Shown here: piece by piece, positions 1 to 64,000 of the stretch
Layout: every line of letters starts with the position of its first letter
How positions within the stretch are numbered: the first letter of the stretch is position 1
Source of the DNA: Promethearchaeota archaeon
Lineage (GTDB): Archaea > Asgardarchaeota > Lokiarchaeia > Sigyniarchaeales > SOKP01
Assembly (NCBI GenBank): GCA_019058365.1
Contig: JAHPZE010000002.1
Location: forward strand, 96,001 to 160,000
Length of the DNA: 64,000 nt
Direction of reading: 5' to 3'
Made by a program: the position numbers and the translations under genes
The notes under the pieces: generated by a model
Told to the model about the DNA's origin: nothing
The model's input: only the letters and a program-made list of their open reading frames with translations
Databases searched by the model: none

Positions 1-1
1 A

Positions 2-235
2 TATGGGATATAGTGTTCCTTCTTCTATAACTAACATTTCATTTGTTTGATCTGTTAAATCTTTTAGAATTTTATACCCATGCGAACCTTCTTCACCTGC
101 TTGAATAATTATAGATAATATACAAAGTGAACTTATTCCCCTATTAATCTCAGTTTCTTGTTTTTCAACATAATCTCTGAATTCCTGTGAAGCAATTAAA
201 GCCTTTGAATCTAATTCTCTAATACGTTTTATCAC
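2..235 (-). CDS. PadR-family transcriptional regulator (partial, runs off the window start; not in ORF track)
   Basis: Manual translation from GTG at 235: (M)IKRIRELDSK...RGISSLCILSII...SHGYKILKDL...EEGTLYPI, which carries the PadR HGY...GTLYP signature. GGAG lies upstream. Confidence 0.85.
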   Translation of the reverse strand, partial: MIKRIRELDSKALIASQEFRDYVEKQETEINRGISSLCILSIIIQAGEEGSHGYKILKDLTDQTNEMLVIEEGTLYPI

Positions 236-279
236 TATTTTCAGCTCCTTTTTTTGTTTTTACTTATATTTTTTAATAA

Positions 280-317
280 ATATAGTATTCTATGAATACT
301 ATATAACATATAGTATT
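280..317. promoter_or_regulatory. Overlapping double inverted repeat, candidate PadR operator
   Basis: ATATAGTATTC-tat-GAATACTATAT (280-304) and AATACTATAT-aac-ATATAGTATT (295-317) are both perfect inverted repeats, in the divergent padR/thiolase intergenic region. Confidence 0.6.
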
Positions 318-423
318 TAAATTTTACTATTCTTTTCAAAATAAAAAATTTTAAAACTTTAAATTTTCACGAATTTTTACTAATTAAAACCCAAATTTTT
401 AGAAATAAACCTTAAATCTAAAT

Positions 424-1956
424 ATGCATCAAAAAAATTCACCTATTATCATTGGAGCCGCTCAAATTACTCAACAAAAAGATGTAGATATACCACTTGA
501 TCCACTTAATTTAGTTGCTGAAGCTTGTAAAAATGCCCTTACAATATCAGAAGCAGATAATTTGAAAGACATAATTGACACTATATATATGTCTACTATC
601 TCTAGTTGGATTTATGAGGATGCTCCAGGGAAACTAAGTCAATTCCTTGGAATAAAACCGGTTCAATATTATACCGCTCCTATTAGTGGAAATACACCTC
701 AATTATTAGTTAATAAGGCTGCTAAAGCTATTTCTTTAGGTGAAAGTAAAGCTATACTTATTACTGGAGGAGAGGCATCTTATTCTAGATATCGTGCTAA
801 AAAAGGTGAAATCACATTAAATTGGCCAGATTTACCTGCAGGAGCAGCAAATAAAGCTCGAAAAGCTATCATTTTCTATTTAAGCGAGTTTGAAAATAGC
901 TATAAACTTTCCAATCCCACATATATCTACGCTTTACTCGAAACCGCCCTAAGATCTACGTCTGGTAGAAGTATAAAAGAGCATTTAGATCATATCGGTA
1001 AGCGATATGAAAGATTTTCCAAAATTGCTTCTCAAAATCCTTATGCTTGGTTACAAAATCATTTTAATGTAGAAGAAATAATTACTCCTAGCTTTGATAA
1101 TCGTATAATTTGTCATCCATATACAAAACGCATGGTTGCCAACCTTTATGTGGATCAAGCAGCTGCATTAATTATGACAAATGAAAACCTTGCACAAAGT
1201 CTTGGCATTGAGAGAAAATTCTGGGTTTATCCAATGGGAGGTGTAGATCTACATAATATTTTTTATATATCTCAACGTCCTCAGCTGGATGATTCACCAG
1301 CAATAAGAGAAGCATCACGACTTGCGTTAAAACAAGCAGGTCTAAAATTAAATGACATAGATGTTTTTGATCTCTATAGTTGTTTTCCTTGTATGGTTGA
1401 AATTGCTAGACAAGAAATTGGAATTCCTTACGATGATAAACGTGATTTAACAATTACTGGAGGTCTTTCTTTTTTTGGTGGACCTTTCAGTAGTTATTCA
1501 ATGCATCCAATTGTTTCTGCTGTTGATTTGATTCAAAAAAATCCAAAGATGAAAATAATGATATTAGCAAATGGAGGATATAATACATCAGAATCGGTTG
1601 GGATATATGGAAATAAACCTCCTGCTATAGATTGGAAAAAAAATGAATATGATGATATACAACAAAAAATTAATTCGAAAGCCCTGCCAGAACCAGTCAA
1701 AAAAGCGAATGGAGATATTACGATAGAGGCATATACAATAATATATAATAGAAAAGGCTTACCAGAAATAGGTGTCGCAATGGGACAGTTAGAGAGTGGA
1801 GAACGTACTTTTGCTGTTATTTCATCAGACTCAAAAACTATTTTAAATTTAGAGAAAGAAGAACTTGTAGGAAAAACTTTTTTGGTTAAATATAACAATG
1901 AAACAAAACAAAATAGCCTAATAATTGAGTCTAAAGTGCGTTTAATTAATCATTAA
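424..1956 (+). CDS. Thiolase-like protein (acetyl-CoA acetyltransferase family, type with extra C-terminal domain)
   Basis: GNTPQ, GGEA, PYTKRM, VDQAAA, DLYSCFP and TGGLSFFGGP motifs; C-terminal EAYT...G.R OB-like extension. Confidence 0.85.
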   Translation: MHQKNSPIIIGAAQITQQKDVDIPLDPLNLVAEACKNALTISEADNLKDIIDTIYMSTISSWIYEDAPGKLSQFLGIKPVQYYTAPISGNTPQLLVNKAAKAISLGESKAILITGGEASYSRYRAKKGEITLNWPDLPAGAANKARKAIIFYLSEFENSYKLSNPTYIYALLETALRSTSGRSIKEHLDHIGKRYERFSKIASQNPYAWLQNHFNVEEIITPSFDNRIICHPYTKRMVANLYVDQAAALIMTNENLAQSLGIERKFWVYPMGGVDLHNIFYISQRPQLDDSPAIREASRLALKQAGLKLNDIDVFDLYSCFPCMVEIARQEIGIPYDDKRDLTITGGLSFFGGPFSSYSMHPIVSAVDLIQKNPKMKIMILANGGYNTSESVGIYGNKPPAIDWKKNEYDDIQQKINSKALPEPVKKANGDITIEAYTIIYNRKGLPEIGVAMGQLESGERTFAVISSDSKTILNLEKEELVGKTFLVKYNNETKQNSLIIESKVRLINH

Positions 1957-2193
1957 TATGAAAAACTTACTTCTGATTTATTACATAATTTAAAGTATTT
2001 CTTCTTAGTATACAAATTTTTCATAATTTTGATATAGAAATTTTTTAGATTAATGAGATCAAAAAAATTAAATAGTGGTAATTTGATTTTATATTTAAGG
2101 AGACGGGTTAAGAATAGATTGATTTCAGTTTCCGGGTAGAATAAATTTTAAATCTACAAAATATTAATAATATAATAAGAAGGGTGTTAAAAT

Positions 2194-2973
2194 ATGGGTC
2201 ATAAAAGTTTATCTAAGGAATTTATAGATCCCATTATCATAAAAATGAAGAAAAATAGTAAATACATATATGATTTACTTACTAAACCTAAAATTGTTAA
2301 GATTTCAATTTATGTTAGTCTGATTACATTTTTACCAGGATTAATTACTGGATTAATCGTTGCAATCAATTTTGGTTCTCTTAAATATAGTCTTTGGTAT
2401 AATTGGATAAGTGATTTAGGATCTCTCAAATATACCCCGGCTCCCTTTATTTTAAATATGACATGTATACTAAGTGCAATATTTATTATTCCCTTAATCT
2501 TGAATTTAAGTCGATTGTACAGTTCTCATCAAAATTATAAATTAGACAACTCAAAGAAAGAATATTATACAATCTTATTTAGAAGAATATTTGGTTATAC
2601 AGGAGTAGTTTGTCTTCTTGTTGGTGTTATTGGTATGTTTTTTGTAGGGGTATTTAGCTTAGATCGATCTCCGTTTGATTTACATTTTTATTTCTCTACA
2701 TCAGCATTTGGTGGATTTGCTTTCGGTGCATTTTTTACGGGATTAGCAATAGTATTAAGGAAAAGAATATTCCCGAAAGTCGTAGGGTATTTTATGATAC
2801 TTGGTCCATCATCAGCCTGTATATTATATCTGTTCGCGCCAGCACCGTTAACAAGACAGTTTCTTGAGTGGATACTCATGTTTAGTTCACTTGCATGGTA
2901 TTATGTCGTTGTTTTCATTACTTTACAAAAGTTAAATTCAATTCTTTTTTTCCAACCTGATTTCAAGTGGTAA
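2194..2973 (+). CDS. DUF998-like multipass membrane protein
   Basis: About 6 TM segments; YSLWYNWISDLG, VGVFS and LH..F motifs. Confidence 0.7.
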   Translation: MGHKSLSKEFIDPIIIKMKKNSKYIYDLLTKPKIVKISIYVSLITFLPGLITGLIVAINFGSLKYSLWYNWISDLGSLKYTPAPFILNMTCILSAIFIIPLILNLSRLYSSHQNYKLDNSKKEYYTILFRRIFGYTGVVCLLVGVIGMFFVGVFSLDRSPFDLHFYFSTSAFGGFAFGAFFTGLAIVLRKRIFPKVVGYFMILGPSSACILYLFAPAPLTRQFLEWILMFSSLAWYYVVVFITLQKLNSILFFQPDFKW

Positions 2974-3133
2974 GAGGTTTATGATCTGGTGTTTTATATG
3001 CCATCAGATTATTTGCTACATTTAAAATTGTTGAATTAAAACTGGACTCCATTAGTTTTAATAAAATCCAAAATTTAAGACTATTTAATATCATAATTAA
3101 TAAATATTTTAAATAAAAATTGGATGAAGTAAA

Positions 3134-4423
3134 ATGAACTATTCTGAACATGAAATGGTAAATAGTTATCTAACTCAGGTATATAAAAAATTACCAGAAT
3201 GGTTGAAAATGAAAAAAGAAGAAGCAGATAAAATTTTAAAAGATTTAGAAAGTCAAATTCTAGAAGAAGCAAGAAATATCGCTGGTGGAAATAATCCCTC
3301 TGATTTTGATATACAGCAAGCACTTTTACAAATTGGTACTCCAGAAAGTATTGCTAAAATATACAAACGTCGAGGAACCCCAAAACTATATATAACAGAA
3401 GAGCTTTTTGATTTTTATGTAAAAACAATGCTATTTTTCTTCCTAATTGTCATTGCTATTAATATCATTGTCTCAATTTTTAAGTTTATTTTTCAACCTT
3501 CAAATTGGGTAATAAGCTTAGGAGAAATGTTTTCAGGAATGTGGATTGGTTGTTTAATTACTACTCTTGTAATAACAGTTATATTTTTCTATTTTTCTAT
3601 GGAAGGATTTTTACCCGACGATTTTGGTGTCATTCCCTCTCGATTAGCTTTATTGTTCCCTTTTCATATATCAGAAAAAGGAATACAAGAAACTCGGGAA
3701 TATACAAAAATTAAATTAGAGGAAGCAAAACAAAAAACAAAAGAAACTATCAATGAGGCACGGGTTCGCACAAAAGAAAAATTAGCTGAAATTAAAGCTA
3801 TTACAAAAGAAAAATTAGCAGGAGCCCAATTACGAAGAGAACAGAAGCTATTAGAAGCGAAAATGCGTAGAGAAGGAAAATTAGAAAGAGCTAAACAACG
3901 TCGAGAGGAAAGAAAGGAAGCAGCTAAACTAAAAAGAGAAATAAAAACAAAACAAGTCGTTACAATAGGAGAATTAATTTTTGGCGCAATTGCAGGGTTA
4001 ATCTTTGGATTATTTATTATATTACAACCTTTTGCGGAAATACCGGGACTCTTTCATCCTGAATTTTTGAATTGGTTAAAGATTTTTGGACTTTTAATAG
4101 TAATTAGTGGTCTAATTAACCTCCTTCGATTAATTATCGGAGTTAGAAATTATTCAGGTCAGCAGGTAATGTTGGTACTAGAAGCTCTTTATTCATTAAC
4201 ATATATTCCAATCTTTTTAATTCTTTTAAATAATCCCGAGATCTTTCCAATTTCTCTTTTTTCAGGAGGAACCGTCTCTATAATTCCGTATGATATCGGT
4301 TATTTAGCTTATATTATTTATTTCTGGATAATAATTGGAATAATAATTGCGATTTTAGGGAGTATGATTGGGAATTTTTACAAAGTAAGTAAACTTCAAA
4401 AATTTAAAGCAGATTTTTACTAA
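3134..4423 (+). CDS. Membrane protein with N-terminal HAAS/DUF1700-like helical domain and a cytoplasmic 11-residue repeat insert
   Basis: YL..V...LP...ILKDLESQI...ALLQIGTPESIAKIY resembles the HAAS domain; multiple TM helices; seven 11-mer repeats. Confidence 0.7.
   Translation: MNYSEHEMVNSYLTQVYKKLPEWLKMKKEEADKILKDLESQILEEARNIAGGNNPSDFDIQQALLQIGTPESIAKIYKRRGTPKLYITEELFDFYVKTMLFFFLIVIAINIIVSIFKFIFQPSNWVISLGEMFSGMWIGCLITTLVITVIFFYFSMEGFLPDDFGVIPSRLALLFPFHISEKGIQETREYTKIKLEEAKQKTKETINEARVRTKEKLAEIKAITKEKLAGAQLRREQKLLEAKMRREGKLERAKQRREERKEAAKLKREIKTKQVVTIGELIFGAIAGLIFGLFIILQPFAEIPGLFHPEFLNWLKIFGLLIVISGLINLLRLIIGVRNYSGQQVMLVLEALYSLTYIPIFLILLNNPEIFPISLFSGGTVSIIPYDIGYLAYIIYFWIIIGIIIAILGSMIGNFYKVSKLQKFKADFY
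3704..3934 (+). repeat. Seven tandem 33-nt / 11-aa repeats within the CDS
   Basis: TKIKLEEAKQK/TKETINEARVR/TKEKLAEIKAI/TKEKLAGAQLR/REQKLLEAKMR/REGKLERAKQR/REERKEAAKLK. Confidence 0.8.
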
Positions 4424-4510
4424 TAGTTTTCAATAATAACAAAACTTTTTTTTCCTTTTAATAAAACATCACAATTGAAAATCAAAATAGATTTTAGATA
4501 ATTTTTTAGA

Positions 4511-4621
4511 TTATGGTCCGGCTAAGAAAACTTGCTCACCAAGAAAAATCGCAGCAAAAACTATAATAATAACAATTACAATAACAACTACTCCAATAAT
4601 AATTAAATTCTTTTTTTCCAT
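4511..4621 (-). CDS. 36-aa single-pass membrane microprotein (below ORF-track cutoff)
   Basis: MEKKNLIIIGVVVIVIVIIIVFAAIFLGEQVFLAGP*: basic N-terminus, about 22 apolar residues, short tail. Confidence 0.6.
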   Translation of the reverse strand: MEKKNLIIIGVVVIVIVIIIVFAAIFLGEQVFLAGP

Positions 4622-4801
4622 AATATTATCTGTTATTTCTTAAATCTATAAGATTTCTTACAATATTGTGAATTAATATTCTTCTTTGTTTTTATAGCTA
4701 TATTATTATTTTATTTATTTTTTTTATGATTTAAAATTGTTAAATTATAAATATTGGTTTCATTTTGTACAATATTAACCTCGATAACTTAAGAATTAAT
4801 C

Positions 4802-5626
4802 ATGGAATTACCAAAAATACTGAAAGAAAAATTAAATAGTATTATTTCTTTTTTAAAAGGAAAAAAGGTAATAGTTGCTTTTTCTGGAGGCGTTGACAGT
4901 TCACTTCTAGCGTTTCTTTCTAAAAAATACGCTAAGGACATAATTCTTATAACTGAAAGATCTGTTCTTTATCCTGAAGAAGAAATTGATGAAGCTATAA
5001 AATTTGCTAAAAAATGTGGCATAAATCACATGATTATTGAAAGAGATCCCTTGAAAAATGAAATATTTCAATGTAATCCTTCAAATCGATGTTATATTTG
5101 CAAAACTGGATTATATAATGAAATAATTCAAATAAAAAACACAAAAAGCTTTGATGTAATATTAGATGGTTCAAATATTGATGATCTTTCGGATTACAGG
5201 CCTGGAATGCAAGCCCTAGAAGAATTAAAAATATCTACTCCATATATTGATTTCAATATTAATAAGAACGAAATAAGGGAGTTAAGCAAATTTTATGATT
5301 TGGAAGTTCAATCTAAACCATCAATGGCATGTTTCTCCTCTCGAATTCCATATGGGCAAACTATCAATGAAGAAAAACTTATAATGATAAGAGAAGCGGA
5401 GAGGTTCCTTAAAAATACATTCAACTTAAAGCAATTGAGAGTCAGATTACATGAAAATAATTTAGGACGAATTGAATTTTTACAAAGTGATCTCCCAAAA
5501 GTTTTAACTGAACAAAATATGAAAACTATTAGAGAAAAATTAAGAAATCTTGGATTTATTTATGTTACAGTAGATCTAGCAGGATTTCGCTCGGGTTCTA
5601 TGAATGAAGCTCTTAATTTAGATTAA
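4802..5626 (+). CDS. larE: LarE-family ATP-dependent sulfur transferase (PP-loop)
   Basis: AFSGGVDS PP-loop, RCYICK, DGSN.DD..DYRPG, CFSSRIPYG, RVR.H, GFRSGSMN. Confidence 0.9.
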   Translation: MELPKILKEKLNSIISFLKGKKVIVAFSGGVDSSLLAFLSKKYAKDIILITERSVLYPEEEIDEAIKFAKKCGINHMIIERDPLKNEIFQCNPSNRCYICKTGLYNEIIQIKNTKSFDVILDGSNIDDLSDYRPGMQALEELKISTPYIDFNINKNEIRELSKFYDLEVQSKPSMACFSSRIPYGQTINEEKLIMIREAERFLKNTFNLKQLRVRLHENNLGRIEFLQSDLPKVLTEQNMKTIREKLRNLGFIYVTVDLAGFRSGSMNEALNLD

Positions 5627-5953
5627 TTGCGGAATAAATTTTGATTTTGGTAAACTTTTTATTTTTATTTAATGTTTAGATTCTGGGCTTTTTTTCAAAA
5701 ATCGTCGATAAGATAATTTACAACCAATTGAGTAAGATTTAACTCATTTTAATAATGTTGGGGTCATAATTAACAATTAAATATTAATAAAAAAAAGTTA
5801 ATAATTAGAACATTAGCAAATAATCAAAAAGATAAATTTAAATTTAGTTTCCATTTATTCAATTTAATTAATTAACTGTCAGAAATAGTAAATTCTGGCT
5901 TTAATTATTGATTAGATCTTTATAAGAATTATTTTTTATGATAGGTATTCATT

Positions 5954-7369
5954 ATGATATCGACAATTATTGCTCCAATGATGCTTATTTTAATTATAAT
6001 TTTAATTACAGTGGGAAAAATAAACCGCTTGATGGCAGGTTTTATAGGTGCAATAATTTTGTCTTTTTTTTTACTTTATATAGATAAGGTTGATATAACG
6101 ACCGTAGTAGGATTTATAATTGGTGTGGACAATTCTAATCTTCATACTGTCTTATTTATTTTTGGCATGATGATAATTATTACGGTTTGTAAAAAAAGTG
6201 GAGTATTCATTTATATTGCATTCAGATTGGTACAATTTTCGAAAGGTAATAGTCGCTATATCCTTGTAATTTTATGCGGTTTCACATTTGTATTTTCTTC
6301 TATATCGATGAATATCTTATGTATCTTCTTAATTATTCCACTTACTATTACAATTTGTAAAATATTAAAAATTAATCCACTTCCATTTATTCTTTCAGAG
6401 GGGATGGTTGTAAATACGGGTGGCCTCTTATTTGTTATTAGCTCAATTCCTAACATATTAATAAGTCATTCAATAAATTGGACGTTTCCAGAATACTTTC
6501 TAGATGTTGGATTTTTTTCTATATTCCTATTTTTCATCAGTGTTATCTTTTTAATTAAATATAACGAAGATAAATTAGAAACCCCTGAAATTAATTACAT
6601 AAAACGATTATTAGATTATGATCCTTGGATGTTTGTAGAATCGAAAAGCAATTTTTATAAGTCTTTAGTAATGCTTATAATAACCATAATTTCTGTAATA
6701 ATTATACCCCTATTTAGTATTATATCCATTGATATACTTTCTTTAACAGGAGGGATAATCACAATCCTAATAATTTTAAATAAGGAATTTGAATCCGTGT
6801 GGAAAGACTTAGATCTTGAATTAATCTTCTATCTATTTTGTATTTTATTTATATCTGAAGCCATAGAATTTACTGGAATATTAAATTTTGTGTCATATGG
6901 AATAGATTATATAACTGGAGGTAATATTATTAGTATTACATTAGTTCTTTTATGGTTATCAGGAATACTTAGTTCTGTCATTCATAATGCTCCTATTACG
7001 AAGATTTTTATACCGATTGTTAATAATATATCCACGTTAAGAGATCAACGAACACTGTTTTCTGCTGTGTCGATAGGAACAACATTAGGAGAAAATTTGT
7101 CAACTATGGGAGATAATTTAGTTTTAATCTTATTGGTTAGATCTTATGGATATGAATTAAAGTTTTCTACTTTTATGAAATTAGGAATTAAACTTACTAT
7201 GATTAACTTGATCTCTTCAAGTATTTTTTTAGTTATGAAAGTGCAAGTTCAATTTTTCTTTATAGGCATTATTATTTTAATAGGAATAGTTTTTCTTTTA
7301 TACTTTTATCCTAGTATAATAAATCTTATTCAAACCAAATTGAATTTTTTAAATAAGAGAAAGACTTGA
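5954..7369 (+). CDS. ArsB/NhaD/SLC13-superfamily ion transporter
   Basis: About 12 TMs; GMMII...SGVF, NTGG...SIPNILI, SSVIHNAP, LGENLS..G.N motifs. Confidence 0.8.
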   Translation: MISTIIAPMMLILIIILITVGKINRLMAGFIGAIILSFFLLYIDKVDITTVVGFIIGVDNSNLHTVLFIFGMMIIITVCKKSGVFIYIAFRLVQFSKGNSRYILVILCGFTFVFSSISMNILCIFLIIPLTITICKILKINPLPFILSEGMVVNTGGLLFVISSIPNILISHSINWTFPEYFLDVGFFSIFLFFISVIFLIKYNEDKLETPEINYIKRLLDYDPWMFVESKSNFYKSLVMLIITIISVIIIPLFSIISIDILSLTGGIITILIILNKEFESVWKDLDLELIFYLFCILFISEAIEFTGILNFVSYGIDYITGGNIISITLVLLWLSGILSSVIHNAPITKIFIPIVNNISTLRDQRTLFSAVSIGTTLGENLSTMGDNLVLILLVRSYGYELKFSTFMKLGIKLTMINLISSSIFLVMKVQVQFFFIGIIILIGIVFLLYFYPSIINLIQTKLNFLNKRKT

Positions 7370-7553
7370 TTGAAGTTCTTGAAATTTTTTTTAAATTAAA
7401 GAAATATTTGAGAACTAATGTTTTAATTTAAAAGTGTGTATGAGATGTGATGGTAATAGGAAAGCTTTGTTTTCCATTATATAGAATAGTAGATTATCTA
7501 CTATATATTAGCTCAACTAAAATTCATTAATCTAAATTAATTTTGATTAATTA

Positions 7554-8951
7554 TTAGTTTTGGTATTGTATTCTGATATATTCTATAATTTTATTTCGTT
7601 TCATTATTGCACTTGAAGCCGCAACTTGTATTTTATTCTCCATCTCTTCCTTAGATTCTGGCATTTCTTCTCCAATTTCTTGTTTAATTTTAGTGTAAGC
7701 TGATTCCCGAAATCGAGGTAAAATATTTTCTTGATTATCTTCTGTAAAGATCATTTTAACTTGATTCGAATCATCAACATAACCAATCTCCGAACAATTT
7801 ATACCATTTTCTCTCAAATCTGAAATTATTTTATTAGAGACATGTTCAGAACAATAAATTAGCAGTGCGTCCAAAGAAACTCCTAAATAATCAACATTCA
7901 CTTTTTTAAGCAATTCAAGAACAATAGGATTTACAAGTTTTCTTACTTCTTGTTCATAAATTGTTACTCCACATTTGGCTTCATAATTAATCTCATAGAG
8001 ATCTCCTCTGAGCCCTCCGTTCGTCACATCGCACATTGCATGAATTTCATTTATGTAATTTGAATTTAAGATTACCTTGCAAGCTTCAAGAAATTTAATA
8101 TTCAAAGTTTCTTTAACAACATGATGGTTTCCTGAATATATTGCGGTTGTTGTTATAGTTCCTCCGCCAGCACCTTCTGTCATTAGTATTTTATCTCCAT
8201 TCCTAATATTTCTCCTTGCTAAAATTCGATTACAAATTCCAACAGCACTAACCCCTCCAACCAAACGGTTTCCAATAACCATATCTCCCCCTATCCGAAG
8301 CGTAGAACCTGCAGTAATTGGAACTTTCGCTAATTCTGAAATTGTGGAAATTCCTGCCATGAAATCAAATAATTTTCCAACATCTGCATCATCTCCTAGG
8401 TGCACATCAATCATTATAGAAATAGGTTTTGCACCTTTAACATATAAATCTCTGAGACACGCTCGAGTTACATGAAAACCGCATATGAAAGGAAAATCGC
8501 TTAATCGAGAATGAATTCCCTCCATTTTCGATACAATGATTAGATCTTTCCCATCTAATTGATCTCCTTGAAGATCACGTAATCGTACAGCTCCTGCATC
8601 ATCTAAAGAGCTAGGTGATAAATAAGCTCTCTTTTCTGTTTCAGATAATTCTGCAATGAGTTTATGAACAAAAAAATCTCCACTTCCTCTACATCCAACA
8701 CCTTGCTTACCAATTGACACATTGGCTCTATTTATATCCAAAATTTCTCTGATAAATGGATTAGATACTCTATTGATATCACTTTTTCTGCATTCTTCTA
8801 AGATAGCTTTAGCATATTTTTTTGCCAAATTATCATCAATTTCTTTGAAATTATGATATTCCTCTACTATTTTTTCAAGAATTTGTTGCTCAGAATATCC
8901 TTTTTTTATTAAATTCCTAGTCAATCCTTCTAAATCGCTCAAATTGCTCAA
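7554..8951 (-). CDS. AIR synthase-related (PurM/HypE-like) archaeal protein
   Basis: GVGCRGSGDFFVH, DDAG, EGIHSRLSDFPF, AMCDVTNGGLRGD motifs. Confidence 0.85.
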   Translation of the reverse strand: MSNLSDLEGLTRNLIKKGYSEQQILEKIVEEYHNFKEIDDNLAKKYAKAILEECRKSDINRVSNPFIREILDINRANVSIGKQGVGCRGSGDFFVHKLIAELSETEKRAYLSPSSLDDAGAVRLRDLQGDQLDGKDLIIVSKMEGIHSRLSDFPFICGFHVTRACLRDLYVKGAKPISIMIDVHLGDDADVGKLFDFMAGISTISELAKVPITAGSTLRIGGDMVIGNRLVGGVSAVGICNRILARRNIRNGDKILMTEGAGGGTITTTAIYSGNHHVVKETLNIKFLEACKVILNSNYINEIHAMCDVTNGGLRGDLYEINYEAKCGVTIYEQEVRKLVNPIVLELLKKVNVDYLGVSLDALLIYCSEHVSNKIISDLRENGINCSEIGYVDDSNQVKMIFTEDNQENILPRFRESAYTKIKQEIGEEMPESKEEMENKIQVAASSAIMKRNKIIEYIRIQYQN

Positions 8952-9058
8952 ATCCTTCTTAATTACTAAAAACTATGAATAAAAGTTTATAATATATTTA
9001 AATTATTTTGAAAATTCTTATTTATAGTTGAGAGTTCCCTTTTTTAAAAAAGATTAAT

Positions 9059-10069
9059 ATGACTTCTCTGAGAATTACAACGCCCTGTCGAATTCATCTT
9101 TCTTTAATCGATGAAAATGGATACACCGGTAGAGTAGATGGCGGTATTGGTCTTATGTTAGACCGACCAAATGTAGTTTTTGAAGCCTCTAATAACGCTA
9201 AAGAATTTAAAATTGAAGCGAATAAGTATTATCGAGAATCAATTGAAGTTATTAATGAAATAGCCTCAAGGGTATTTAAAATATTCAATATTAGTAATAA
9301 AAATTTTCACTTCAATCTTAAAAGATATTTTCCATCACACGTAGGATTGGGCTCAAAGACGCAATTATCTTTAGCTATAGCCACCGTAATAACAAAGTTG
9401 AAGAATATTACTCAATTAACTACTAGTGAATTAACAAAATTAGTAGAAAGAGGAGGCACTTCCGGAATTGGATGGAGAGGTTTTGAAACAGGAGGTTTTA
9501 TTTTAGATGGTGGACATGATTTTGGGAAAGGAAAAGAAAAAGAGACTTTTTTACCATCGTCAGCTTCAACTTTTGCTAATCCTGCATTGACAATTTTTAG
9601 ATATAATATACCTGAAAATTGGAGATTTGTATTAGTCATTCCTAATGTAAAGAAAGGAGCATATGGAGATGAAGAAGTCAGTGTTTTTCAAAATTACGCT
9701 CCAGTTCCTAGAAATGAAGTAAATGAAGTTTCTCACCAAATAATTATGAAAATAATTCCTGGGATTATAAAAAATGATTTAAAATGCTTTGGAGAAGGAT
9801 TAAAAAGAATTCAGAGTATTGGTTTTAAAAAAATCGAAATTGAATTACAAAATGAAGTCGTCAAAGATCTTTTAAAATTTTTTGAAGAGTATGGATTAAA
9901 GGCATATGGTATGTCATCTTTTGGACCTAGTGTTGTTGGGGTTGTAGAATATGACTCAGAAGCAGAAATTTTATTAAGAGAAGTCCAAAAGAATCAAAAA
10001 AATAGTGGAGGACATATCTATATATGTAAACCTAATAATATAGGAGCAAAAATAGAATTAATAGATTGA
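9059..10069 (+). CDS. mptG: beta-ribofuranosylaminobenzene 5'-phosphate (beta-RFA-P) synthase, GHMP fold; methanopterin biosynthesis
   Basis: TPCRIH..LID.NG..GRVDGGIG, HVGLGSKTQ, RGGTSGIG, DGGH, MSSFGP. Confidence 0.9.
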   Translation: MTSLRITTPCRIHLSLIDENGYTGRVDGGIGLMLDRPNVVFEASNNAKEFKIEANKYYRESIEVINEIASRVFKIFNISNKNFHFNLKRYFPSHVGLGSKTQLSLAIATVITKLKNITQLTTSELTKLVERGGTSGIGWRGFETGGFILDGGHDFGKGKEKETFLPSSASTFANPALTIFRYNIPENWRFVLVIPNVKKGAYGDEEVSVFQNYAPVPRNEVNEVSHQIIMKIIPGIIKNDLKCFGEGLKRIQSIGFKKIEIELQNEVVKDLLKFFEEYGLKAYGMSSFGPSVVGVVEYDSEAEILLREVQKNQKNSGGHIYICKPNNIGAKIELID

Positions 10070-10075
10070 TTATAG

Positions 10076-10471
10076 ATGCCTATAACTAGTAATAAAATTT
10101 ATTTTTCATCCGATCTAAGTGATAGAGAAAGAGCTTGTTTTGAAACTGGAATTAAATTAGGTGCGTTATACCATATTTTATGTGGAATCCCCATTCAAAG
10201 TGATGAAAATATAATTAATTCGATAGAAAGAGGTATTGAATCAGCAATTTCATGTCAACCTTATGTGAAATCTGTAAAAATTCATTTAAATAGAGAAAAA
10301 ATTTCAGGAAAAAAAAAATCAGAATTTGATTATGATGAGATTACAGGTAAAATAATTCAAGCAGAAATAAAGATCGAATATGAATCTGTTAATGTCTTAG
10401 CAAAAGTAGAATGGGTTGATGAATTAGAATATCCTTTAATGTTTATTGAAAAAATTCTTAAGAAGAGTTAA
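10076..10471 (+). CDS. mptD: Archaeal dihydroneopterin aldolase
   Basis: RERACFETGIKLGALYH...G.P, QPYV, LEYPLM; directly downstream of mptG. Confidence 0.85.
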   Translation: MPITSNKIYFSSDLSDRERACFETGIKLGALYHILCGIPIQSDENIINSIERGIESAISCQPYVKSVKIHLNREKISGKKKSEFDYDEITGKIIQAEIKIEYESVNVLAKVEWVDELEYPLMFIEKILKKS

Positions 10472-11166
10472 ATCTTTAATTTAGTTATATAATTGTTAAC
10501 TAATTCAATAGTTTTTAAAGCTCTTTTATTATATCCAAATCTTTCAATATCGTCAATAGAATCTTTTATTTTTTCATAAATCTTAGAAAATTGAGTTTGG
10601 TTATGATTCTCACTGGCAATCTTTAAGCGAGTTGCTAGTATTATCACTTCTAGAGCCAGATTCTCTGCTCTATTAAATAATTTATGAGTTTCTTGAAGTT
10701 TTTCAGTAAAAATAACATCTAATTTAAACACAGGTACAACAATTTCTCCAAAATTATTATCTTTTGTTTTTTGAAATTCATGTGAAACTTCGCCTACCAA
10801 AAGGCCCCATGCTTTTTTTATATATGGTACATCCATAGCACGAGATTCTATATATTTAAAATCGTAATATTTTGAGGGAAATTCTGTCAAATCAATAGGA
10901 GAATCTGGTTCTTTTAATGCAGCTAGAGCATATAAATATACGTCATTAACAAAATTGATTGCAATTGTATTATACTCCTTCAAATTTTTATAAGTAATAG
11001 TATTGTAGAAAGGAGATATTTGTATTTGTTCTCCGTCTATCATTCTAATGCCCATACAAGAAGCATTGGGCTTAATTTCCTTACCATTTTCTATTATAGA
11101 ATAAGTTGTGGCTATAATTTCATATAAATTGCCCTCTTTTAGTCCAAAATCTTGATAGTTAAACAT
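10468..11166 (-). CDS. DUF447-family protein (split barrel plus helical domain; tetrahydromethanopterin-linked)
   Basis: YEIIATT...PNA.CMG, T..NL, FNRA....LE..I.ATR. Confidence 0.8.
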   Translation of the reverse strand: MFNYQDFGLKEGNLYEIIATTYSIIENGKEIKPNASCMGIRMIDGEQIQISPFYNTITYKNLKEYNTIAINFVNDVYLYALAALKEPDSPIDLTEFPSKYYDFKYIESRAMDVPYIKKAWGLLVGEVSHEFQKTKDNNFGEIVVPVFKLDVIFTEKLQETHKLFNRAENLALEVIILATRLKIASENHNQTQFSKIYEKIKDSIDDIERFGYNKRALKTIELVNNYITKLKI

Positions 11167-11235
11167 TTTAACCCATTTATGAGAGTATGTATTTTACTTC
11201 TTGCTCTAAAATATATTCTTCTCTAAAGTTAAAAT

Positions 11236-12114
11236 TTAAAGAGTAAAATTATTTACCTTAGGTTTTGTTTCAATTTCGGGATAAATTTTACCGACTATAG
11301 GTGGAGAACTATTATATATCTCTTCAATATTTACTAATCCATATTCAACATTTTCAACCGAATGAATACCTGTAAAGGTTCCTTTCACTACTTGGCTAGC
11401 CATATCGAAATTAGCGCCAATTACAGCAACTTTTGAATTATCAGGAATCTTTAAGAAATCCTCCTTTAAAGTGGTTAATGGAAAATAAAGCCTATTGTGG
11501 TCAACAGCATTTAATTGAAGATGTGGAATAATTATAGGATATCCATCAGAAGGATCGATAAATGCTATAGCTCTTATACCTATTTTATCTGTAAAAAGCT
11601 TATATCCTATAACATTTAGCCTTTTTTCTTCTAAATTAGTTTTTGCTTCTTTAGTAATAGCTTTAATTATTTTTCTAGGGATACCACCAGGGGGCAAATC
11701 TCTAATAGGAGTAACACCGATAATTTTATTATAAAATACTTTATACACGTTAAAATATGTGAAATAGCGAAAAAAATCAGAATTATTAAAATATTCGAGG
11801 TCTTCTCCTTCTGCTTTTGTATGGGTAAAATCAGCTTTAGCTTGGATAAACTTAAATGGAGCTTCAGCAGTCATATAGAAAAGACCTTGCTTAGGATTTT
11901 TTTGTACGTATTCTTTGCTAGATCCTGCGAAGAACTGACCCCATACTATTTGATCTCTACTCTTAGCTCGATTTGATGTAATAATTGTAAGATGAGGCCA
12001 ACCACGTGAATCTATTGTTGAAATTAATTTTACCATTATGTCTGGTTGAGTAAATTCTATAAGCTCATCTGAAAATTCAGAGAACCAACTAAATTTTTTG
12101 TTATCTTCACTCAT
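11236..12114 (-). CDS. Tandem pyridoxamine 5'-phosphate oxidase-like (split beta-barrel) protein
   Basis: Two repeats of the K/R.I(S/A)..D..G(W/Y)P motif (STIDSRGWPH; AFIDPSDGYPII). Confidence 0.65.
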   Translation of the reverse strand: MSEDNKKFSWFSEFSDELIEFTQPDIMVKLISTIDSRGWPHLTIITSNRAKSRDQIVWGQFFAGSSKEYVQKNPKQGLFYMTAEAPFKFIQAKADFTHTKAEGEDLEYFNNSDFFRYFTYFNVYKVFYNKIIGVTPIRDLPPGGIPRKIIKAITKEAKTNLEEKRLNVIGYKLFTDKIGIRAIAFIDPSDGYPIIIPHLQLNAVDHNRLYFPLTTLKEDFLKIPDNSKVAVIGANFDMASQVVKGTFTGIHSVENVEYGLVNIEEIYNSSPPIVGKIYPEIETKPKVNNFTL

Positions 12115-12159
12115 AATTTATCAAGTCTTTTATTTTATTTAAATTCTTAATTGAATATA

Positions 12160-13167
12160 TCAACATGATCGTATTTTTAAATTATGATCGTTATTAGTAT
12201 CCACTTTATATTTTTCATCTCTTTTTGTTAATCCAGACCACTTAGGATTTGTAACGCCTGTAGTTTCTGCAATTTTAATAAAATGTACCATTTCTTCATT
12301 TTTCATTAAAGGTTCCTCTTTTAAAAGCCATTCCATATCTAATCTTTCATATTTCGAAAGGCAAAGATTATTAAAAGAAAGAAGATCCCATCTATCAGGA
12401 AAATTTTCTAATTTATTAACAATAAACTCACCGATTCCTTTGATATTCTCTTCTGTTGCTGTATAATGAGGGATAATTGGAGTTCTAATCCATATTTTTT
12501 TATTTCTTTTTTTCAAATAGTTCGAAATCCAAATAGCATTTTCAAGTATTAATTCATTAGGAACTCCTGTATATTCTTTATGCTTATTAGAATCTATGTG
12601 TTTTAAATCTAGTAAGACTAAATCGACATAAGGTAAAATCAATTCAAAAACCTTTTTAGAAGCATATCCACAAGTATCTAAAGCAGTAGAAATTCCGTTG
12701 GCTTTACATTTTTTTAAAAATTCAACAACAAAATCAGGTTGTTGTGTTGGTTCACCACCAGAAACAGTTATTCCTCCTTTAGATTTCGTATAATAAACTT
12801 TATCTTTTTCTATTTCATAAAAGAGATCATCTAATTTCCACCATTGACCTAACATATTTAATGCTGTAGAAGGACATTCGTCAACGCATAAATTGCATCC
12901 ATTACACTTATTTCTGTCAATATTTAGACCATCCCTATCAAATGTTAACGCATTTTCTGGGCATGTTTCTATACACGTATTGCATCCAATACACTTATGT
13001 TTAAACCATTCAAGTTGAGGTAGTTTAAGTATAGATTCAGGATTATGACACCAAACGCATTTTAACGGACATTGTTTTAAAAAAACGGTTGTTCGAATGC
13101 CAGGGCCATCTTCTGTTGAAAATTTTTGAATTTGAAATACTAAAGCTTCAGATGCAACCATTATCAT
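12160..13167 (-). CDS. Glycyl-radical enzyme activating enzyme (radical SAM with 2x[4Fe-4S] ferredoxin insert)
   Basis: DGPGIRTTVF, CPLKCVWC, two CxxCxxCxxxC motifs, SGGEP, DTCG. Confidence 0.95.
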   Translation of the reverse strand: MIMVASEALVFQIQKFSTEDGPGIRTTVFLKQCPLKCVWCHNPESILKLPQLEWFKHKCIGCNTCIETCPENALTFDRDGLNIDRNKCNGCNLCVDECPSTALNMLGQWWKLDDLFYEIEKDKVYYTKSKGGITVSGGEPTQQPDFVVEFLKKCKANGISTALDTCGYASKKVFELILPYVDLVLLDLKHIDSNKHKEYTGVPNELILENAIWISNYLKKRNKKIWIRTPIIPHYTATEENIKGIGEFIVNKLENFPDRWDLLSFNNLCLSKYERLDMEWLLKEEPLMKNEEMVHFIKIAETTGVTNPKWSGLTKRDEKYKVDTNNDHNLKIRSC

Positions 13168-13197
13168 ATATAATAATTTTTAAAATAATTAAGATTT

Positions 13198-15705
13198 TTA
13201 CATATTATGCGATTCTCGTGCAATAATTTCGTTTTGCAATTCACGTCCTATAGCAGTGAAATATGCATTATAACCTGTAACTCTGACTAAAAGATTCTTA
13301 TAATTTTCAGGATGCTTTTGAGCGTCTCGCAACATTTCAGCATCAAGCATATTGATTTGTAGAGAAGTTCCTCCATTTTCTATATAACCTCGTAAATAAG
13401 CTTTAAATTTCTCTTTGTGTTCTGGAGCTTTAATAATAGATGGATTAAATGTAATTGTATGACTAGCGCCATTTGGTAAGTAATTAATATATTCTCCTGA
13501 TTCGTTTTTACCACCTATAGCTTTTCCAACTGAATTAGTAACAGCTGTTGGGCCTTTTACATCAACTCCATTAGTAGGACAAATTGCGTTTGATAGGAAA
13601 GTTCCTTTATATCTACCGTTTGGTGTCGCTATGGTATTTCCTGCATCAGCACCAGCCCAATAATTCCATGAAAGCATTCCTGGACGATATTGATAATCAG
13701 TTAGAGTTTTATATTTCCAACATTCTTCTGTCCATGTTTCCATAATCGTCCTAGCAAGTTCATCAGCATCATCCATATCATTACCATATTTAGGAGCTTT
13801 ATTTTTTAAGTAAGTGTGCATAATTTCATAATCCTTACCTTCATAATTATTTTGTAAAGCGTCTTTAATTTGTGAAATTGCATATTTTTTATCTTCATAA
13901 ACAAGTTTTTTAATTGATAATAATGAATCAACTGTTGTGGCAAATCCAACGCCTTCAATAGTTACAAATCGTAACTCAGGGCCTCCATTTCTAATATCTA
14001 GACCCTTTTCTATACACCCTCGAACAATACTAGATAAATATGGAGTAGGAAGAAATTTTCCCCGAAGTTCTTCACACATATCATTTAAATCTACGGCGTA
14101 TTTAATAATAAATTGGATTTGTTTTTTCCATGCACTCCAAAATTCTTCCCAATTATTGAAATTCTCGGGATCTCCTGTTTCTGGTCCAATTTGTTCATCG
14201 GCTTTAGTTACAATCTCATTTCCTGGCATGTTTTTACCATTCCACAATGTTAATTCAATACTTTTTGTTAGGTTAGGATTACAATTAACAGTGCTTGATC
14301 GATCATTTCCCTGCATAGTATTCTCCAAACACCCTACTACTCCATAATCCCAAGCCTCATGTTTCGGGATTCCTTCCCTTATCATTCCGGCAATACTTCT
14401 TTCATCAAAATTTAATAAAAAAGGAGAACCTTGAGCTCTAGCAATCATATCAATAATTTTGTTTAATAATTTTTCAGAGGAATTTCTATGCAATCTAACG
14501 TTTGGTTTCGGTTCCAAGATTGGATACCACTCATCTATTACTTCCAGAAAGGTATAAGTTAATTCATTTGTTAAATCCTCTCCATTTTGTCCACATCCAG
14601 ATAATGTAATTATTTGACCAAATCCTGATGTAATACCTTGTTTTCCAGCATTTATCATCGCATCATATGCAGTATTACAATGGAACCAAAAACTCCCTAA
14701 TATCTCTTTTACGAAGTTTTTGGCAATAGTTTTATCATTAAGTACATCCTTTTTATATAAGGACCATAAATATTGATCTATTCGACCAAAAGAAAGCCCC
14801 GGTCCAGGATAAGATTCTTCCGCCATTACAAGCATATGAGTAAGCCATACAGCTTGAATTCCTTGCCAGAAAGTTTCTGAGGGTTCCCATGGGACATGCT
14901 CCAAATTTTTAGCCATTTCTTCAAGCTCTTCTCCACGTTCATAAGTTGGAACTTTATTTTTTAATCTTCTACATTCTTCAGCATATTTTTTTGCCAATTT
15001 CCTCGGAATTTCTGCTGTCATCATGATTGCTCTAAGTTCTTGTCCTTTTGGTCCTAATTTTTCTTCTTCACTAAATTTGGAATAACTGTCTTTTGCTTTC
15101 TTATAAATATATTTAAATCCCTTTTTAACAACTGTCTCATAGTCAGGAATTATATGTCCCCCGATTGCCCCGAGATTTCCAAATCCAGATTTATGAAATT
15201 GAAAGATAGCCTCTCTATTTCTAATATTTTTTTTCCAATATTCCTTTGCTTCATCTTGATTAAAACACTTACTCAATTGAGTATTAAATCTAGAACCGGC
15301 TAATAAACTTGGACCTACTATTTCCTGGGGAATATAATTTAACATTACTTCTTCAAGAAATTTTATTCTGCGTTCTGGTAAAGATAACTTCCAAAAATTA
15401 TCTGGTAATTTAACATCTGAAGCCATTGATCTAAAAGAAGAAGCTAAAACTCCTTTGTCGTTTTTTCCTAATACCTGTATATAACTATAGATTTCTGGGA
15501 CGATATAGTAATCACCTTCGTAAAGAATTATATCCCAATCAGTTCCAGTTGTAAATGGCATGAATTGATTATTCCATTCTCGATCTAAACCCTTAAAATA
15601 ATAGTCTCTAAGCCATTTAGAGCGAGGAGAAAGATCATGAGGTTCTGCAATAGGAAATTTTGGTACTTGTTCTTGGTAAACATTATTCTCATTGATTTTA
15701 CTCAT
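13198..15705 (-). CDS. Glycyl-radical enzyme, non-PFL type, substrate unknown
   Basis: C-terminal LLVRVTGYNAYF Gly loop; single-Cys GCLE finger loop; FGRIDQYL. Confidence 0.9.
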   Translation of the reverse strand: MSKINENNVYQEQVPKFPIAEPHDLSPRSKWLRDYYFKGLDREWNNQFMPFTTGTDWDIILYEGDYYIVPEIYSYIQVLGKNDKGVLASSFRSMASDVKLPDNFWKLSLPERRIKFLEEVMLNYIPQEIVGPSLLAGSRFNTQLSKCFNQDEAKEYWKKNIRNREAIFQFHKSGFGNLGAIGGHIIPDYETVVKKGFKYIYKKAKDSYSKFSEEEKLGPKGQELRAIMMTAEIPRKLAKKYAEECRRLKNKVPTYERGEELEEMAKNLEHVPWEPSETFWQGIQAVWLTHMLVMAEESYPGPGLSFGRIDQYLWSLYKKDVLNDKTIAKNFVKEILGSFWFHCNTAYDAMINAGKQGITSGFGQIITLSGCGQNGEDLTNELTYTFLEVIDEWYPILEPKPNVRLHRNSSEKLLNKIIDMIARAQGSPFLLNFDERSIAGMIREGIPKHEAWDYGVVGCLENTMQGNDRSSTVNCNPNLTKSIELTLWNGKNMPGNEIVTKADEQIGPETGDPENFNNWEEFWSAWKKQIQFIIKYAVDLNDMCEELRGKFLPTPYLSSIVRGCIEKGLDIRNGGPELRFVTIEGVGFATTVDSLLSIKKLVYEDKKYAISQIKDALQNNYEGKDYEIMHTYLKNKAPKYGNDMDDADELARTIMETWTEECWKYKTLTDYQYRPGMLSWNYWAGADAGNTIATPNGRYKGTFLSNAICPTNGVDVKGPTAVTNSVGKAIGGKNESGEYINYLPNGASHTITFNPSIIKAPEHKEKFKAYLRGYIENGGTSLQINMLDAEMLRDAQKHPENYKNLLVRVTGYNAYFTAIGRELQNEIIARESHNM

Positions 15706-15957
15706 TACTATAAACCTTTAAAATCTTAATAATAATATATAATTTTAAATATCTTATTAATTTAAGAAATCTTCTTCTAATTTTAATTAAATCAACTACT
15801 TTTTTAAAATTATAAATTATATTTAATAATAATTTATGCAAAAAGGAATATTTACTTTTATAAAAAAAAATTAGATAAGTAGAATCTTTTAAGCATCTTA
15901 TTTGAATAATATTGAATTAAAAGGAAATTTATCAAGAAAAAGATGATTTTTTTCTTA

Positions 15958-17490
15958 TTAAAATCCAGAATCTCTTTTTGGAAATCTACTTCGAGTTATT
16001 GAATACTCATGGAACAATTTATCTAAAATTTCTAGCCTTTTCTCTTTTTCTTTTTCCCATAAATTATACAATTCTGCCTTATCATTCTTTCTGTTGAAAA
16101 GATCCCCATATCCTGGTAATTCGGCATATTTGGTTAACTTATAATCTTTAGTTATTAAATGAACTATTCTCGTATATAAAGGGCCATATGGACCTACTTC
16201 CTCATCTTCAGTGATGAGAATAGAATCTCTTAATTCCACTTTAGGATCTTTCAAAACAGGTGACATGTCGTAACCTTGCATTCCGGGGGGTCTATATCTT
16301 TCTCTGATGTTAAGTAATTCAAGAATTGTTTTAGGTAAATCTACTGAACTAATTAATGCATCAGAAACAGCAGGCTTAGTGACTCCTGGAACTTTCCAAA
16401 CCAAAGGAACCTGCAAAGTACCGTTGAAGGGAGAGATTCCTTTTAATATTAAACTATGGTCCCCCATATAATCTCCGTGATCAGATGTGAAAACAACCAT
16501 TGTATTATCTGATAAACCAAGCTTTTCCAATGAAGCTAAAATTTGACCTACTGCGTGATCTATTAAAGAAACAGAACCATAACTAAGAGCAATAAACTTT
16601 TTAATATTTTCTTCTGTTTCTTCCCGTAACATCGCACCTCTAACAGGAGGGTGTTCTAAATATTGTTTTAAATAAGGGTGTTTATACAAATTCTCTATAT
16701 TATGAACATTATCGGGGATTATCATATCCTCTGGTTTATACATATCCCAATACTTTCCTGGCGGAGAAACTGGTTGATGGGGATCAGGAAATGAACAATG
16801 CAAAAAGAAAGGTTTTTTTCCATAATCTCCATTACCATATTTTTCTAAAAATGCGATAGTCTTATTCTGGATATAGGTAGTATTATAAAGTTCTAATGGA
16901 ACCCAATTTTCATAAAAAACTTCTAAAGCTGGGACTTTTGTATTATATTCCTGTATTATTTTTTTTGCGAGTTTAGGATTTTTCTCCTCAACCCATTCAA
17001 GATAATGGCCTAAACACGTATTTCCATGTCCAACTACTAAATCAACCTCTTCAAACCCATAATAAGGTATTGGAAAATTCTTATGAGTTAAATAGGCTCC
17101 TTTGGGATTTTTAACCTTCCAATCCTGAAAGTCTTCTGCAGATTTCGTCTTAGGATCGTATCGAGGCGTCCACGTATTATAATGAGTTTTTCCTATACTA
17201 ATTGTATTATATCCTTTCTTAACTAATGATTGAGTTATTGTTGGTATCTGTTTTGGCAGATTAATTCCATTACTTCTAACACCATGTACATTAGGATAAT
17301 ATCCAGTTAATAAAGTAGCTCTATTTGGCATACACATTGGGCAGACAGTGAAAGCATTAGAAAATCTTACACCTTCTTTAGCAAGCAAATCAATATTGGG
17401 TGTACTAATAATAGGATTACCATAACAATGTAACATATCAGCACGTTGCTGATCTGTAATAATAAAAAGGACATTCATTTTTTCACTCAT
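15958..17490 (-). CDS. Cys-type (formylglycine-dependent) sulfatase
   Basis: ITDQQR, TPNID.LA..G, CMPNRATLLTG, GKTH, PDPH, SDHG. Confidence 0.92.
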   Translation of the reverse strand: MSEKMNVLFIITDQQRADMLHCYGNPIISTPNIDLLAKEGVRFSNAFTVCPMCMPNRATLLTGYYPNVHGVRSNGINLPKQIPTITQSLVKKGYNTISIGKTHYNTWTPRYDPKTKSAEDFQDWKVKNPKGAYLTHKNFPIPYYGFEEVDLVVGHGNTCLGHYLEWVEEKNPKLAKKIIQEYNTKVPALEVFYENWVPLELYNTTYIQNKTIAFLEKYGNGDYGKKPFFLHCSFPDPHQPVSPPGKYWDMYKPEDMIIPDNVHNIENLYKHPYLKQYLEHPPVRGAMLREETEENIKKFIALSYGSVSLIDHAVGQILASLEKLGLSDNTMVVFTSDHGDYMGDHSLILKGISPFNGTLQVPLVWKVPGVTKPAVSDALISSVDLPKTILELLNIRERYRPPGMQGYDMSPVLKDPKVELRDSILITEDEEVGPYGPLYTRIVHLITKDYKLTKYAELPGYGDLFNRKNDKAELYNLWEKEKEKRLEILDKLFHEYSITRSRFPKRDSGF

Positions 17491-17589
17491 ACTATTTACC
17501 TAAAAATGGCTTAACGAATAAATATATTTTTTTTATTATAATTAAAAAAAATAAAAATGGAAAATAAGGTTTTCAATCTAAAATTTTTA

Positions 17590-18120
17590 TTATTTTAATC
17601 TTACCTCTGAGAGATGAAGATGATCTGTTTCTACTTCTACAAAAGCTTTAAATATTTGCTTTACTCGAGTATTTTTTGCTTCAGCTGCCGCTTGGCTATA
17701 GAATTTTATAGCTCTATCTTCTCTTGAATGAGATTCTTCCAGATTTGGTTTATATTTCGCTGCACATTTATCATATTTAGGAAATTCAACTTTATCTAGC
17801 TTGAGTATTTTTTTCCAAACTGATGCGTGTTCCCCCTCAACCTTAGCAAGAATTTTAAAAATTTTTTGACCATCTAATTCTGGAGTCTTATTGCTCGCAC
17901 ATTTATAAAAGATATTATTCGATATTTCGACTTCTAAAGCCTTTTCTACATTAGTCTTATCTTTTTCATTTAATTCAACATCCCAAGCACCTGCATCATC
18001 ATATTGTGTTGATTCTACAAAATATTTTTTAAATGCGCCACAAAAAGGGCATCGACTAGGTGCTTCTTCTCCAATATACGCTTCTCCACATATCTTACAT
18101 ACAAATACTTTAACAAAAAT
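17590..18120 (-). CDS. Rubredoxin-like + ferritin-like (reverse rubrerythrin-type) protein; no canonical start, missed by ORF track
   Basis: Manual translation: (I)FVKVFVCKICGEAYIGEEAPSRCPFCGA...ALEVE..N..FY...EGEH...E..A.KFY...EVETDH...RLK*. Open from ATT at 18120 to TAA at 17590, with CxxC/CxxC and two ExxH motifs. Confidence 0.85.
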   Translation of the reverse strand: MFVKVFVCKICGEAYIGEEAPSRCPFCGAFKKYFVESTQYDDAGAWDVELNEKDKTNVEKALEVEISNNIFYKCASNKTPELDGQKIFKILAKVEGEHASVWKKILKLDKVEFPKYDKCAAKYKPNLEESHSREDRAIKFYSQAAAEAKNTRVKQIFKAFVEVETDHLHLSEVRLK

Positions 18121-18212
18121 TTTTTTTCACTACTTTTATAATTAATTTTTTTCCTATTATTTAACAAAAATTTTTTTTCACTACTTTTATAATTAATTTT
18201 TTTCCTATTATT
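18111..18212. repeat. Perfect 51-bp tandem duplication
   Basis: taacaaaaattttttttcactacttttataattaatttttttcctattatt occurs at 18111-18161 and 18162-18212. Confidence 0.9.
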
Positions 18213-18391
18213 TTCTTACAACTTAGTATAAGAGTTCAAATTTAGATTAAATTATTAAAATTTTCACAGTTTTTATAGTTTTAAGTTAATTTCTAAAAAC
18301 ATTATGCGTTAAATGCAATTATTAAAAAAAAATAGAATATAAAAAGAATTATAGAATCTTTTAAAATGCATTAATTTATTTAATCTTTGAA

Positions 18392-19486
18392 ATGATTTAT
18401 CGAGTTCTAGGCATAGATCCTGGTAGTCTATCATGGGATTTCTTCGGTTTGGAGGATAATAAAACAATTCTTGACACATCTTTACCCACTAAAGAACTAA
18501 TTGCTAATCCTCAGAAAGCTATTACTATAATTAATTCTGTAAAAAATATTGATCTAATGGTTGCTCCAAGTGGGTTTGGGCTTCCTTTAAAAGATGTACA
18601 AGAGTTAACAGAGCAAGATATTTTTTTTACGTTATTGAAATTTGATCAGAAAGAAAAAAACAAATTAATCGGTCTTGGTGAGGTTTTAAGACTTATAAAA
18701 GCTCAAAAGATACCTGGCATCATTGTACCTGGAGTTAAACATTTACCTACTGTTCCAAAGTATCGAAAAATTAATAAAATTGATATGGGTACGGCAGATA
18801 AAATTTGCACAGCTGTTACTGGAATTAAAGACCAAATGGAAAGATTTGAAGTTGGTCCAGAAAATACAAATTTTATTATGGTTGAGATAGGTTATGGGTT
18901 TACAGCAGTTTTAGCAATTGAAAATGGTCAAATTATTGATGGAATTGGAGGAAGTAATATAATGGGTTTTAGAGCTTGTGGCAGTCTTGATGGAGAATTA
19001 GCCTATCTAATTAAAAATATTCATAAAAAAAATATATATAAAGGTGGAGTAGCCTATATTTCAGGCTATTCCGATTTGAGTTTGAAAGAAATTACACTTT
19101 TAGCCGAGAAGGATGAACAAACTAAGATTGCTCTAAAAGCTTATTTATCAAGCGTGAAAAAAGCTGTTTTTGGAATATCTTCGTCTTTTTCATCCAAAGA
19201 AAAAATTAAAGAAGTAATGTTGGCGGGGAGAGGATCAAATTTAGCATATATTCGAGAGAAAATGATTCGTGGTTTAAATGATGTTGCCCCTGTAAGAATA
19301 ATGAATTCATATAGTCAAATAGCAAAACGTGCTGCTCAAGGCGCAGCCTTTATTGCCAATGGAATATTAGGTGGTAGATTCGAACCAATTATTAATAATT
19401 TAAAAATTAAAGAAGCTAATGGTTCTATTTTAGATGATATTTTTATTCCATTCGAAAAAGAAAAACTGATAAGTGATTTAGATTAG
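18392..19486 (+). CDS. DUF1464-family (butyrate-kinase-like ASKHA) protein
   Basis: GIDPGS.S.D, PSGFG.P, PGV.HLPTVP.YRK.NKIDMGTADK, AAQGAA.IANG. Confidence 0.85.
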   Translation: MIYRVLGIDPGSLSWDFFGLEDNKTILDTSLPTKELIANPQKAITIINSVKNIDLMVAPSGFGLPLKDVQELTEQDIFFTLLKFDQKEKNKLIGLGEVLRLIKAQKIPGIIVPGVKHLPTVPKYRKINKIDMGTADKICTAVTGIKDQMERFEVGPENTNFIMVEIGYGFTAVLAIENGQIIDGIGGSNIMGFRACGSLDGELAYLIKNIHKKNIYKGGVAYISGYSDLSLKEITLLAEKDEQTKIALKAYLSSVKKAVFGISSSFSSKEKIKEVMLAGRGSNLAYIREKMIRGLNDVAPVRIMNSYSQIAKRAAQGAAFIANGILGGRFEPIINNLKIKEANGSILDDIFIPFEKEKLISDLD

Positions 19487-21053
19487 AATTCTTATAATTA
19501 CTGGCCTGCTAAGTTATGATATAATAGAGAAGATAGTCAAACACGTAAAAGAGCATGAGATAAATATTATAAAAGCACCAATATCTATTTCTGCATTTCT
19601 TACAGAATCTATAATAACTGATATTTTAGAACAAATAGAAATTTCTAATTATGATTTGATATTATTGCCTGGTTTTGTCCAGTGGGATTCTACTAATTTA
19701 GAAGAAAAATTTTCAATAAATATTAGAAAAGGACCTGAATTTGCTTCTGATTTACCTGTAACCTTAAAAAATTTAAAAAATTTCATATTATCTAATACAA
19801 TACCGGCAAATAGATTATTAGAGATTTCAGGTGAAAATAAATATTCAGAAATTGTAAAGGAACAATTAGAATTGGCTAAAAACGATCTAGGTTCTCATAC
19901 ATATTACCTTAATGAAAAAAAGACTAATATCATAATTGGAAGGTATATGCCACCTCCTATAATTGCTGAGATTGTCAATTGTACTGAAAAAAGTAATGAG
20001 CAGATTCTTAAAAAAGCAAAACATTATATAAATTCTGGAGCGGATATTATAGATATTGGATGCGTATCTAATAAACCGAACCCCGAAAGAATCAAAGAGA
20101 TAATCAAATTAATTAGGTCCAAACATGATGTTTTGATAAGTATCGATTCAATGGTCCCAGAAGAAATAAATGCTGCTGCAGATGAAAACATTGATCTCAT
20201 TTTAAGTTTAGATCTCGGCAATTATGAAGAAATGTTAAATCTCCCTAAAAACATTCCTATTGTTATACTTCCCACAAATGTTAAGGATGCTTATTTTCCT
20301 AAAGATCCCGAGACTCGAATTAAAAATTTATTTAAATTAACAAAGAGATTATTAAACAATGGATTCAAGAAATTAATAGCTGATCCCTTATTAGAAACAC
20401 CTATAAGTCCAGGAATTTGCAACTCTTTGGAAGCTTATTTTCTATATAAAAAGAAAGTTATTGAAAATAAATACGAACCTTTTGAATTACCGATGTTTTT
20501 TGGAATTTCAAACGTAGTAGAACTCATGGATATTGATTCTATCGGAATTAATGGACTTTTAGCTAGTATTGCAGTTGAATTAGATATAGGAATTCTTTTT
20601 ACTGTTGAACATAGTGCAAAATTAATGGGAGGGGTAAGAGAATTAAAAGAATGTGTAAAATTAAATTATATTGCCAAGCATAATAAAACTCCCCCAATAA
20701 ACCAAGGAATCTCAATATTAAAGGCTAAAGGAAAAACAAGTCAAGAATTACCTCCTATAAATCAAGCTAATGTGATTTTAGCAGATAAAACCATACAAGA
20801 TTATATTCCCGATACTAATGGGTATTTTAGAATTTATACAGATAACTATTCTAAAAAAATCTTTGTTCATTTCTATTCTTATGATGACAAATTGCTTCAA
20901 ACTTTTATAGGGGAAAATGCTGAAGCTTTAAGTAAAAAGATAATTCAAAATGACTTAACTAAAAATATATATCATTTAAATTATTTAGGTAGAGAATTGA
21001 AAAAAGCAGAAATTTGCTTATTTTTTGGAAAACCTTATATCCAAGATGAATAA
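19482..21053 (+). CDS. Dihydropteroate synthase-like protein (dihydromethanopterin/MptH-related, C-terminal DUF4346-like domain); N-terminus extended to ATT
   Basis: IIAEI, GADIIDIG, ISIDS, IADP, SNVVELMD.DS.G.N, H..YLGREL.KAE. The frame is open upstream of the track's 19656 start, to (I)RILIITGLLS at 19482. Confidence 0.85.
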   Translation: MRILIITGLLSYDIIEKIVKHVKEHEINIIKAPISISAFLTESIITDILEQIEISNYDLILLPGFVQWDSTNLEEKFSINIRKGPEFASDLPVTLKNLKNFILSNTIPANRLLEISGENKYSEIVKEQLELAKNDLGSHTYYLNEKKTNIIIGRYMPPPIIAEIVNCTEKSNEQILKKAKHYINSGADIIDIGCVSNKPNPERIKEIIKLIRSKHDVLISIDSMVPEEINAAADENIDLILSLDLGNYEEMLNLPKNIPIVILPTNVKDAYFPKDPETRIKNLFKLTKRLLNNGFKKLIADPLLETPISPGICNSLEAYFLYKKKVIENKYEPFELPMFFGISNVVELMDIDSIGINGLLASIAVELDIGILFTVEHSAKLMGGVRELKECVKLNYIAKHNKTPPINQGISILKAKGKTSQELPPINQANVILADKTIQDYIPDTNGYFRIYTDNYSKKIFVHFYSYDDKLLQTFIGENAEALSKKIIQNDLTKNIYHLNYLGRELKKAEICLFFGKPYIQDE

Positions 21054-21067
21054 AAAAAAAAATTAAA

Positions 21068-21355
21068 TTAAATAATTTCATGACATATTTTTATATCGAT
21101 TCCAGGTTCTAAAAGAGGACTCAATTTTACCATGTTCTTACCTAAATTTTTATTATGTTGTTTCAATGCATCAGAATCAGCATATACTTCATAAAAAATA
21201 ATTGAATTTTCCTCTCCCTTTATTGTGTGAGGAATATATTGCAAACATCCTGGTTCTGATTCTTTTATTTTAGGTACAACTTCTTTTAGGACTTCAATTG
21301 CTTTTTCCATATTTCCTTTTTTCACTCGAGCTGCTGCAATTAATGTTATTGGGAT
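21068..21355 (-). CDS. Antibiotic-biosynthesis-monooxygenase (ABM/YgiN-like) family protein
   Basis: EPGCLQY, FYEVY.D..AL..H. The track's N-terminal 31 aa look like AT-rich intergenic sequence, so the start is placed near 21355-21367. Confidence 0.8.
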   Translation of the reverse strand: MPITLIAAARVKKGNMEKAIEVLKEVVPKIKESEPGCLQYIPHTIKGEENSIIFYEVYADSDALKQHNKNLGKNMVKLSPLLEPGIDIKICHEII

Positions 21356-21687
21356 TACAACCACCAATTCTTTCTTTATATTTTTAGTATTAATTTTAAT
21401 TTTTAATAAAATTATTAATAAAATTGTTAATTCCATAAAAAATTGCATTAGCTAAATAATATTGGTTATTTAGACAATTTTATTTCTATAATACATTCTA
21501 CTCAAATAGTACAAATAAAACCTTTTACAATATTACAATAATTAAAATCAGTTTATTTTAAAATTTAGGTACTCAGATGAGTTAATATTATAAATTTTAT
21601 GGTGAATTTATGAGTAGAAATTTAAATAATTACTAAACTTATATAGCATACACTTATGAACTAAATAACCTCAAACAGTTTGATATT

Positions 21688-23553
21688 ATGATCCCAAAAA
21701 ATATGGAATCCTTTCTTAATGAACATCTCCCTAAAGCTACTTTTAAAGCTCGGCTTAAAAAAGATCAAGGAAAATGTTATTTAGAATTTAGTAATCTAGA
21801 TGTCCATCTTTTATCCCATTTAGGGATTATATGCGATAAAGTAGGTCCTCACTTAGTAGGATGTATATGGGATGAAAATTCACCACTTGAAATCGGTGGA
21901 TATGTAGTTGTGGATTCCCTCGCGGGAGGTCGCCCTTCAATGGGAGGAATTAGGATGTTACCAAGTATAACTCCATCTGATATCCATAATCTAGCACGAG
22001 GAATGACGTTAAAAAATGCTGCTGCTAATCTTCCTTATGGGGGTGGAAAAGCAGGAATTGTAGCAGAAAGGGGACTCTCTCCCGAAGAACATACTAAAAT
22101 TGTCAGTGGTTTTGCTCGATTAATTCGACGGTATAAAGAAATCTACCTTCCAGGGCCTGATGTTGGCACGAATGATGCTGATATGAAGACTATTGCCATT
22201 GAAAATGGGTTAGATAAAGCTCTCTCTAAGCCTGCTGATATGGGTGGGAACCGTATTGATGAACTTGGAGCTGCTGCGGGAGGCGTTATAATTGCATTAC
22301 AAACTCTGTTAAAAATTATGCCAAGATTAAGAATACTTACTCAATTCGCTAATTTGGAAATTCCTAATACAAAAGATCTTAAAATATTGATTCAAGGTTT
22401 TGGAGCAGTAGGAGCTCATGCTGCCCGTATATTGAAAGATCGATTACCTGAAGCAAAAGTTATAGGTATTAGTGATTTAGAGGGATATTTATATAATGAA
22501 TCTGGATTACCTATTGGAGAATTATTTAAATTATGGAAAAAAAATAAATTAGTTACTAATCTATATTTTAAAAATCAAATACTCTCAGAAGGATATAAAC
22601 ATCCAACTAAATTTTCTACAAATGCAGATAATTTACTCCTAGAAAATGCATTTTGTTTGATTCCAGCTGCTCCTATTTTTAATTATTTATGTGTCAGAAG
22701 ATCTGAAAATCCTTCGATGACTGTTGATCGAATGGGAAAATGGTCAGTGATTATTGAAGGTGCTAATACTTACTCTCCTGATCCAAATAGAAAGGCTGCC
22801 CGAATTCGGATGGAACAAATTGTATATCGAGAAAAAGGAGTTATGATCGCAAATGATTATTTAGTTAATTCGGGTGGAGTAATATTTGCAGCTCAAGAGC
22901 ATATTGTAAAAACCCCAGATCACCTACAAATTCCAGAAGAAATGTTAGGTAATCGTGAATTAGTACAAAAATGGTTAAAAGATCATGCAAATGAATTTGC
23001 TAAATTATCAAAACAACGTTTAATAGCAGGTGAAGAATACAGAGAAAAAGTAATTCATAATAACATGATTGAATTAGTTGATATGCTAACTAAATATCCA
23101 GATATGTTACCCTGCACTGCTGCTGAACAAATAAGCCTTCAGCGTCTTACAGCGAAAGAAAGACAACGTACAGCTAAGGACATTATGATACCAATACCAA
23201 CTATCGACGTTAAAAGCACAATTCAAGAAGCTGCATCATTAATTATTAAAGAAGTGAGTGATATCATAGCTGTTCTTTCGAGTGGTAAACTTGTAGGTGT
23301 TGTAACTGATTGGGATGTTACAAAAGCTATGGCGGAGGGAAGTATAGATGTTACTCTTGACAAAATAATGACTAGAGATGTTATTACCACTCATCCAAAT
23401 TTTACAATTGTAGATATAGTGCGTGAATTGGAACAATCTAAAATCTCAGCAATGCCGGTTGTGGAAGAAGGTATTGTATTAGGAAAAGTTAACTCAGATC
23501 TCATTGCCCAACGCTACGTATTAGATTTACTACAGTCTCGAGAACCGCATTAA
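21688..23553 (+). CDS. Glu/Leu/Phe/Val dehydrogenase fused to C-terminal CBS pair
   Basis: GGIRM, MTLKNA, GGGKAG, PGPDVGT, QGFGAVG, IEGAN, NSGGV; AKDIM...LVGVVTDWDV...IMTRDV...MPVV CBS motifs. Confidence 0.9.
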   Translation: MIPKNMESFLNEHLPKATFKARLKKDQGKCYLEFSNLDVHLLSHLGIICDKVGPHLVGCIWDENSPLEIGGYVVVDSLAGGRPSMGGIRMLPSITPSDIHNLARGMTLKNAAANLPYGGGKAGIVAERGLSPEEHTKIVSGFARLIRRYKEIYLPGPDVGTNDADMKTIAIENGLDKALSKPADMGGNRIDELGAAAGGVIIALQTLLKIMPRLRILTQFANLEIPNTKDLKILIQGFGAVGAHAARILKDRLPEAKVIGISDLEGYLYNESGLPIGELFKLWKKNKLVTNLYFKNQILSEGYKHPTKFSTNADNLLLENAFCLIPAAPIFNYLCVRRSENPSMTVDRMGKWSVIIEGANTYSPDPNRKAARIRMEQIVYREKGVMIANDYLVNSGGVIFAAQEHIVKTPDHLQIPEEMLGNRELVQKWLKDHANEFAKLSKQRLIAGEEYREKVIHNNMIELVDMLTKYPDMLPCTAAEQISLQRLTAKERQRTAKDIMIPIPTIDVKSTIQEAASLIIKEVSDIIAVLSSGKLVGVVTDWDVTKAMAEGSIDVTLDKIMTRDVITTHPNFTIVDIVRELEQSKISAMPVVEEGIVLGKVNSDLIAQRYVLDLLQSREPH

Positions 23554-23590
23554 TAATTAAAATTTTAAAATATAATTTATTAAGAAGATC

Positions 23591-24721
23591 TTAATAAAAT
23601 TTTATAATATTATATAAAGTATCTCTTTGTGCTGGTCTTTTTCCTGCGTTATTTATTATTTTCACTATTTCTTCTGGAGACAAATACTCGCCAAATTCAG
23701 CACCAGCACTTTTTGAAATATTCTCTTCCATTAATGTTCCAGAGAAGTCATTAACCCCGTAATTTAAAGAAACTTGCGCAAAATTTGGACCCAATTTTAC
23801 CCAACTACATTGGATATTATCAATGTAATTATTAAAGAATAATCTTGCTACACAAAATAGTTTTAAATCATCCATTCCATAGTTAGGTTTTAAAGGAAAA
23901 TTTTCAAGTTGAGATAAAATCGGATTTTCTTTTACGAACGGTAATGGTACAAATTCAGTGAACCCATGAGTTTCCCTTTGTATTTCTCTTAATATTTCTA
24001 AATGCTTAACTCTATCACTTAAACTTTCAATATGGCCATACATTATGGTAGAAGTTGTTGGAATCTTTAACTTGTGAGCAGTAGTTATAATTTCTTTCCA
24101 TTGAGATGTATTCACCTTATTTGGACAAATCACTTTTCTTATTTCATCAACTAATATCTCTGCAGCTGTTCCTGGAATAGAGTCTAGTCCTGCTTTTTTT
24201 AATTCTCTAAGCGTATCTAATATCGAATTTTCAAATAATTTGGCTATATAGAATATTTCCTGTGGAGAAAATGCATGTATATGCATCCTTGGATCGATTT
24301 TTTTAACAGTTTTAAGAATATCCAAATAAAATTCAAACTTTACCTTAGGATTTATGCCACCTTGAATACAAACTTCCGTACATCCCGTATTTTTAGCTTC
24401 GATTACTTTTTCTCTAATCTGATCAATATCAAGTAAGAATGCATTAGGATCTGTTGCTGGTAAACTAAAAGAACAGAACTTACAGCGTTGATAACAAATA
24501 TTTGTGAAATTTATATTTCTATTTATAACAAAAGTTACAAGATTTTGCTTTTTTCCGAAGCAGATCTGATCTGCTACGTATTGTAAAGCAAAGAATTCTT
24601 TTCCCTTTACTTTTAAAATCTCTAAGGCTTCTTCTGAACTTATTTCATCCGAATCTAAAGCTTTCTGTAGAATTTTCTTTATATTTGGACTGATATTTTC
24701 AGACAACTGAGTATTTATCAT
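23591..24721 (-). CDS. cofH: FO synthase subunit 2
   Basis: NRNINFTNICYQRCKFC, GTAAEIL, STIMYGH, GFTEFVPL, GTLMEENIS; adjacent to cofG. Confidence 0.92.
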   Translation of the reverse strand: MINTQLSENISPNIKKILQKALDSDEISSEEALEILKVKGKEFFALQYVADQICFGKKQNLVTFVINRNINFTNICYQRCKFCSFSLPATDPNAFLLDIDQIREKVIEAKNTGCTEVCIQGGINPKVKFEFYLDILKTVKKIDPRMHIHAFSPQEIFYIAKLFENSILDTLRELKKAGLDSIPGTAAEILVDEIRKVICPNKVNTSQWKEIITTAHKLKIPTTSTIMYGHIESLSDRVKHLEILREIQRETHGFTEFVPLPFVKENPILSQLENFPLKPNYGMDDLKLFCVARLFFNNYIDNIQCSWVKLGPNFAQVSLNYGVNDFSGTLMEENISKSAGAEFGEYLSPEEIVKIINNAGKRPAQRDTLYNIIKFY

Positions 24722-25823
24722 CTAAATTTATATTATCAATTACTTTTTTAATATTTTCTGGACAAAAACTTTCTTTCTTTATAAATTTACTATAGATGGG
24801 GAGTCTCTCTTTGAGATTATAACCTTTTTCTTTACAAATTTTATATAAATCCTCTATTTGAGGCCACTGATTTTCAGGATTTATAAAATCTAATGTAAAA
24901 GGGGAAATTCCACCAAAATCATCAATACCCATATCGATAAACTCTCTTTCAAAACCTGGTATAAGATTTGGTGGAACTTGAATAGCAATATCGTTTTCAA
25001 AAATAATTCGAGCAAATCCTACTATTTTAAGCATATCTTCAAGAGTAATTGACTTTCTAGGCTGGTAAGGGATATTTTGTTTATTTATAAAATTTTGAAT
25101 TATTACTTCTTGTATATGACCATATTTATCATTGATCTCCTTTATTAAATATAAATCTCCAATGATATCTTCAATACTTTCTCCAATACCTAATAATAAA
25201 CCTGTAGTAAAGGGAATTTTTAATTTTCCTGCATTATTTATGTGCTCTATTCTTTTTTTTGGCATTTTTCCAAGAGAATGCTCATGTACTTCGCCCTTTT
25301 CAAAGAGTTTCATGCTTGTACTTTCAAGCATTAATCCCATACTTGCATTATATTTTTTTAAATTCTTTATTTCATCATATGTCAAATATCCTAAATTTGT
25401 ATGTGGTAGAATGTTAAAATCTAACAGATAAGTGCTAACATCTTTTACAAACTCAATAAAATCTGAACATTTTCTTTTTTCTAATTCTTTTTTAACTTCA
25501 AGAAATCTTCCAGGACGTTCTCCAGACATTATAAGGGCTTCTTTACATTCATTTTGAAACGCTTTCTGAATTAAATTTACTATGTGTTCATTACTAAGCA
25601 AAATAACATTGCTCTCACTATTTAATTTCGGAATTTTATAATTATAAAAGCAATACCCACACTGATTTATACAATAGTTTGAAAGAGAAAGTGTAAAATT
25701 TTTAGAATATGTAATTACATTACGATCTTCCTCAGGTAATTGATCTTTTATATCTTTAACCTTAATACTCAATTTCTTAATAGTTAAGCTTATTAATTGC
25801 TTGATTTTCTTTTCATTCATCAC
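24699..25823 (-). CDS. cofG: FO synthase subunit 1
   Basis: ITYSKN, CINQCGYC, PHTN.G, SMGLMLES, PFTTGLL.GIGE, IQVPPNL, GGISP. Confidence 0.92.
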   Translation of the reverse strand: MMNEKKIKQLISLTIKKLSIKVKDIKDQLPEEDRNVITYSKNFTLSLSNYCINQCGYCFYNYKIPKLNSESNVILLSNEHIVNLIQKAFQNECKEALIMSGERPGRFLEVKKELEKRKCSDFIEFVKDVSTYLLDFNILPHTNLGYLTYDEIKNLKKYNASMGLMLESTSMKLFEKGEVHEHSLGKMPKKRIEHINNAGKLKIPFTTGLLLGIGESIEDIIGDLYLIKEINDKYGHIQEVIIQNFINKQNIPYQPRKSITLEDMLKIVGFARIIFENDIAIQVPPNLIPGFEREFIDMGIDDFGGISPFTLDFINPENQWPQIEDLYKICKEKGYNLKERLPIYSKFIKKESFCPENIKKVIDNINLDDKYSVV

Positions 25824-26488
25824 TTTCTCTTTTTATAACTTAAAGTAATATAATAAGTTCTGATTTTAACATCAAATAAATCAAATCTAGGTGCACTTTT
25901 TATCTCTTCAAATCCTATTCCTTCTACCAAGCTTGTTGCTTCCTTTCCACCAACAATCCAGGGTGCTATAGTTAACCTTATATCATCAATTAAATTATTT
26001 TGTATAAAACTCCAATTTAAATTACCACCACCTTCCAATAAGATAGTATTTATTCCCAAACTTTTTAGGATCGGTAAAAGCTTTATTAAATCCACACGTT
26101 TACCATCTCCCGCTCTAATTATTTTTACTCCTCTTGCTTCATAATCTCTTTGTTTGGTAAATGGAACATTTTCAGTAGTGCAAATTATTGTAGGATAAAT
26201 TTCTGGTCGAAAGGAAATTACATTCGATTCTAGTGGTATCGTCAAATTGCTATCTAAAACAATTCTATAATATCCTTTATGATTATAATATTTAATATGC
26301 AATTTTGGATTATCTTTTAAAATTGTATCCTTTCCCACCATTATTGCATCAACTTGAGTTCGAAGTTTATGGACCTCTTTCCAGTCAACTTTATCCGATA
26401 ATTCTGAATCACCCTCTTTAGTTGCGATTTTACCATCTATAGTCATTGCAGCGCTTAAAATAATATAGGGATTGTTAACTTTTTTCAA
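25820..26488 (-). CDS. arfC: 2,5-diamino-6-ribosylamino-4(3H)-pyrimidinone 5'-phosphate reductase (RibD C-terminal-like)
   Basis: AAMTIDGKIA, H.LR...DAIMVG..T..DNP.L, EGGG.LN, AP.IVGG; no deaminase domain. Confidence 0.9.
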   Translation of the reverse strand: MKKVNNPYIILSAAMTIDGKIATKEGDSELSDKVDWKEVHKLRTQVDAIMVGKDTILKDNPKLHIKYYNHKGYYRIVLDSNLTIPLESNVISFRPEIYPTIICTTENVPFTKQRDYEARGVKIIRAGDGKRVDLIKLLPILKSLGINTILLEGGGNLNWSFIQNNLIDDIRLTIAPWIVGGKEATSLVEGIGFEEIKSAPRFDLFDVKIRTYYITLSYKKRK

Positions 26489-27644
26489 ATACTAATCCTC
26501 CTTTAATAAATGTCTTTTTTATATTTTCTGATTTTGTTCTTTGAGTAATTAGATCATATATATTATTAGAATCTAAAATTGAAGAAAAGAGATTTGGAGA
26601 GCTAAGATCAATTAAAAAAAGATCAGCAAATTTTCCTTTTGAAATTGAACCAAACTCTTTTTCGAGATCAAAATTTTTTGCAGCATTAATTGTAACCATC
26701 TTCAATAAATCTTTAGAGGAAAATTGAAGCTCTTTATTATAATTGCATAAAACCCTCGAAATTCGATAAAGATATCGTATCTCTTCAAATAAATCTGTAT
26801 TATTTACCATTAAATTATCTGTTCCTAAGGATATTGGAACTTTTAAGCTTAAAATTTCATTGATGGGAGGAAATCCGGTTCCAAAATATCCATTACAACG
26901 AGGACATAAAACAAGAGATTTATGATATCTGTTTATTTTTTCTAAATCATTTTTGATAAATTTTGTTCCATGAATGATGATATCAACAAAATTATCACTA
27001 AACATTTCATTTATTAAATTTTCACTACGAATCTTTTCCGCACAATGGCAAGCAATAATTTTTTTAAATTTATGTTTAGCAGATACAACAAATTTTTTAT
27101 TTGATGAACTAATTTGTTTATAACTAGATAATCCAACTCCATCTGCCATATTAAATATAGCTTCTATTTCGCTTTCATCCATAAATCGTCCTAAAACTAA
27201 AAAATTAATTGGACTGTCAGTAAGTGCCTTTTTTAAAAGCTTTACTCCTTTAACCCCTTCCTCTCGAAAATCAATGAAAAATGTAATACCATTTGAAAGC
27301 ATTTCTAAAACAGCATTTTGAATTCCATTAATCTTAATGTCTTTTGGAGTTTGTCTTAATAATTTATGTTTAAGGCCAAATGGTGGGGCAACGATTTCCC
27401 CTAGTTCTTTATTAAAACCCAATTCTTTTGCAAAATTATCTCCAATATGGATATGTGAGTTTATAAAACCTGGAATCATTAAGAATGTCTGATGATTGGG
27501 AAGAATTTCGATATTTGCACTTATATTATCACAAGAAATATGGATAATTCTTCCATTTTCGTCTATTTCTAAATTTACATTCTGCTTTAAATCTAAATTC
27601 TCTCCAATTAAAGCATATTTGCTATATAAGAATTTTTTAGCCAT
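26475..27644 (-). CDS. Metal-dependent amidohydrolase (putative nucleobase/pyrimidine deaminase)
   Basis: PGFINSHIH, PP.GLKH, H.AE, LGTDN, TINAA, G.I..GK.AD. Start placed at MAKK; the track starts at 27704. Confidence 0.85.
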   Translation of the reverse strand: MAKKFLYSKYALIGENLDLKQNVNLEIDENGRIIHISCDNISANIEILPNHQTFLMIPGFINSHIHIGDNFAKELGFNKELGEIVAPPFGLKHKLLRQTPKDIKINGIQNAVLEMLSNGITFFIDFREEGVKGVKLLKKALTDSPINFLVLGRFMDESEIEAIFNMADGVGLSSYKQISSSNKKFVVSAKHKFKKIIACHCAEKIRSENLINEMFSDNFVDIIIHGTKFIKNDLEKINRYHKSLVLCPRCNGYFGTGFPPINEILSLKVPISLGTDNLMVNNTDLFEEIRYLYRISRVLCNYNKELQFSSKDLLKMVTINAAKNFDLEKEFGSISKGKFADLFLIDLSSPNLFSSILDSNNIYDLITQRTKSENIKKTFIKGGLVFEKS

Positions 27645-27737
27645 TAATTCATAAACAATGTAAATCATTTTAAATATTTCTAATCCTTTTAAAGAATAGA
27701 ACATTAAAAAATTAATTTTTGATACTGGTGGCTATAA

Positions 27738-28697
27738 ATTACTAAATTTAAAACAGATCTACAAGATTCTGGTTCAATAATAGATATTCCAATTGACAAG
27801 GTTGGTATTGTAGAATTGCAAAAAAAAGTTGAGATTGTTCAAGAAAATAAAAAGTACTCTTTCTATCCTAAAATTTCAGCGTTAATCAATCTTCCAGCTG
27901 AGCAGCGTGGAATTCATATGTCCCGAACTTCGGAAACTATAGAAGAAGTCATTAATGAAGTAATTTTCAAGCCCACCCCAACTATTGAACTTGTTGGAGA
28001 TAGAATTATAAAGAAATTAATGGAACAACACCCTTATACTTCTAAAGCTGAAGTAAAACTAGAAGGCAAAATTGTTGTTCAAGTAAAAGAAAATGATGAA
28101 AGACTTATTCAAAAATCATATGACATTAGTTCATTTGTAAAAGCAAGTCGAGATATTTCGGAAAATCTTGATTTTAATTATTTCATAGGTGCTAGTGCAG
28201 TTGGTATGACGGTCTGTCCTTGTGCTAAGGAGCTTTCTTTGGAATATGCAGAAGAAGTTGTTAAATCTAGAAAAGATATAAATGTTTCCGAAGAAGATCT
28301 TAATAAGCTGTTAAATCTACTTCCTTTCTCCTCACATAACCAAAGATCCATTGGGACAATAATTATCCAAATAAAAGATTTAACTAATCATAAGGTGGAT
28401 GTTTTAGATATAATTGATGTAATAGAAGAATCTATGAGCGGTAAAATTCAATCTGTTTTAAAAAGACCAGAAGAAGCTGAATTAGTAAGAAGTGCACACT
28501 TAAAACCTCTATTTTCAGAAGATGTTATAAGAGAAATGGCAAAAAATTTCATTTTAAGAGATTTTCCCAACCTTGAAGATGATTTTAAAGTAAAATTTAA
28601 AGTAGAAAGTCTAGAATCTATACATCCCCATAACGTCTTTGCTTCACTGAAAACGACCGTAGGAGAGTTAAAAGAAAGGCTGAAATATATCCATTAA
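27738..28697 (+). CDS. mptA: GTP cyclohydrolase MptA (FolE2 family); N-terminus extended to ATT
   Basis: RGIHMSR, G.TVCPC, HNQR, LKRPEE, P.F.ED..R, ESIHPHN. The upstream in-frame DLQD...IDKVGI segment is the conserved family N-terminus. Confidence 0.9.
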   Translation: MTKFKTDLQDSGSIIDIPIDKVGIVELQKKVEIVQENKKYSFYPKISALINLPAEQRGIHMSRTSETIEEVINEVIFKPTPTIELVGDRIIKKLMEQHPYTSKAEVKLEGKIVVQVKENDERLIQKSYDISSFVKASRDISENLDFNYFIGASAVGMTVCPCAKELSLEYAEEVVKSRKDINVSEEDLNKLLNLLPFSSHNQRSIGTIIIQIKDLTNHKVDVLDIIDVIEESMSGKIQSVLKRPEEAELVRSAHLKPLFSEDVIREMAKNFILRDFPNLEDDFKVKFKVESLESIHPHNVFASLKTTVGELKERLKYIH

Positions 28698-28731
28698 TTC
28701 TTAATTGAAAAATTGATTATTTTGGAAATTA

Positions 28732-29916
28732 CTATCCTTTCTTTAGTAAGCCCTTATAAATGACTATATAATTTTTTATACTAATAATTTTAGGATTTTT
28801 CCTATAATTTGACGGAATAGGAGCATTACATCTAGAACAAAGACGAGAGCTTCTAAGCCAATCTTTGAATTCATCTGCATGAGCGGGATATCTACAATTT
28901 GGACATAAAATTATTCCTCTACCATTATCCTTAGGACTTTCAGGCAATCTAAAACAAAATATACATTTAAAATCGTCTATTGATAAATTGGCTGCCTTTG
29001 GTCTGTATAACTTAAAATTTATATGCTTTATGGTACTTTCAGTACTTCTAATTGGTCGACCTGTTTTACTACTACTTATTGTCCTAGTAGTTGTTTTGAC
29101 TCTAGAACTTCTTGATTGTATATTTGCATTAGGTGTTGATCTTGATGAATGAGATACTGATCTTGAAGTACGAGACACTGTTCTAGTTGAGGGTGTCGGA
29201 GTTGATCGCATTGGGCTGCGACTACTTTCAGTGCGTCGATTAGGAGACAATAAATCATTTAATCTACTTGTGCGGCTTGCTATATAGTCTCTAGTTAATC
29301 GGGGTAATTGGTGTCGAGCTCCAAAAAATCCATAAATAATTATTATTAATATACTTCCAATTAGCAATAATAAAAGATTTAGATCAATTAAAAAATGAAT
29401 AGGTATTAATAAAGATTCATAGAAATCAATAAGTGAATAGAAACTTATCCAATAAACAATTATGAAAAATAAAATTGAAAATCCTAAAATATACCCAAAC
29501 TTCCGGGCATTTACTGATTTTATGCCAAAATAAATTACATTATATTTTCGAAAACAACGATATAAAGATATTGAACCATATAATACATAAGGAAATCCAA
29601 ATAAAATACTCCACCAACTTAAATATAAATCTGAGCTTATAAGAAGATTTTCTCCTAATAAACCAGTAAAATTTCCCCAGATTGAATAAAATATACCAAT
29701 AAAAACAGGACCAACAGTAAAAAATGCAGTATTGTGAGGACTTCGATATTCACGATATTGTTTAATATTTTTTAAAACTTTGAAAGAAAAAATTAACCAT
29801 ATTCCTATTAATAGCCAACTCACAAGTACATTAAAAGAATTTAGAATTGCACCATGTATTATGCCTATCAATGAAAATATCGCCAATGTTATTGCGACAG
29901 CTTTAAATTTAGGCAT
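28732..29916 (-). CDS. Multipass membrane protein with Ser/Thr/Arg-rich linker and C-terminal RING-like zinc finger (putative E3 ligase)
   Basis: About 6 TMs in residues 1-200; C-x2-C-x16-C-x2-C-x4-H-x2-E-x3-W-x6-C-x2-C; last gene of the Ubl-E1-E2-JAMM run. Confidence 0.75.
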   Translation of the reverse strand: MPKFKAVAITLAIFSLIGIIHGAILNSFNVLVSWLLIGIWLIFSFKVLKNIKQYREYRSPHNTAFFTVGPVFIGIFYSIWGNFTGLLGENLLISSDLYLSWWSILFGFPYVLYGSISLYRCFRKYNVIYFGIKSVNARKFGYILGFSILFFIIVYWISFYSLIDFYESLLIPIHFLIDLNLLLLLIGSILIIIIYGFFGARHQLPRLTRDYIASRTSRLNDLLSPNRRTESSRSPMRSTPTPSTRTVSRTSRSVSHSSRSTPNANIQSRSSRVKTTTRTISSSKTGRPIRSTESTIKHINFKLYRPKAANLSIDDFKCIFCFRLPESPKDNGRGIILCPNCRYPAHADEFKDWLRSSRLCSRCNAPIPSNYRKNPKIISIKNYIVIYKGLLKKG

Positions 29917-29944
29917 AATTTAATAATCACCAAATTTCTTATGT

Positions 29945-30775
29945 TTAATCTTCATCATATTCGAGGTATAATGCTTTCCCTTCAATTATAGGATTCATGA
30001 ATTTTAAAATTTCTGGAAGCATCTTAATATCTAATGATCCCTTAATTCCATATACTAAAGGATACCATGTTTTAGTTCTAAGATTTGCCGTATATATTTC
30101 AAATCCTGTGGATTTTCCATCAATTTGGTATGGATCAATAACAAGAGCAACGGACTTATCCCACAATTTTTGATATCTCGCTTGAGTGCCCATATCTTCT
30201 GCGCTTAAAAAACATCCGTAGCTCGGGTGTGAATGGTACCACCCACAGATAAATAATTTTTGTTTTTTTATATCTTGGTATGCTCTAGCATAGTTTTTAT
30301 AGTCTTTAATTTCAGCATAGACAGCTGTACCATGCCCCATTGGATAAGCATCCTCGATCTGTAAGAGACCATTATCTTTTTCTATTTTTCCTGCTAAAAG
30401 ACCTATAACTTCCACCCATTTTTCTCTTGGAATCTTAGAATTCGCATATTTAAGTGCATGACTCGCTATTTTAAGAATCGTCTTTACTGAAATATAAATT
30501 TCCTTATTGATTTTCTCTTCATCTTGAATATCAAACTCTTTTTTTTCCACAATTTCTGCTGTAGGTATCTTTGTAAGTTTTATAATAGGTTTATTAGAAG
30601 ATTTTTGTGTAAGAATTGAAGAAATTTCTTCTGTTAATTCGTCTTCTTCTAATGCAAGTTCTTCACAGATTTCATCTAGTAGTTCTTGTTTTATTTTTTC
30701 TTTTATCTTCCTCTTAATTGTATCTTTGATTGATTTTTTACCTGATTCTTTAGTGTCCATAAATGAAATCACCAT
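29945..30775 (-). CDS. JAMM/MPN+ metalloprotease (Rpn11/CSN5-like deconjugase)
   Basis: EVIGLL...GWYHSHPSYGCFLSAED (E-xn-HxH-x7-S-x2-D intact), ALVIDP; start overlaps the E2 stop. Confidence 0.92.
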   Translation of the reverse strand: MVISFMDTKESGKKSIKDTIKRKIKEKIKQELLDEICEELALEEDELTEEISSILTQKSSNKPIIKLTKIPTAEIVEKKEFDIQDEEKINKEIYISVKTILKIASHALKYANSKIPREKWVEVIGLLAGKIEKDNGLLQIEDAYPMGHGTAVYAEIKDYKNYARAYQDIKKQKLFICGWYHSHPSYGCFLSAEDMGTQARYQKLWDKSVALVIDPYQIDGKSTGFEIYTANLRTKTWYPLVYGIKGSLDIKMLPEILKFMNPIIEGKALYLEYDED

Positions 30776-31296
30776 TTTTTGTTTGCATACTTCTTAACAA
30801 GATTTTTTACTTTTTTCTCGAAAAATTTTGGATTTTTCATCATTTCGACTGCTGCTTTTTTATTGAAAACATCAGTAGGATTTACATATTTTCCACGTGT
30901 ATTTAACATAGCAATTATAGCTTGAACAACCGTAACCGCTGTTTTTGAAGGACTCCACCCCCCTTTTTTACCTAATAACGATGGATCTACTAAAGCTAGA
31001 CAAATATTTCTTTGGCCCTTATATTCAGATGGTTTTGGCCAAAAATTTGGATGCCAAATTGGAGTATGAAATCTAACAAAAGGAGGTTGGTTAGGATATT
31101 GAGCTGGGAATCTCAATTCTAATCTAAAAAGACCACCTGCATAAGCAGTCCCTTTGGGTCCTTTAAATGAAATTGCTAAATGATCAATACTCTTCTTTTT
31201 AGGATTAAATGGTATTAATTGAACAATACTCCCCTCTTTCAGCATTTTTTTTAATCCCGCATAATCTTGGGAAATACGACTACTTCTTATACTCAT
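30769..31296 (-). CDS. Ubiquitin-conjugating enzyme E2 (UBC fold)
   Basis: GPKGTAYAGGLF, FP..YP..PP.V.F.T.IWHPN, catalytic NICL, WSPS. Confidence 0.95.
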   Translation of the reverse strand: MSIRSSRISQDYAGLKKMLKEGSIVQLIPFNPKKKSIDHLAISFKGPKGTAYAGGLFRLELRFPAQYPNQPPFVRFHTPIWHPNFWPKPSEYKGQRNICLALVDPSLLGKKGGWSPSKTAVTVVQAIIAMLNTRGKYVNPTDVFNKKAAVEMMKNPKFFEKKVKNLVKKYANKKW

Positions 31297-31371
31297 TTTC
31301 TCAACCCTTTTTATTATCTTTAATTTTATATTGAAATTTTTTCTTTAAATAATTGTTTTTTTCTTAAAATA

Positions 31372-32637
31372 TTAATTTAAAACCGTTTTTTGATTCAAAT
31401 TTTGTTTTATTTTTAAGGTTACAAAAATTTCTCCACCTTTAAACCCTACAGCTGTCATAAGTTCGCAATTTCTTAAACCATTTTCAATTGGATTCTTTTC
31501 TAAATCAACTATCATAATATCATTGAAATCCAGTAAAGTTAGAATTGGTTCAGAATCTGGATCTAATTTAAATCCGTTTTTCTCCAATATTTTAATTATA
31601 TTTATACAAGGTGATTGAGATCTCAATTTTATAGATACCCGGCGAACGTCTTTACCACATTGAGAACATTCTGGATTTCTTTTTTTTTCAATATGGTAAA
31701 ATTTCATTGTAATTGCATTATAGATCACATAATTTCTAATAGGTTCACCTAATCCTTTATGTCCTTTTTTCCAATGAAGAATTTTGGTGGTTTCATGTGA
31801 TTGTAATGCAGAAATAACCGCATTTATAGTTATTATTCCAGGATCGTGTCTATCAATGATTTTCACAATATCATCCTTAGTATATTCAGGAAAGAAATTA
31901 TACTTGGTCACTAGTTCATTTGCAACCTTTTGAATGAATTTAATATCATTTATATTTTTTGGATTTGGATCTCTATCAAACTTTTCTCTAAATGCCATAT
32001 CTCCTTTAAAAACACAATGGATCCTTTTTCGAGGGATTCCAACCACAGTACAAGCAGCCATTTCATCAGTTTCTCCTACGGGTAATGGATTGCATTCATA
32101 ACAAGCATTTTTATAGGGGAAAACTGTATATACATGACCATGATAACCTGATACTCCTCCATCTACTAATGGCTTTCTAAATCTTATACACTGTGCATTT
32201 AAATTTAGGCGTGCATTCATCGAATCAAGACCACCAATAACAACATCCGCAGCTTGGTATAGTGCTGGATTCAAACGTTCTAGAGAAGTATGGTATCCCT
32301 TAACAATAATATTAGGATTAATTTCTTTTAACTTTCGAGCTGCAACAACTGCCTTAGGTTCTCCAATCTTCGCTCCCGTAAAAAGAACTTGACGGTTTAA
32401 GTTAGAATGTTCAATAATGTCTAAATCAATAAGATCAAGGTGACCAACACCGAGCATAGCTAAGTTTTTAGCGATTTCACAACCTAAACCTCCAACCCCA
32501 ACTATAAGAACTCTTGAATTCTTTACCACTTTCTGGGACCATCCCTCCAAACGAAATTGGCGGTCATAAAGGTCTCTCTCTTCCACTGATAATTCTTTTG
32601 CGAAAAAATCTGTATCCTTATCCACTATTATCACCAT
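31372..32637 (-). CDS. Ubiquitin-like activating enzyme E1 (ThiF adenylation domain, catalytic-Cys insert, probable C-terminal UFD)
   Basis: YDRQ, GVGGLG, SNLNRQ, CYEC and CSQC Zn pair, AACTVVGIPRKRIHC matching the Uba2/Uba3-type CT...P..HC motif. Confidence 0.93.
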   Translation of the reverse strand: MVIIVDKDTDFFAKELSVEERDLYDRQFRLEGWSQKVVKNSRVLIVGVGGLGCEIAKNLAMLGVGHLDLIDLDIIEHSNLNRQVLFTGAKIGEPKAVVAARKLKEINPNIIVKGYHTSLERLNPALYQAADVVIGGLDSMNARLNLNAQCIRFRKPLVDGGVSGYHGHVYTVFPYKNACYECNPLPVGETDEMAACTVVGIPRKRIHCVFKGDMAFREKFDRDPNPKNINDIKFIQKVANELVTKYNFFPEYTKDDIVKIIDRHDPGIITINAVISALQSHETTKILHWKKGHKGLGEPIRNYVIYNAITMKFYHIEKKRNPECSQCGKDVRRVSIKLRSQSPCINIIKILEKNGFKLDPDSEPILTLLDFNDIMIVDLEKNPIENGLRNCELMTAVGFKGGEIFVTLKIKQNLNQKTVLN

Positions 32638-32716
32638 TAATTTTTACAAAAAAAATAAAAAAAATTGAAGGGCTAAATGCCCTTATATTATATTTTATGA
32701 AGAAAGTTTTATAAGT

Positions 32717-33049
32717 CTACCCAGCCGTACTGGCGGGGATTAATAGAATATCATCACCATCATTTAAATCATAGTCGCTTAGGGAACTATTTTCATCCAT
32801 AGTAACTCCTCCACTAGAAATATGGAAATCATTAGGATCAAGACCATATAAATTTCCTAATGTTTGTTTAATGTCTCTTACTGGATTACTGTCATTTACC
32901 GTTAACTTCTCTTTTTTTTCGCCAGGACCAATTGTTGACATAAAATATAAAGTCAATTTCTTTCCTGCAGAAGGAATTTTACTTGCAGGAGTTTTAGATT
33001 TTACAGGTTCATTTACACCTAAATCTTCATCAAATTCATCAAAACTCAT
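32717..33049 (-). CDS. Ubiquitin-like modifier 1 (beta-grasp; N-terminal extension; ends STAG)
   Basis: V.DIK...L...G..MDE..SLSDY.L.DGD.I.L ubiquitin pattern; first gene of the E1-E2-JAMM run. Confidence 0.85.
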   Translation of the reverse strand: MSFDEFDEDLGVNEPVKSKTPASKIPSAGKKLTLYFMSTIGPGEKKEKLTVNDSNPVRDIKQTLGNLYGLDPNDFHISSGGVTMDENSSLSDYDLNDGDDILLIPASTAG

Positions 33050-33318
33050 TCATTTCACTTCTCTTTTTTTTTTAATTTCTAATTTTTATTATACTTAATA
33101 AAATGGCGTTAAAAAGATATTATAAAACCCTTTGGAATGATTTTGAAGTATTCAAGATCCTCTCCAAAAATAAAAAGGTGAAAATTAGAATTCTTAAGAA
33201 ATTATATTATAAATTGTATGAAACCTTATCAATATATATATGAATTAAAAAAAGTTGTTTTAGAGAGAATATATAATTATAAAAACCAGATAAATCGACG
33301 GAATAAAAGTAAAGGCTT

Positions 33319-33990
33319 ATGAATCCTCTGGATGATGCAGAATCTGTTGTTCTTGAATTAGTAAGGGAGTATTTAACAAAGAAAACCTTCTTTTCAATTA
33401 GAGAAATTACCTCCTATATTAGCAATAGAGTACGATACAATCCAAATATAAATGAGAATAGAATAGAGTTAGTTTTGAAGAATTTAATTAAGCGGCGTGT
33501 TATTATCCCTGGAACAAAATTAATGAAAAATAATATTATAGAACATCCTAAAAGAAATGAAATCTTCAATTTTATTAAAAAAAATCCGTCAAATATTAAT
33601 GAAATAATGAAGGGTCTAAAAATTGGCAGTAATCAAGCTTTATGGCATTTATCATGTTTAGAAAAATTTCAATTTGTTAGATCAAAACAAATCAATAATC
33701 ATAGAATGTTCTTCAAATTTGATTCAAATCCAAAGCTTGACCCATTTTACTATTATTTAAAAAAAAATATCGTTCAAGATATAATAGAATTTATGAAAGT
33801 AGAAAATAAAGCATTAAAAATCACAGAGATAGCAAATGGTTTGAAAAAGAATCATAGTACTATTAAAAAATACATAGATATTTTAATAGATTTAAAATTA
33901 ATAAAAATTGAAAAAGAAACAAATAGGAATATATTCAAATTAGATCTTAGAAAATATTCTAATGTAAGAAAATCAATTCAAGGTGAATGA
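33319..33990 (+). CDS. Tandem winged helix-turn-helix transcriptional regulator
   Basis: RNEIFNFIKKNP...WHL..LE and ITEIA..L....STI..YI..L wHTH units; divergent from the Ubl operon. Confidence 0.8.
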   Translation: MNPLDDAESVVLELVREYLTKKTFFSIREITSYISNRVRYNPNINENRIELVLKNLIKRRVIIPGTKLMKNNIIEHPKRNEIFNFIKKNPSNINEIMKGLKIGSNQALWHLSCLEKFQFVRSKQINNHRMFFKFDSNPKLDPFYYYLKKNIVQDIIEFMKVENKALKITEIANGLKKNHSTIKKYIDILIDLKLIKIEKETNRNIFKLDLRKYSNVRKSIQGE

Positions 33991-34074
33991 GATTAAAAAC
34001 TCCAATTTTATTCCAATCCCCTTTAAATTTTAAATTAAATATTATAAATTCAGAAAATAATCTAATTAAAAATC

Positions 34075-34875
34075 ATGAGAAAAAATTATAGAATTTTAAG
34101 TATTTTCACTCTTTATATAGTGTGTATTTTGTTTTATGTCTTTTTTTTCCTATATCGCATAGAAAATACACCATTATTTCTTGTTCTTACTATTGGTAGT
34201 GTTGCTGTTTTATCCACTAGTACAATTTATACAGTTTCAGTTTTACAGTCAAAAAGTAGTCCTGTCAAGACGATAAAAGAAAAAAAATATATCACAAAAC
34301 CAAAGTCAATTCAAAAGAAAACTTTCCCTATTATTGAAGATTATATTGATGCTCTACCTTCAATAGAAGACTATGTTGAATCAAATGAGTCCTATAAAGA
34401 TATGCCAATTATTGATAAATATATTTTTTCGATCTTAAGTCAGGAAGAATTAAATAAAATTGACTTGTTAGAGTTATCAAAAATGGACAAGATATTGTTT
34501 ATTAGAGAAATGATTTACTATGATCCAAATGAGAGAAAAGAATTAATCGAAAATATGTTAGAAAACAGAGATAATATTAATGGTGTAATACCTTATACAC
34601 CACCTAAAAGTTCTATAGGAATGGAAGATCAAATTCGTGTATATATACGATCACTTTTAGAACCTGGCGAGAAAACGAAAATTATAATAATAGATACAGC
34701 TGAATCAGCAAGAGTAGTTAAAGATAGAGTTGCACTATTATTTGATTATGAACAACAAGATTTTCTCTTATCTTCCGGAGGGATATTATTAGATGAGAAC
34801 TCACAGATAAAAGACTATAGTATTGATGATGATGATGAAATTGCTTTAATTCCCTCACGAAAAAAGAAAAATTAA
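34075..34875 (+). CDS. Membrane-anchored protein with C-terminal ubiquitin-like domain (no terminal Gly)
   Basis: Two N-terminal TMs; C-terminal PGEK.K...DF.LSSGG..LDENS.I.DY.I.D.D.I.LIP is clearly paralogous to Ubl1/Ubl2; ends PSRKKKN. Confidence 0.8.
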   Translation: MRKNYRILSIFTLYIVCILFYVFFFLYRIENTPLFLVLTIGSVAVLSTSTIYTVSVLQSKSSPVKTIKEKKYITKPKSIQKKTFPIIEDYIDALPSIEDYVESNESYKDMPIIDKYIFSILSQEELNKIDLLELSKMDKILFIREMIYYDPNERKELIENMLENRDNINGVIPYTPPKSSIGMEDQIRVYIRSLLEPGEKTKIIIIDTAESARVVKDRVALLFDYEQQDFLLSSGGILLDENSQIKDYSIDDDDEIALIPSRKKKN

Positions 34876-34922
34876 AAGTTAGGGCAGCTAATTTTAAATC
34901 CCTTTACTTATACCAGGAAGAT

Positions 34923-35348
34923 TTAGCCAGCAATACTAGCTGGAATTAAAAGTATATCCTCTCCATCAGAAATAGTATAATCGCTTAAAGGATTAATTTC
35001 ATCCATTGTTACACCACCACAAGATAAATGAAAGTCAGCAGGATCTAAACCAAATAAATTTGCAACGGTTTCTTTAATATCACCGACAAGATTTCCATCA
35101 TTAACAGTTAATTTTTGTTTTTTCTCACCCGGACCAATAGTAGACATAAAATATATTGAAATCTTCTTCCCTCCAGAAATAATTTTGGTAGTAGGAGTTT
35201 TTGTTTCAACTTCTTCTTCAAGACTCTTCTCAAAAGGTTCTTTTACATCTTCTTCTTTATTTTCTTCAAGATCTTCATCTAATTCTTCTAAATCTTCATC
35301 AAATTCTTGTTCATCAAATTCATCGTCAAATTCATTATCAAAACCCAT
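34923..35348 (-). CDS. Ubiquitin-like modifier 2 (acidic N-terminal tail; ends SIAG)
   Basis: Core matches Ubl1 at about 60 of 82 residues by manual alignment. Confidence 0.85.
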   Translation of the reverse strand: MGFDNEFDDEFDEQEFDEDLEELDEDLEENKEEDVKEPFEKSLEEEVETKTPTTKIISGGKKISIYFMSTIGPGEKKQKLTVNDGNLVGDIKETVANLFGLDPADFHLSCGGVTMDEINPLSDYTISDGEDILLIPASIAG

Positions 35349-35541
35349 AAAATAAACCCCAATAATTATGTTTTAAATATAAATTATACAATTTTTTTGC
35401 TATGAATCTATGAAAATAATAGAAATTAAGTTATATAAATAGAATCTACAAAATTTTAATATTAAAATCTTGATTAGCAAACACTTTAGAGTCAATATTC
35501 ATATGAATTTATTAATAGAGTATGTTAAAAATTGAACCATT

Positions 35542-36699
35542 ATGAACGACGAACCAATTCCAAAGTATCAAATTCGAGAAAAAACACCAATTGAAAAATT
35601 TGATATGATTTCTGATAAAAAATTGCTTAAAAAATTAAAAAAAGAAAGGATCAAGTTAGATAAAGAAAAGAATGAATGGGAAAAAGTTATTAACCAAATT
35701 GAAAATTACAAAGAAAATGTTGAAGATCTTGAGAAAAAAAGAAAAGAAAAAGAACTTAAAATTAAATATCTCCTTGAACAACGAGATAACTTACAGGATG
35801 AGTTAGAACGAACGAAAAATCAAATAAAACAACAGAATAGTGATTTAGCAACAAAAGATCAACAATTTAGAGAAAAAATCAGAAATAAAAATGAGGAATT
35901 GGATCAAAAAAATGCTGAATTAGAAAGATTTCAAGAAAAGTTAGATAATTTGAGAGAGGATATTGGAAATCAAAAAAAGAATCTAGAATGGGAAAAACAA
36001 AGAACAGAAAAACGAATAAAGGAAATTAAAACAAAAATTCCAGGTATGGAGAGAAGAGAAAATGCTTTAGAAAGAACTATTAATGATTTAGAGTCTAAAT
36101 TAATGGATTTAAGAAATGAAATCAAAGATTTAACTAAAGATCGAGATAATTTAAATAATGAAATTAATACTTTAAGGAGAGAAATTAATGATGAAAAAAA
36201 TCGAATTTCTGACGAAAAGAAAAAATTAAAAGAAGAAAGAGAAAAAACTCGTTACAAAAAACAAGATATTTCTCTACAATCTCGTGAAATTGATAAGAAA
36301 AAAACAGATCTGAAAAAATATAGAGATAAAGTTGAAAGTGATGTAAATAATTTGGAAAAAAGAAGACGCCAACAAGAAGCAAGATTAAAAGAATTAGAGA
36401 GAAAAGTTCCTGCTGCAGAAAACAAATATAACTCCTTAAATAGGAAAATTCCTAATTTAGAAGAAAAATTTAGAAGACTAAATAATGAATACAGACAATT
36501 AGAAAAACAAAAAGAGACCTTGGAAAGTGATAAAAATATAATTAAACGTGAAAGAGAAAAATTAGAAAAAGATAAACAACGATTTCTAAATGAAAAAAGG
36601 GCATTTGAAAGAGAAATAAGAAAGATAACAACGAAATCTCCATCAATTAAAACGAAAACACCCTCAAAAATTAATACTAAGACTCCTTCAAAATATTAA
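35542..36699 (+). CDS. Long coiled-coil protein with C-terminal TK(S/T)PS repeats
   Basis: About 330 aa of continuous charged heptad pattern, no enzyme motifs; ends TTKSPSI-KTKTPSKI-NTKTPSKY. Confidence 0.75.
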   Translation: MNDEPIPKYQIREKTPIEKFDMISDKKLLKKLKKERIKLDKEKNEWEKVINQIENYKENVEDLEKKRKEKELKIKYLLEQRDNLQDELERTKNQIKQQNSDLATKDQQFREKIRNKNEELDQKNAELERFQEKLDNLREDIGNQKKNLEWEKQRTEKRIKEIKTKIPGMERRENALERTINDLESKLMDLRNEIKDLTKDRDNLNNEINTLRREINDEKNRISDEKKKLKEEREKTRYKKQDISLQSREIDKKKTDLKKYRDKVESDVNNLEKRRRQQEARLKELERKVPAAENKYNSLNRKIPNLEEKFRRLNNEYRQLEKQKETLESDKNIIKREREKLEKDKQRFLNEKRAFEREIRKITTKSPSIKTKTPSKINTKTPSKY

Positions 36700-36710
36700 A
36701 TATTTATATT

Positions 36711-37757
36711 ATGAAATTCATTAAAAATATTCAAGCAATTGAAGGAGACTATATCGAAACAAAAAGGGAAAATTTATTTTTCGATGTAAAAGGTCTTCTC
36801 CATCCAAATGATTATATTATATGTTTTTTACGTTTTTTTCCCGATCCAAATGGATTACGGATAAAAAATCGTATTAATTTTCGTAAAATTTACAATCTAG
36901 ACGAAAGATATGCTCTTTTGAGAGAAAAATATCCAGAATTTCTTTTTTTTTCTAAAGAACTCGATTTAGAAGTCCAAGGAGTTAAAAAAAAAGAAATAAA
37001 AAAAATTTATACCCCACAAAACTGCTTTAAAAAACTATTAAAAAAAAAAAAGTTATCCATTAGCGAAACACGTTCTAGAGAATTAGGTGAATTGTTTCTC
37101 TCTCAAGGAAATCTTTCTGAGGGTTCAATAGGAATTACAGGATCAATTATGGTGGGATTGAATACTGAAGAGTCTGATATTGATATAATAATTTACGGTA
37201 CAGAAACAAGTATGAAATTTCAAGAAACACTTGTAAAAATTTTTGAAAAATCAACTAATTGTAGGAAATATAATATAGATGAATATAAATCACATTATAA
37301 TTGGAGAGTTGGTGGTTCTAATATTCCATTTGAAGATTTTCTGAAAAGTGAACAAAGAAAGCAGCATCAGGGTAAATATTTGGAAAATGATTTTTTTATT
37401 AGATATATTAAAAGCCCCGAAGATTGGAAAGGAAATTTTTATGATTATCAATATAAAAATTTTGGCAGAATTAAACTTAAAGCACACATCATAGATTCAA
37501 TAGATTCTATTTTTACACCTTGTTCATATAAAATAGATCCTTTAAAAATTCTTGAAAGTAGTAATAATTCAAATAAAATTAATATAAAAGATATTAGTGA
37601 AATCAGTTCATTCAGAGGTCGCTTCTGTGAGCACGCAAGAGAAAATGAAACAGTATTAGTTGAAGGAAAGTTAGAAAAAGTAATTTTCAAGAAGGAATTA
37701 GAATATTTTAGAGTTCTATTAAGTGATCAAATTCAAGATAAAATGATCATTATTTAA
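36711..37757 (+). CDS. Archaeal nucleotidyltransferase-domain protein (COG1665-like)
   Basis: GITGS...ESDIDIIIYG Pol-beta NTase motif; F.VKG..HP; C-terminal OB-like V.GKLE. Confidence 0.8.
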   Translation: MKFIKNIQAIEGDYIETKRENLFFDVKGLLHPNDYIICFLRFFPDPNGLRIKNRINFRKIYNLDERYALLREKYPEFLFFSKELDLEVQGVKKKEIKKIYTPQNCFKKLLKKKKLSISETRSRELGELFLSQGNLSEGSIGITGSIMVGLNTEESDIDIIIYGTETSMKFQETLVKIFEKSTNCRKYNIDEYKSHYNWRVGGSNIPFEDFLKSEQRKQHQGKYLENDFFIRYIKSPEDWKGNFYDYQYKNFGRIKLKAHIIDSIDSIFTPCSYKIDPLKILESSNNSNKINIKDISEISSFRGRFCEHARENETVLVEGKLEKVIFKKELEYFRVLLSDQIQDKMIII

Positions 37758-37829
37758 TGATAAATAAAATACTCTTAATTCAATTTAAATAAAAATATTT
37801 ATAACATTACTATTTAATTTGGATAAAAA

Positions 37830-39140
37830 ATGAAGTACTTCAATGCTGACTTGCACATTCATTCCCCCCATTCTATAGGAGTATCGAAATCTTTAAATTT
37901 AGACACTATGATCGATACCTGCAAAAAAAAGGGTTTAAATATTTTAGGGACTGGAGATGTTTTACAACCAGAATGGTTAAAATATTTAGAGCAAAAACTA
38001 GAAAAGAGTAAAGATAGAGCCTATATTTATAAAGATATTAATTTTATCCTTCAATCTGAGATAGAAGATCAAGAAAGTATCCATGAAGTTGTCTTTTTTG
38101 AAGATTTCAATATGGTAAGAACTATTCAAAAGAAATTAGAACCTTATTCAAGTAATATTTTAGGTGAATGGGGTGGACGTCCAAGGGTTAATTTAACTCC
38201 TGCAGAATTGGTTGATATAATCTCAGATGAAGGTGCTTTGATTGGTCCTGCACATGCTTTTACTCCTTTCAAAGCAATATTTCGGCAAAATAGATTTGAA
38301 ACTCTTTCAGATTGTTATCAAGATGCTACAAAAAATATTTATTTTATAGAACTTGGGTTATCTGCCAATACTTATCTTGCAGACAGGTTGGAATGTTTAA
38401 GAGATGTCACTTTTCTAAGTAATAGCGATGCACATTCACAAGGACCACGTTCTTTAGGGCGAGAATTTAATAGATTTGATATTGATAACCCATCTTTTGA
38501 AGAAATAGTATTAGCGATAAGAAGAAAAGATAATAGGAAAATATCATTAAATGTAGGGTTGCATCCTAAACTCGGAAAATATTATAATATGTTTTGCAAT
38601 AAATGTAGAAGAAGAATACTATTTAAAAAAGCAATGAAATCTTTTAATGACGTCTTTAGCCAATATTCGATAACAGAAAATTTTATATTCATATATACTA
38701 ATAATCCCGATATGGCTAAACAAGATTACATTAGCCAAGTAAATAAGGGTAAAGTAATATGTCCTTCTTGTAAAAAAGAATTAAGTAAAAATTATAAAAT
38801 AAAATTGGGTGTAAGTGAAAGAATAGATCTAATTTCAACAAGTGAAAAACCCATTCATCCAAATCACAGACCAAGTTATATTAATGCTATTCCATTAATC
38901 GATATAATACGTTCAGAGAAACACATAACAAGTAAAACCAGTAAAACGGTACTCAATACTTATAATAATATTATTGAGAAGTTAGGTTCAGAATTTGAGA
39001 TATTAATTGATACACCTATTAATAATATTAAAAAGTTTAATGAGAATATAGCATCAATTATAAAAGCAATGAGAAATGACGAGATTAAATATACTCCAGG
39101 TGGAGGAGGGACATACGGGGAAATTAATCTTGAGATATAA
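37830..39140 (+). CDS. PHP-domain endonuclease Q family protein
   Basis: ADLHIHS, GTGD, PAH.FTP, ELGLSA, SNSDAHS, LGREFN, GKY, CxxC...CxxC, GV.ERI, PGGGG.YG. Confidence 0.88.
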   Translation: MKYFNADLHIHSPHSIGVSKSLNLDTMIDTCKKKGLNILGTGDVLQPEWLKYLEQKLEKSKDRAYIYKDINFILQSEIEDQESIHEVVFFEDFNMVRTIQKKLEPYSSNILGEWGGRPRVNLTPAELVDIISDEGALIGPAHAFTPFKAIFRQNRFETLSDCYQDATKNIYFIELGLSANTYLADRLECLRDVTFLSNSDAHSQGPRSLGREFNRFDIDNPSFEEIVLAIRRKDNRKISLNVGLHPKLGKYYNMFCNKCRRRILFKKAMKSFNDVFSQYSITENFIFIYTNNPDMAKQDYISQVNKGKVICPSCKKELSKNYKIKLGVSERIDLISTSEKPIHPNHRPSYINAIPLIDIIRSEKHITSKTSKTVLNTYNNIIEKLGSEFEILIDTPINNIKKFNENIASIIKAMRNDEIKYTPGGGGTYGEINLEI

Positions 39141-39167
39141 TTAAAAAGGTAAATTTAAAAATATATT

Positions 39168-39407
39168 TTAAATTTTAAATTCTAAATCAAGCTTTATAAG
39201 ATCTCCACATGTATTACAAGTGATAAATTCGAAGACTTTCACTGCAACTACAAGTAATTCAAGATTTTTTCTCGGAAATTGATTTCTAAATTTTTTCTTA
39301 TAATTACAATTTGGACAGCTAATTATAGCCCTTACTTGAATTAAGTCGCTATCTTCTGACACACTTAAGGCTTTATCGCTGCTTTCTTTAACATTATCAA
39401 TTTCCAT
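39168..39407 (-). CDS. Small zinc-ribbon protein
   Basis: CPNC...CNTC; divergent from ftsZ. Confidence 0.65.
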   Translation of the reverse strand: MEIDNVKESSDKALSVSEDSDLIQVRAIISCPNCNYKKKFRNQFPRKNLELLVVAVKVFEFITCNTCGDLIKLDLEFKI

Positions 39408-39645
39408 ATTCTATATCCCTAGATACTTATGATAATTTAAACTTATAAATTTATTCTCTACAATGATTTGTCTTCTTTTTCAAACGAAAAAAATTATTTA
39501 GTTTAAAATTCATTAGGTTCTTTATTATAAAAGATTTCTCTTGAAAATAATACGTATATTACTGGTATTATCTTCATATTACTATGTTATATTATAAGGA
39601 TATCGTTCTCGTATTATAAAATACTTATTTTTTTGATGATACTCG

Positions 39646-40797
39646 ATGAGTGATGATATATTTGATCTAGTTGAATTAGCTAAGTCACGATCATCTGTAA
39701 GAGAAAGGTTCAATGAAATAGCTAAACATAACCAATGTCCTAATTCAAACCCTAATTGTGATGATGACAAATTTTTAGCAGATCTATTAAAAGTTTTGAA
39801 AATTAAAACATACGTGGTTGGTGTAGGAGGCGCTGGAAATAATACAGTTTCACGGTTAGATGATATGGGTATTAGTAATGCTGAGACAGTAAATATAAAT
39901 ACTGATGCGCATGACTTATATTACTCAAATTCAAAGCATAAAATATTAATTGGAAAAGAACGATGTAATGGATTAGGGTCAGGCAATGATCCTTCAGTTG
40001 GAGCTGAAGCAGCAGAGGAAGACCGCGACAGGTTAAATAAAACTTTAAACGCTGATATTATCTTTTTAACTTGTGGATTAGGTGGTGGTACGGGAACTGG
40101 AGCAGCACCCATTATTGCAGCAGAAGCAAAAAAAAATAATGCAATTGTAGTTACATTTTGCTCACTTCCATTTAACTCTGAAGGTAAGCAAAGATCAGTA
40201 AGAGCTCAACTAGGTTTAAAAAATCTTGCTAAATATTCTGATTTCCTAATTCCAATTCCAAATGATAATTTGCTAGGAATTGTCGGAAAAATACCAATGA
40301 TAACAGGCTTTAAGATTATGGATGAAATTCTAATAAGAAATATTGGTGAAGTTGTAAATTTAATTAATAATTGTGGTTTAGTTAACATTGATTTTGCAGA
40401 TGTAAAAAAAACACTTTTAGAAAACCCAAATGGAAAATATCCTTCTGGTTTAGTAGGAATAGCAGAATGCTTAGGCGAAGAATCAGATTTAATAGAAAAA
40501 GCCAGGTTAGCGTTAAATAATCCTCTTTTAAAACCAGACCCGAGACAAGTGAATAGATGTTTAGTATCTGTTACTGGTGATCATAATTTAACATTATCAA
40601 AAGTTGATAAAGTTGTATCAACTATATCAAATGAGATCCCAGAAACCGCTCAATTAAAATTTGGCGTTCAAAACAAGCCTGATATGGGATCAAAAATAAA
40701 AATAATGGTCTTAGCTAATGGGCCTGTTTCACCATATGTACGAGCTGCTGTAGATTCAGATAATGATTTTACACCAACGAGCATTGTTGGCTTTTAA
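39646..40797 (+). CDS. ftsZ: Cell division GTPase FtsZ
   Basis: GVGGAGNN, INTD, GLGGGTGTG, PF..EG, T7 loop GLVNIDFAD. Confidence 0.95.
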   Translation: MSDDIFDLVELAKSRSSVRERFNEIAKHNQCPNSNPNCDDDKFLADLLKVLKIKTYVVGVGGAGNNTVSRLDDMGISNAETVNINTDAHDLYYSNSKHKILIGKERCNGLGSGNDPSVGAEAAEEDRDRLNKTLNADIIFLTCGLGGGTGTGAAPIIAAEAKKNNAIVVTFCSLPFNSEGKQRSVRAQLGLKNLAKYSDFLIPIPNDNLLGIVGKIPMITGFKIMDEILIRNIGEVVNLINNCGLVNIDFADVKKTLLENPNGKYPSGLVGIAECLGEESDLIEKARLALNNPLLKPDPRQVNRCLVSVTGDHNLTLSKVDKVVSTISNEIPETAQLKFGVQNKPDMGSKIKIMVLANGPVSPYVRAAVDSDNDFTPTSIVGF

Positions 40798-40896
40798 AGC
40801 GAAAAAGTTGGATCTTTTTTACTACTCTTTAAAAATTTATCAACATTTATTCATTTTCACTTATAATTTAAATGAAATTATTTTAAGATCTCGAAC

Positions 40897-41343
40897 ATGA
40901 ATGATAAAAAAATGTCTATAGAAGACCTTAAGAAAGAAATTCGTAACTTTTTAGATAAAAGAAAAGTATTAGTTCTCTGTACTTGTAGCAATAATATTCC
41001 TCGTGCAACTCCAATGGATTTCTACATAGAGAAAGACAGTTTTAATATTTATGTAGGACCCGCTCCTGGAAGGAAAGTTAAGAATATGGAAGAAAATCCA
41101 ATTATTAGTATTGGTATATATACTCCTATGTCTGAAGGAAAAATACAAGGTATGCAAATTACAGCTACAGGTAAAGAAAGGTTGATATTTCTAAAAGAAG
41201 GAGATGAAGAATTCAAAAAAGCTCAAAAAATTGTACGAGGAAAAAGAAAACTAATTCTAAAAATAATACCTGAAAAAATTGAACTACTTGATTATGATTT
41301 TATCAAAAAAGGATATGGACGCCTTCAAACATTAGAAATATAA
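40897..41343 (+). CDS. Pyridoxamine 5'-phosphate oxidase-family protein
   Basis: VL.T...N.PRATP, K.KN..ENP..S, GMQI. Confidence 0.8.
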   Translation: MNDKKMSIEDLKKEIRNFLDKRKVLVLCTCSNNIPRATPMDFYIEKDSFNIYVGPAPGRKVKNMEENPIISIGIYTPMSEGKIQGMQITATGKERLIFLKEGDEEFKKAQKIVRGKRKLILKIIPEKIELLDYDFIKKGYGRLQTLEI

Positions 41344-41363
41344 AAAAAAAATAATTTTAAATT

Positions 41364-41663
41364 TTATTCTTGCATTAATTTTATGGCTTCAGATCCTTCC
41401 ATTAAAGTGATTATTTTATAAAAATATCCCTCAAATTTAGTAAAAGCACTGAGACGTTTGGCTATTCCTTTCATCCCTGCATATAGTTTATCTTCAGGAA
41501 TTTCATATATATTATAAGTTTTAATATAATAATCTGATATTATCCATTGGTGTGTTCTCTTTACGAAATCAGGGTATTTTGGTGCTTTTCCTGAAAGATA
41601 AAACTTTAACATATCCTCTACAATATGAGGTGGATATTTAACTTTACTCATGACATAAACCAT
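41364..41663 (-). CDS. Hypothetical protein (small alpha/beta)
   Basis: Intact ORF; ATG (MVYVM) lies 8 nt after GGTGA. Confidence 0.6.
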   Translation of the reverse strand: MVYVMSKVKYPPHIVEDMLKFYLSGKAPKYPDFVKRTHQWIISDYYIKTYNIYEIPEDKLYAGMKGIAKRLSAFTKFEGYFYKIITLMEGSEAIKLMQE

Positions 41664-41868
41664 TTGGTGATTCACCTTTCTAACAATTTTGATTAATTAA
41701 TCTTGGATTTGTAAAATCAAATATATTGAATTATTATTAAAATTTTTATATTTTTAGAAAAATTCAAAAATAGGAAATAATAATCTTCTAAAAGTAAATG
41801 TTTTAGGAGAAAATAAATTCTTTCATTTAATACAAATAAAAATTCTTGAAAATTTCCAACTGATAAAT

Positions 41869-44835
41869 ATGATTTCTGAGGAAGAACAAGAGGATCTTAA
41901 GACAACACAATCTGATAAAGACTTAAAAAGAGTTTTTAAAATAATTTCCTCGAGAAATCCTGATGCTTATTTTCCTACTAAGGAGCTAAGAAAATTAGGA
42001 TATATGAGAAAAAAGTGTGAATGTTGTGGCACACATTTTTGGACTACAATTAAAGATAGAGAAGTATGTGGAGATCCTGTATGTTCTGGAGGTTTTCAAG
42101 TAGTCATAGATAATCCTTCCAAAGTTAAATTATCTTTTATTGGAGTTTGGGAAAAAATTGTTGAGATCTTAGAACCAAGAGGATATGTCCCAATTAAAAG
42201 ATATCCTTGTGTAGCTCGATGGAATCCGACTTCTGAATTTACAATCGCATCAATATCAGCGTTTCAACCGTATGTTATTACAGGAGAAGTAGAGCCCCCT
42301 GCCAAGAAGCTGTTAATCCCTCAATTTTGTTTAAGATTCAATGATATTGAAAATGTTGGAATAACGGGCTCTCATAACACTGGTTTTGTTATGATAGGGC
42401 AGCATACTTTTGTGCCACCTGAAGAATGGAATCAGGGGGAACTTTTTATGGATATACATGATTTTATTCATGAAGGTGTTGGTCTGCCAAAGGAAGAAAT
42501 AATAATTCATGAAGATTCATGGGCAGGTGGGGGCTCATTTGGGTGTAGCCTTGAGTTCTTCAGTAGAGGAGTAGAGCTATTTAATCAAGTTTATACTATG
42601 TTTGAACAAACTCCTCAGGGACCACGTGAACTTAAACTTAAAGTTCTTGATATGGGACTTGGTCAAGACCGTGTAGCATGGTTCTCTCAAGGTACTCCTA
42701 ACATGTATGAAGCCATTTTTCCATTTGTTTTATCAAAATTAAGAGAAATCACTAAAATTGAGTTAGATTTAGTATTATATAATCAGTTTTCACGATTTTC
42801 AGCTTATCTAAATGTGGATGAAGTAGATAATATTGATGATGCTTGGAATAGTGTTGCAAAAGAATTGAATATTGGTGTAAAGGAACTCAGAAATAAAATA
42901 ATGCCTATGACTGCTCTTTACTCAATAGCTGAACATGCTCGTAGCTTGCTTTTTGCTATAAATGATGGAAAGCTTCCTTCAAATGTTGGTGGAGGATATA
43001 ATTTAAGGGTAATATTTAGACGAGCTATTAGTTTTATAGATAAATTCAATTGGGATATTGATATAGCAGATGTGTGTATATGGCATGCTGATGAATTAAA
43101 AAGTATTTTTCCTGAAGTTTCAGAACATTTGGATGAAATTCGAGAAATATTAGATGTCGAAAGGGAGAAATTTTATGCAACTAAGCAAAAAGCTGGAAAA
43201 ATTTTAGAAAAATTGCTGAAAAAAGGAGAGATATCCACTGACACTCTAATAGAATTATATGATTCTAATGGTATAAGTCCAGACATGGTAAAAACGGCAG
43301 CTAAAAAATATGGTATAAAAGTACACATTCCAGATGATTTTTATAATTTAGTGGTAGAAAGACATGAAATAACTGAGCAGGTCCATGCAACCGGAAAACA
43401 AATTGAATTAAATTTAGAAGGAATTCCTGAAACAAAATCTCTTTATTATTATGACTATACCGAGACTTATAATGAAGCGAAAGTGTTAAAAATCATTGAT
43501 AAAATGGTTGTTTTGGATAAAACAATTGCATACCCTACTTCTGGAGGACAACTTCATGATATAGGTACAATAAATGGGCAAAAATTCTCTGATGCTTTTA
43601 AACAAGGGAACTATACGATTCATGTTTTAGATGAAAAACCTACTTTTAAGGAGGGAGATATCGTTAAAGTTGAAGTTGATAAGAATTGGCGTACTCAACT
43701 CTCCCAACATCACACTGCTACTCACATTCTAAATGCTGCGGCAAGAGACATTTTAGGAAGCCATGTAAATCAAGCTGGTGCTAAAAAAGCATTTAAAAGC
43801 TCTCATTTGGATATAACCCACTATGAACAAATTCCAAGAGAAAAACTTCTTGTAATTGAAAATAAAGCAAATCAGATAGTTGAAGAAGGAATAGATCTTA
43901 ATCTCAGTTTCATCCCTCGTGCTGAAGCAGAACAAAAATATGGAATGACGATTTATCAAGGAGGTGCAGTACCGGGAAAATATTTAAGAATTGTTGAGAT
44001 ACCTGGGGTTGATGTTGAAGCTTGTGGGGGCACACATCTAAATAATACTTCAGAAACAGGTTATATCCATATTATTAAATCACAAAAGATACAGGATGGA
44101 ATAGTCAGGCTTACTTTTGTAGCTGGAGAGGCTACAAATAAATTAAAAGAAAAACATAAAAGAATTCTTAATGAATTAAAAGATATGTTAAATGTTGATC
44201 GCAAGCAACTTGTTGGACGTGTAAAAGAAATAATTGAAAAGTGGAAAAATGTAAATAAAGCATTAAAAACTGGTAATGTAGATGAGAGGGATTTACAATT
44301 AATCTCCTCTGAAACGTTTGAAGGTGATGTATTATCAGAAATTTCTCAAGTTTTAAGCATTAAAAAAGATGATATATCAAATAAAATTCAAAAATTATAC
44401 AATGAATGGAAAGAAGGAAAACAAAAGTTAATTGCAATCAAGGACCTGTTTAGCGATGAGGCAATTGAAAAACGGATAGAAAATGCTCATTTGTATCACA
44501 ATGCTAAGTTAATTTTTGAATCTACAGAAGATTTAACTCAAAATGATATAAAAAATTTAAGTCAAAACATTTTAAAGAAAGATCCTAATACAATTACATT
44601 TATATCAAATCAAAGTGAAAAAGGTATAATGCTTATGGGTATGTCAGGGAGTAAATCATCAATGGAATCAGATATTAATGTCGGTAATATTGTATCAGCA
44701 ATAAAAAAGCACTACAATGGAAAAGGTGGAGGAAAAAACGATTTTGGCCAAGTCTTAATAACAAAAAAAGGAGTTACTTCAGCAGAAGTTTTACAATATA
44801 TAAAAGATAATTATATCAAAGGTAAAGATAAATAA
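41869..44835 (+). CDS. alaS: Alanine--tRNA ligase (archaeal type)
   Basis: IASI..FQP, QFCLRFND, W.GGG, DMG.G..R, PSNVGGGYNLR, editing HTATH and CGGTH, C-terminal GGG DHHA1 domain. Confidence 0.97.
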   Translation: MISEEEQEDLKTTQSDKDLKRVFKIISSRNPDAYFPTKELRKLGYMRKKCECCGTHFWTTIKDREVCGDPVCSGGFQVVIDNPSKVKLSFIGVWEKIVEILEPRGYVPIKRYPCVARWNPTSEFTIASISAFQPYVITGEVEPPAKKLLIPQFCLRFNDIENVGITGSHNTGFVMIGQHTFVPPEEWNQGELFMDIHDFIHEGVGLPKEEIIIHEDSWAGGGSFGCSLEFFSRGVELFNQVYTMFEQTPQGPRELKLKVLDMGLGQDRVAWFSQGTPNMYEAIFPFVLSKLREITKIELDLVLYNQFSRFSAYLNVDEVDNIDDAWNSVAKELNIGVKELRNKIMPMTALYSIAEHARSLLFAINDGKLPSNVGGGYNLRVIFRRAISFIDKFNWDIDIADVCIWHADELKSIFPEVSEHLDEIREILDVEREKFYATKQKAGKILEKLLKKGEISTDTLIELYDSNGISPDMVKTAAKKYGIKVHIPDDFYNLVVERHEITEQVHATGKQIELNLEGIPETKSLYYYDYTETYNEAKVLKIIDKMVVLDKTIAYPTSGGQLHDIGTINGQKFSDAFKQGNYTIHVLDEKPTFKEGDIVKVEVDKNWRTQLSQHHTATHILNAAARDILGSHVNQAGAKKAFKSSHLDITHYEQIPREKLLVIENKANQIVEEGIDLNLSFIPRAEAEQKYGMTIYQGGAVPGKYLRIVEIPGVDVEACGGTHLNNTSETGYIHIIKSQKIQDGIVRLTFVAGEATNKLKEKHKRILNELKDMLNVDRKQLVGRVKEIIEKWKNVNKALKTGNVDERDLQLISSETFEGDVLSEISQVLSIKKDDISNKIQKLYNEWKEGKQKLIAIKDLFSDEAIEKRIENAHLYHNAKLIFESTEDLTQNDIKNLSQNILKKDPNTITFISNQSEKGIMLMGMSGSKSSMESDINVGNIVSAIKKHYNGKGGGKNDFGQVLITKKGVTSAEVLQYIKDNYIKGKDK

Positions 44836-44997
44836 ATAACAGACCTTTTGATTTAAGATTTAAAAACAATAAGCTCTACTTTTTAGTTTTATACTAAAGA
44901 TATAAATAATTAATGAATAAAATACTACTATTATAATATTAGAAGTTTAATCTTAATTTCAAAATAAGATCTATAACTCTACAGATTTGAGAGAAAT

Positions 44998-47964
44998 ATG
45001 ATGAATGAATTAGAAATTGATAAAGAGCTTGAAAATTTCAAAGATCAGTTAAATTTACTGGCAATGATATTTGATACTCGCAGAAAAATGCGTAGAGAGA
45101 TATATAATGAAAAAACCGGTTTCATTTTTAACGCCAAGTATCAATTTACAACTAAAGATGATGCATTTAATGTTCACGTGATTTTTAAAGATGGAAAGAT
45201 GACTGTGGCAGATGGAAAAATTGATGATCCTAATATCACTATTTATTATAAGGATAAAGAGACTTTGGCAAATCTCTATAGCAAGAGTGCTGAAGAATCA
45301 CTTGATTATCTTTTAACAAACGAGATGGGATATATTGGAAACATGTCTTACCTTACCAAGTTTTCTTATCTCACATCGCTCGTTATGGGAGCTAAGATCA
45401 AGGATTATAAAGGTCCTGAAAACCGAATATTATATCCAATTGAGAATATTGATAATGGAGAAAAGAGTAGAAGGCTTAAGAATGAAGGTTTGAATCGAAA
45501 GGTTGATAAAGTTGAGGTATTAGAAGATCCTTATCTAGCAAAATATTCTTTGGAGGATTTTCCACGTTTAAAATATTTAAAAAACCGTCGTTTTGCCTTA
45601 AAACCGGCAATATGCGTTGAAAGGGCTAGATTAGTAACACAATATCATAGGGAAAATGGGTTCGAGGAAGATAGTTCTGGAAATCCACTAGATCCAGAAT
45701 TACGACAAGCAGGAGCAGTAAATTACATAATGTCTAATAAAAGACCTATAATTCATGATAGACATCTAATTGCTGGGTCTACTACATCAAAAGAAGTTGG
45801 GATCCCTATGTATCCTGAACTTATTGCGACAGCTATTTGGCCTGAACTAAAAACAATTGGTGAACGGGAGCTAAATCCTAATGATATTTCCGACAAAGAT
45901 GCAGATATTTTAAGTTTAGAAGTTTTTCCTTATTGGATGGAACGGAATGTGCGAGAATACTGTCGTACAAAATTCAATAATCCCAAATCTCAAGCATTAG
46001 AAGAAGGATGGGTATTTTATTTTATGATGAAAACCAATGCTATCAGCCATACAATCCCGGGTTTTCCAATGGTTATAAACAAAGGATTAGAAAGTGTAAA
46101 ACATAAAGCTGAAAAATTAGAAAAAGAAGCTGATTCAAAAGAGAAAAAAAATTTCTATAAGGCAATTCAAATAGCAATAGATGGTGTTTTAACATATTCT
46201 AAAAATCTGAGTGAAGAAGCAATAAGAATTGCTGAATCTTTGGATCCAAATGAACCAGAACAAGCAAAAAGAATTGATGAATTAAAGGAGATTTCCAGAA
46301 TTTGTGCGAAAGTACCAGGAAAACCAGCAGAAACGCTTCAAGAAGCAATTCAATCTATTTGGACGAGTTTTGTTTGCTTACATTGTGAAAATGCTAATTC
46401 TGCATTATCAATTGGTAGATTAGATCAAATACTCCAGCCATTCTTTTTAAAAGAGATTGTGAAGGCTAAAAATGACGATGAAAAAGAACAAATAATAAGA
46501 AAGGCAATTGAGTTAGTCGGATCCTTGTTTGTTAGAATTAATGATCATGATCCACTAATGCCAAATGTGGGGTGGAAACTTTTCGGAGGCAGTTCTTCAG
46601 ATGATACAGTGACAGTCGGAGGTGTTGATAGAGAAGGAAATAACGCTGTGAATGATATGAGCTATATTATTTTAAAGACAAATGAGATGCTTGGTTTCCA
46701 AGATCCTAATATGAATGCTCGATATTATTCTGGAATTAATTCAAAGGAATATTTACGTCGTTTGACTGAAGTAAATGTGAACATGGGGGCATCTCCAAGC
46801 ATTCATAATGATAGAACTATGATTGAAGCCTTAGTTCACGAAGGTTTTGTTATAGAAGATGCTAGAGACTGGGGTGCAACTGGATGTGTTGAGCCTACAA
46901 TTGTAGGAAAACATTATGGTCATACAAATTGCATGCTTTTGAATCTGGTGGCTCCCTTAGAAATGGCATTAAATAACGGAATTATTCCATTGACCGGAGA
47001 AAAAATGGGGATTGAAACTGGTTATGTTCGGACTAATTTTATAACATTTGAAGATTTTTTAGATGCCTATAAAATTCAACTTAAATATTTAGCAGAACAA
47101 TCAATTGAAATTAATAATTTTCTCGGGGAATCACATAGAGATATACATCCAACACCTCTTTTATCGTGTTTTTACGATGGTCCTTTAGAAAAAGGTAAGG
47201 ATCTCATTAATGGCGGTGCTGTTTATAATACATCGGGAGTTGCTCTTGTGGCACTTACGGATGTGATTGATAGTTTATTGGTTATTAAGGATTTAATCTA
47301 CAATAAAAGTGAATTTAATTTTGCTACACTAATGGATGCTATTGATAATAACTTTGAAGGTTACGAATCCATCTTGCATAAAATAGAACAAGTTCCCAAG
47401 TTTGGTTCAGGTGAAGATGGTACCATTGAAATGGCTCAAGATATAATTAATTTTTGTTATGATATCTACAATTCTGCTAGAAATTATAGGGGTGGTAAAT
47501 ATCTAGTGGGTTACTGGTCGATAAGTTATCATACTGGATTTGGAATGCTCACTGGAGCTTTACCCTCAGGTCGAAAGAAAGGAAAGGCATTGACTCCCGG
47601 ATTAACTCCCGCATCTGGTACCACTGATATCTTACTTCCAAGCATTCAAAGTGTTGCAGCTTTAGACTACTTAAAAATGGCAAATAATGCTTCTTATAAT
47701 GTGAAACTTGTTCCCCATCCGGGTGATAACCATAAAGAAACACTAGATCTTTTCACGAGCTATGTCCAGAGCTTTTTTGATCTAAATGGAATGCAATGGC
47801 AATTTAATGTTATATCTTCGGATACAATGAGAGATGCGATGGCTAATCCGATTGATTATAGATGGCTCCTAGTTAGAGTCTCAGGATATAATGCCTACTT
47901 CACAAAACTAAATAAAAATATGCAATTAGAATTAATTGAAAGGCATGAATATCATACAAGATAG
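44998..47964 (+). CDS. Glycyl-radical enzyme with N-terminal SCP2-like domain, non-PFL type
   Basis: ICVERA, GRLDQ, GCVEP, LLVRVSGYNAYF; residues about 30-130 follow the SCP2 pattern (F.DGKM.V.DG....P.ITI...G.M..L.KF). Confidence 0.9.
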   Translation: MMNELEIDKELENFKDQLNLLAMIFDTRRKMRREIYNEKTGFIFNAKYQFTTKDDAFNVHVIFKDGKMTVADGKIDDPNITIYYKDKETLANLYSKSAEESLDYLLTNEMGYIGNMSYLTKFSYLTSLVMGAKIKDYKGPENRILYPIENIDNGEKSRRLKNEGLNRKVDKVEVLEDPYLAKYSLEDFPRLKYLKNRRFALKPAICVERARLVTQYHRENGFEEDSSGNPLDPELRQAGAVNYIMSNKRPIIHDRHLIAGSTTSKEVGIPMYPELIATAIWPELKTIGERELNPNDISDKDADILSLEVFPYWMERNVREYCRTKFNNPKSQALEEGWVFYFMMKTNAISHTIPGFPMVINKGLESVKHKAEKLEKEADSKEKKNFYKAIQIAIDGVLTYSKNLSEEAIRIAESLDPNEPEQAKRIDELKEISRICAKVPGKPAETLQEAIQSIWTSFVCLHCENANSALSIGRLDQILQPFFLKEIVKAKNDDEKEQIIRKAIELVGSLFVRINDHDPLMPNVGWKLFGGSSSDDTVTVGGVDREGNNAVNDMSYIILKTNEMLGFQDPNMNARYYSGINSKEYLRRLTEVNVNMGASPSIHNDRTMIEALVHEGFVIEDARDWGATGCVEPTIVGKHYGHTNCMLLNLVAPLEMALNNGIIPLTGEKMGIETGYVRTNFITFEDFLDAYKIQLKYLAEQSIEINNFLGESHRDIHPTPLLSCFYDGPLEKGKDLINGGAVYNTSGVALVALTDVIDSLLVIKDLIYNKSEFNFATLMDAIDNNFEGYESILHKIEQVPKFGSGEDGTIEMAQDIINFCYDIYNSARNYRGGKYLVGYWSISYHTGFGMLTGALPSGRKKGKALTPGLTPASGTTDILLPSIQSVAALDYLKMANNASYNVKLVPHPGDNHKETLDLFTSYVQSFFDLNGMQWQFNVISSDTMRDAMANPIDYRWLLVRVSGYNAYFTKLNKNMQLELIERHEYHTR

Positions 47965-48009
47965 CAAAGATACTTTATTTTTATTTTTTAATTTTTATTT
48001 TTTGAAATA

Positions 48010-48909
48010 ATGACAGAAAAAACACTTATAGTAGACATTAAAAGAAATGCCCTAGATGATGGTCCAGGAATAAGAACTCTTATCTTTTTTAAAGGTTGTC
48101 CGCTTTCTTGCGTTTGGTGTCAAAATCCAGAAGCAAAATCTCCTTTTTTAGAGCTCTATTTTGATGATGAATTGTGTGTTGAATGTCGTAAATGTTTAGA
48201 AGCATGTGCTCAAAATGCGATTAAATTTGATTATAAGTATCGTATTGACCGAAGCATATGTAACCTATGTGGATGTTGTATAGATCTATGTCCTAATAAT
48301 GCTTTAAAATTTGTAGGAAAAATTTATACAATTAAAGAATTAATGAATATTATTTTAAAAGATAAAATATTTTATGATAATTCTGGTGGAGGAGTCACCC
48401 TTTCTGGAGGAGAACCTCTGTCTCATATTGATTTTGTTCATAATTTACTCAAAGAACTTAAAAAAGAAGAGATCCATATATGTATTGAGACATGTGGGTT
48501 TTATAATAAAAATAAATTTAATGAGCTGATAGAACCTTATGTTGATTTAATTTATTTTGATTTAAAAATTTCAGATCCTAATCTCCACGCTCAATATTGC
48601 AAAGTTTCTAATGAGCGAATTTTGGAAAATTTTGAAATTTTAATTAATAAACAATATATAGAAGTTCTACCAAGAATCCCCCTTATTCCTGATATAACAG
48701 ATACATCAGAAAATTTAAATAAGTTAGCCCGTTATTTAAAAACTCTGCATATAAAGAGAATAGGGTTTGTACCATATAATCCATTATGGATATCCAAACC
48801 TGAAAAAATTGGTATCATGCCTTTATACTATCATTCTGAATGGATTTCTAATAAGAAAAAAGAGCAAATTAAATCATTTTTTTCAGATTTTGATTATAAT
48901 GATTTTTAA
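48010..48909 (+). CDS. Glycyl-radical enzyme activating enzyme (ferredoxin insert)
   Basis: DGPGIRT..F.KGCPLSCVWCQNPE, two ferredoxin motifs, SGGEP, ETCG. Confidence 0.95.
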   Translation: MTEKTLIVDIKRNALDDGPGIRTLIFFKGCPLSCVWCQNPEAKSPFLELYFDDELCVECRKCLEACAQNAIKFDYKYRIDRSICNLCGCCIDLCPNNALKFVGKIYTIKELMNIILKDKIFYDNSGGGVTLSGGEPLSHIDFVHNLLKELKKEEIHICIETCGFYNKNKFNELIEPYVDLIYFDLKISDPNLHAQYCKVSNERILENFEILINKQYIEVLPRIPLIPDITDTSENLNKLARYLKTLHIKRIGFVPYNPLWISKPEKIGIMPLYYHSEWISNKKKEQIKSFFSDFDYNDF

Positions 48910-49018
48910 ATCTTAAAAATAAATGAAGTAGTTTCATTATCAAGTATTATAAACTATTTAATATGATTAAATCTAATAGAATTATTAGCAGATTTTTAAT
49001 TATAAGGATGAATTAACT

Positions 49019-50821
49019 ATGGGAAAAATATTAAGAATTGATTTAGAATCTAAAAACTTCTTTACAGAAATTATTGAACCTGAATTAGAAGAAAAATATA
49101 TTGGAGGGTCTGGAGTAGCCGCAGCAATCTTTATCAAAGAAGTTCCCCCCGATATTGACCCTTTTGATGCTCAAAATCTCCTTATCTTCTCTTTAGGACC
49201 AATTTGTGGAACTCCAATACCATATTGTGGTAGACATTTTATTATGGCAAAATCCCCGTTAACTAGGATTTTAGGTGAATCTTCTGCTGGCGGCTATTTT
49301 GGAAATGAACTAAAGAAAGCAGGTTATGATCATATTATCATTAAGGGAATAAGTGAGACTCCTGTCTATTTATGGATTCATAATGATAATGTTGAAATTC
49401 GAGACGCTACAAAATTATGGGGAAAAGGAACTCGAGAAACAGAAGATTTATTGAAGAAAGACATTGGTGACGAAAAAGTAATAGTGACTTCAATAGGACC
49501 AGCAGGAGAAAACCTTGTTAAATTCGCTTCAATAATGAGTGAAAAAGGTCATGCTGCGGGACGTTGTGGCATGGGTGCAGTAATGGGCAGCAAGAATTTA
49601 AAGGCAATAGTTGTACGTGGTACTAAAGATGTACCAATCAATAATAAAGATAAATTAATGGAGGTGGCACAAAAAATAAGAACAATAGCAAAAACAACAC
49701 CTTTTTCTGTAGTTATGCATGATGTAGGTACTCTTGCACATATGGATAATTACGTTAGTGCGGGAGATGTACCGATTAAGAATTTCACACTAAGTCGATG
49801 GAAAGGAACAAAAAAAATTGGATTTTATTCACTAAAAGACAACTATGAAATACAACATTATTCTTGTTTCAATTGTTGGACTGCTTGTAGAGGAAAAATT
49901 AAGTATAATAATGAATGGGTGGTATGGCCTGAATATGAATTCTTGGGAATGTTAGGTTCTAATCTATATGTGGATGATTTAGAAGCTTTAATTAGATGGA
50001 ACATTATGGTTAATGATTTAGGGATGGATTGTATTTCTCTTGGTGGAGTTCTTGGAGTTTTTCTAGAAGCGGTAGAGCGAAAATTAATTGAAATTGACTA
50101 TAATGGTCTAGGGTTTGAAAAAGATCCAGAAAAGAATCACTATACTATTTGGGGTGCCACTTCAGCAATTGAAAATTTAATCGAGTTAATTGCATTTCGA
50201 AAAGAAATTGGGAACGATTTGGCTGATGGTGTTCGGATATTTTGTCAAAATAATAATTTACCAGATGATCTTAATATACAAGGAAAAGGTCTTGAAGTAC
50301 CTGCTCATGAACCTCGTTCGAACAATATAACAGCATTAGATCTCGCCACATCTTCTCGTGGGGCATACCATGGTTATGAACCCTTTCACTTATCATTTTC
50401 TACACATTTTAAAAAGGAATTAGGACTTACTGAAAGAATTGATGCATTTTCTGGAGGTGAGGAAGTTATAACTGCAGTCAAAAAAATACAAGATGCTTGC
50501 GAATCATATACAGCAACAGGAGGATGTATGTTTGGTTTTTTTTATTCTAGTGAGATTAGTCCTTGGGTAGATGCTGTTAACGCTATTACAGGTAGATCCT
50601 ATACAGTTGAAGATTGGGTAAGAATTGGTGAAAATCTATTTAATTCAAAAAGAAAATATAATATAAAATGTGGGATTGCTAAGAAGGATGATTCAATTGG
50701 AACAAGATTTTCAAATCCTATCCCTAAAGGAGGAACTAAAGGCAATATACCGCCTCTTAAAGAAATGCTGGAGAAATACTATAATCTAAGAAGTTGGGAT
50801 TCAGAAGGAAACCCCTCATAG
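49019..50821 (+). CDS. aor: Tungsten-dependent aldehyde:ferredoxin oxidoreductase family
   Basis: KSPLT, S.AGG.FG, IGPAGE, AGRCGMGAVMGSKNLKA, CxxCxxxC, PEYE, GMD.IS, KGLE.PAHEPR. Confidence 0.93.
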   Translation: MGKILRIDLESKNFFTEIIEPELEEKYIGGSGVAAAIFIKEVPPDIDPFDAQNLLIFSLGPICGTPIPYCGRHFIMAKSPLTRILGESSAGGYFGNELKKAGYDHIIIKGISETPVYLWIHNDNVEIRDATKLWGKGTRETEDLLKKDIGDEKVIVTSIGPAGENLVKFASIMSEKGHAAGRCGMGAVMGSKNLKAIVVRGTKDVPINNKDKLMEVAQKIRTIAKTTPFSVVMHDVGTLAHMDNYVSAGDVPIKNFTLSRWKGTKKIGFYSLKDNYEIQHYSCFNCWTACRGKIKYNNEWVVWPEYEFLGMLGSNLYVDDLEALIRWNIMVNDLGMDCISLGGVLGVFLEAVERKLIEIDYNGLGFEKDPEKNHYTIWGATSAIENLIELIAFRKEIGNDLADGVRIFCQNNNLPDDLNIQGKGLEVPAHEPRSNNITALDLATSSRGAYHGYEPFHLSFSTHFKKELGLTERIDAFSGGEEVITAVKKIQDACESYTATGGCMFGFFYSSEISPWVDAVNAITGRSYTVEDWVRIGENLFNSKRKYNIKCGIAKKDDSIGTRFSNPIPKGGTKGNIPPLKEMLEKYYNLRSWDSEGNPS

Positions 50822-51026
50822 AAGAGGAAAATACTAGTATTAACTTTATTTTTAAAAATTTTTTTGCATTCTAAATATTTACTCTGAAAAATTATCATAT
50901 TTAATATTTTGAACTATTTCGATTTTCTATATAGACTATATAGACTCTATATAATATGATAAGAAAGCTTAAAACTCTAAAATTTTTTATTATAATAAAG
51001 AAAAATGGAGAAACTATATATTAAAA

Positions 51027-51197
51027 ATGTTTAATCGATATCTCTTAACCTTACTAAATCAAAAGAATGAATATATCAAATTAAAAAAAGGAGTTTCACA
51101 AACACCTCTCGAAAAATCTATTGATGACATAATTGAAAAAATTACGCAAGATATCGATAAAATAACAAAATTAAATCAAATTGATTGTATATATTAA
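51027..51197 (+). CDS. Possible 56-aa helical protein (below track cutoff)
   Basis: MFNRYLLTLLNQKNEYIKLKKGVSQTPLEKSIDDIIEKITQDIDKITKLNQIDCIY*; upstream GGAG. Confidence 0.4.
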   Translation: MFNRYLLTLLNQKNEYIKLKKGVSQTPLEKSIDDIIEKITQDIDKITKLNQIDCIY

Positions 51198-51222
51198 AAT
51201 TACAAATTTAGGAGAAAAAATT

Positions 51223-51405
51223 ATGAAACCTATTTTTAGAGAGTTTTGCTGTCCACAATGTGGAGAATTACGGCATATAAAAGTTAATGGCATTTGTTTT
51301 GATTGTAATAATGAAAACACTCTTAATTCATTCGCAGAACAGCGTAAATTACAGCAAAAGCTCGCTATGAAAAATCATTCTCTCACTGTAGAGAGTTATA
51401 ACTAA
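51223..51405 (+). CDS. Small zinc-finger protein
   Basis: MKPIFREFCCPQCG...GICFDC; GGAG 8 nt upstream of the ATG at 51223. Confidence 0.65.
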   Translation: MKPIFREFCCPQCGELRHIKVNGICFDCNNENTLNSFAEQRKLQQKLAMKNHSLTVESYN

Positions 51406-51569
51406 AATTATTTTAGTTTTTATTTAACTTGAATTTTTACAATCGAATCTTTTTTATTTAAGATTTTTATCTCATCAAAAATATTTTAAATTTAGTACTA
51501 ATTAATAAATTTATAAATTATAGAAATTCTCTCTTAGAAATTAATTTCATTATGAAGAGATGCTGAAAA

Positions 51570-52391
51570 TTGGTAGAAATTATACAAATTAGCGATTTAC
51601 ATTACGGAAGTGAATTCAGAGAAGATTGTTTTGAAAATATTATTAGTTATATTAAAGAAACTCACCCTGATTTAGTTGTCTGCACTGGAGATCTGGTGCA
51701 TAGGGGAAGAATAAATGAATTTAAAAATATAGTTCAATATATAAATAGAATAAAGGATATAACTAGGTTTATGGCGGTACCAGGTAATCATGATGTTAAA
51801 AGTTCAGGTCTCGTATTTTTTGAGAAAATTATTGGACCAAGAAGATCTAGATTGATTTTAGAAGAAAAAAATGCCCTGATAGTAGGTATCTGTTCCGCTA
51901 GAGATGATTTGGCCGAGGGTAGAATCGGGGATGAGCAATTGGATTGGTTAGGCCGCCAATTTAACCGGAATTTAGAAGATCGAGTAATAGCATTACATCA
52001 CCATTTAATTCCAATTCCAATGTCTGGACAAAAATTTACAACAGTCCGAGATGCGGGAGAAATTTTAGAGTTTACTAATTTATTTGAAATAGATCTAGTA
52101 TTAATGGGCCATCGCCATGTTCCTCATGCTTATACCATTTCTTGGAAGAATTCATCAAGTACAACTTTTCTTTACAGTGGTACTTCAACTTCAAATAAAA
52201 TCCGTGCTAATGATGCCCCTAGCTTTAATCATATTTTTCTTAGTGAAGGTAATTTAGAAGTTTATATAGTTAATTCGGTAAATCTTAAGAAGAATTTATT
52301 ACTGGAAAGAAAGGAACATCATACTGAATTTATTAGACCACGAAAAACTAGAATCGAACATTTACTTGCATCAGAAGTATGGGATGAATAA
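51570..52391 (+). CDS. Calcineurin-like metallophosphoesterase (Icc/CpdA type)
   Basis: SDLH, TGDL, GNHD, HHH, GHRH. Confidence 0.9.
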   Translation: MVEIIQISDLHYGSEFREDCFENIISYIKETHPDLVVCTGDLVHRGRINEFKNIVQYINRIKDITRFMAVPGNHDVKSSGLVFFEKIIGPRRSRLILEEKNALIVGICSARDDLAEGRIGDEQLDWLGRQFNRNLEDRVIALHHHLIPIPMSGQKFTTVRDAGEILEFTNLFEIDLVLMGHRHVPHAYTISWKNSSSTTFLYSGTSTSNKIRANDAPSFNHIFLSEGNLEVYIVNSVNLKKNLLLERKEHHTEFIRPRKTRIEHLLASEVWDE

Positions 52392-52420
52392 AAAGAATTC
52401 TATAAAGCAGGTGTAAATAT

Positions 52421-52849
52421 ATGCCTAAACCAATTACACCGTTATTAACGGTTGATGCTGTAATTTTAATAAATAACAAAAAGGATATTATCTTAATCCG
52501 GCGAAAAAATCCTCCTTTTCAAGGGCAATTTGCATTACCTGGAGGATTTGTTGATATAGGCGAAACCGTTGAAAATGCTTGTATTCGTGAAGTAAAAGAG
52601 GAAACAAATATTAGTGTGAAAATTATAAAACTTATTGGAGTTTTCTCCGATCCAGACAGAGATCCAAGAAGACATACTATCACTGTAGCCTTTCTTTGCG
52701 AACCATTAACAAAAAAGGAAAAACCAAAAGCTTTAGATGATGCTGCTGCCCTAGAAGTTGTACCTTTATCAAATCTTTCTTCATTAAAATTAGCTTTTGA
52801 TCATATGGAGATTGTTAAGAGTTCAGGGATATTAGATAACATAGATTAA
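52421..52849 (+). CDS. NUDIX hydrolase (ADP-ribose pyrophosphatase-like)
   Basis: LPGGFV..GET...A..REV.EET Nudix box; RDPR; LAFDH. Confidence 0.92.
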   Translation: MPKPITPLLTVDAVILINNKKDIILIRRKNPPFQGQFALPGGFVDIGETVENACIREVKEETNISVKIIKLIGVFSDPDRDPRRHTITVAFLCEPLTKKEKPKALDDAAALEVVPLSNLSSLKLAFDHMEIVKSSGILDNID

Positions 52850-52857
52850 TTGGATTA

Positions 52858-53265
52858 TCATTTTTCCTTTATTTCATAGAGATTTTGAAAAGAATCTTTA
52901 ATAAAAAGATAATATCCAACACCATCTTTCCTTGGAACTTTCACGATATCATATCCTAATGAACTTGCTCTATTAATAAAATCATCTCTATTTTCTATTA
53001 ATAAGCATGAATGAGTAAAAGTGTCCTGTGCTTTACTTTCATCATCAGTAATAAAAACCTCAAAACTTAGAGAATCTTTTTCATATCGTATAATTTTTTG
53101 TTCTTTACTTACACCAAAGAATTTTTCCATCAAATCAGCTGAGACTGTGAATGATCTTGTTCTTTTTAACCCCAATAATTCAATAAAAAAATCATCTGAA
53201 TTGCTTTCGTTATTTGCGGCAATAGCTATATGCTCTAAGTTTTTCTCACCCATATTCATTAACAC
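52858..53265 (-). CDS. VOC/glyoxalase-family protein
   Basis: LEHIAI...FF..LLGL, H.CL, FIKD...N..EI. Confidence 0.8.
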   Translation of the reverse strand: MLMNMGEKNLEHIAIAANNESNSDDFFIELLGLKRTRSFTVSADLMEKFFGVSKEQKIIRYEKDSLSFEVFITDDESKAQDTFTHSCLLIENRDDFINRASSLGYDIVKVPRKDGVGYYLFIKDSFQNLYEIKEK

Positions 53266-53476
53266 TCATCCAACTCAATTTTCGTTTTTTTAACTCAATT
53301 TCCAATCGTATCTATATACAAATATTACGATTAATTTTATTTAATATCTTAGTTAATTATTTATATCGTTTTGTAAATTATCGCAATTGATTTTTTGTTT
53401 AAAATTTAAAAATTTATAGGTAACAATATTATTAATAAGTTTAAAAAAAAAAGAATAAGGTTAAGGTCTTTTGTAG

Positions 53477-54346
53477 ATGACTGAAGTCTCAGAACAACAA
53501 TTTCTTACTAAACTTTGTGAAGTGGTGTATAAATTATCAGGAATCGTTAAAACTCAATCTCCTCGTTTTAAGAAAAAATGGGACGAATACTTTGAGCCTT
53601 TTAATATTAAACCTCATATTGTTCGCCAAATACCTCTTGATAAAGATAGATTTTTAAAAGAAATTGATTACAGAATTACAGTCCTAAAAAACGTTGAACA
53701 AGCAACATTGGATGGCTTTTATTTAGTAAAAACCTTATTACAAACCTTTTATGGTTCTTATTTTGATTCTGAGCTATTTAAAAATGATTTTTCCAAGGAA
53801 GATCAACTAATATTAAAATATTTCGTCGCAAAAGAAATTTTAGGAAATCTAATACAATATAATAAATTAGATCATGAATCTGTTCCATTAAAATATAATA
53901 TTATTGCCAGAAATTATACGTTAATAAAGTTGAAAGGCCAAACAAATCATGAAATACTGGATAACTTAAACAAACTAAATATAAAGGATATAAAGTTGGG
54001 TGATGTCGAAAATTTCATGAACGAAATCGAATTAGATGGAATCATCAATACTAAAAAGAAAGGGAAAGACTATGAGTATAGTTTAAAAAAAGAATTAGAG
54101 TTGACTAAAGAGGGAAAGAAATACTATAGTCAAGTACTTCAACCACTAGTTGATTTTCCAACCCTCTTTTTTCGTAGCTTCTTCAATATCAGAGAATTAA
54201 ATGTAACTTTAGATCAAAACGTTTCATATCGTGATTTTCTTCAAAAAATCCTGCTAAAAACCGCTACACAAGGATTTTCTCCTACTAATTATGTCTTCCA
54301 AAATTTGGTTAAGTATTATGAAAAAATTAGGGACGAATTTACCTAA
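53477..54346 (+). CDS. Hypothetical protein (possible C-terminal winged helix)
   Basis: 289-aa intact ORF, no recognised family; the ELTKEGK..Y segment resembles a wHTH wing. Confidence 0.6.
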   Translation: MTEVSEQQFLTKLCEVVYKLSGIVKTQSPRFKKKWDEYFEPFNIKPHIVRQIPLDKDRFLKEIDYRITVLKNVEQATLDGFYLVKTLLQTFYGSYFDSELFKNDFSKEDQLILKYFVAKEILGNLIQYNKLDHESVPLKYNIIARNYTLIKLKGQTNHEILDNLNKLNIKDIKLGDVENFMNEIELDGIINTKKKGKDYEYSLKKELELTKEGKKYYSQVLQPLVDFPTLFFRSFFNIRELNVTLDQNVSYRDFLQKILLKTATQGFSPTNYVFQNLVKYYEKIRDEFT

Positions 54347-54361
54347 TTTCTTTAATTCTCC

Positions 54362-55171
54362 TTAAAATTCGAATTCTTTCATTACCTCCTCGACAGAATA
54401 ATTCTCATGTAGAATTTTACTGATAGCTCGAACTAATTTTGTTGGATCTTCCGCTTGGAATACATTTCTGCCAAAAGCAACTCCTGATCCACCTGCTTCA
54501 ATCGAGTCATACACCATCTGAAGTAAATCTGGAATGGTGTTCATTTTAGGACCGCCCGCAATAATAACTGGAATATGTCTTACTCCTTTAGTAATCTTCC
54601 TAAATGAATCAATATCTCCTGTATAATTTGTTTTAACTATATCAGCTCCCAATTCAACTCCAGCTCTTACTGCAATATTAACTACACTAGGATCGTTTTC
54701 ATTTGTAATTTTTTTTCCTCGTGGATACATCATTACTATTAAGGGTACACCCCATTCTCTACTACTTTCCACAATTTTTTGAGCGTCTTGAAGCATTTCT
54801 GGTTCATCCTCTGCACCAATATTTATATGTATTGAAACCGCATCTGCGCCCATTTTTAAAGCACGCTCTACAGAACAAACTAAAACCTTTCTATTAGGAT
54901 GTGGTGATAAACTAGTAGCTCCTGATAAATGAATAATCAACCCAATATCCTTTCCATATTGCCTATGCCCTGCACTAACCATCCCAGAATGCATTAAAAC
55001 AGCATTTGCTCCTCCTAAAGCAACTTTATCCACCATTGCTGCTAAATCTTCCAATCCCTGGATAGTACCCATAGTCAATCCATGATCCATTGGAATTATT
55101 ATAGTTTTTTTGCTTTCTCTATCAAAAATCCGTTCCAATCTTATTCTTTTACCAAGACTCAATGGAAGCAT
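54362..55171 (-). CDS. aroA': 2-amino-3,7-dideoxy-D-threo-hept-6-ulosonate synthase (class I DhnA-type aldolase)
   Basis: [43 protein letters not shown]; near prephenate dehydrogenase. A class I FBP aldolase cannot be excluded. Confidence 0.75.
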
Positions 55172-55322
55172 TCACTTTAATAAATTTATATAAACTATTC
55201 AATATAATTAGAGCATAAATATAAAATTTAGTTTATGTTGGTACTTTTAGTGTTTTGTTTTAATTATTTATAATGCACTAAATAATTTTCCATATTTTAA
55301 TTCGAAATATATAAATAGTTAA

Positions 55323-55757
55323 TTGAAGGTTAAATTATTTAGTATGGTAATTTCATCAAAAATAATAAATGTACTCCTTCTCAGTGGCGTAGTTCTTTTT
55401 TTTATTGGAACCTTTTCAATTATTTATTATTTCATAATGTGTTTTGTAATTGAGATAATTATATCTCCTTTATATTTTATTATTGGATGGCTATTATTTG
55501 TAATTGGAGGATTTTTTATTGGAATAACCCCAAGGAAGTATTATCATACTATAAAAAGGGGGAATAAGAGAATATTGGAAATAGAATTACTTATTATAGG
55601 TTTATGTGGATTAATATTATGTACTTTTATATCTATAGCTACTGATATTTATATTTATAGAAATGATGGGACATTTCCCTTTCGAACATTATTATTTTTT
55701 ACTGCTGGATTTGTAGGATTTATTATAATAAAAATAATACGGAAAAAAAAGCAGTAG
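55323..55757 (+). CDS. Hypothetical 4-TM membrane protein
   Basis: Four hydrophobic segments with basic loops. Confidence 0.55.
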   Translation: MKVKLFSMVISSKIINVLLLSGVVLFFIGTFSIIYYFIMCFVIEIIISPLYFIIGWLLFVIGGFFIGITPRKYYHTIKRGNKRILEIELLIIGLCGLILCTFISIATDIYIYRNDGTFPFRTLLFFTAGFVGFIIIKIIRKKKQ

Positions 55758-55803
55758 ACGAAATTATTTATGTCGTTATAAATAATAAATTTAATTATAC
55801 TTC

Positions 55804-56706
55804 CTATTCTTGTTTTAAAATTTTCATAAAATCATAAAAATATCTATAAGAATCTTTAAAATCATTATCTTCTTTAGAATAATCTAATGCTTCGTCAAAA
55901 ATCTGATTGAACTTAGATATATTCTTCTTTTGAATTATTGTTTTATATTCTTTTATTAAGCTTTCTAATAAATTTAACACTTTATGAAATTCTTGATTTT
56001 CTATTTGAATTTCTGCAAACATATCTCTCTCTCTTTGAATTATACTCTCAGCGAAAACTTTTTGTAACAAGAATGTAGTACCAGTATATTTCGTTAACTC
56101 AGTCAATGGTTCTTTTGACCTTCTAATAAGATTTAAAAAGAGAATGTTAAACATATGAGGTACTCCTAAGGTTAAAGCAATTCGTCTATCATGAATTTCA
56201 GGTGTACTCTCAGTGATTATTAGCCCATTTAATTCAAATAAAGTTATTAATTCATTTACTAAATCATCATAATTTTCTGTACCACCAACTTTTAACACGA
56301 TCATAACATAGTTTTTCATATCTTTTATACCAGGACCAAACATAGGATGTAGTGAAAGGCAATTTATTGGGTAAACTTTAATAATTTTTTGCATTGTATT
56401 CACGACCATGTTTTTTAATGATGTAATATCCATGAGTAAGGCGTTTTTTTTTAATAATGGGGAAATCTTTTGAATCATACTCACAGTAGAAGTAATTGGA
56501 ATTGAAACTAAAATTATGTCTGCATCTTTCACACTCTCTTCTAAAGAAGATTCATAGTTTATATCAAATTCATGAGCAACAATCTTTAATCTTTCCAAAT
56601 TTCTTGCATATATTGTAATTTTAAAACCATTTCTTTTAAAAAATTCTCCAAAAACTTTACCCATGCCACCAGAACCACCAATTATAGTAAGGTTTTTTCC
56701 TAACAT
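55804..56706 (-). CDS. tyrA: Prephenate dehydrogenase
   Basis: IIGGSGGMG, DITSLK, HPMFGP, HD......GVPH. Confidence 0.88.
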   Translation of the reverse strand: MLGKNLTIIGGSGGMGKVFGEFFKRNGFKITIYARNLERLKIVAHEFDINYESSLEESVKDADIILVSIPITSTVSMIQKISPLLKKNALLMDITSLKNMVVNTMQKIIKVYPINCLSLHPMFGPGIKDMKNYVMIVLKVGGTENYDDLVNELITLFELNGLIITESTPEIHDRRIALTLGVPHMFNILFLNLIRRSKEPLTELTKYTGTTFLLQKVFAESIIQRERDMFAEIQIENQEFHKVLNLLESLIKEYKTIIQKKNISKFNQIFDEALDYSKEDNDFKDSYRYFYDFMKILKQE

Positions 56707-56750
56707 CAGACTATCATTTATTTTATTTTTAATTTAATTATTAATTTTTA

Positions 56751-57626
56751 TTACATATCTTTTGTTTTCTTTATTGGGATATTGAATTCTTCTAAAAGAG
56801 GTATAAGATGTTTCTTGTCTTCGGAATTTGTCCCTTTCCAATCAATAATAAAATAATCAACCTTTTCAAGAGTATTATTTACCATTTGTTCAATTAAATC
56901 TTTATTTAATTCTTGAATGTAATATTTTGGACATATGAAAGACATAGCGATATTCGTATTTCTGATTAATCTATGAAAATTTGGAGCATAGTGAGTACCT
57001 CCAAATCCTAACCCTACTTTTTGATCTCCCATTTCTTTATATTCAATATATTTCTGAAAAGTACTAAAAATAGCGTTTGTTAATATCATTCCTGCCTCAT
57101 CTATTTTCCATTCCACCTTACTGCTTCCTAATTCCATGAAAATTAAAGGTTTATCTAAGATTGTAGGGCCATGGTGAGTTACCTCAATATCAAGTGAGAA
57201 TTCTGTTAATGTTGGGGGAAACTCTTGTTCAGTTAATGAAATAAATCCTGCCTTATGAAGTAATGCACTTGTTTTTGATAAATCTTGAGGATCTCCACCA
57301 AAATCTGTATCTTTACTCCAGTTACCAGTAGTATGAACTAAAAATGCTGGTCGGGTAGATTTTGAGGTATGACGACTTGCAAAAATAAGATAATCTGGAT
57401 TTATCTCTGATTCCTCTAATTTTAAATCATTCAAAAAAATTAATGGATCCTTTGTAAGCCCTAGCAATACTTCATTTTCAGTAAAATTTGTCGTTAATTT
57501 GAAAACGGGATTTTCATGCCATATGAAATGTGTCTCCTCGAAATTGTACACTTTAGAATTTATAAACTTTTCTCTTATGTTCATTGAGGCTTTATCCTCG
57601 GTTGAGGTTATGATTAGAAACTCGAT
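56751..57626 (-). CDS. dtdA: D-aminoacyl-tRNA deacylase (archaeal DtdA/GEK1 type); N-terminus extended to ATC
   Basis: FASRH.S, VH.TGN, EVTHHGP, ELGS...W, GFGG.HY. The upstream in-frame FLIITS..D.ASMN segment is the family N-terminus. Confidence 0.9.
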   Translation of the reverse strand: MEFLIITSTEDKASMNIREKFINSKVYNFEETHFIWHENPVFKLTTNFTENEVLLGLTKDPLIFLNDLKLEESEINPDYLIFASRHTSKSTRPAFLVHTTGNWSKDTDFGGDPQDLSKTSALLHKAGFISLTEQEFPPTLTEFSLDIEVTHHGPTILDKPLIFMELGSSKVEWKIDEAGMILTNAIFSTFQKYIEYKEMGDQKVGLGFGGTHYAPNFHRLIRNTNIAMSFICPKYYIQELNKDLIEQMVNNTLEKVDYFIIDWKGTNSEDKKHLIPLLEEFNIPIKKTKDM

Positions 57627-57740
57627 TACATATCACCAATGAGCTTTTTTGTACTATGTCTTTATTAATCTCAATAAAAATTTTATAATTTTAGTTAATT
57701 ACTTCAACTTTAATAATTTTTAAATCTATTTTCAATATTA

Positions 57741-58124
57741 ATGAGTGTTAATTTAATAATAGTTCTAATTCTTGCTTTACCTTTTGGAGTTTTATTTTTT
57801 ATCGCAGATTATTTTGAAAATAAACTCATTCAAGTACATGCTTCATTAATAGCGGGAATATCAGTATCGTATTTCTTTCTAATAGTACTTCCTGAAATTG
57901 CTCAACGATTACCAGAATTTCCTTTTCATTTGAAACTATTCGAATACCTCTTTGTGCTTATTGGCTTTTCATTTATTCATGTATCTGAAAAATTAATTCT
58001 GCAGAAAGCTGAGATGAAGACTCAAAAAAAAATGAGAAAATTAATCAAAAAATCAATTAATAATAAAAAAATGATAAGATTTGAATTTTTTATATTAATA
58101 ACGAGTTACAGCAAGACTGCTTGA
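57741..58124 (+). pseudogene. Probably truncated ZIP-like membrane protein
   Basis: Three TMs with S..AG.S..Y.F...LPE and G......EK match the first half of ZIP-type permeases; the sequence degenerates after about 58050 and overlaps the convergent gene. Confidence 0.5.
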
Positions 58125-58574
58125 TCTTATAAAGTTACCCGTTGTTTCAGAAATGACCACTATACTAATATTATGAGTTCCTTTGGACAATGTCTGAGAA
58201 TATTGTAGTGCGACGGGATAATACTGATAAGTTGCGTCCCCTTGATAGGGCCCTGCACGAGTAAAAGGATTAGTTAATTGTACACCATCAATCCAAAAAT
58301 AGAAAAGCATATCAGCAAAACCAAGCGGGTCAGGAAGGATTCTCGTGCTCGTAGTAAATAACATATGAACTGTAGCAGAAGCATCCAGTCTAACGATTAC
58401 ATATAAATCAGGAACGGTTACATATACTAAAGCTGGTGGGGTATATATATCTTCTTTATAATCATACCAGAAATCTGTTTTCCCTTGATCTATCCATGTA
58501 ATCAACCCAAAACCTAAGCCTCCAGCACCTAATATCAATGCAATCACACCTAAAACTGTTCCACCTTTTCCCAT
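58095..58574 (-). CDS. Membrane-anchored/secreted beta-strand-rich protein
   Basis: Gly-rich N-terminal TM followed by a beta-rich domain ending L.KG.HNIS; GAGG motifs upstream of the ATG at 58574. Confidence 0.65.
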   Translation of the reverse strand: MGKGGTVLGVIALILGAGGLGFGLITWIDQGKTDFWYDYKEDIYTPPALVYVTVPDLYVIVRLDASATVHMLFTTSTRILPDPLGFADMLFYFWIDGVQLTNPFTRAGPYQGDATYQYYPVALQYSQTLSKGTHNISIVVISETTGNFIRSSSLAVTRY

Positions 58575-58848
58575 TAAATCCCTCAACCTCTTAATTCATA
58601 AATGATTTTTTTTTGAGTTTACAATTAAAATATGAATTTATATTAATATAATTTCTATAATAAAAGTTTGCTTTAAAGAGGAAATAACATTATTTTAATT
58701 GGAATTCACAAATTTAAATATATATGAACTCACAAAATTAATTAACTTTTAAATTATAGGGTTTCTAAGTTCTATCTTTAACAAATATAAGATTACTATT
58801 TATAAACATTTTTATTCATTAAAACTAAGTTTAAATTAATGTGAGGTT

Positions 58849-59427
58849 ATGAAATTAATGAAAAATATGAAAAAGAAAATGTTTAATGAAATCTTAAATA
58901 TTGATAATGACGATAAAAAAATCATCGAAATGATTGAAAAAAATCCAGATATTACCCACAGTGATATAGCTAAGGAGATAGACAAATCTCAGCCCGCTGT
59001 AGGTGCCCGAATTATCAAGTTAGAAAGAAAACACCTACTCACAAAACAAGTAGGTTTCAATATTAAAGAAGTCGATATTAAAGTTGCTATTGTTTATGTT
59101 TCTACTAAAGATGTTGAAAATATTGTCCGAAAGATTGAGAACTGTCCCTTTATTAATCATGCGTTCAAAATTTCGGGTGAATTTAACGTACTCTGCTTTA
59201 TTGCCGCTTCGGATTTACAGACTATCGAAAAATTAGTAGATTTGTGCTTTAGACGCGATGAAAATGTTGTCAATGTTAAAACTAATATATTAATTGAATC
59301 CATCCATGATTTTGTGATCCCAATCGATTTTCAAATCGAAAATTTTGATGGGAGGCATTGTGGACCCAAATGTAATATGAGGGAAGATGTACCTAAATTT
59401 AAATTCAATCAGGAAAAAGAAATTTAA
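58849..59427 (+). CDS. Lrp/AsnC-family regulator
   Basis: D..D.KII..., SQPAVGARI.KLE HTH; RAM domain ISGEFN; Cys-containing tail. Confidence 0.9.
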   Translation: MKLMKNMKKKMFNEILNIDNDDKKIIEMIEKNPDITHSDIAKEIDKSQPAVGARIIKLERKHLLTKQVGFNIKEVDIKVAIVYVSTKDVENIVRKIENCPFINHAFKISGEFNVLCFIAASDLQTIEKLVDLCFRRDENVVNVKTNILIESIHDFVIPIDFQIENFDGRHCGPKCNMREDVPKFKFNQEKEI

Positions 59428-59519
59428 GTAAGTTGCATCTTTTTTCTATAAGAAATTTTAACCTTAATTTCACTTTAAAACTCTAATAAAGAGTATAAAA
59501 AAAATTAATCTACTTCCAC

Positions 59520-60068
59520 TTACACTAAACCCTTTGCTTTTGCGATTTTATACTTACATTTTTCACCGCAACCTTCTTCTAAAGTGGGATTATGCTCTTC
59601 TGAATCAAAATCAATAGGTAATATAAAATCTTTCGCGATATCAAGCACAACTTCCATCGAAACACTAGTTATTTCAGGGTTATTTCGAAAATGATAATTA
59701 ACAACATTATCAAGCTTCTGAAGTTTAGAACTCGCAAGTAAGATACAAACGTTATGTTCCCCTGAAAGTTTAAATGCGTTGAGCATAAAAGGACAGTGCT
59801 TAGCCATATCCATTATCTCTTCAGGATTCTTTGTCTTTATCTCTACAGTTGCGAGATGCAAATCTACTTTCTTAAAATTGATCCCCGGCTGGAATTGCAA
59901 AATTCCATTTTTCTCCAGTTTTTTTATTCTCATACCTACGGTCGGCTGCGAACGGTTAATTTTTGTAGCGATTTCTGTGTGTGTAAGACTAGGGTCTTCT
60001 TGAACAAGCGATATTATTTGTCTATCAATCTCATCAAGCTTTAACTTTTCTGAAATCATAATAATCAT
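59520..60068 (-). CDS. Lrp/AsnC-family regulator
   Basis: LDEIDRQII, SQPTVGMRIKKLE, LSGEHN; tail CGEKC. Confidence 0.9.
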   Translation of the reverse strand: MIIMISEKLKLDEIDRQIISLVQEDPSLTHTEIATKINRSQPTVGMRIKKLEKNGILQFQPGINFKKVDLHLATVEIKTKNPEEIMDMAKHCPFMLNAFKLSGEHNVCILLASSKLQKLDNVVNYHFRNNPEITSVSMEVVLDIAKDFILPIDFDSEEHNPTLEEGCGEKCKYKIAKAKGLV

Positions 60069-60179
60069 ATAAAGAATTTTTTTTCTTGACTAATTAAGTA
60101 ATAATTTTTCCAAATTATAAAATTTTAGAAGTTTAAAACAACAATTTAAATTAGTCTAAAAAATTGATCTTACAGACTT

Positions 60180-60465
60180 ATTTCAAGATTAGGATGAATT
60201 TATAAAACATTAATATGTCTTATTTTGAGTTTATTAAAAAAACCAAGATTCCATTATGGTCAATAATTTCCTTTATATGTCTAACTCCACGTTCTATAGG
60301 AGCATCGGGAAGAAGAACCATACCATCCTTAACCAATGTTATCCCTTTTACTTCTAATGGTACGTTATCAAGTGGAAATTCGATTCTAGTATTTCTAATT
60401 TTGACTTCTTTTCTGATTTCTTTCACATTAGAAAATTCTGGTAAAAATCCAAAAAATTGTTGAGA
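60180..60465 (-). pseudogene. Degenerate internal fragment of sfsA
   Basis: FGFLPEFSNVKEIRKEVKI...LEVKGITLVKDG..L.PDAP.ERG.RH.KEII.H.GIL aligns with 62373-63068; lacks the N-terminal OB domain and has a premature stop. Confidence 0.85.
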
Positions 60466-60475
60466 ATTATTTAAA

Positions 60476-61918
60476 TTAAAGAGGAAAGATTGATAGGATA
60501 ATTGGTATTATTGTTGATAATGATACGAATACCATTTTCATAACTTCCGGAAAATCATAACTCCAAGTTCCATAGCTTTTTATCTTCTCAACAACCACGC
60601 GAATAACTTTTATATCTTCAAGAAGAATTTTTCTAGACTTCCATTTTTCATCGATCATAATTAGAATATCAGGGTGGATTATGGCTTCAAAATAAATATA
60701 CTCTAACCGTGAAACCAACGATGTAAAGGAATCAATTAATGAATATTTCATTTTTCTTAAAAATTTATGAATCCGCCATTGGGGAAAAAAGAACAATCCG
60801 AAACTTAAAACTACAAATATCGCTATTCCTATAGAAAACGACATTGAATACAATTCTAAATCTTCAGGAACAATGTAAAATGCTTCACTAATCCAGAAAA
60901 TTAATCCAATAATAATCCCAGATAAGATTAAATAAGTTGTTATGTTAAAGAGTAATTCGCCTATTTTCCGATTTCCTCTCTGAAATTCATAGAAAGATTT
61001 ACCTGTAGCATCAAATTTCTTAGTACTCTCAGATAATTTAATTTTTTTTAATTGAGCATCTCCAAGCATATCAGTAATGGATTTAATTGTATCACTATAT
61101 CTTGTAACACTCAATATTGTCCGATCTGACCCTAAATCACCCATTTTAAAAAGGCCATATATAATAGCAAATAAAAATGTAGCAATCAAGAATATAACTA
61201 GACCAATCCCAATATTAGCTGGGATAATTAAAAATCGACTCCAATCCGGTATAGGTGTTAAATAACTTGCTTTCCAGCTATTTATATCAATCACGGTAAT
61301 TAAACCTATTATCTGATAAATTACAAAGAAAATTGAGCCCAAATACACCCATTTTAAACTCATAATCTTGTTTAATAATCTCTTTGAGAATTTTAAATAT
61401 TCAAGGTCATTACAAAATAGTAATTTTACAGAATTATGCTCTTTCCCATATGGTTTCATTATCTCGTCAATTCTTTTATGCGTATATCCAATTAATTTGG
61501 TGAGAACCAATCCTATAAATATTAATGGAAGATATGTAAACATTTCTTGATATAGAGACACGAAAAACATTTCTATTGAACCAGAATATATTAAATAGAC
61601 AAGAGGTAAACCTAACATGATTGGTAAAAAGAATATCAACGCAAAAATCACAGTAATATATAGTTTTGTACCTATTCCGGTAGTTCTGATTTTAGTCCAA
61701 TCTGATCTATATCCCATTTCTTCTCTCCAAGCTGAATCGTTGACATATTTTCCCATTGGAAATAGATGAGCGATTCCATTAGGATCCTTCCCATAGGGGG
61801 CGGTTTCGTCTATTTTTTTTACATAATCTTCAAAAAATTCTCCATCTTTAAGTTTAGGGTCAATATCACCCTTTTCTCTTTTTTCCATGTTATAATTTTC
61901 AACTGGTTCCGACATCAT
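60476..61918 (-). CDS. Hypothetical polytopic membrane protein
   Basis: 480 aa, about 7 TMs; FFFPQW.IH..L...K and C-terminal TW.Y motifs. Confidence 0.7.
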   Translation of the reverse strand: MMSEPVENYNMEKREKGDIDPKLKDGEFFEDYVKKIDETAPYGKDPNGIAHLFPMGKYVNDSAWREEMGYRSDWTKIRTTGIGTKLYITVIFALIFFLPIMLGLPLVYLIYSGSIEMFFVSLYQEMFTYLPLIFIGLVLTKLIGYTHKRIDEIMKPYGKEHNSVKLLFCNDLEYLKFSKRLLNKIMSLKWVYLGSIFFVIYQIIGLITVIDINSWKASYLTPIPDWSRFLIIPANIGIGLVIFLIATFLFAIIYGLFKMGDLGSDRTILSVTRYSDTIKSITDMLGDAQLKKIKLSESTKKFDATGKSFYEFQRGNRKIGELLFNITTYLILSGIIIGLIFWISEAFYIVPEDLELYSMSFSIGIAIFVVLSFGLFFFPQWRIHKFLRKMKYSLIDSFTSLVSRLEYIYFEAIIHPDILIMIDEKWKSRKILLEDIKVIRVVVEKIKSYGTWSYDFPEVMKMVFVSLSTIIPIILSIFPL

Positions 61919-62092
61919 AGTTCATTTTTAATTAGATTGCGCATATTAAAGCACAAATTTATTATAAATTAAAAAGTTAACTAAATATGGGTAATTTTCT
62001 CTTAATAAATGAAAGAATAAATTTATTAAAAATATATTAATTGGTCGATTACTTTATATATAACACAAAACTTAGGTTGATATCTCAATATT

Positions 62093-62365
62093 ATGAATAT
62101 CTGGAAATATCTGCATCATCTTCTCTCAGGTGCGATAATTTTACTGGAGGGAATAATCTTATTGTTTTTAAAAAAACCACTTTTTTACTCAATACTTTTT
62201 ATTCTTGTTGGTTTATTTTTAGTAATTGATGATATTTTTGCTGAAACTATGGATAAGTCCTTAGTAGGTAAAATCCATTCAGATCCGATTAAATTGAAAA
62301 AAATAGGGATAATATTCTTTCTATGTTTTCAATTATTTTTTGCCTTAATTATAATTTTTTATTAG
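62093..62365 (+). CDS. Small 3-TM membrane protein
   Basis: HH...G and G..L..DD motifs in hydrophobic helices. Confidence 0.55.
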   Translation: MNIWKYLHHLLSGAIILLEGIILLFLKKPLFYSILFILVGLFLVIDDIFAETMDKSLVGKIHSDPIKLKKIGIIFFLCFQLFFALIIIFY

Positions 62366-62372
62366 AATGTAT

Positions 62373-63068
62373 CTAAAAATCAGATAATGGAATTTTTCCG
62401 TTAAAATGAATCCAATTACCATCAAAACTTATTTGAACGGAAATAATTTTGATTCCTCTCTTTCTTGCTTCACTTAAATTTTCTGAAAATTTAGCATCCA
62501 TTTCAAAATTTGGACTAAAACTTTTTGACTTGCGAAATATTAAAAAGAATAAAATTCCATGATGTTCAATAATTTCTTTTACATGTCTCGCTCCCCGTTC
62601 TGTAGGAGCATCGGGAAAAAGAGCAACGCCATCTCTAACTAACGTCACTCCTTTTACTTCAAGTGGTATTCCATCAAGTAGAAAATCTATTCTGCTTTTT
62701 CCAATTTTTACTTCTTTTCTGATTTCTTTCATGTTAAAAAATTCTGGTAAGAGTCCAAAAACTTTTTGAGCAATCTTTGAATGTAAAGCGGTGTCTATAA
62801 GCACCCATTCAAGATTGACTTTAACAGCCTTGATATAATATTTTAGTTTACCCCGAGAATGAGTAAATAAAACTTCAGCACCTTCTATAAGTAATTCTTT
62901 TAACCTGCCGGGGTCGTGTATGTGAGCAGTTTCAATATGCCCCTTGTATTTGATTTCTCCTATAAATCTATTTGGTCTTGAAATAAATATTCCTTTCATT
63001 AAATTAGGAATTTCAAAAAGAGGTTTCTTGTTGTTATTCATGAATTTTTTAGTACCATTTAATATCAA
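62373..63068 (-). CDS. sfsA: SfsA DNA/RNA nuclease (sugar fermentation stimulation protein)
   Basis: RPNRF, H..DPGRL.ELL, SRIDFLL, EVKGVTL, FPDAPT.RG.RH. Confidence 0.93.
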   Translation of the reverse strand: MILNGTKKFMNNNKKPLFEIPNLMKGIFISRPNRFIGEIKYKGHIETAHIHDPGRLKELLIEGAEVLFTHSRGKLKYYIKAVKVNLEWVLIDTALHSKIAQKVFGLLPEFFNMKEIRKEVKIGKSRIDFLLDGIPLEVKGVTLVRDGVALFPDAPTERGARHVKEIIEHHGILFFLIFRKSKSFSPNFEMDAKFSENLSEARKRGIKIISVQISFDGNWIHFNGKIPLSDF

Positions 63069-63163
63069 TTATATTTAGACTAAATTTGTTTATAAAATTA
63101 AGAGATTTTATTATAGAATATAACCTTAATAGATAAAAAGAGTTTATTATTTGAATAATCATA

Positions 63164-63403
63164 ATGAGTGAGCCAGACGATCAAGCAGCTATTGTAAATT
63201 ATAAATTTCATCATATAGATACTTCGAAGTGTGCTCAATGTCAAGATTTTTCCTGTGAAGAAGCGTGCTTTAGGGGTATTTATGAAGTAATTAATAAAAA
63301 ATCTACACCTGAATGTACTGTGGTGGAAGATCGTGAAGATAGATGTGTTAAATGTCACATCTGTACTACAGCATGTAAATATCGGGCTATTCTCATTGAT
63401 TAA
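63164..63403 (+). CDS. Dicluster-type [4Fe-4S] ferredoxin
   Basis: CAQC....C...C and CVKCHICTTAC. Confidence 0.85.
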   Translation: MSEPDDQAAIVNYKFHHIDTSKCAQCQDFSCEEACFRGIYEVINKKSTPECTVVEDREDRCVKCHICTTACKYRAILID

Positions 63404-63597
63404 TCTACTAAAAATTCATTTTAAATCTTTTGATATATATCTATATATAAATTTTCCTTACCTTAATTGAAGATATTTATGAATATATTCAAAATAAAAA
63501 GCATTAAGTGCAGTTTTAGTATTAAATTTCGTTAAAATAAAAAATTATATCAATAAATTGAAAAAATATCATTTTGAAGAATTGTAGGTTTTTTCAT

Positions 63598-63999
63598 TCA
63601 TTGAGCACAAATACATTTTTCACAACAAGTTGCTTGCAAAGATACTTCTCCAAAATCAAGATTTAAATCTATTGGTAAGACAAGATCATTAACTACATTC
63701 TCAATGATGTCCATGTGGGCATATATAACATCTGGATTATTCCGAAAATGGATATTTACGATATTATCAAGGAATTTATAGTTGGTACCAATCAGAAGGA
63801 TGCTCATATTTCTATCTCCTGAAAGTTTAAATGCGTTAATCATGAAAGGGCAGTTTTTGACAGTCTCAATAACCTTTTTTGGATTCTTTGTTTGAATTTC
63901 AACTCTACCAAAACAGAGATCAGCTACTTTGATATTTACACCGGCCTGATATTTCAAAACGCCTAATTTTTCAAGCTTCTTGATGCGCATTCCCACAGT
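63598..63999 (-). CDS. Lrp/AsnC-family regulator (partial, N-terminus beyond window)
   Basis: TVGMRIKKLEK, CPFMINAFKLSGDRN; tail CCEKCIC; close paralogue of 59520-60068. Confidence 0.88.
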   Translation of the reverse strand, partial: TVGMRIKKLEKLGVLKYQAGVNIKVADLCFGRVEIQTKNPKKVIETVKNCPFMINAFKLSGDRNMSILLIGTNYKFLDNIVNIHFRNNPDVIYAHMDIIENVVNDLVLPIDLNLDFGEVSLQATCCEKCICAQ

Positions 64000-64000
64000 C

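Follow-up and report, generated by a model that had tools for sequence, protein, structure and literature searches.

Four, and probably five, genes in a 64,000-nt stretch of DNA from a Loki-type Asgard archaeon (the window) very probably start translation at AUU or AUC, and initiation at ATT, ATC, or ATA behind a strong ribosome-binding site very probably serves ~2% of all genes of this organism and operates in dozens of related species too. To our knowledge, archaeal start codons are taken to be AUG, GUG, or UUG. The source genome (G000), from an uncultured lineage, is a MAG of 54 contigs with 6.6% estimated contamination; it spans 4.7 Mb, is AT-rich (29.5% GC), and uses the standard code.

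Proposed start sites of the window genes

Profile HMMs set the family N-terminus of four proteins, i.e., the dihydropteroate-synthase-like (DHPS-like) protein, MptA, DtdA, and a rubrerythrin-like protein, upstream of every ATG, GTG, and TTG. In each of these genes, no such codon occurs in frame from the upstream stop up to the conserved N-terminus, the proposed start differs from AUG at the third base alone, and GTGA(T), GGTGG, or GGTGA is placed 5-6 nt before it. The initial annotation had described this arrangement for the first three; all its coordinates and motifs are present in the sequence, and the profile coordinates agree. The features concerned are as follows.

17590..18120, minus strand: rubrerythrin-like gene, proposed start ATT 18120-18118
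18109..18213, no strand: perfect 51-bp tandem duplication, 2.1 copies, spanning the SD, the ATT, and the first three codons of the rubrerythrin-like gene
18127..18131, minus strand: AGTGA, SD of the rubrerythrin-like gene, 6 nt before ATT; its TGA is the in-frame stop
19473..19477, plus strand: GTGAT, SD-like motif of the DHPS-like gene, 4-5 nt before ATT, within the last codons of the upstream gene
19482..21053, plus strand: DHPS-like gene, TIGR00284 family, 523 codons, proposed start ATT 19482-19484
21068..21355, minus strand: antibiotic biosynthesis monooxygenase-like (ABM) gene, candidate start ATC 21355 or in-frame TTG 21367 / GTG 21364
27727..27731, plus strand: GGTGG, SD-like motif of mptA, 6 nt before ATT
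27738..28697, plus strand: mptA, GTP cyclohydrolase MptA, 319 codons, proposed start ATT 27738 directly after an in-frame TAA
56751..57626, minus strand: dtdA, archaeal D-aminoacyl-tRNA deacylase (DtdA), proposed start ATC 57626-57624
57633..57637, minus strand: GGTGA, conserved SD of dtdA, 6 nt before ATC; its TGA is the in-frame stop

In the DHPS-like gene, the ATT directly follows an in-frame TAG (19479-81) and shares bases with the stop codon of the preceding gene (ATTAG), whereas the first canonical start, TTG 19656, lies 58 codons in. The encoded protein matches TIGR00284 over its full length (291.3 bits, cut-off 256.65; residues 1-522 on profile positions 1-494 of 497). The GTGAT motif is complementary to the 16S 3' end and kept in congeners, and TAG-ATT occurs in 14/14 of them while neighbouring synonymous sites vary. 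Orthologues in other families carry ATG 1-10 codons ahead of the same ILLITG strand; the M of the G020 protein (MQVLILTG) aligns with the ATT codon itself.

The first canonical start of mptA is TTG 27816, 26 codons in, and MptA likewise yields a full-length match (TIGR00294, 262.1 bits, cut-off 220; profile 2-301 of 302) in which profile position 2 corresponds to residue 7. Comparison of 56 species revealed AT[T/C/A] as the first codon in 53 (ATT 46, ATC 5, ATA 2), with ATG in 2 and GTT in 1. Most of the AT[T/C/A] orthologues show GGTGA, GGTGG, GGTGT, or AGTGA at the same spacing, and a few at 5-9 nt; among the same 56 species, no SD-like motif was seen in the two orthologues with ATG. The ATG of G025 (MSRFKADLQ) aligns exactly with the ATT codon.

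For dtdA, the first ATG (57584) is 14 codons downstream of the ATC. DtdA scores 195.4 bits against PF04414, above the gathering cut-off of 33.6; its best equivalog, NF003072, gives 195.4 bits against a cut-off of 272 and places profile position 3 at residue 6 of the stop-to-stop frame. Across the 17 genomes of the genus that were read, G000 included, the start is ATC in 8, ATT in 6, ATA in 2, and ATG in 1 (G013), always preceded by GGTGA or GGTGT.

The rubrerythrin-like open frame (17590-18126, minus strand, 178 codons) contains no ATG, GTG, or TTG that would give a product of at least 50 aa. It encodes an N-terminal rubredoxin-like Cys4 domain (PF21349, 34.6, cut-off 26.5; residues 8-36) followed by a ferritin-like diiron domain (PF02915, 33.2, cut-off 22.8; residues 59-170); the match to the NCBIfam rubrerythrin equivalog stays below its cut-off (27.8 vs 200). 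This domain order is reversed with respect to classical rubrerythrin. AGTGA or GGTGA followed by N6-ATT is found in G000, G002, G004, G016, G005, and G008, and G011 has ATG at the ATT codon with SD spacing unchanged. In the 51-bp tandem duplication, the upstream copy reads SD plus ATT TTT GTT AAA TAA; the closest relative, G005, lacks the duplication and is 51 bases shorter there.

The ABM gene had also been said to fit the pattern, as had the rubrerythrin-like gene. The latter joins it, having no usable canonical start, but the ABM gene is ambiguous: ATC 21355 is a plausible candidate with GGTGG (21365-21361) 5 nt upstream, yet TTG and GTG lie 3-4 codons upstream and this apparent SD is made of those in-frame codons themselves. 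The PF03992 match begins at residue 34 of the open frame, and in G002 an in-frame stop occurs 2 codons before the TTG, so the long ABM form from ATG 21448 is not conserved. G004 and G013 carry ATG exactly at the ATC position of G000 and G002, 15 codons before a conserved Met. When the 64 non-overlapping window ORFs of at least 70 aa were compared with five syntenic congeners, no further gene requiring a non-canonical start was found among them; the window therefore holds four firm near-cognate starts, as judged from this comparison, and one plausible one among ~55 real genes.

Conservation and alternative readings of the start sites

In 14-56 related species, the four start positions remain AT[T/C/A] and the SD mostly precedes them by 6 nt, although such counts overstate the support since related genomes are not independent. 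ATG stands at the homologous codon in G013 (dtdA), G011 (rubrerythrin-like), L113/L123 and G025 (mptA), and G020 (DHPS-like), and ATG also aligns with these near-cognate codons in other families of the order. Inspection of orthologues for ATG at the same position, as the initial annotation had proposed, turned up such a replacement in individual species both for dtdA and for the rubrerythrin-like gene. SD-guided near-cognate initiation stands as the best reading of the data, lineage-wide.

We consider it highly unlikely that the ribosome initiates instead at TTG 19656, TTG 27816, or ATG 57584, leaving the conserved upstream stretch as an untranslated leader. Canonical codons are indeed available downstream in 3/4 genes, Prodigal-type public calls adopt them (465-aa forms), and an ATG lies 5 codons inside mptA in roughly half of the congeners. 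However, the upstream stretches vary at synonymous sites while their encoded protein sequence is kept, and they align with the N-termini of the profiles (DUF6513 positions 3-86, TIGR00284 position 1, and the Cys4 rubredoxin knuckle). Moreover, the conserved SD lies mostly 6 nt from AT[T/C/A] and at least 21 nt from the downstream codons, and the rubrerythrin-like gene offers no canonical start for a product of at least 50 aa.

The probability that the near-cognate codons reflect sequencing or assembly errors, or decaying pseudogenes, is practically negligible. An ATG could have been misread, or a homopolymer indel could hide a GTG start of the rubrerythrin-like gene, where G000 has an A8 run between GTG and ATT; fragmentation and estimated contamination of the MAG, as well as an out-of-frame ATG-TAA ahead of dtdA, would also fit such an origin. 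Nonetheless, 14-56 species whose genomes were assembled independently carry identical codons, the open frames run uninterrupted over their full length, and the out-of-frame ATG ahead of dtdA shows no conservation. G005 and G008 read GTGA AAA AAG ATT, of equal length and with the homopolymer interrupted, which leaves no room for an indel at the rubrerythrin-like start. As far as sequence data can tell, this explanation is refuted.

Start-codon-independent re-initiation, by which ribosomes would restart behind the SD after an upstream stop and the ATT would be incidental, likewise has a very low probability. It draws on the DHPS-like gene, whose ATT overlaps the upstream stop and whose SD is embedded in the upstream gene, an organization kept in all congeners. 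Such translational coupling cannot explain the other 3/4 genes, because mptA is divergent from its neighbour (minus-strand gene 26475-27731) and both dtdA and the rubrerythrin-like gene are preceded by intergenic spacers of several hundred bases. Most candidates detected genome-wide also lie behind non-coding A/T-rich leaders.

Genome-wide extent and initiation machinery

Scanning of the distance between SD and start codon over the genome uncovered a shared peak at a gap of 6 nt for ATG (153 sites), ATT (24), ATA (23), and ATC (7), whereas the equally common AT-rich control codons AAT, TTA, TAT, and TTT remained flat at 2-5. This spacing statistic, together with conservation in independent assemblies, excludes chance and sequencing error. 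Counts for 5-mer SDs with no canonical start nearby were 187 for ATG, 50 for TTG, 32 for ATT, 30 for ATA, 16 for GTG, and 7 for ATC. The AT[T/C/A] excess resides almost wholly in SDs of at least 5 nt; more than half of the ATG excess is in 4-nt SDs. From a total of 96 near-cognate candidates, 20 were drawn at random: 8 were validated by Pfam N-terminal coordinates, 3 supported, 7 uninformative, and 2 contradicted, i.e., ~85% of the informative ones were validated or supported. Near-cognate starts would accordingly number at least some 55-80, about 2% of all genes, in an SD-anchored census that is blind to those without SD and carries roughly 15-25% false positives. They make up ~16%, or about one in six, of strong-SD-led starts. 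The earlier proposal that such starts are common thus holds genome-wide, but at ~2% of genes rather than the 5-9% of the window; similarly, ATT and ATC are used as proposed, but ATA, about as frequent as ATT, had been missed, and CTG occurs occasionally.

The initial annotation had also suggested inspection of aIF1 and of the 16S anti-SD. The 16S 3' end, GGATCACCTCCT, is complementary to the GGTGA-type SDs. The aIF1 gene (G000:C35:130394-130609, minus strand) itself starts at ATT, which its SD precedes by a long gap of 9 nt; the start is ATT in all 16 congeners in which it is readable, ATA in a second genus, and ATG or TTG in other genera. One initiator-like tRNA was found, with A1:U72, three G-C pairs in the anticodon stem, and the anticodon CAT.

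Collectively, these features make it likely, with good confidence, that SD-placed AUU and AUC codons (and AUA in other genes) are read by the ordinary initiator tRNA, as an inherited trait of the lineage. Pairing of the GGTGA-type SD with the 16S rRNA 3' end (…GAUCACCUCCU) would position the near-cognate codon, which lies 5-6 nt downstream of the SD, in the P site. There, the ordinary initiator tRNA (CAU) would read AT[T/C/A] with the third position mismatched; the protein would therefore presumably begin with Met. The weak codon would be tolerated because the SD is strong. Inheritance would account for AT[T/C/A] being kept over dozens of species of the Promethearchaeota genus or family and swapped now and then for ATG. 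What the sequences display directly is the anatomy of the sites, the homology-defined N-termini, conservation across species, the shared SD spacing, and the need for an SD of at least 5 nt; actual initiation at these codons and Met insertion are inferred.

Dedicated decoding could instead render AUU, AUA, and AUC cognate, through an additional initiator tRNA whose anticodon is modified or differs from CAU, third-base RNA editing, or initiation with Ile. A CAU anticodon modified for AUA decoding does exist in archaea (agmatidine in tRNA-Ile2), and the tRNA inventory is partial, with 29 (aragorn) and 25 (Rfam) against an expected ~46, aragorn having missed most intron-bearing tRNAs. We nevertheless regard this route as very improbable indeed: the single tRNA found with initiator hallmarks has the anticodon CAT, the interchange of three third bases at one site (dtdA) fits wobble tolerance better than one new anticodon, and dependence on a strong SD is what a weak codon in need of compensation would display.

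Related systems and implications

Near-cognate initiation itself is already known. Mitochondria and Mollicutes (NCBI tables 2, 4, and 5) have AUA, AUU, and AUC as regular starts and share with this archaeon an AT-rich genome, but theirs are reduced machineries mostly without SD dependence, whereas the archaeon combines a standard code and a 4.7-Mb genome with an apparent need for a strong SD. E. coli pcnB is AUU-started, NCBI table 11 includes ATT, ATC, and ATA among its starts, and eIF5 is autoregulated through uORFs. The E. coli infC gene, encoding IF3, also has an AUU start and is under translational autocontrol (PMC4705826). The likeness to infC is twofold, namely a third-base near-cognate codon behind an SD, putatively read by the normal initiator tRNA, and a fidelity factor (IF3 there, aIF1 here) whose own gene bears the weak codon. 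Unlike E. coli, with a handful of such genes, this organism is an archaeon with the eukaryote-type factors aIF1, aIF1A, and aIF2, and near-cognate codons would open ~2% of its genes and ~16% of its strong-SD-led starts, in dozens of species. In eukaryotes, a weak start site leads eIF1 to restrain its own production (PMC4705826; PMC3326321). The eIF1 homologue aIF1 has a weak start too (AUU, SD spacing 9 nt), but for eIF1 the weakness resides in the Kozak context around an AUG reached by scanning rather than in a non-AUG codon behind an SD. Within Asgard archaea, the tubulin gene atubA (Heimdallarchaeia, Kariarchaeaceae) has a single reported "rare ATT start codon"; the deposited protein was too short, and its N-terminal strand was restored via an upstream ATT at plausible RBS distance (Sci Adv 2026, PMC13394414). 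That report concerns one gene in another Asgard class, termed rare, without a genome- or lineage-wide pattern (PMC13394414).

Sulfolobus aIF1 rejects AUU in vitro (PMC4705826), so apparently efficient use of AUU in the Loki lineage demands an explanation. The AUU start of the aIF1 gene itself suggests that start-codon stringency may be relaxed, as the initial annotation had proposed, or tuned. A tentative and rather doubtful extension is that stringency is a regulated variable: the weak SD-AUU combination would limit aIF1 synthesis, and low stringency would let at least 70 AUU, AUA, and AUC genes be expressed with an output tracking aIF1 activity. This putative set may include H4MPT-cofactor genes, DtdA, and a rubrerythrin. 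If true, it would constitute an archaeal "stringency regulon" bridging the bacterial IF3/AUU and the eukaryotic eIF1/poor-context circuits.

The systematic truncation by gene callers that had been anticipated is borne out in part: ENA/JGI-type calls shorten the DHPS-like protein to 465-509 aa, while NCBI already calls some near-cognate starts, its records of congeners giving 523 aa beginning MRILIITG, with ATT read as M. Prodigal-type calls cut or lose proteins: the DHPS-like protein is deprived of its N-terminal domain of 58 residues and the rubrerythrin-like one of its Cys4 domain, and P-loops and Rossmann motifs elsewhere are likewise lost. Shortened calls distort Asgard protein catalogues, structure predictions, and expression constructs; the published tubulin case had been hand-corrected for exactly such truncation. 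Asgard archaea are the closest archaeal kin of eukaryotes. The lineage would be a natural system for the trade-off among eIF1-type proofreading, SD pairing, and AT mutation pressure, and the finding is relevant to how this group of archaea enforces its choice of start codons.

Conserved N-termini upstream of the first canonical codon

The initial annotation held that the family-conserved N-termini of several window genes lie upstream of their first canonical start codon (ATG, GTG or TTG), and that these genes are opened instead by ATT or ATC behind a Shine-Dalgarno sequence (SD). All its coordinates and motifs were found in the window sequence, and profile HMMs agreed with this central claim. 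The genes are:

19482-21053, + strand: DHPS-like gene, ATT at 19482
27738-28697, + strand: mptA, ATT at 27738
start at 57626, - strand: dtdA, ATC
start at 18120, - strand: rubrerythrin-like gene, ATT
start at 21355, - strand: ABM gene, ATC, a plausible fifth case

Residues 1-522 of the DHPS-like frame align to positions 1-494 of the TIGR00284 profile, and ATT 19482 therefore corresponds to profile position 1; starting at TTG 19656, the first canonical codon, would cost the protein 58 residues and with them most of the DUF6513 domain. In the mptA frame, residue 7 matches position 2 of TIGR00294, ahead of the first canonical codon at residue 27; in dtdA, residue 6 matches position 3 of the DtdA equivalog NF003072, and no ATG comes before residue 17. 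The rubrerythrin-like frame has 178 codons, with the rubredoxin-like domain beginning at residue 8, and holds no ATG, GTG or TTG yielding a product of at least 50 aa. The DHPS-like and MptA proteins, that is, two of the four firm cases, both belong to tetrahydromethanopterin/pterin cofactor biosynthesis, which may be a coincidence.

We then compared these starts at orthologous loci from 30 relatives (G numbers; the source genome is G000), 18 of them of the same genus. In DHPS-like genes, TAG is directly followed by ATT in 14 of 14 congeneric loci read, with variation at nearby synonymous positions, and genes of other families carry ATG 1-10 codons upstream of the same ILLITG strand. Upstream of mptA, GGTG(A/G/T) and about six bases precede ATT (ATA in G004) in 18/18 genus genomes with a match, G000 included, and the stretch from there to the first canonical codon is conserved at the protein level and varies synonymously. 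In the order's other families, ATG stands at the aligned codon or one codon off. In a wider set of 56 species-level genomes, with 64-99% protein identity, mptA begins with ATT in 46, ATC in 5, ATA in 2, ATG in 2 and GTT in 1; an SD lies ~6 nt upstream in most ATT, ATC or ATA cases (5-9 nt in a few) and in neither ATG case. A fixed GGTGA-N6 precedes the dtdA start in genus genomes (G000 included), where the codon is ATC in 8, ATT in 6, ATA in 2 and ATG in 1; in other families it is ATG. The rubrerythrin-like gene reads (A/G)GTGA-N6-ATT in G000, G002, G004, G016, G005 and G008, and GGTGA-N6-ATG in G011. An orthologue with ATG at the very same codon, which the initial annotation had proposed to look for, thus exists for dtdA (G013), the rubrerythrin-like gene (G011) and mptA (G025, MSRFKADLQ).

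A GTG start of the rubrerythrin-like gene, hidden by a homopolymer frameshift, was ruled out: G005 and G008 read GTGA AAA AAG ATT with neither frame nor length changed, G016 likewise, so that the A8 run of G000 reflects a substitution rather than an indel. Similarly, an out-of-frame ATG-TAA upstream of dtdA was discarded as a frameshift site, being kept in none of the congeners. Since the start codons are conserved at orthologous loci, sequence comparison excludes sequencing error, pseudogenes and programmed frameshifting for all four genes. The rubrerythrin SD, ATT and first three codons fall within a perfect 51-bp tandem duplication (18109-18213, 2.1 copies), whose upstream copy places an SD before a four-codon mini-ORF (ATT TTT GTT AAA TAA). 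The repeat is single-copy in the closest relative, G005, and the duplication either arose recently or is an artefact of the assembly.

The predicted systematic truncation of such genes by gene callers was seen with ab initio callers, whereas homology-guided NCBI calls kept the 523-aa DHPS-like protein: congeneric NCBI records have 523 aa and start with MRILIITG, whereas ENA/JGI-type calls have 465, 505 or 509 aa.

The ABM gene and the remaining window genes

In the ABM frame, the domain begins at residue 34 and an ATG is present at residue 2. A long form from ATG-21448 was ruled out by an in-frame stop in G002, two codons before TTG GTG. This TTG/GTG pair may itself be the start; it is in frame, and the same bases make up the apparent SD. 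The ATC at 21355 is a plausible start, supported by G004 and G013, which carry ATG exactly at the ATC position of G000 and G002, 15 codons upstream of a conserved Met, with GGTG 6 nt upstream in G013.

A census of 64 non-overlapping window ORFs of at least 70 aa against the syntenic regions of five congeners, namely G016, G002, G013, G004 and G011, uncovered no further non-canonical start; the canonical start of the other genes is conserved at or just before the onset of protein conservation. Four firm cases and one plausible case among ~55 real genes match the share of 3-5 initially estimated. At 54362-55171 (-), AGTGA directly precedes ATG in G000 and comes before ATT in the G011 orthologue, and a TTG three codons downstream, conserved in both, may be the start instead. 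The 95-codon frame at 60220-60507 (-) matches just the C-terminal part of its orthologues, which have ~80-130 extra N-terminal residues in the five congeners, and overlaps a 481-codon frame (60476-61921, -) at the end of the latter; a frameshift, truncation or rearrangement may have occurred in G000.

Probable near-cognate starts across the genome and the lineage

The source genome (4.74 Mb, 54 contigs, 29.5% GC) encodes a 16S rRNA ending in ...GGATCACCTCCT, from which an SD core of GGTGA(T) is expected, in line with the anti-SD check initially proposed. An SD 4-mer at 4-8 nt precedes only ~20% of first canonical starts, and an SD of at least 5 nt ~12%; most genes seem to use an SD-less start, leaderless or of some other mode.

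Among 3,899 non-overlapping gene-like ORFs of at least 100 codons, we scored codons lying at most 15 codons after the upstream stop and before any canonical start, with none canonical within the next 10 codons, measuring spacing from an SD 4-mer, with the end of GGTGA as anchor. Counts peaked at a gap of 6 nt for ATG (153), ATT (24), ATA (23), ATC (7) and perhaps CTG, whereas the equally common AT-rich control codons AAT, TTA, TAT and TTT gave 2-5 each and no peak; other codons pooled peaked at 3, 9 and 12 nt, as expected of neighbours of real starts. With 5-mer SDs, counts were ATG 187, TTG 50, ATT 32, ATA 30, GTG 16, ATC 7 and CTG 5. After background subtraction, the ATT/ATA/ATC excess resides almost entirely in SDs with at least 5 nt of contiguous complementarity (~54 sites), while more than half of the ATG excess is in 4-nt SDs; the weak codon therefore goes with a strong SD, as compensation predicts. 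These three codons make up ~16% of starts behind an SD of at least 5 nt.

At gaps of 5-7 nt there were 96 candidates (ATT 49, ATA 31, ATC 10, CTG 6). In a random sample of 20, Pfam N-terminal positions lay upstream of the first canonical codon in eight, three had looser support, seven were uninformative and two fitted a downstream canonical start better. The eight are:

DJ-1/PfpI, 2-163
ApbA, 1-148
Ras, 1-161
NTP_transferase, 1-240
adh_short, 1-193
ABC_tran, 1-137
dtdA
rubrerythrin-like gene

The two sampled candidates better explained by a downstream canonical start are ATA on contig C11 (glyoxalase) and CTG C10:18888 (Ras-like GTPase), where the Ras domain begins at a canonical codon 19 codons downstream. 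For a few genes, a CTG behind GGTGA-N6 may be the start: one C46 (-) candidate has CTG followed by INVDKEKCTGCGLCE, and there are five further CTG sites. The ATT candidate of a uL15-like ribosomal protein (C34:13127) has a weak NCBIfam L18e match and an ATG 11 codons in.

From the candidates and the sample we estimate at least 55-80 near-cognate-start genes (~2%), a lower bound that leaves uncounted SD-less starts and those near a canonical codon. The initial frequency thus stands for the window and is lower genome-wide; ATT and ATC were both recovered, but ATA, left out of the original codon set, is as common as ATT.

The clade in which mptA has ATT, ATC or ATA starts extends to relatives with 64% protein identity. 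G026 (another family, 31% GC) has eight SD-phased ATT/ATA/ATC sites at gaps of 6-7 nt in 800 kb, compared with 14 in an equal length of G000 and ~1 for each control codon; a real-looking example is a PemK-like N-terminus behind GGTGA-N6-ATT. At this low power, the trait probably extends to the family of G026 in a weaker form.

Initiation machinery and novelty of the starts

Two components were located on contig C35:

around 107,640, + strand: initiator tRNA, CAT anticodon, ~31-nt intron after position 37/38
130394-130609, - strand: aIF1 (SUI1) gene, locus L150, outside the window

Aragorn reported 11 tRNAs without its intron option and 29 with it, none of them tRNA-Met, and Rfam RF00005 scored 25; most G000 tRNAs are intron-bearing and missed by aragorn. 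The initiator (A1:U72, GGG/CCC anticodon stem) came from a motif search and is the only one found in this incomplete inventory.

Inspection of aIF1, also suggested initially, revealed that the gene is itself ATT-initiated: G000 and 16/16 congeners with a readable start have no canonical start upstream of the Cys4 knuckle, and ATT begins the frame behind AGGTTGTGA at a long 9-nt spacing. ATA occupies this place in a second genus (G024, G028), and other genera have an aligned ATG or TTG. The AUU start of E. coli infC lets IF3 limit its own synthesis, as a poor start context does for eIF1 (PMC4705826; for eIF1 also PMC3326321), and in vitro the aIF1 of Sulfolobus rejects AUU (PMC4705826). By analogy with both systems, the weak AUU start might allow aIF1 autoregulation in the G000 lineage.

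Our search of the Asgard and Lokiarchaeia literature, whose incomplete coverage leaves absence unproven, found no systematic account of such starts; the lone remark concerned a Heimdallarchaeial tubulin gene with a 'rare ATT start codon' (PMC13394414). Together, these comparisons support the SD-led near-cognate initiation first proposed, with corrections regarding ATA, the rate, the need for a strong SD and the partial failure of gene callers. Near-cognate SD-led initiation is known as such; what would be new is that, in an Asgard lineage, it is unusually frequent and evolutionarily stable.

What the first reader, a model, noticed from the sequence alone, without database searches (positions are those of the whole stretch)
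28732..36699. Self-contained, membrane-linked ubiquitin-like conjugation system with non-canonical (AG-ending) modifiers
Seen: five co-oriented, tightly spaced genes (Ubl1, E1, E2, JAMM, multipass-TM RING; gaps 79, 75, overlap and 28 nt), each enzyme with intact catalytic motifs. They are flanked by a divergent wHTH regulator, a TM-anchored Ubl, a second Ubl paralogue and a coiled-coil gene. Established: Asgard and some other archaea encode Ub-E1-E2-RING-JAMM operons, typically with a GG-type ubiquitin and a small soluble RING, often near ESCRT genes. Different here: no di-Gly modifier, a polytopic membrane E3 candidate, three Ubl-fold paralogues of one private family, and no ESCRT genes in the window. 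Inference: a second, parallel Ubl pathway for membrane-protein modification or quality control, architecturally analogous to ERAD (membrane RING ligase plus membrane UBL adaptor). I cannot confirm from the sequence alone that it is undescribed.
Basis: partly seen in the sequence, partly recalled or inferred. Interest (0 to 1): 0.92.

Follow-up and report, generated by a model that had tools for sequence, protein, structure and literature searches.

The report
Asgard Ala-Gly tagging operon, membrane ligase
This Asgard archaeon carries a complete, widely conserved ubiquitin-style protein-tagging operon whose tag ends in Ala-Gly instead of Gly-Gly and whose probable ligase is a six-helix membrane protein; it sits beside a separate Gly-Gly ubiquitin system, so parallel tagging pathways probably existed before eukaryotes, though no experiment has tested this one.

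Summary
Observation confirmed. Five co-oriented genes (Ubl, E1, E2, JAMM, six-helix membrane RING) have intact catalytic motifs and keep this order in Lokiarchaeia, Hodarchaeales and other Asgard groups. The Ubl family occurs in 194 of 400 Asgard genomes, the membrane RING in 189, both in 179. All 280 Ubl sequences have Ala-Gly at ubiquitin positions 75-76, followed by a stop (194) or a variable 1-7 residue tail (86), the mark of a processed, conjugated tag. The E1 and E2 form their own clades, apart from Gly-Gly systems; this genome has a Gly-Gly ubiquitin, a second E1 and a second E2 elsewhere. Corrections: the Ubl family is not private; the regulator, membrane Ubl, second Ubl and coiled-coil are accessories of a few genera; no specific ERAD link was found; the RING has Glu at zinc ligand 6. 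The E2 is already catalogued (Lokiarch_29330), and Ala-Gly conjugation is known from bacterial BilA, but I found no paper on this tag or its membrane RING. This scan found the same system before in at least 31 genomes. Verdict: new variant of a known kind.

The parts
32717..33049 (-). Ubl1, core modifier: acidic N-terminal extension, ubiquitin-type beta-grasp, tail PASTAG in register with ubiquitin 71-76; encoded already mature here
   Evidence: Pfam PF00240 E 8.8e-6; register; model pLDDT 90 and fold Z 13-14 to ISG15/ubiquitin; AG invariant in 280 of 280
32668..32684 (-). Hairpin plus T-run between Ubl1 and E1, terminator-like; could keep the tag in excess over the enzymes (inferred)
   Evidence: 3 such sites found, 2.6 expected by chance; stem 89.6% paired in 16 relatives with only one two-sided change; T-runs in most Loki loci
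31372..32637 (-). E1, UBA2/UBA3-type single chain, catalytic Cys196, probable C-terminal ubiquitin-fold domain
   Evidence: own clade SH-aLRT 100; C-terminal domain gives only weak ubiquitin-fold hits, best E 0.0013-0.1
30769..31296 (-). E2, HPN...Cys99, two loop insertions, strongly basic; orthologue of Lokiarch_29330 and of L. ossiferum NEF87_002994
   Evidence: own clade 99/96; net charge +9 to +28 across loci
29945..30775 (-). JAMM/MPN+ metalloprotease; predicted to trim precursor tails and remove the tag
   Evidence: JAB E 8.3e-17; E122 and HxHx7Sx2D intact and conserved
28732..29916 (-). TM-RING: six predicted membrane helices, disordered Ser/Arg linker, cytoplasmic RING variant (C2-C2-H-x2-E-W-C2); candidate E3
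   Evidence: model; RING/U-box fold; positive-inside pattern; 189 of 400 genomes; E2 complex weak support
33319..33990 (+). Divergent winged-helix regulator; accessory, linked only in some genera of this family
34075..34875 (+). Membrane-anchored Ubl domain without terminal Gly (not conjugatable); accessory
34923..35348 (-). Ubl2, second AG-ending paralogue (69% to Ubl1, longer acidic N-terminus); accessory
35542..36699 (+). Coiled-coil protein; probably a bystander, co-oriented with the nucleotidyltransferase gene behind it
   Evidence: only generic coiled-coil hits; not found beside the core in loci from other families

Best explanation
A dedicated ubiquitin-like conjugation pathway, old within Asgard archaea and separate from the Gly-Gly ubiquitin of the same cell. 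(1) The Ubl is made mature, or with a short tail that the JAMM protease cuts after the invariant Gly (pattern shown; cleavage inferred). (2) The E1 adenylates that Gly with ATP and forms a thioester at Cys196 (motifs shown; chemistry inferred from UBA2/UBA3). (3) The tag passes to Cys99 of the basic E2; the acidic tag and basic E2 are probably charge-matched, which would help keep this pathway apart from the Gly-Gly one (charges shown; role inferred). (4) The cytoplasmic RING of the six-helix membrane protein binds E2~Ubl and promotes transfer to lysines of membrane or membrane-proximal proteins chosen by its membrane domain (fold and topology predicted; ligase activity inferred). (5) JAMM removes the tag. 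Most likely outcome: marking membrane proteins for turnover or regulation. Step odds: AG-Ubl is conjugated by this E1/E2 about 0.85; TM-RING is its E3 about 0.7; substrates are membrane proteins bound for degradation about 0.4.
For: Tail: AG at ubiquitin 75-76 in 280/280, stop directly after in 194, variable 1-7 aa tail in 86; bacterial BilA shows the same pattern and is trimmed by its JAMM and conjugated through an Ala-Gly end (10.1101/2023.09.26.559546). Order Ubl-E1-E2-JAMM-TM-RING is kept across Lokiarchaeia, Hodarchaeales and further families; one family splits it into Ubl-E1 and E2-JAMM-TM-RING. Ubl and TM-RING: both 179, Ubl only 15, RING only 10, neither 196 of 400 genomes, with most discordant cases in fragmented assemblies (kin are not independent). 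E1 clade SH-aLRT 100 and E2 clade 99/96 exclude Gly-Gly operon enzymes and share one deep split. Gly-Gly operons with small soluble RINGs coexist in the same genomes. Charge: AG-Ubl net -6 to -20 in all but one locus, its E2 +9 to +28; Gly-Gly ubiquitins -3 to +1, their E2s -6 to +5. RING keeps the E2-contact Ile319 and Trp353 and folds like RING/U-box. E2:RING prediction: weak support, 0.60 against best control 0.20, runs agree in at least 94% of contacts, partner pLDDT at least 90; the mark was reached by 58 of 80 solved and 2 of 110 mismatched pairs, but at 0.60 or under by only 7 solved pairs and both mismatches, and likeness to solved E2-RING complexes may explain it.
Against: No biochemical test and no substrate identified. 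Zinc ligand 6 of the RING is Glu (Ala in one homologue), whereas soluble RINGs of this genome keep Cys there, so the domain could be weakened or non-catalytic. The E1 tail-binding motifs (GLDS, DGG) are the same as in UBA3, so no adaptation to Ala is visible. The same genome holds a Gly-Gly ubiquitin with no E1 beside it, so cross-use cannot be excluded. Other RING and JAMM genes in the genome could partner the E2.
Confidence: 0.7

Rival explanations
1. SUMO/NEDD8-like switch: the tag is conjugated singly to one or a few partners (perhaps the TM-RING itself or a membrane complex) to regulate them, not to route proteins to degradation.
For: Acidic N-terminal extension and acidic core; Ala or Val at ubiquitin position 72 rather than Arg (NEDD8 has Ala72, own knowledge); best E1 matches are UBA2, with UBA3 close; Heimdallarchaeia loci carry a RING-less paralogue of the membrane domain next door (HHalign probability 96%, E 4.8e-9), suggesting a defined membrane complex.
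Against: E1 does not group with UBA2 or UBA3 in the tree. Nothing points to a single target. This rival differs from the best explanation only in the outcome.
Confidence: 0.35
2. The TM-RING is a membrane anchor, sensor or the substrate, with a degenerate RING; ligation is E3-free or uses soluble RINGs encoded elsewhere.
For: Glu at ligand 6; soluble C4HC3 RING proteins exist on C15 and C16; E2:RING score is only weak support.
Against: Seven ligands and Trp353 are invariant and Ile319 nearly so in 32 homologues at 18-77% identity; the gene always follows E2-JAMM, even where the operon is split.
Confidence: 0.2
3. The operon's enzymes are simply the cell's ubiquitin machinery and charge the Gly-Gly ubiquitin; the AG-Ubls are non-conjugated adaptors or decoys.
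For: A Gly-Gly ubiquitin (orthologue of Lokiarch_37670) lies alone on C12; no Ala-specific change is visible in the E1.
Against: An invariant terminal Gly with random tails is the pattern of a processed modifier; the Ubl sits directly before the E1 in every intact locus examined; single-contig genomes G044 and G050 lack Ubl, E1 and full TM-RING yet keep another E1 and one E2.
Confidence: 0.08
4. Antiviral conjugation system like Bil or CBASS Cap2, or a sulfur-carrier pathway.
For: Ala-Gly end and JAMM trimming as in BilA; patchy across the phylum.
Against: Fixed position among housekeeping genes in the genus, 80-97% E1 identity, mostly single copy, congruent E1 and E2 trees; PADLOC gives only generic E1 and JAB hits; an E2 and a RING are not needed for sulfur transfer, and seven ThiS/MoaD genes and a MoeB-like E1 lie elsewhere.
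Confidence: 0.07

Closest known systems
Caldiarchaeum subterraneum ubiquitylation operon (Ub, E1, E2, small RING protein, Rpn11; PMC5654768, PMC6043591)
   Same: Same five functions in one cluster; UBA3-like single-chain E1; JAMM that trims a pro-modifier; RING-type E3.
   Different: Tag ends AG, not GG, and has an acidic N-terminal extension; E2 has two insertions and is basic; E3 candidate is a six-helix membrane protein with Glu at ligand 6, not a small soluble RING-H2.
Asgard Gly-Gly ubiquitin-ESCRT clusters (PMC9192718; 10.1101/2023.07.25.550441, Helarchaeia cascade reconstituted)
   Same: Same phylum; often the same genomes. This E2's orthologues (Lokiarch_29330, HeimAB125_09840, HeimC2_08360, HeimC3_05760) appear in the PMC9192718 supplement.
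   Different: Separate E1 and E2 clades; no ESCRT linkage; the ubiquitin those papers tested for Loki is Lokiarch_37670, the Gly-Gly one.
Archaeal ubiquitin gene Clusters I-III of Hennell James et al. 2017 (supplement of PMC5654768)
   Same: Clusters I and II are told apart by E2 phylogeny and include Lokiarchaeum GC14_75 and Heimdall E1s with a C-terminal UBL domain. This operon is probably their Cluster II (inferred).
   Different: The text I could read mentions neither an Ala-Gly tail nor a membrane RING; the figure is not held, so the match is untested.
Bacterial BilABCD (10.1101/2023.09.26.559546)
   Same: Ubl with one conserved Gly, Ala before it in the tested member, variable tail cut by a JAMM, E1-E2 conjugation to lysines.
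   Different: Antiviral, no RING E3 among its four genes; here a membrane RING and stable vertical inheritance.
Eukaryotic membrane RING ligases (Hrd1/gp78, Doa10/MARCH6, RNF185) and UFM1
   Same: Multipass membrane domain with a cytoplasmic RING; single-Gly modifier acting at a membrane (UFM1).
   Different: Only the RING matches Hrd1/gp78, weakly and no better than soluble RINGs. The Ubl is ubiquitin-like by profile and fold; E1 and E2 are not UBA5/UFC1 type.

Membership tests
Archaeal E1/E2/RING ubiquitylation operon (Caldiarchaeum/Asgard type) | Clustered Ubl, E1, E2, JAMM and RING genes | tested here: met
Archaeal E1/E2/RING ubiquitylation operon (Caldiarchaeum/Asgard type) | Ubiquitin-type five-stranded beta-grasp modifier | tested here: met
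   profile hits ubiquitin; fold Z 13-14, rmsd 1.2-2.4 over 74-79 residues
Archaeal E1/E2/RING ubiquitylation operon (Caldiarchaeum/Asgard type) | C-terminal di-glycine at positions 75-76 | tested here: not met
   Ala-Gly in 280 of 280
Archaeal E1/E2/RING ubiquitylation operon (Caldiarchaeum/Asgard type) | E1 with adenylation motifs and eukaryote-type catalytic Cys | tested here: met
Archaeal E1/E2/RING ubiquitylation operon (Caldiarchaeum/Asgard type) | E1 C-terminal ubiquitin-fold domain | tested here: inconclusive
   weak hits to UBX, YukD, UBL_UBAC1, UN_NPL4; not folded
Archaeal E1/E2/RING ubiquitylation operon (Caldiarchaeum/Asgard type) | Small soluble RING-H2 E3 | tested here: not met
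   394-aa six-helix membrane protein, C4-H-E-C2 ligands
Archaeal E1/E2/RING ubiquitylation operon (Caldiarchaeum/Asgard type) | ATP-dependent thioester cascade and isopeptide conjugates | not testable with these tools
   needs biochemistry
RING E3 ligase | RING/U-box fold with E2-contact hydrophobic residues | tested here: met
   (best RING row Z 7.7, rmsd 4.2 over 74 residues; the lists are filled with RING/U-box domains)
RING E3 ligase | Eight Cys/His zinc ligands | tested here: not met
   ligand 6 is Glu349
RING E3 ligase | Binds the cognate E2 | tested here: inconclusive
   weak support, 0.60 vs control 0.20
UFM1 pathway | UFM1-family modifier, UBA5-type E1, UFC1-type E2 | tested here: not met
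   PF03671 lists no match at these Ubl genes down to E 0.5 in 61 genomes while PF00240 passes its cut-off; E1 closest to UBA2/1/3 and E2 to HPN-type UBCs
ERAD (Hrd1/Doa10 type) | Membrane domain homologous to Hrd1, Doa10 or Derlin | tested here: inconclusive
   membrane domain gives only generic helical matches, Z 8 or less
ERAD (Hrd1/Doa10 type) | Coupling to Cdc48 extraction and the proteasome | not testable with these tools
   no such gene seen among the ORFs scanned around the core; function needs experiments
Bil antiviral system | Family-level match to Bil proteins and defence-island context | tested here: inconclusive
   only generic E1 and JAB hits in PADLOC 2023 and NCBIfam; context is housekeeping
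Cluster II of Hennell James et al. 2017 | Placement in their E2 tree | not tested
   figure not held as text

The most novel reading that the evidence does not exclude
An ancestral Asgard pathway with its own modifier in which an integral six-helix RING ligase tags membrane proteins for extraction and degradation: a prokaryotic membrane-protein quality-control system, present in Hodarchaeales, that served as the functional forerunner of eukaryotic membrane ligases and shows that several ubiquitin-like pathways ran in parallel before eukaryotes.
Probability: 0.25. Interest if true: 0.88.

Novelty: new variant of a known kind. Interest (0 to 1): 0.66.

Why it matters
The archaeal and Asgard ubiquitin studies I could read treat one Gly-Gly ubiquitin with small soluble RINGs. 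This locus indicates a second modifier with its own E1, E2, protease and an integral-membrane RING, kept from Lokiarchaeia to Hodarchaeales. If active, the split into parallel ubiquitin-like pathways and ligation at the membrane both predate eukaryotes. It is directly testable: the proteins are small, the cultured Ca. Lokiarchaeum ossiferum has the intact operon (E2 = NEF87_002994), and di-Gly proteomics would miss the tag. The TM-RING is labelled 'hypothetical protein' wherever a source names it, which may be why it was overlooked.

Tried and rejected
UFM1 idea (the tail resembles UFM1 by eye): rejected; PF03671 listed no match at these genes, UFM1 was not among the 50 best fold matches, and profile hits are to ubiquitin. 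Search for an Ala-specific change in the E1 pocket: GLDS/DGG also occur in UBA3. Relatives of the membrane domain: no usable Atlas hit, no Foldseek match at E 0.001, only generic helical rows; this shows neither novelty nor absence. RNA evidence: no RNA holder was listed. Spang et al. 2015 and Zaremba-Niedzwiedzka et al. 2017 could not be read (the first is not held); that the 2015 paper mentions an E1-E2-RPN11 cluster in Lokiarchaeum is from memory. Full-text search for the Lokiarch locus tags found nothing in main texts. The GC14_75 E2 sequence was not found in my loci, so its E1 could not be tied to accession KKK43157. Promoter scan gave chance levels (54 vs 47). The E1 tree is a quick, unrooted search and cannot name a eukaryotic descendant; I ran no topology test.

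Full report
Observation. The window is contig C34 of a 4.7-Mb Asgard genome; its proteins cluster with Promethearchaeota/Lokiarchaeia sequences. Pfam confirms ubiquitin, ThiF, UQ_con and JAB. The E1 has all adenylation motifs, two zinc CxxC pairs and Cys196 in a UBA2/UBA3-type segment; its best solved relatives are UBA2, UBA1 and UBA3 (E 1e-38 to 1e-34). The E2 has HPN and Cys99 with an insertion on each side of the Cys. The JAMM motif is complete.

The modifier. Ubl1 folds as a ubiquitin-type beta-grasp (pLDDT 90; Z 13-14 to ISG15 and ubiquitin). The profile aligns to ubiquitin up to Val70, which puts PASTAG on ubiquitin 71-76. Among 280 distinct family members every one has Ala-Gly there; 194 stop at once and 86 carry 1-7 unconserved residues. 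That is the pattern of a modifier activated at its Gly and trimmed by a protease. Bacterial BilA shows the chemistry is feasible: one conserved Gly, a variable tail cut by a JAMM, and an Ala-Gly remnant on target lysines (10.1101/2023.09.26.559546). The modifier is not UFM1.

The membrane RING. The model has six helices in residues 2-197, a disordered linker and a folded C-terminal domain. Loops 2, 4 and the C-tail carry 5-7 Lys/Arg each and loops 1, 3, 5 none, which places the RING in the cytoplasm. The C-terminal domain matches RING/U-box structures by profile and fold. Seven zinc ligands and Trp353 are invariant and Ile319 nearly so, but ligand 6 is Glu. Folding it with the E2 gave weak support only (0.60 against best control 0.20; at that level 7 of 80 solved pairs and both passing mismatches scored; likeness to solved E2-RING pairs is possible). 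The membrane domain has no clear solved relative. In several Heimdallarchaeia loci a RING-less paralogue of it lies next door.

Conservation. The order Ubl-E1-E2-JAMM-TM-RING holds in 20 loci of the genus, 12 loci from other Lokiarchaeia families including Ca. L. ossiferum, more genera of the family, and Hodarchaeales and other classes; one family splits it into two blocks. Over 400 Asgard genomes the Ubl is found in 194 and the TM-RING in 189, both in 179 and neither in 196; whole families lack both although they have E2s. Kin are not independent, so this is a pattern, not a test. The wHTH, TM-Ubl, Ubl2 and coiled-coil genes follow the core only in some genera of this family.

A parallel system. 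This genome also has a Gly-Gly ubiquitin on C12, the orthologue of Lokiarch_37670, and a second E1 and E2 within 1.4 kb of each other on C45. Hodarchaeales and Helarchaeia genomes hold both the AG operon and ordinary GG-ubiquitin/E1/E2/small-RING clusters. In trees the AG-linked E1s (SH-aLRT 100, quick search) and E2s (99/96) are each one group, apart from the GG-operon enzymes, and the E1s apart from UBA1/2/3; both show the same deep split. The AG-Ubl is acidic and its E2 strongly basic in nearly every locus, while GG pairs are near neutral.

Mechanism. Most likely: JAMM maturation where needed, E1 activation, E2 thioester, RING-promoted transfer to lysines of membrane or membrane-near proteins, JAMM removal. 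Motifs, folds, linkage and co-occurrence are shown; every reaction and the substrates are inferred. Rivals are a single-target switch, a non-ligase role for the TM-RING, use of the GG ubiquitin, and defence.

What is known. The kind of system is known and has been reconstituted for Caldiarchaeum (PMC5654768, PMC6043591) and a Helarchaeia GG cluster (10.1101/2023.07.25.550441). This E2 is catalogued as Lokiarch_29330 with three Heimdall orthologues (supplement of PMC9192718), and the locus is probably Cluster II of PMC5654768 (inferred). In nine searches of the held library I found no mention of the Ala-Gly tail or of a membrane RING in Asgard; subscription papers are not covered. Earlier agents of this scan reported the same system in at least 31 genomes; that is not independent evidence.

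Verdict. Real, conserved, and a new variant of a known kind. It works like an archaeal ubiquitin operon but fails two of its defining features (di-Gly, small soluble RING). The ERAD comparison is an analogy only. Interest 0.66.

Noticed in passing
L238:1910-3718 and L234:11072-12814: HerA/DUF87-type ATPase with the AG-Ubl fused at its C-terminus (ending ASTAG or SSRAG), 1-3 kb upstream of the operon in one family; a conjugatable ATPase or a tag-mimic adaptor.
   Followed up: partly
L224:3615-4202, L225:11241-11834, L236:4318-4923, L237:3921-4466, L239:4598-5176: About 190-aa six-helix protein beside the TM-RING in Heimdallarchaeia loci is a RING-less paralogue of its membrane domain; may form a heteromer.
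   Followed up: partly
L002:7118-7450 (G000 contig C16): A third AG-Ubl, 92% identical to Ubl1, standing alone away from any enzyme gene; similar orphan copies occur in relatives.
   Followed up: partly
L001:4404-7859 (G000 contig C45): Second E1 (527 aa, long insertion) and second E2 with similar loop insertions, next to a 2127-aa MIT/TPR protein; the likely enzymes for the Gly-Gly ubiquitin on C12.
   Followed up: partly
L054:8489-10786 and L055:1613-4555: E1 proteins of about 800-980 aa with the active E1 domain in the C-terminal half, in one Lokiarchaeia family; UBA1-like length, N-terminal part not examined.
   Followed up: no
L056:3899-6094 (G058 contig C23): An E1-E2-JAMM cluster whose E1 lay nearest to eukaryotic UBA1/2/3 in my quick unrooted tree.
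   Followed up: no
G044:C1:594201-594329: Short RING-like remnant (E 2.4e-11, with a stop) in a single-contig genome that otherwise lacks the operon; perhaps a decayed copy.
   Followed up: no
L295:2-1977 and L294:1441-3165 (G000 contigs C16, C15): Tandem soluble proteins with C4HC3 RINGs, and a coiled-coil RING protein; further E3 candidates.
   Followed up: partly
window:13198-15705 and 44998-47964: Two glycyl-radical (PFL-like) enzymes, each with its own radical SAM activase.
   Followed up: no
window:36711-40797: Nucleotidyltransferase, PHP-like gene, small zinc-finger ORF and FtsZ follow the coiled-coil gene and are conserved in the genus.
   Followed up: no
L039:5490-6916 (G038): TM-RING is split into two ORFs (338 and 137 aa), a frameshift or assembly error.
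   Followed up: no

Follow-up and report, generated by a model that had tools for sequence, protein, structure and literature searches.

Paralogous ubiquitin-fold proteins ending in Ala-Gly and a probable dedicated conjugation cascade in Asgard archaea

The window, the whole stretch of 64,000 nucleotides analysed here, encodes two paralogous ubiquitin-like proteins on the minus strand. Ubl1 (positions 32717–33049) comprises 110 residues, is predicted to be a ubiquitin-fold modifier (PF00240, 25.8 bits, above the cut-off) and ends in PASTAG followed immediately by the stop codon (GCT GGG TAG; Ala at 32723–32725, Gly at 32720–32722). Its paralogue Ubl2 (34923–35348) comprises 141 residues and ends in PASIAG (GCT GGC TAA; Ala at 34929–34931, Gly at 34926–34928). 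The earlier note had described two open reading frames stopping directly after Ala-Gly (AG); their coordinates, strand and codons are confirmed, and its estimate that about 22 of 82 core residues differ corresponds to exactly 22 differences in the last 82 residues. Each core is preceded by an acidic N-terminal arm, which in Ubl1 spans about 28 residues, is rich in Lys and Pro and contains SKTP (with K19), and in Ubl2 is longer (about 59 residues) and contains TKTP. A third free copy of this tag, on contig C16 of the same genome, also ends in PASTAG and has no adjoining E1 or E2. Scans for promoters and terminators gave matches at chance level.

Ubl1 is followed, also on the minus strand, by genes for an E1, an E2, a JAMM protease and a membrane protein with a probable RING domain. 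The E1 (31372–32637) is of the UBA2/UBA1/UBA3 type (profile E-values of 1e-35 to 1e-38, with UBA2 narrowly best at 2e-38, compared with 6e-16 for UBA5 and 3e-10 for Atg7) and has the Gly loop, the SNLNRQ motif, Asp138, two CxxC zinc pairs and the catalytic Cys196. It carries a Cys-domain insert, unlike the minimal E1s of the UBA5 type. The E2 (30769–31296) is a canonical UBC protein with HPN at residues 82–84 and the catalytic Cys99, and is no nearer to Ubc9 than to other E2s. The Rpn11-like JAMM protease (29945–30775; Glu122, His181, His183 and Asp194) has Caldiarchaeum Rpn11 as its best solved relative. The probable E3 (28732–29916) is composed of at least four hydrophobic segments, a Ser/Thr/Arg-rich linker and a C-terminal RING variant (C318, C321, C338, C341, H346, E349, C360, C363 and W353), in which seven Cys/His ligands and the E2-binding Trp are invariant and the sixth ligand is Glu. 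Profile matches of the RING variant include RNF24 (E = 3e-5) and RNF4, and the fold matches of its model are mostly to RING and U-box domains, albeit modest (best E = 2e-3). Key residues of all four proteins are conserved across relatives and the catalytic residues are intact, giving the locus the enzyme set (E1, E2, RING and Rpn11-like JAMM) of the operon of Caldiarchaeum ubiquitin (CsUb).

Three genes of the locus lie on the plus strand: a winged-helix HTH protein, probably a regulator, divergent from Ubl1 (33319–33990); a membrane-anchored Ubl paralogue (34075–34875); and a coiled-coil protein divergent from Ubl2 (35542–36699). All 19 distant operon-bearing loci have the order Ubl–E1–E2–JAMM–RING, and across Asgard families the operon is a stable, single-copy locus. 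The same order was found on contigs labelled Hodarchaeales and Helarchaeota, and further tag members cluster with Heimdallarchaeaceae-labelled proteins. The loci closest to the window are in records that mostly carry the labels Promethearchaeota or Promethearchaeia, which makes the host a Loki-type Asgard archaeon; some of the labels among these records look unreliable. The original Lokiarchaeum paper is said to list this gene cluster.

The model of the tag (pLDDT of 90) adopts the β-grasp ubiquitin fold and matches ubiquitin and ISG15 with Z-scores of 13–14.6 and r.m.s.d. of 1.2–2 Å over 75–79 residues. The best among the fold matches listed are Caldiarchaeum ubiquitin (top in Foldseek), ubiquitin, ISG15 and NEDD8; UFM1 and BilA chains were not among the 50 matches listed in three fold searches, nor was a BilA chain among the sequence matches listed. 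PF00240 was detected in 30 of 30 aligned members, and the family profile matches ubiquitin repeats with 98.8% probability over 78 columns. Matches in the ESM Atlas were to ubiquitin-family or unnamed clusters only, and PADLOC (2023 library, which may lack Bil models) and NCBIfam gave no match for the tags. By profile and model, the tag is thus best described as a ubiquitin-family protein that has its single Gly in common with UFM1.

Orthology to UFM1, for which Asgard homologues have been published (PMC12962969), is attractive by eye: the single terminal Gly and the sixth-last residue, a Pro, are alike, the first hairpin is three residues longer, and the AG profile aligns to an Asgard UFM1-like family with 88% probability, over the N-terminal 57 columns only. 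It was rejected, as PF03671 (UFM1) was found in none of the 30 members at E ≤ 1 and both the profile matches and the fold matches listed go to ubiquitin. Scanning with PF03671 led to a different Asgard family (A2; tails of the RGVVG or DLLG type), the profile of which has UFM1 chains as all 13 of its best PDB matches (E = 3e-4 to 2e-3), and which serves as a positive control for UFM1 detection. The E1s linked to A2 are short, lack the Cys-domain insert and form a group of their own in the tree, and some genomes hold both families. With UBA5 also distant for the operon E1, the tag being the Asgard orthologue or ancestor of UFM1 is the least probable of the readings weighed here, and we give it almost no credence.

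Other known families fit the tag no better. With the SUMO profile, window proteins reach at most 19.8 bits against a Rad60-SLD cut-off of 23.8, and matches across the 30 members are sub-threshold only. The ThiS profile is matched sub-threshold in 6 of 30 members; SAMP, MoaD, ThiS and Urm1 end in Gly-Gly (GG) and are activated by E1 only, whereas the tag ends in AG and co-occurs with a dedicated E2. The C-terminal di-Gly of canonical archaeal ubiquitin is likewise absent from all 288 cores described below.

Conservation of the tail was analysed in a pool of all fetched loci and proteins, which contained 319 distinct cores at 60 bits or more; with 30 membrane-anchored paralogues and one incomplete core left out, 288 complete non-membrane cores remained. 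AG ends 287 of these, AA ends one and GG none. The motif is kept in 56 of 56 AG representatives (80% identity), many surface columns being only 20–50% conserved, and both residues are invariant in the alignment of 30 members with 45–73% identity. Homologues use all four Ala codons and all four Gly codons, and identical Ala-Gly codons are present in an independent assembly (L001). The profile alignment places AG on the last two glycines of ubiquitin (Gly75-Gly76) with no gap, indicating a substitution rather than a lost residue. A sequencing error or a lost Gly was rejected on these three grounds: the codons of L001, the codon variety and the ungapped register. Moreover, since Ala to Gly is a one-base change and the third base of the Ala codon drifts, the lack of GG among 288 cores points to selection against Gly at this position. 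The earlier note had suggested that AG is selected and proposed examining the C-termini of collected homologues, which proved not to be variable. It had also placed the tail in register with MoaD and SAMP. The Pro at the sixth position from the C-terminus does match the SAMP/MoaD-like protein of the same genome; the tail aligns just as well with that of ubiquitin, however, and its register is thus no sign of a MoaD/SAMP relationship. The residue after the Pro is variable (Ala in 34%).

In the membrane-anchored paralogue, two hydrophobic segments near the N-terminus precede a C-terminal Ubl domain that belongs to the tag family (hhalign probability of 99.5% with the AG family). Its tail contains basic residues and no Gly, from which it is predicted not to be conjugatable. 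It keeps the fold yet has lost AG, and is therefore a natural control for AG conservation. The paralogue adjoins the operon in close relatives and is absent from the distant loci.

Among the 287 AG cores, 224 end at AG, 60 continue for 1–15 residues and three are AG junctions inside head-to-tail precursors. The 60 extensions are variable, with 17 different first residues. One polyprotein (P0122) comprises three units and another (P0123), from a different sample, comprises two; P0199 continues as AG-G, so that the cut site is less clear in this member. A constant motif ahead of a freely varying tail is typical of a processing site and is known from BilA; the polyproteins joined right after AG point the same way. 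In the window's genome all three free copies end at AG, so that no maturation is needed there. The proposal of the earlier note that the modifier is made in mature form, with the JAMM acting only as a deconjugase, thus fits this genome, and it fails for the family, where 60 of 287 cores have extensions and where these pro-tails and the three precursor junctions need cutting after AG. HerA-like ATPases, a roadblock protein and a CDC48N-VWA protein also end in the tag with an intact AG, and such fusions could be ligated whole.

Of 301 Asgard genomes, 123 were found to have the tag and 115 the E2 orthologue, and the two are spread over the same nine families. They occur together in 112 genomes, the tag only in 11 (two of which are weak non-family matches), the E2 only in three and neither in 175; these counts overstate the case, as related genomes are not independent. 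Among high-completeness genomes of the window's order, 59 of 63 have the tag, and the E2 is a single-copy orthologue that tracks the AG Ubl across genomes. Five genomes (92–100% complete) lack the tag and the orthologues of the E1 and E2 while retaining a GG-ending Ubl and another E1. One of these five is a closed genome of 4.4 Mb.

The window's genome itself encodes a GG Ubl on contig C12 (C12:107491–107748), a second E1 and E2 on contig C45 and a SAMP-like protein (C34:201667–201882). The GG Ubl has no E1 or E2 gene nearby, as would be expected if the operon enzymes served it and the AG tail merely bound a partner and was never activated, in the manner of Hub1/UBL5. This non-covalent role is highly unlikely, given that genomes without the tag also lack the operon E1 and E2 while keeping their GG Ubl and another E1, and that the variable pro-tails and the polyproteins indicate processing right after AG.

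In the E1 tree, all 31 AG-linked E1s group in a single clade (97/97) that excludes the GG-linked and UFM1-linked E1s, and the separation holds even for G086, a genome with both AG- and GG-linked E1s. The clade splits into a Loki/Hel-like branch and a Hod/Heimdall-like branch; the branching fits vertical descent in a tree that is midpoint-rooted and has long branches. With its own E1 clade, the co-presence of the E2, and a separate GG Ubl and second E1 and E2 in the genome, the modifier looks orthogonal to the GG pathway, in line with the earlier note.

Alternatively, the tag could be conjugated and yet not be orthogonal, AG being a frozen ancestral state, with the operon E1 and GG-type E1s accepting both tails and the body of the tag providing specificity. 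AG-linked and GG-linked E1s differ at 29 columns when compared by sequence, without coordinates, and none of these can be linked to the tail; no tail-pocket signature was found in AG-linked E1s, and no residue reading the Ala could be assigned in the E1 or JAMM sequences. The specificity of eukaryotic E1s depends largely on residue 72 and on contacts with the body, which also counts for this alternative. Caldiarchaeum Rpn11 cuts a Gly77Ala precursor, though much more slowly (PMC6043591); that it cuts at all favours permissive enzymes, and the slowness makes insulation from GG enzymes plausible. The lack of GG in 288 cores, despite the one-base change and the free third base of the Ala codon, stands against a frozen tail, and we consider a shared pathway unlikely. 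An orthogonal modifier remains our preferred reading, and we infer, with less confidence, that the second-last Ala helps to keep the tag out of co-resident GG pathways.

Substrates other than protein lysines were also considered. The single terminal Gly as in Atg8, together with the membrane location of the probable E3 and of one paralogue, would suit Atg8-like lipidation, in which the acceptor is a membrane lipid with an amine group. However, the operon E1 resembles UBA2, UBA1 and UBA3 (E of about 1e-38) and is far from Atg7, the E2 is a canonical UBC with HPN, and the best fold matches of the tag are ubiquitin, ISG15 and NEDD8, all of which make lipidation very unlikely.

The N-terminal arm and the coiled-coil protein encoded beside Ubl2 contain a common motif. 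[ST]-K-[TV]-P is present in the acidic arm of 226 of 256 free tag members, and the coiled-coil protein contains six K-[TIV]-P motifs. Among the homologues of this protein, 49 of 54 carry the motif, with 88 copies compared with 0.24 in shuffles, counts that come from homologues that are not independent. Among 3662 ORFs in the genome, none is more enriched in K-[TIV]-P than that of the coiled-coil protein (P of about 1e-7), and the motif is not enriched genome-wide. In the ESM Atlas the protein has no match at 0.9 or above. In Hodarchaeales-like and Heimdallarchaeaceae-like loci, upstream neighbours that look different likewise carry K-[TIV]-P, in the latter loci often as K-I-P or K-V-P, variants implying that Lys and Pro matter rather than Thr. 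A pure phosphorylation site in K-T-P is therefore less likely. By analogy with SUMO, K-[TIV]-P is possibly an acceptor or docking motif, and the coiled-coil protein is a candidate substrate or docking partner on the basis of its motifs. More speculatively, K-[TIV]-P in disordered segments could be the acceptor motif, in which case SUMO-like chains of the tag might form via its N-terminal arm and the coiled-coil protein might be a natural substrate.

Several characterized systems resemble this one in part. The ubiquitylation operon of Caldiarchaeum subterraneum comprises Ub, E1, E2, a small RING protein and Rpn11 (PMC5654768, PMC6043591), and the Asgard cascade rebuilt so far, from Helarchaeia, uses GG (10.1101/2023.07.25.550441). 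Both share with the AG system the five-part set, the ubiquitin fold, a UBA2/3-like E1, an Rpn11-like JAMM and pro-peptides in some members. In contrast, the AG family has its AG end, an acidic N-terminal arm, one to three paralogues and a RING fused to a multi-pass membrane domain, with no ESCRT genes seen at the locus; its E1 clade further separates it from the GG-linked systems of Asgard archaea. In its gene content the system would work like the Caldiarchaeum ubiquitin operon, yet it lacks the di-Gly end by which that system is defined.

Bacterial BilA is the closest tested precedent for an Ala-Gly end. Once trimmed, BilA of E. aridi has Val-Ala-Gly as its C-terminus, and with its E1 and E2 it forms isopeptides, for which an Ala-Gly remnant was detected (10.1101/2023.09.26.559546); AG is therefore chemically competent, and not unique to the Asgard family. 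The type II BilABCD system of E. aridi (10.1101/2023.09.26.559546) is also alike in its conserved Gly with a variable tail cut by a JAMM, its E1/E2 cascade and its Ubls with extra N-terminal domains. However, BilABCD lacks a RING protein and is a phage-defence system, whereas in the Asgard family the Ala itself is invariant and the operon is stable and single-copy across families. SUMO shares a disordered N-terminal arm with a lysine motif, the absence of a basic residue near the C-terminus and UBA2 as the best E1 match, and differs in its GG end, in its psi-K-x-E rather than K-[TIV]-P motif, in its Ubc9, to which the operon E2 is no nearer, and in the Rad60-SLD profile, which the tag matches sub-threshold only.

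Considering the predicted ubiquitin fold, AG in the place of Gly75-Gly76, the fixed operon with intact catalytic residues, the separate E1 clade and the precursors in which a further unit or an extension directly follows AG, Ubl1 and Ubl2 are probably paralogous modifiers of a dedicated Asgard Ubl conjugation cascade that uses a single Gly after Ala. In the proposed mechanism, the E1 would adenylate the terminal Gly of the tag, which would then pass by thioester relay from E1 Cys196 to E2 Cys99. The membrane RING protein would steer the tag to lysines of substrates on the inner side of the membrane, and the JAMM would remove it again, in relatives also trimming pro-tails and splitting polyproteins. 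A far broader picture is tentative, and we think it rather doubtful as a whole: the ancestor of Lokiarchaeia and Heimdallarchaeia (including Hodarchaeales) may have had GG ubiquitin, SAMP and UFM1 alongside an insulated AG cascade of SUMO-like logic, with its own E1, E2 and JAMM, a membrane RING protein, K-[TIV]-P as acceptor motif and site of chains, polyproteins, and tag-bearing enzymes ligated to their targets.

Lys and Arg are absent from the last 49 residues of Ubl1 and Ubl2, so that trypsin would leave a 49-residue remnant on both. The expectation of the earlier note that standard di-Gly proteomics would miss the tag is thereby supported, with this long remnant as the main reason; di-Gly enrichment would miss both tags whatever residue stands second-last.

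In the largely open-access literature searched, no paper on the Asgard AG family was found, and the bench work on archaeal ubiquitin found there concerns GG systems only. The surprise is limited, as an Ala-Gly end alone has its precedent in BilA. The five-gene system lends itself to reconstitution in vitro, a candidate substrate and a candidate motif being already named, and the AG cascade is a naturally occurring case in which to study how the second-last residue is read by E1 and JAMM enzymes. If the cascade works as proposed, several insulated modifier pathways would have been present in Asgard archaea, including those labelled Hodarchaeales, before eukaryotes, and a multi-pass RING protein would have carried out tagging at the membrane just as early.

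In the window, the gap between the gene of the first Ala-Gly-ending (AG) tag and the E1 gene contains a perfect hairpin with a T-run (positions 32668–32684). This hairpin could reduce expression of the enzymes relative to the tag, although matches of this kind occur here at chance level. Further along the operon, the E2 stop overlaps the JAMM start (positions 30769–30775), which suggests that the two are translationally coupled. Some members of the window's family carry an additional RING-like finger near the operon, with Cys as the sixth ligand (L128:8615–8842, L129:5145–5369 and L130:8435–8677).

Tags 83–94% identical to those of the window occur in several DZ, H, QM and TM records (loci L001–L080) whose titles give Hodarchaeota, Hermodarchaeota, Odinarchaeota or Thorarchaeota as the source; judged by this tag identity, the labels look wrong. 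In other loci, genes that diverge from the tag gene encode Lys-rich disordered or small helical proteins with K-[TIV]-P motifs (the upstream genes of L230–L232, L125:7349–7762 and L126:6454–6876).

The window's genome also encodes a stand-alone GG-ending ubiquitin-like protein (Ubl) with the C-terminus TQAGG (contig C12:107491–107748; L132), strongly conserved at 65–100% identity class-wide and probably served by a second E1 (C45:6279–7877) and E2 (C45:4371–4919). A second Asgard single-Gly Ubl family, distinct from the AG tag, ends in RGVVG, RGIVG or DLLG (L144:1390–1701, L168:1405–1665 and alignment A2, L160–L190). The A2 profile matches UFM1 in the PDB, short E1s adjoin the genes, and in several genomes the domain is fused to the N terminus of a protein of approximately 270 residues. 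Searches with A2-family queries found no such Ubl in the window's genome.

AG-ending Ubl domains are also fused C-terminally to HerA-like ATPases, a roadblock protein, a CDC48N–VWA protein and CxxC proteins of approximately 300 residues (L117:9072–10814, L116:1895–3715, P0169, P0162, P0236 and P0178–P0185). Elsewhere, AG tags form polyproteins of head-to-tail units (P0122 in L157 and L158, P0123 in L159, and P0196), precursors that are an archaeal counterpart of polyubiquitin genes.
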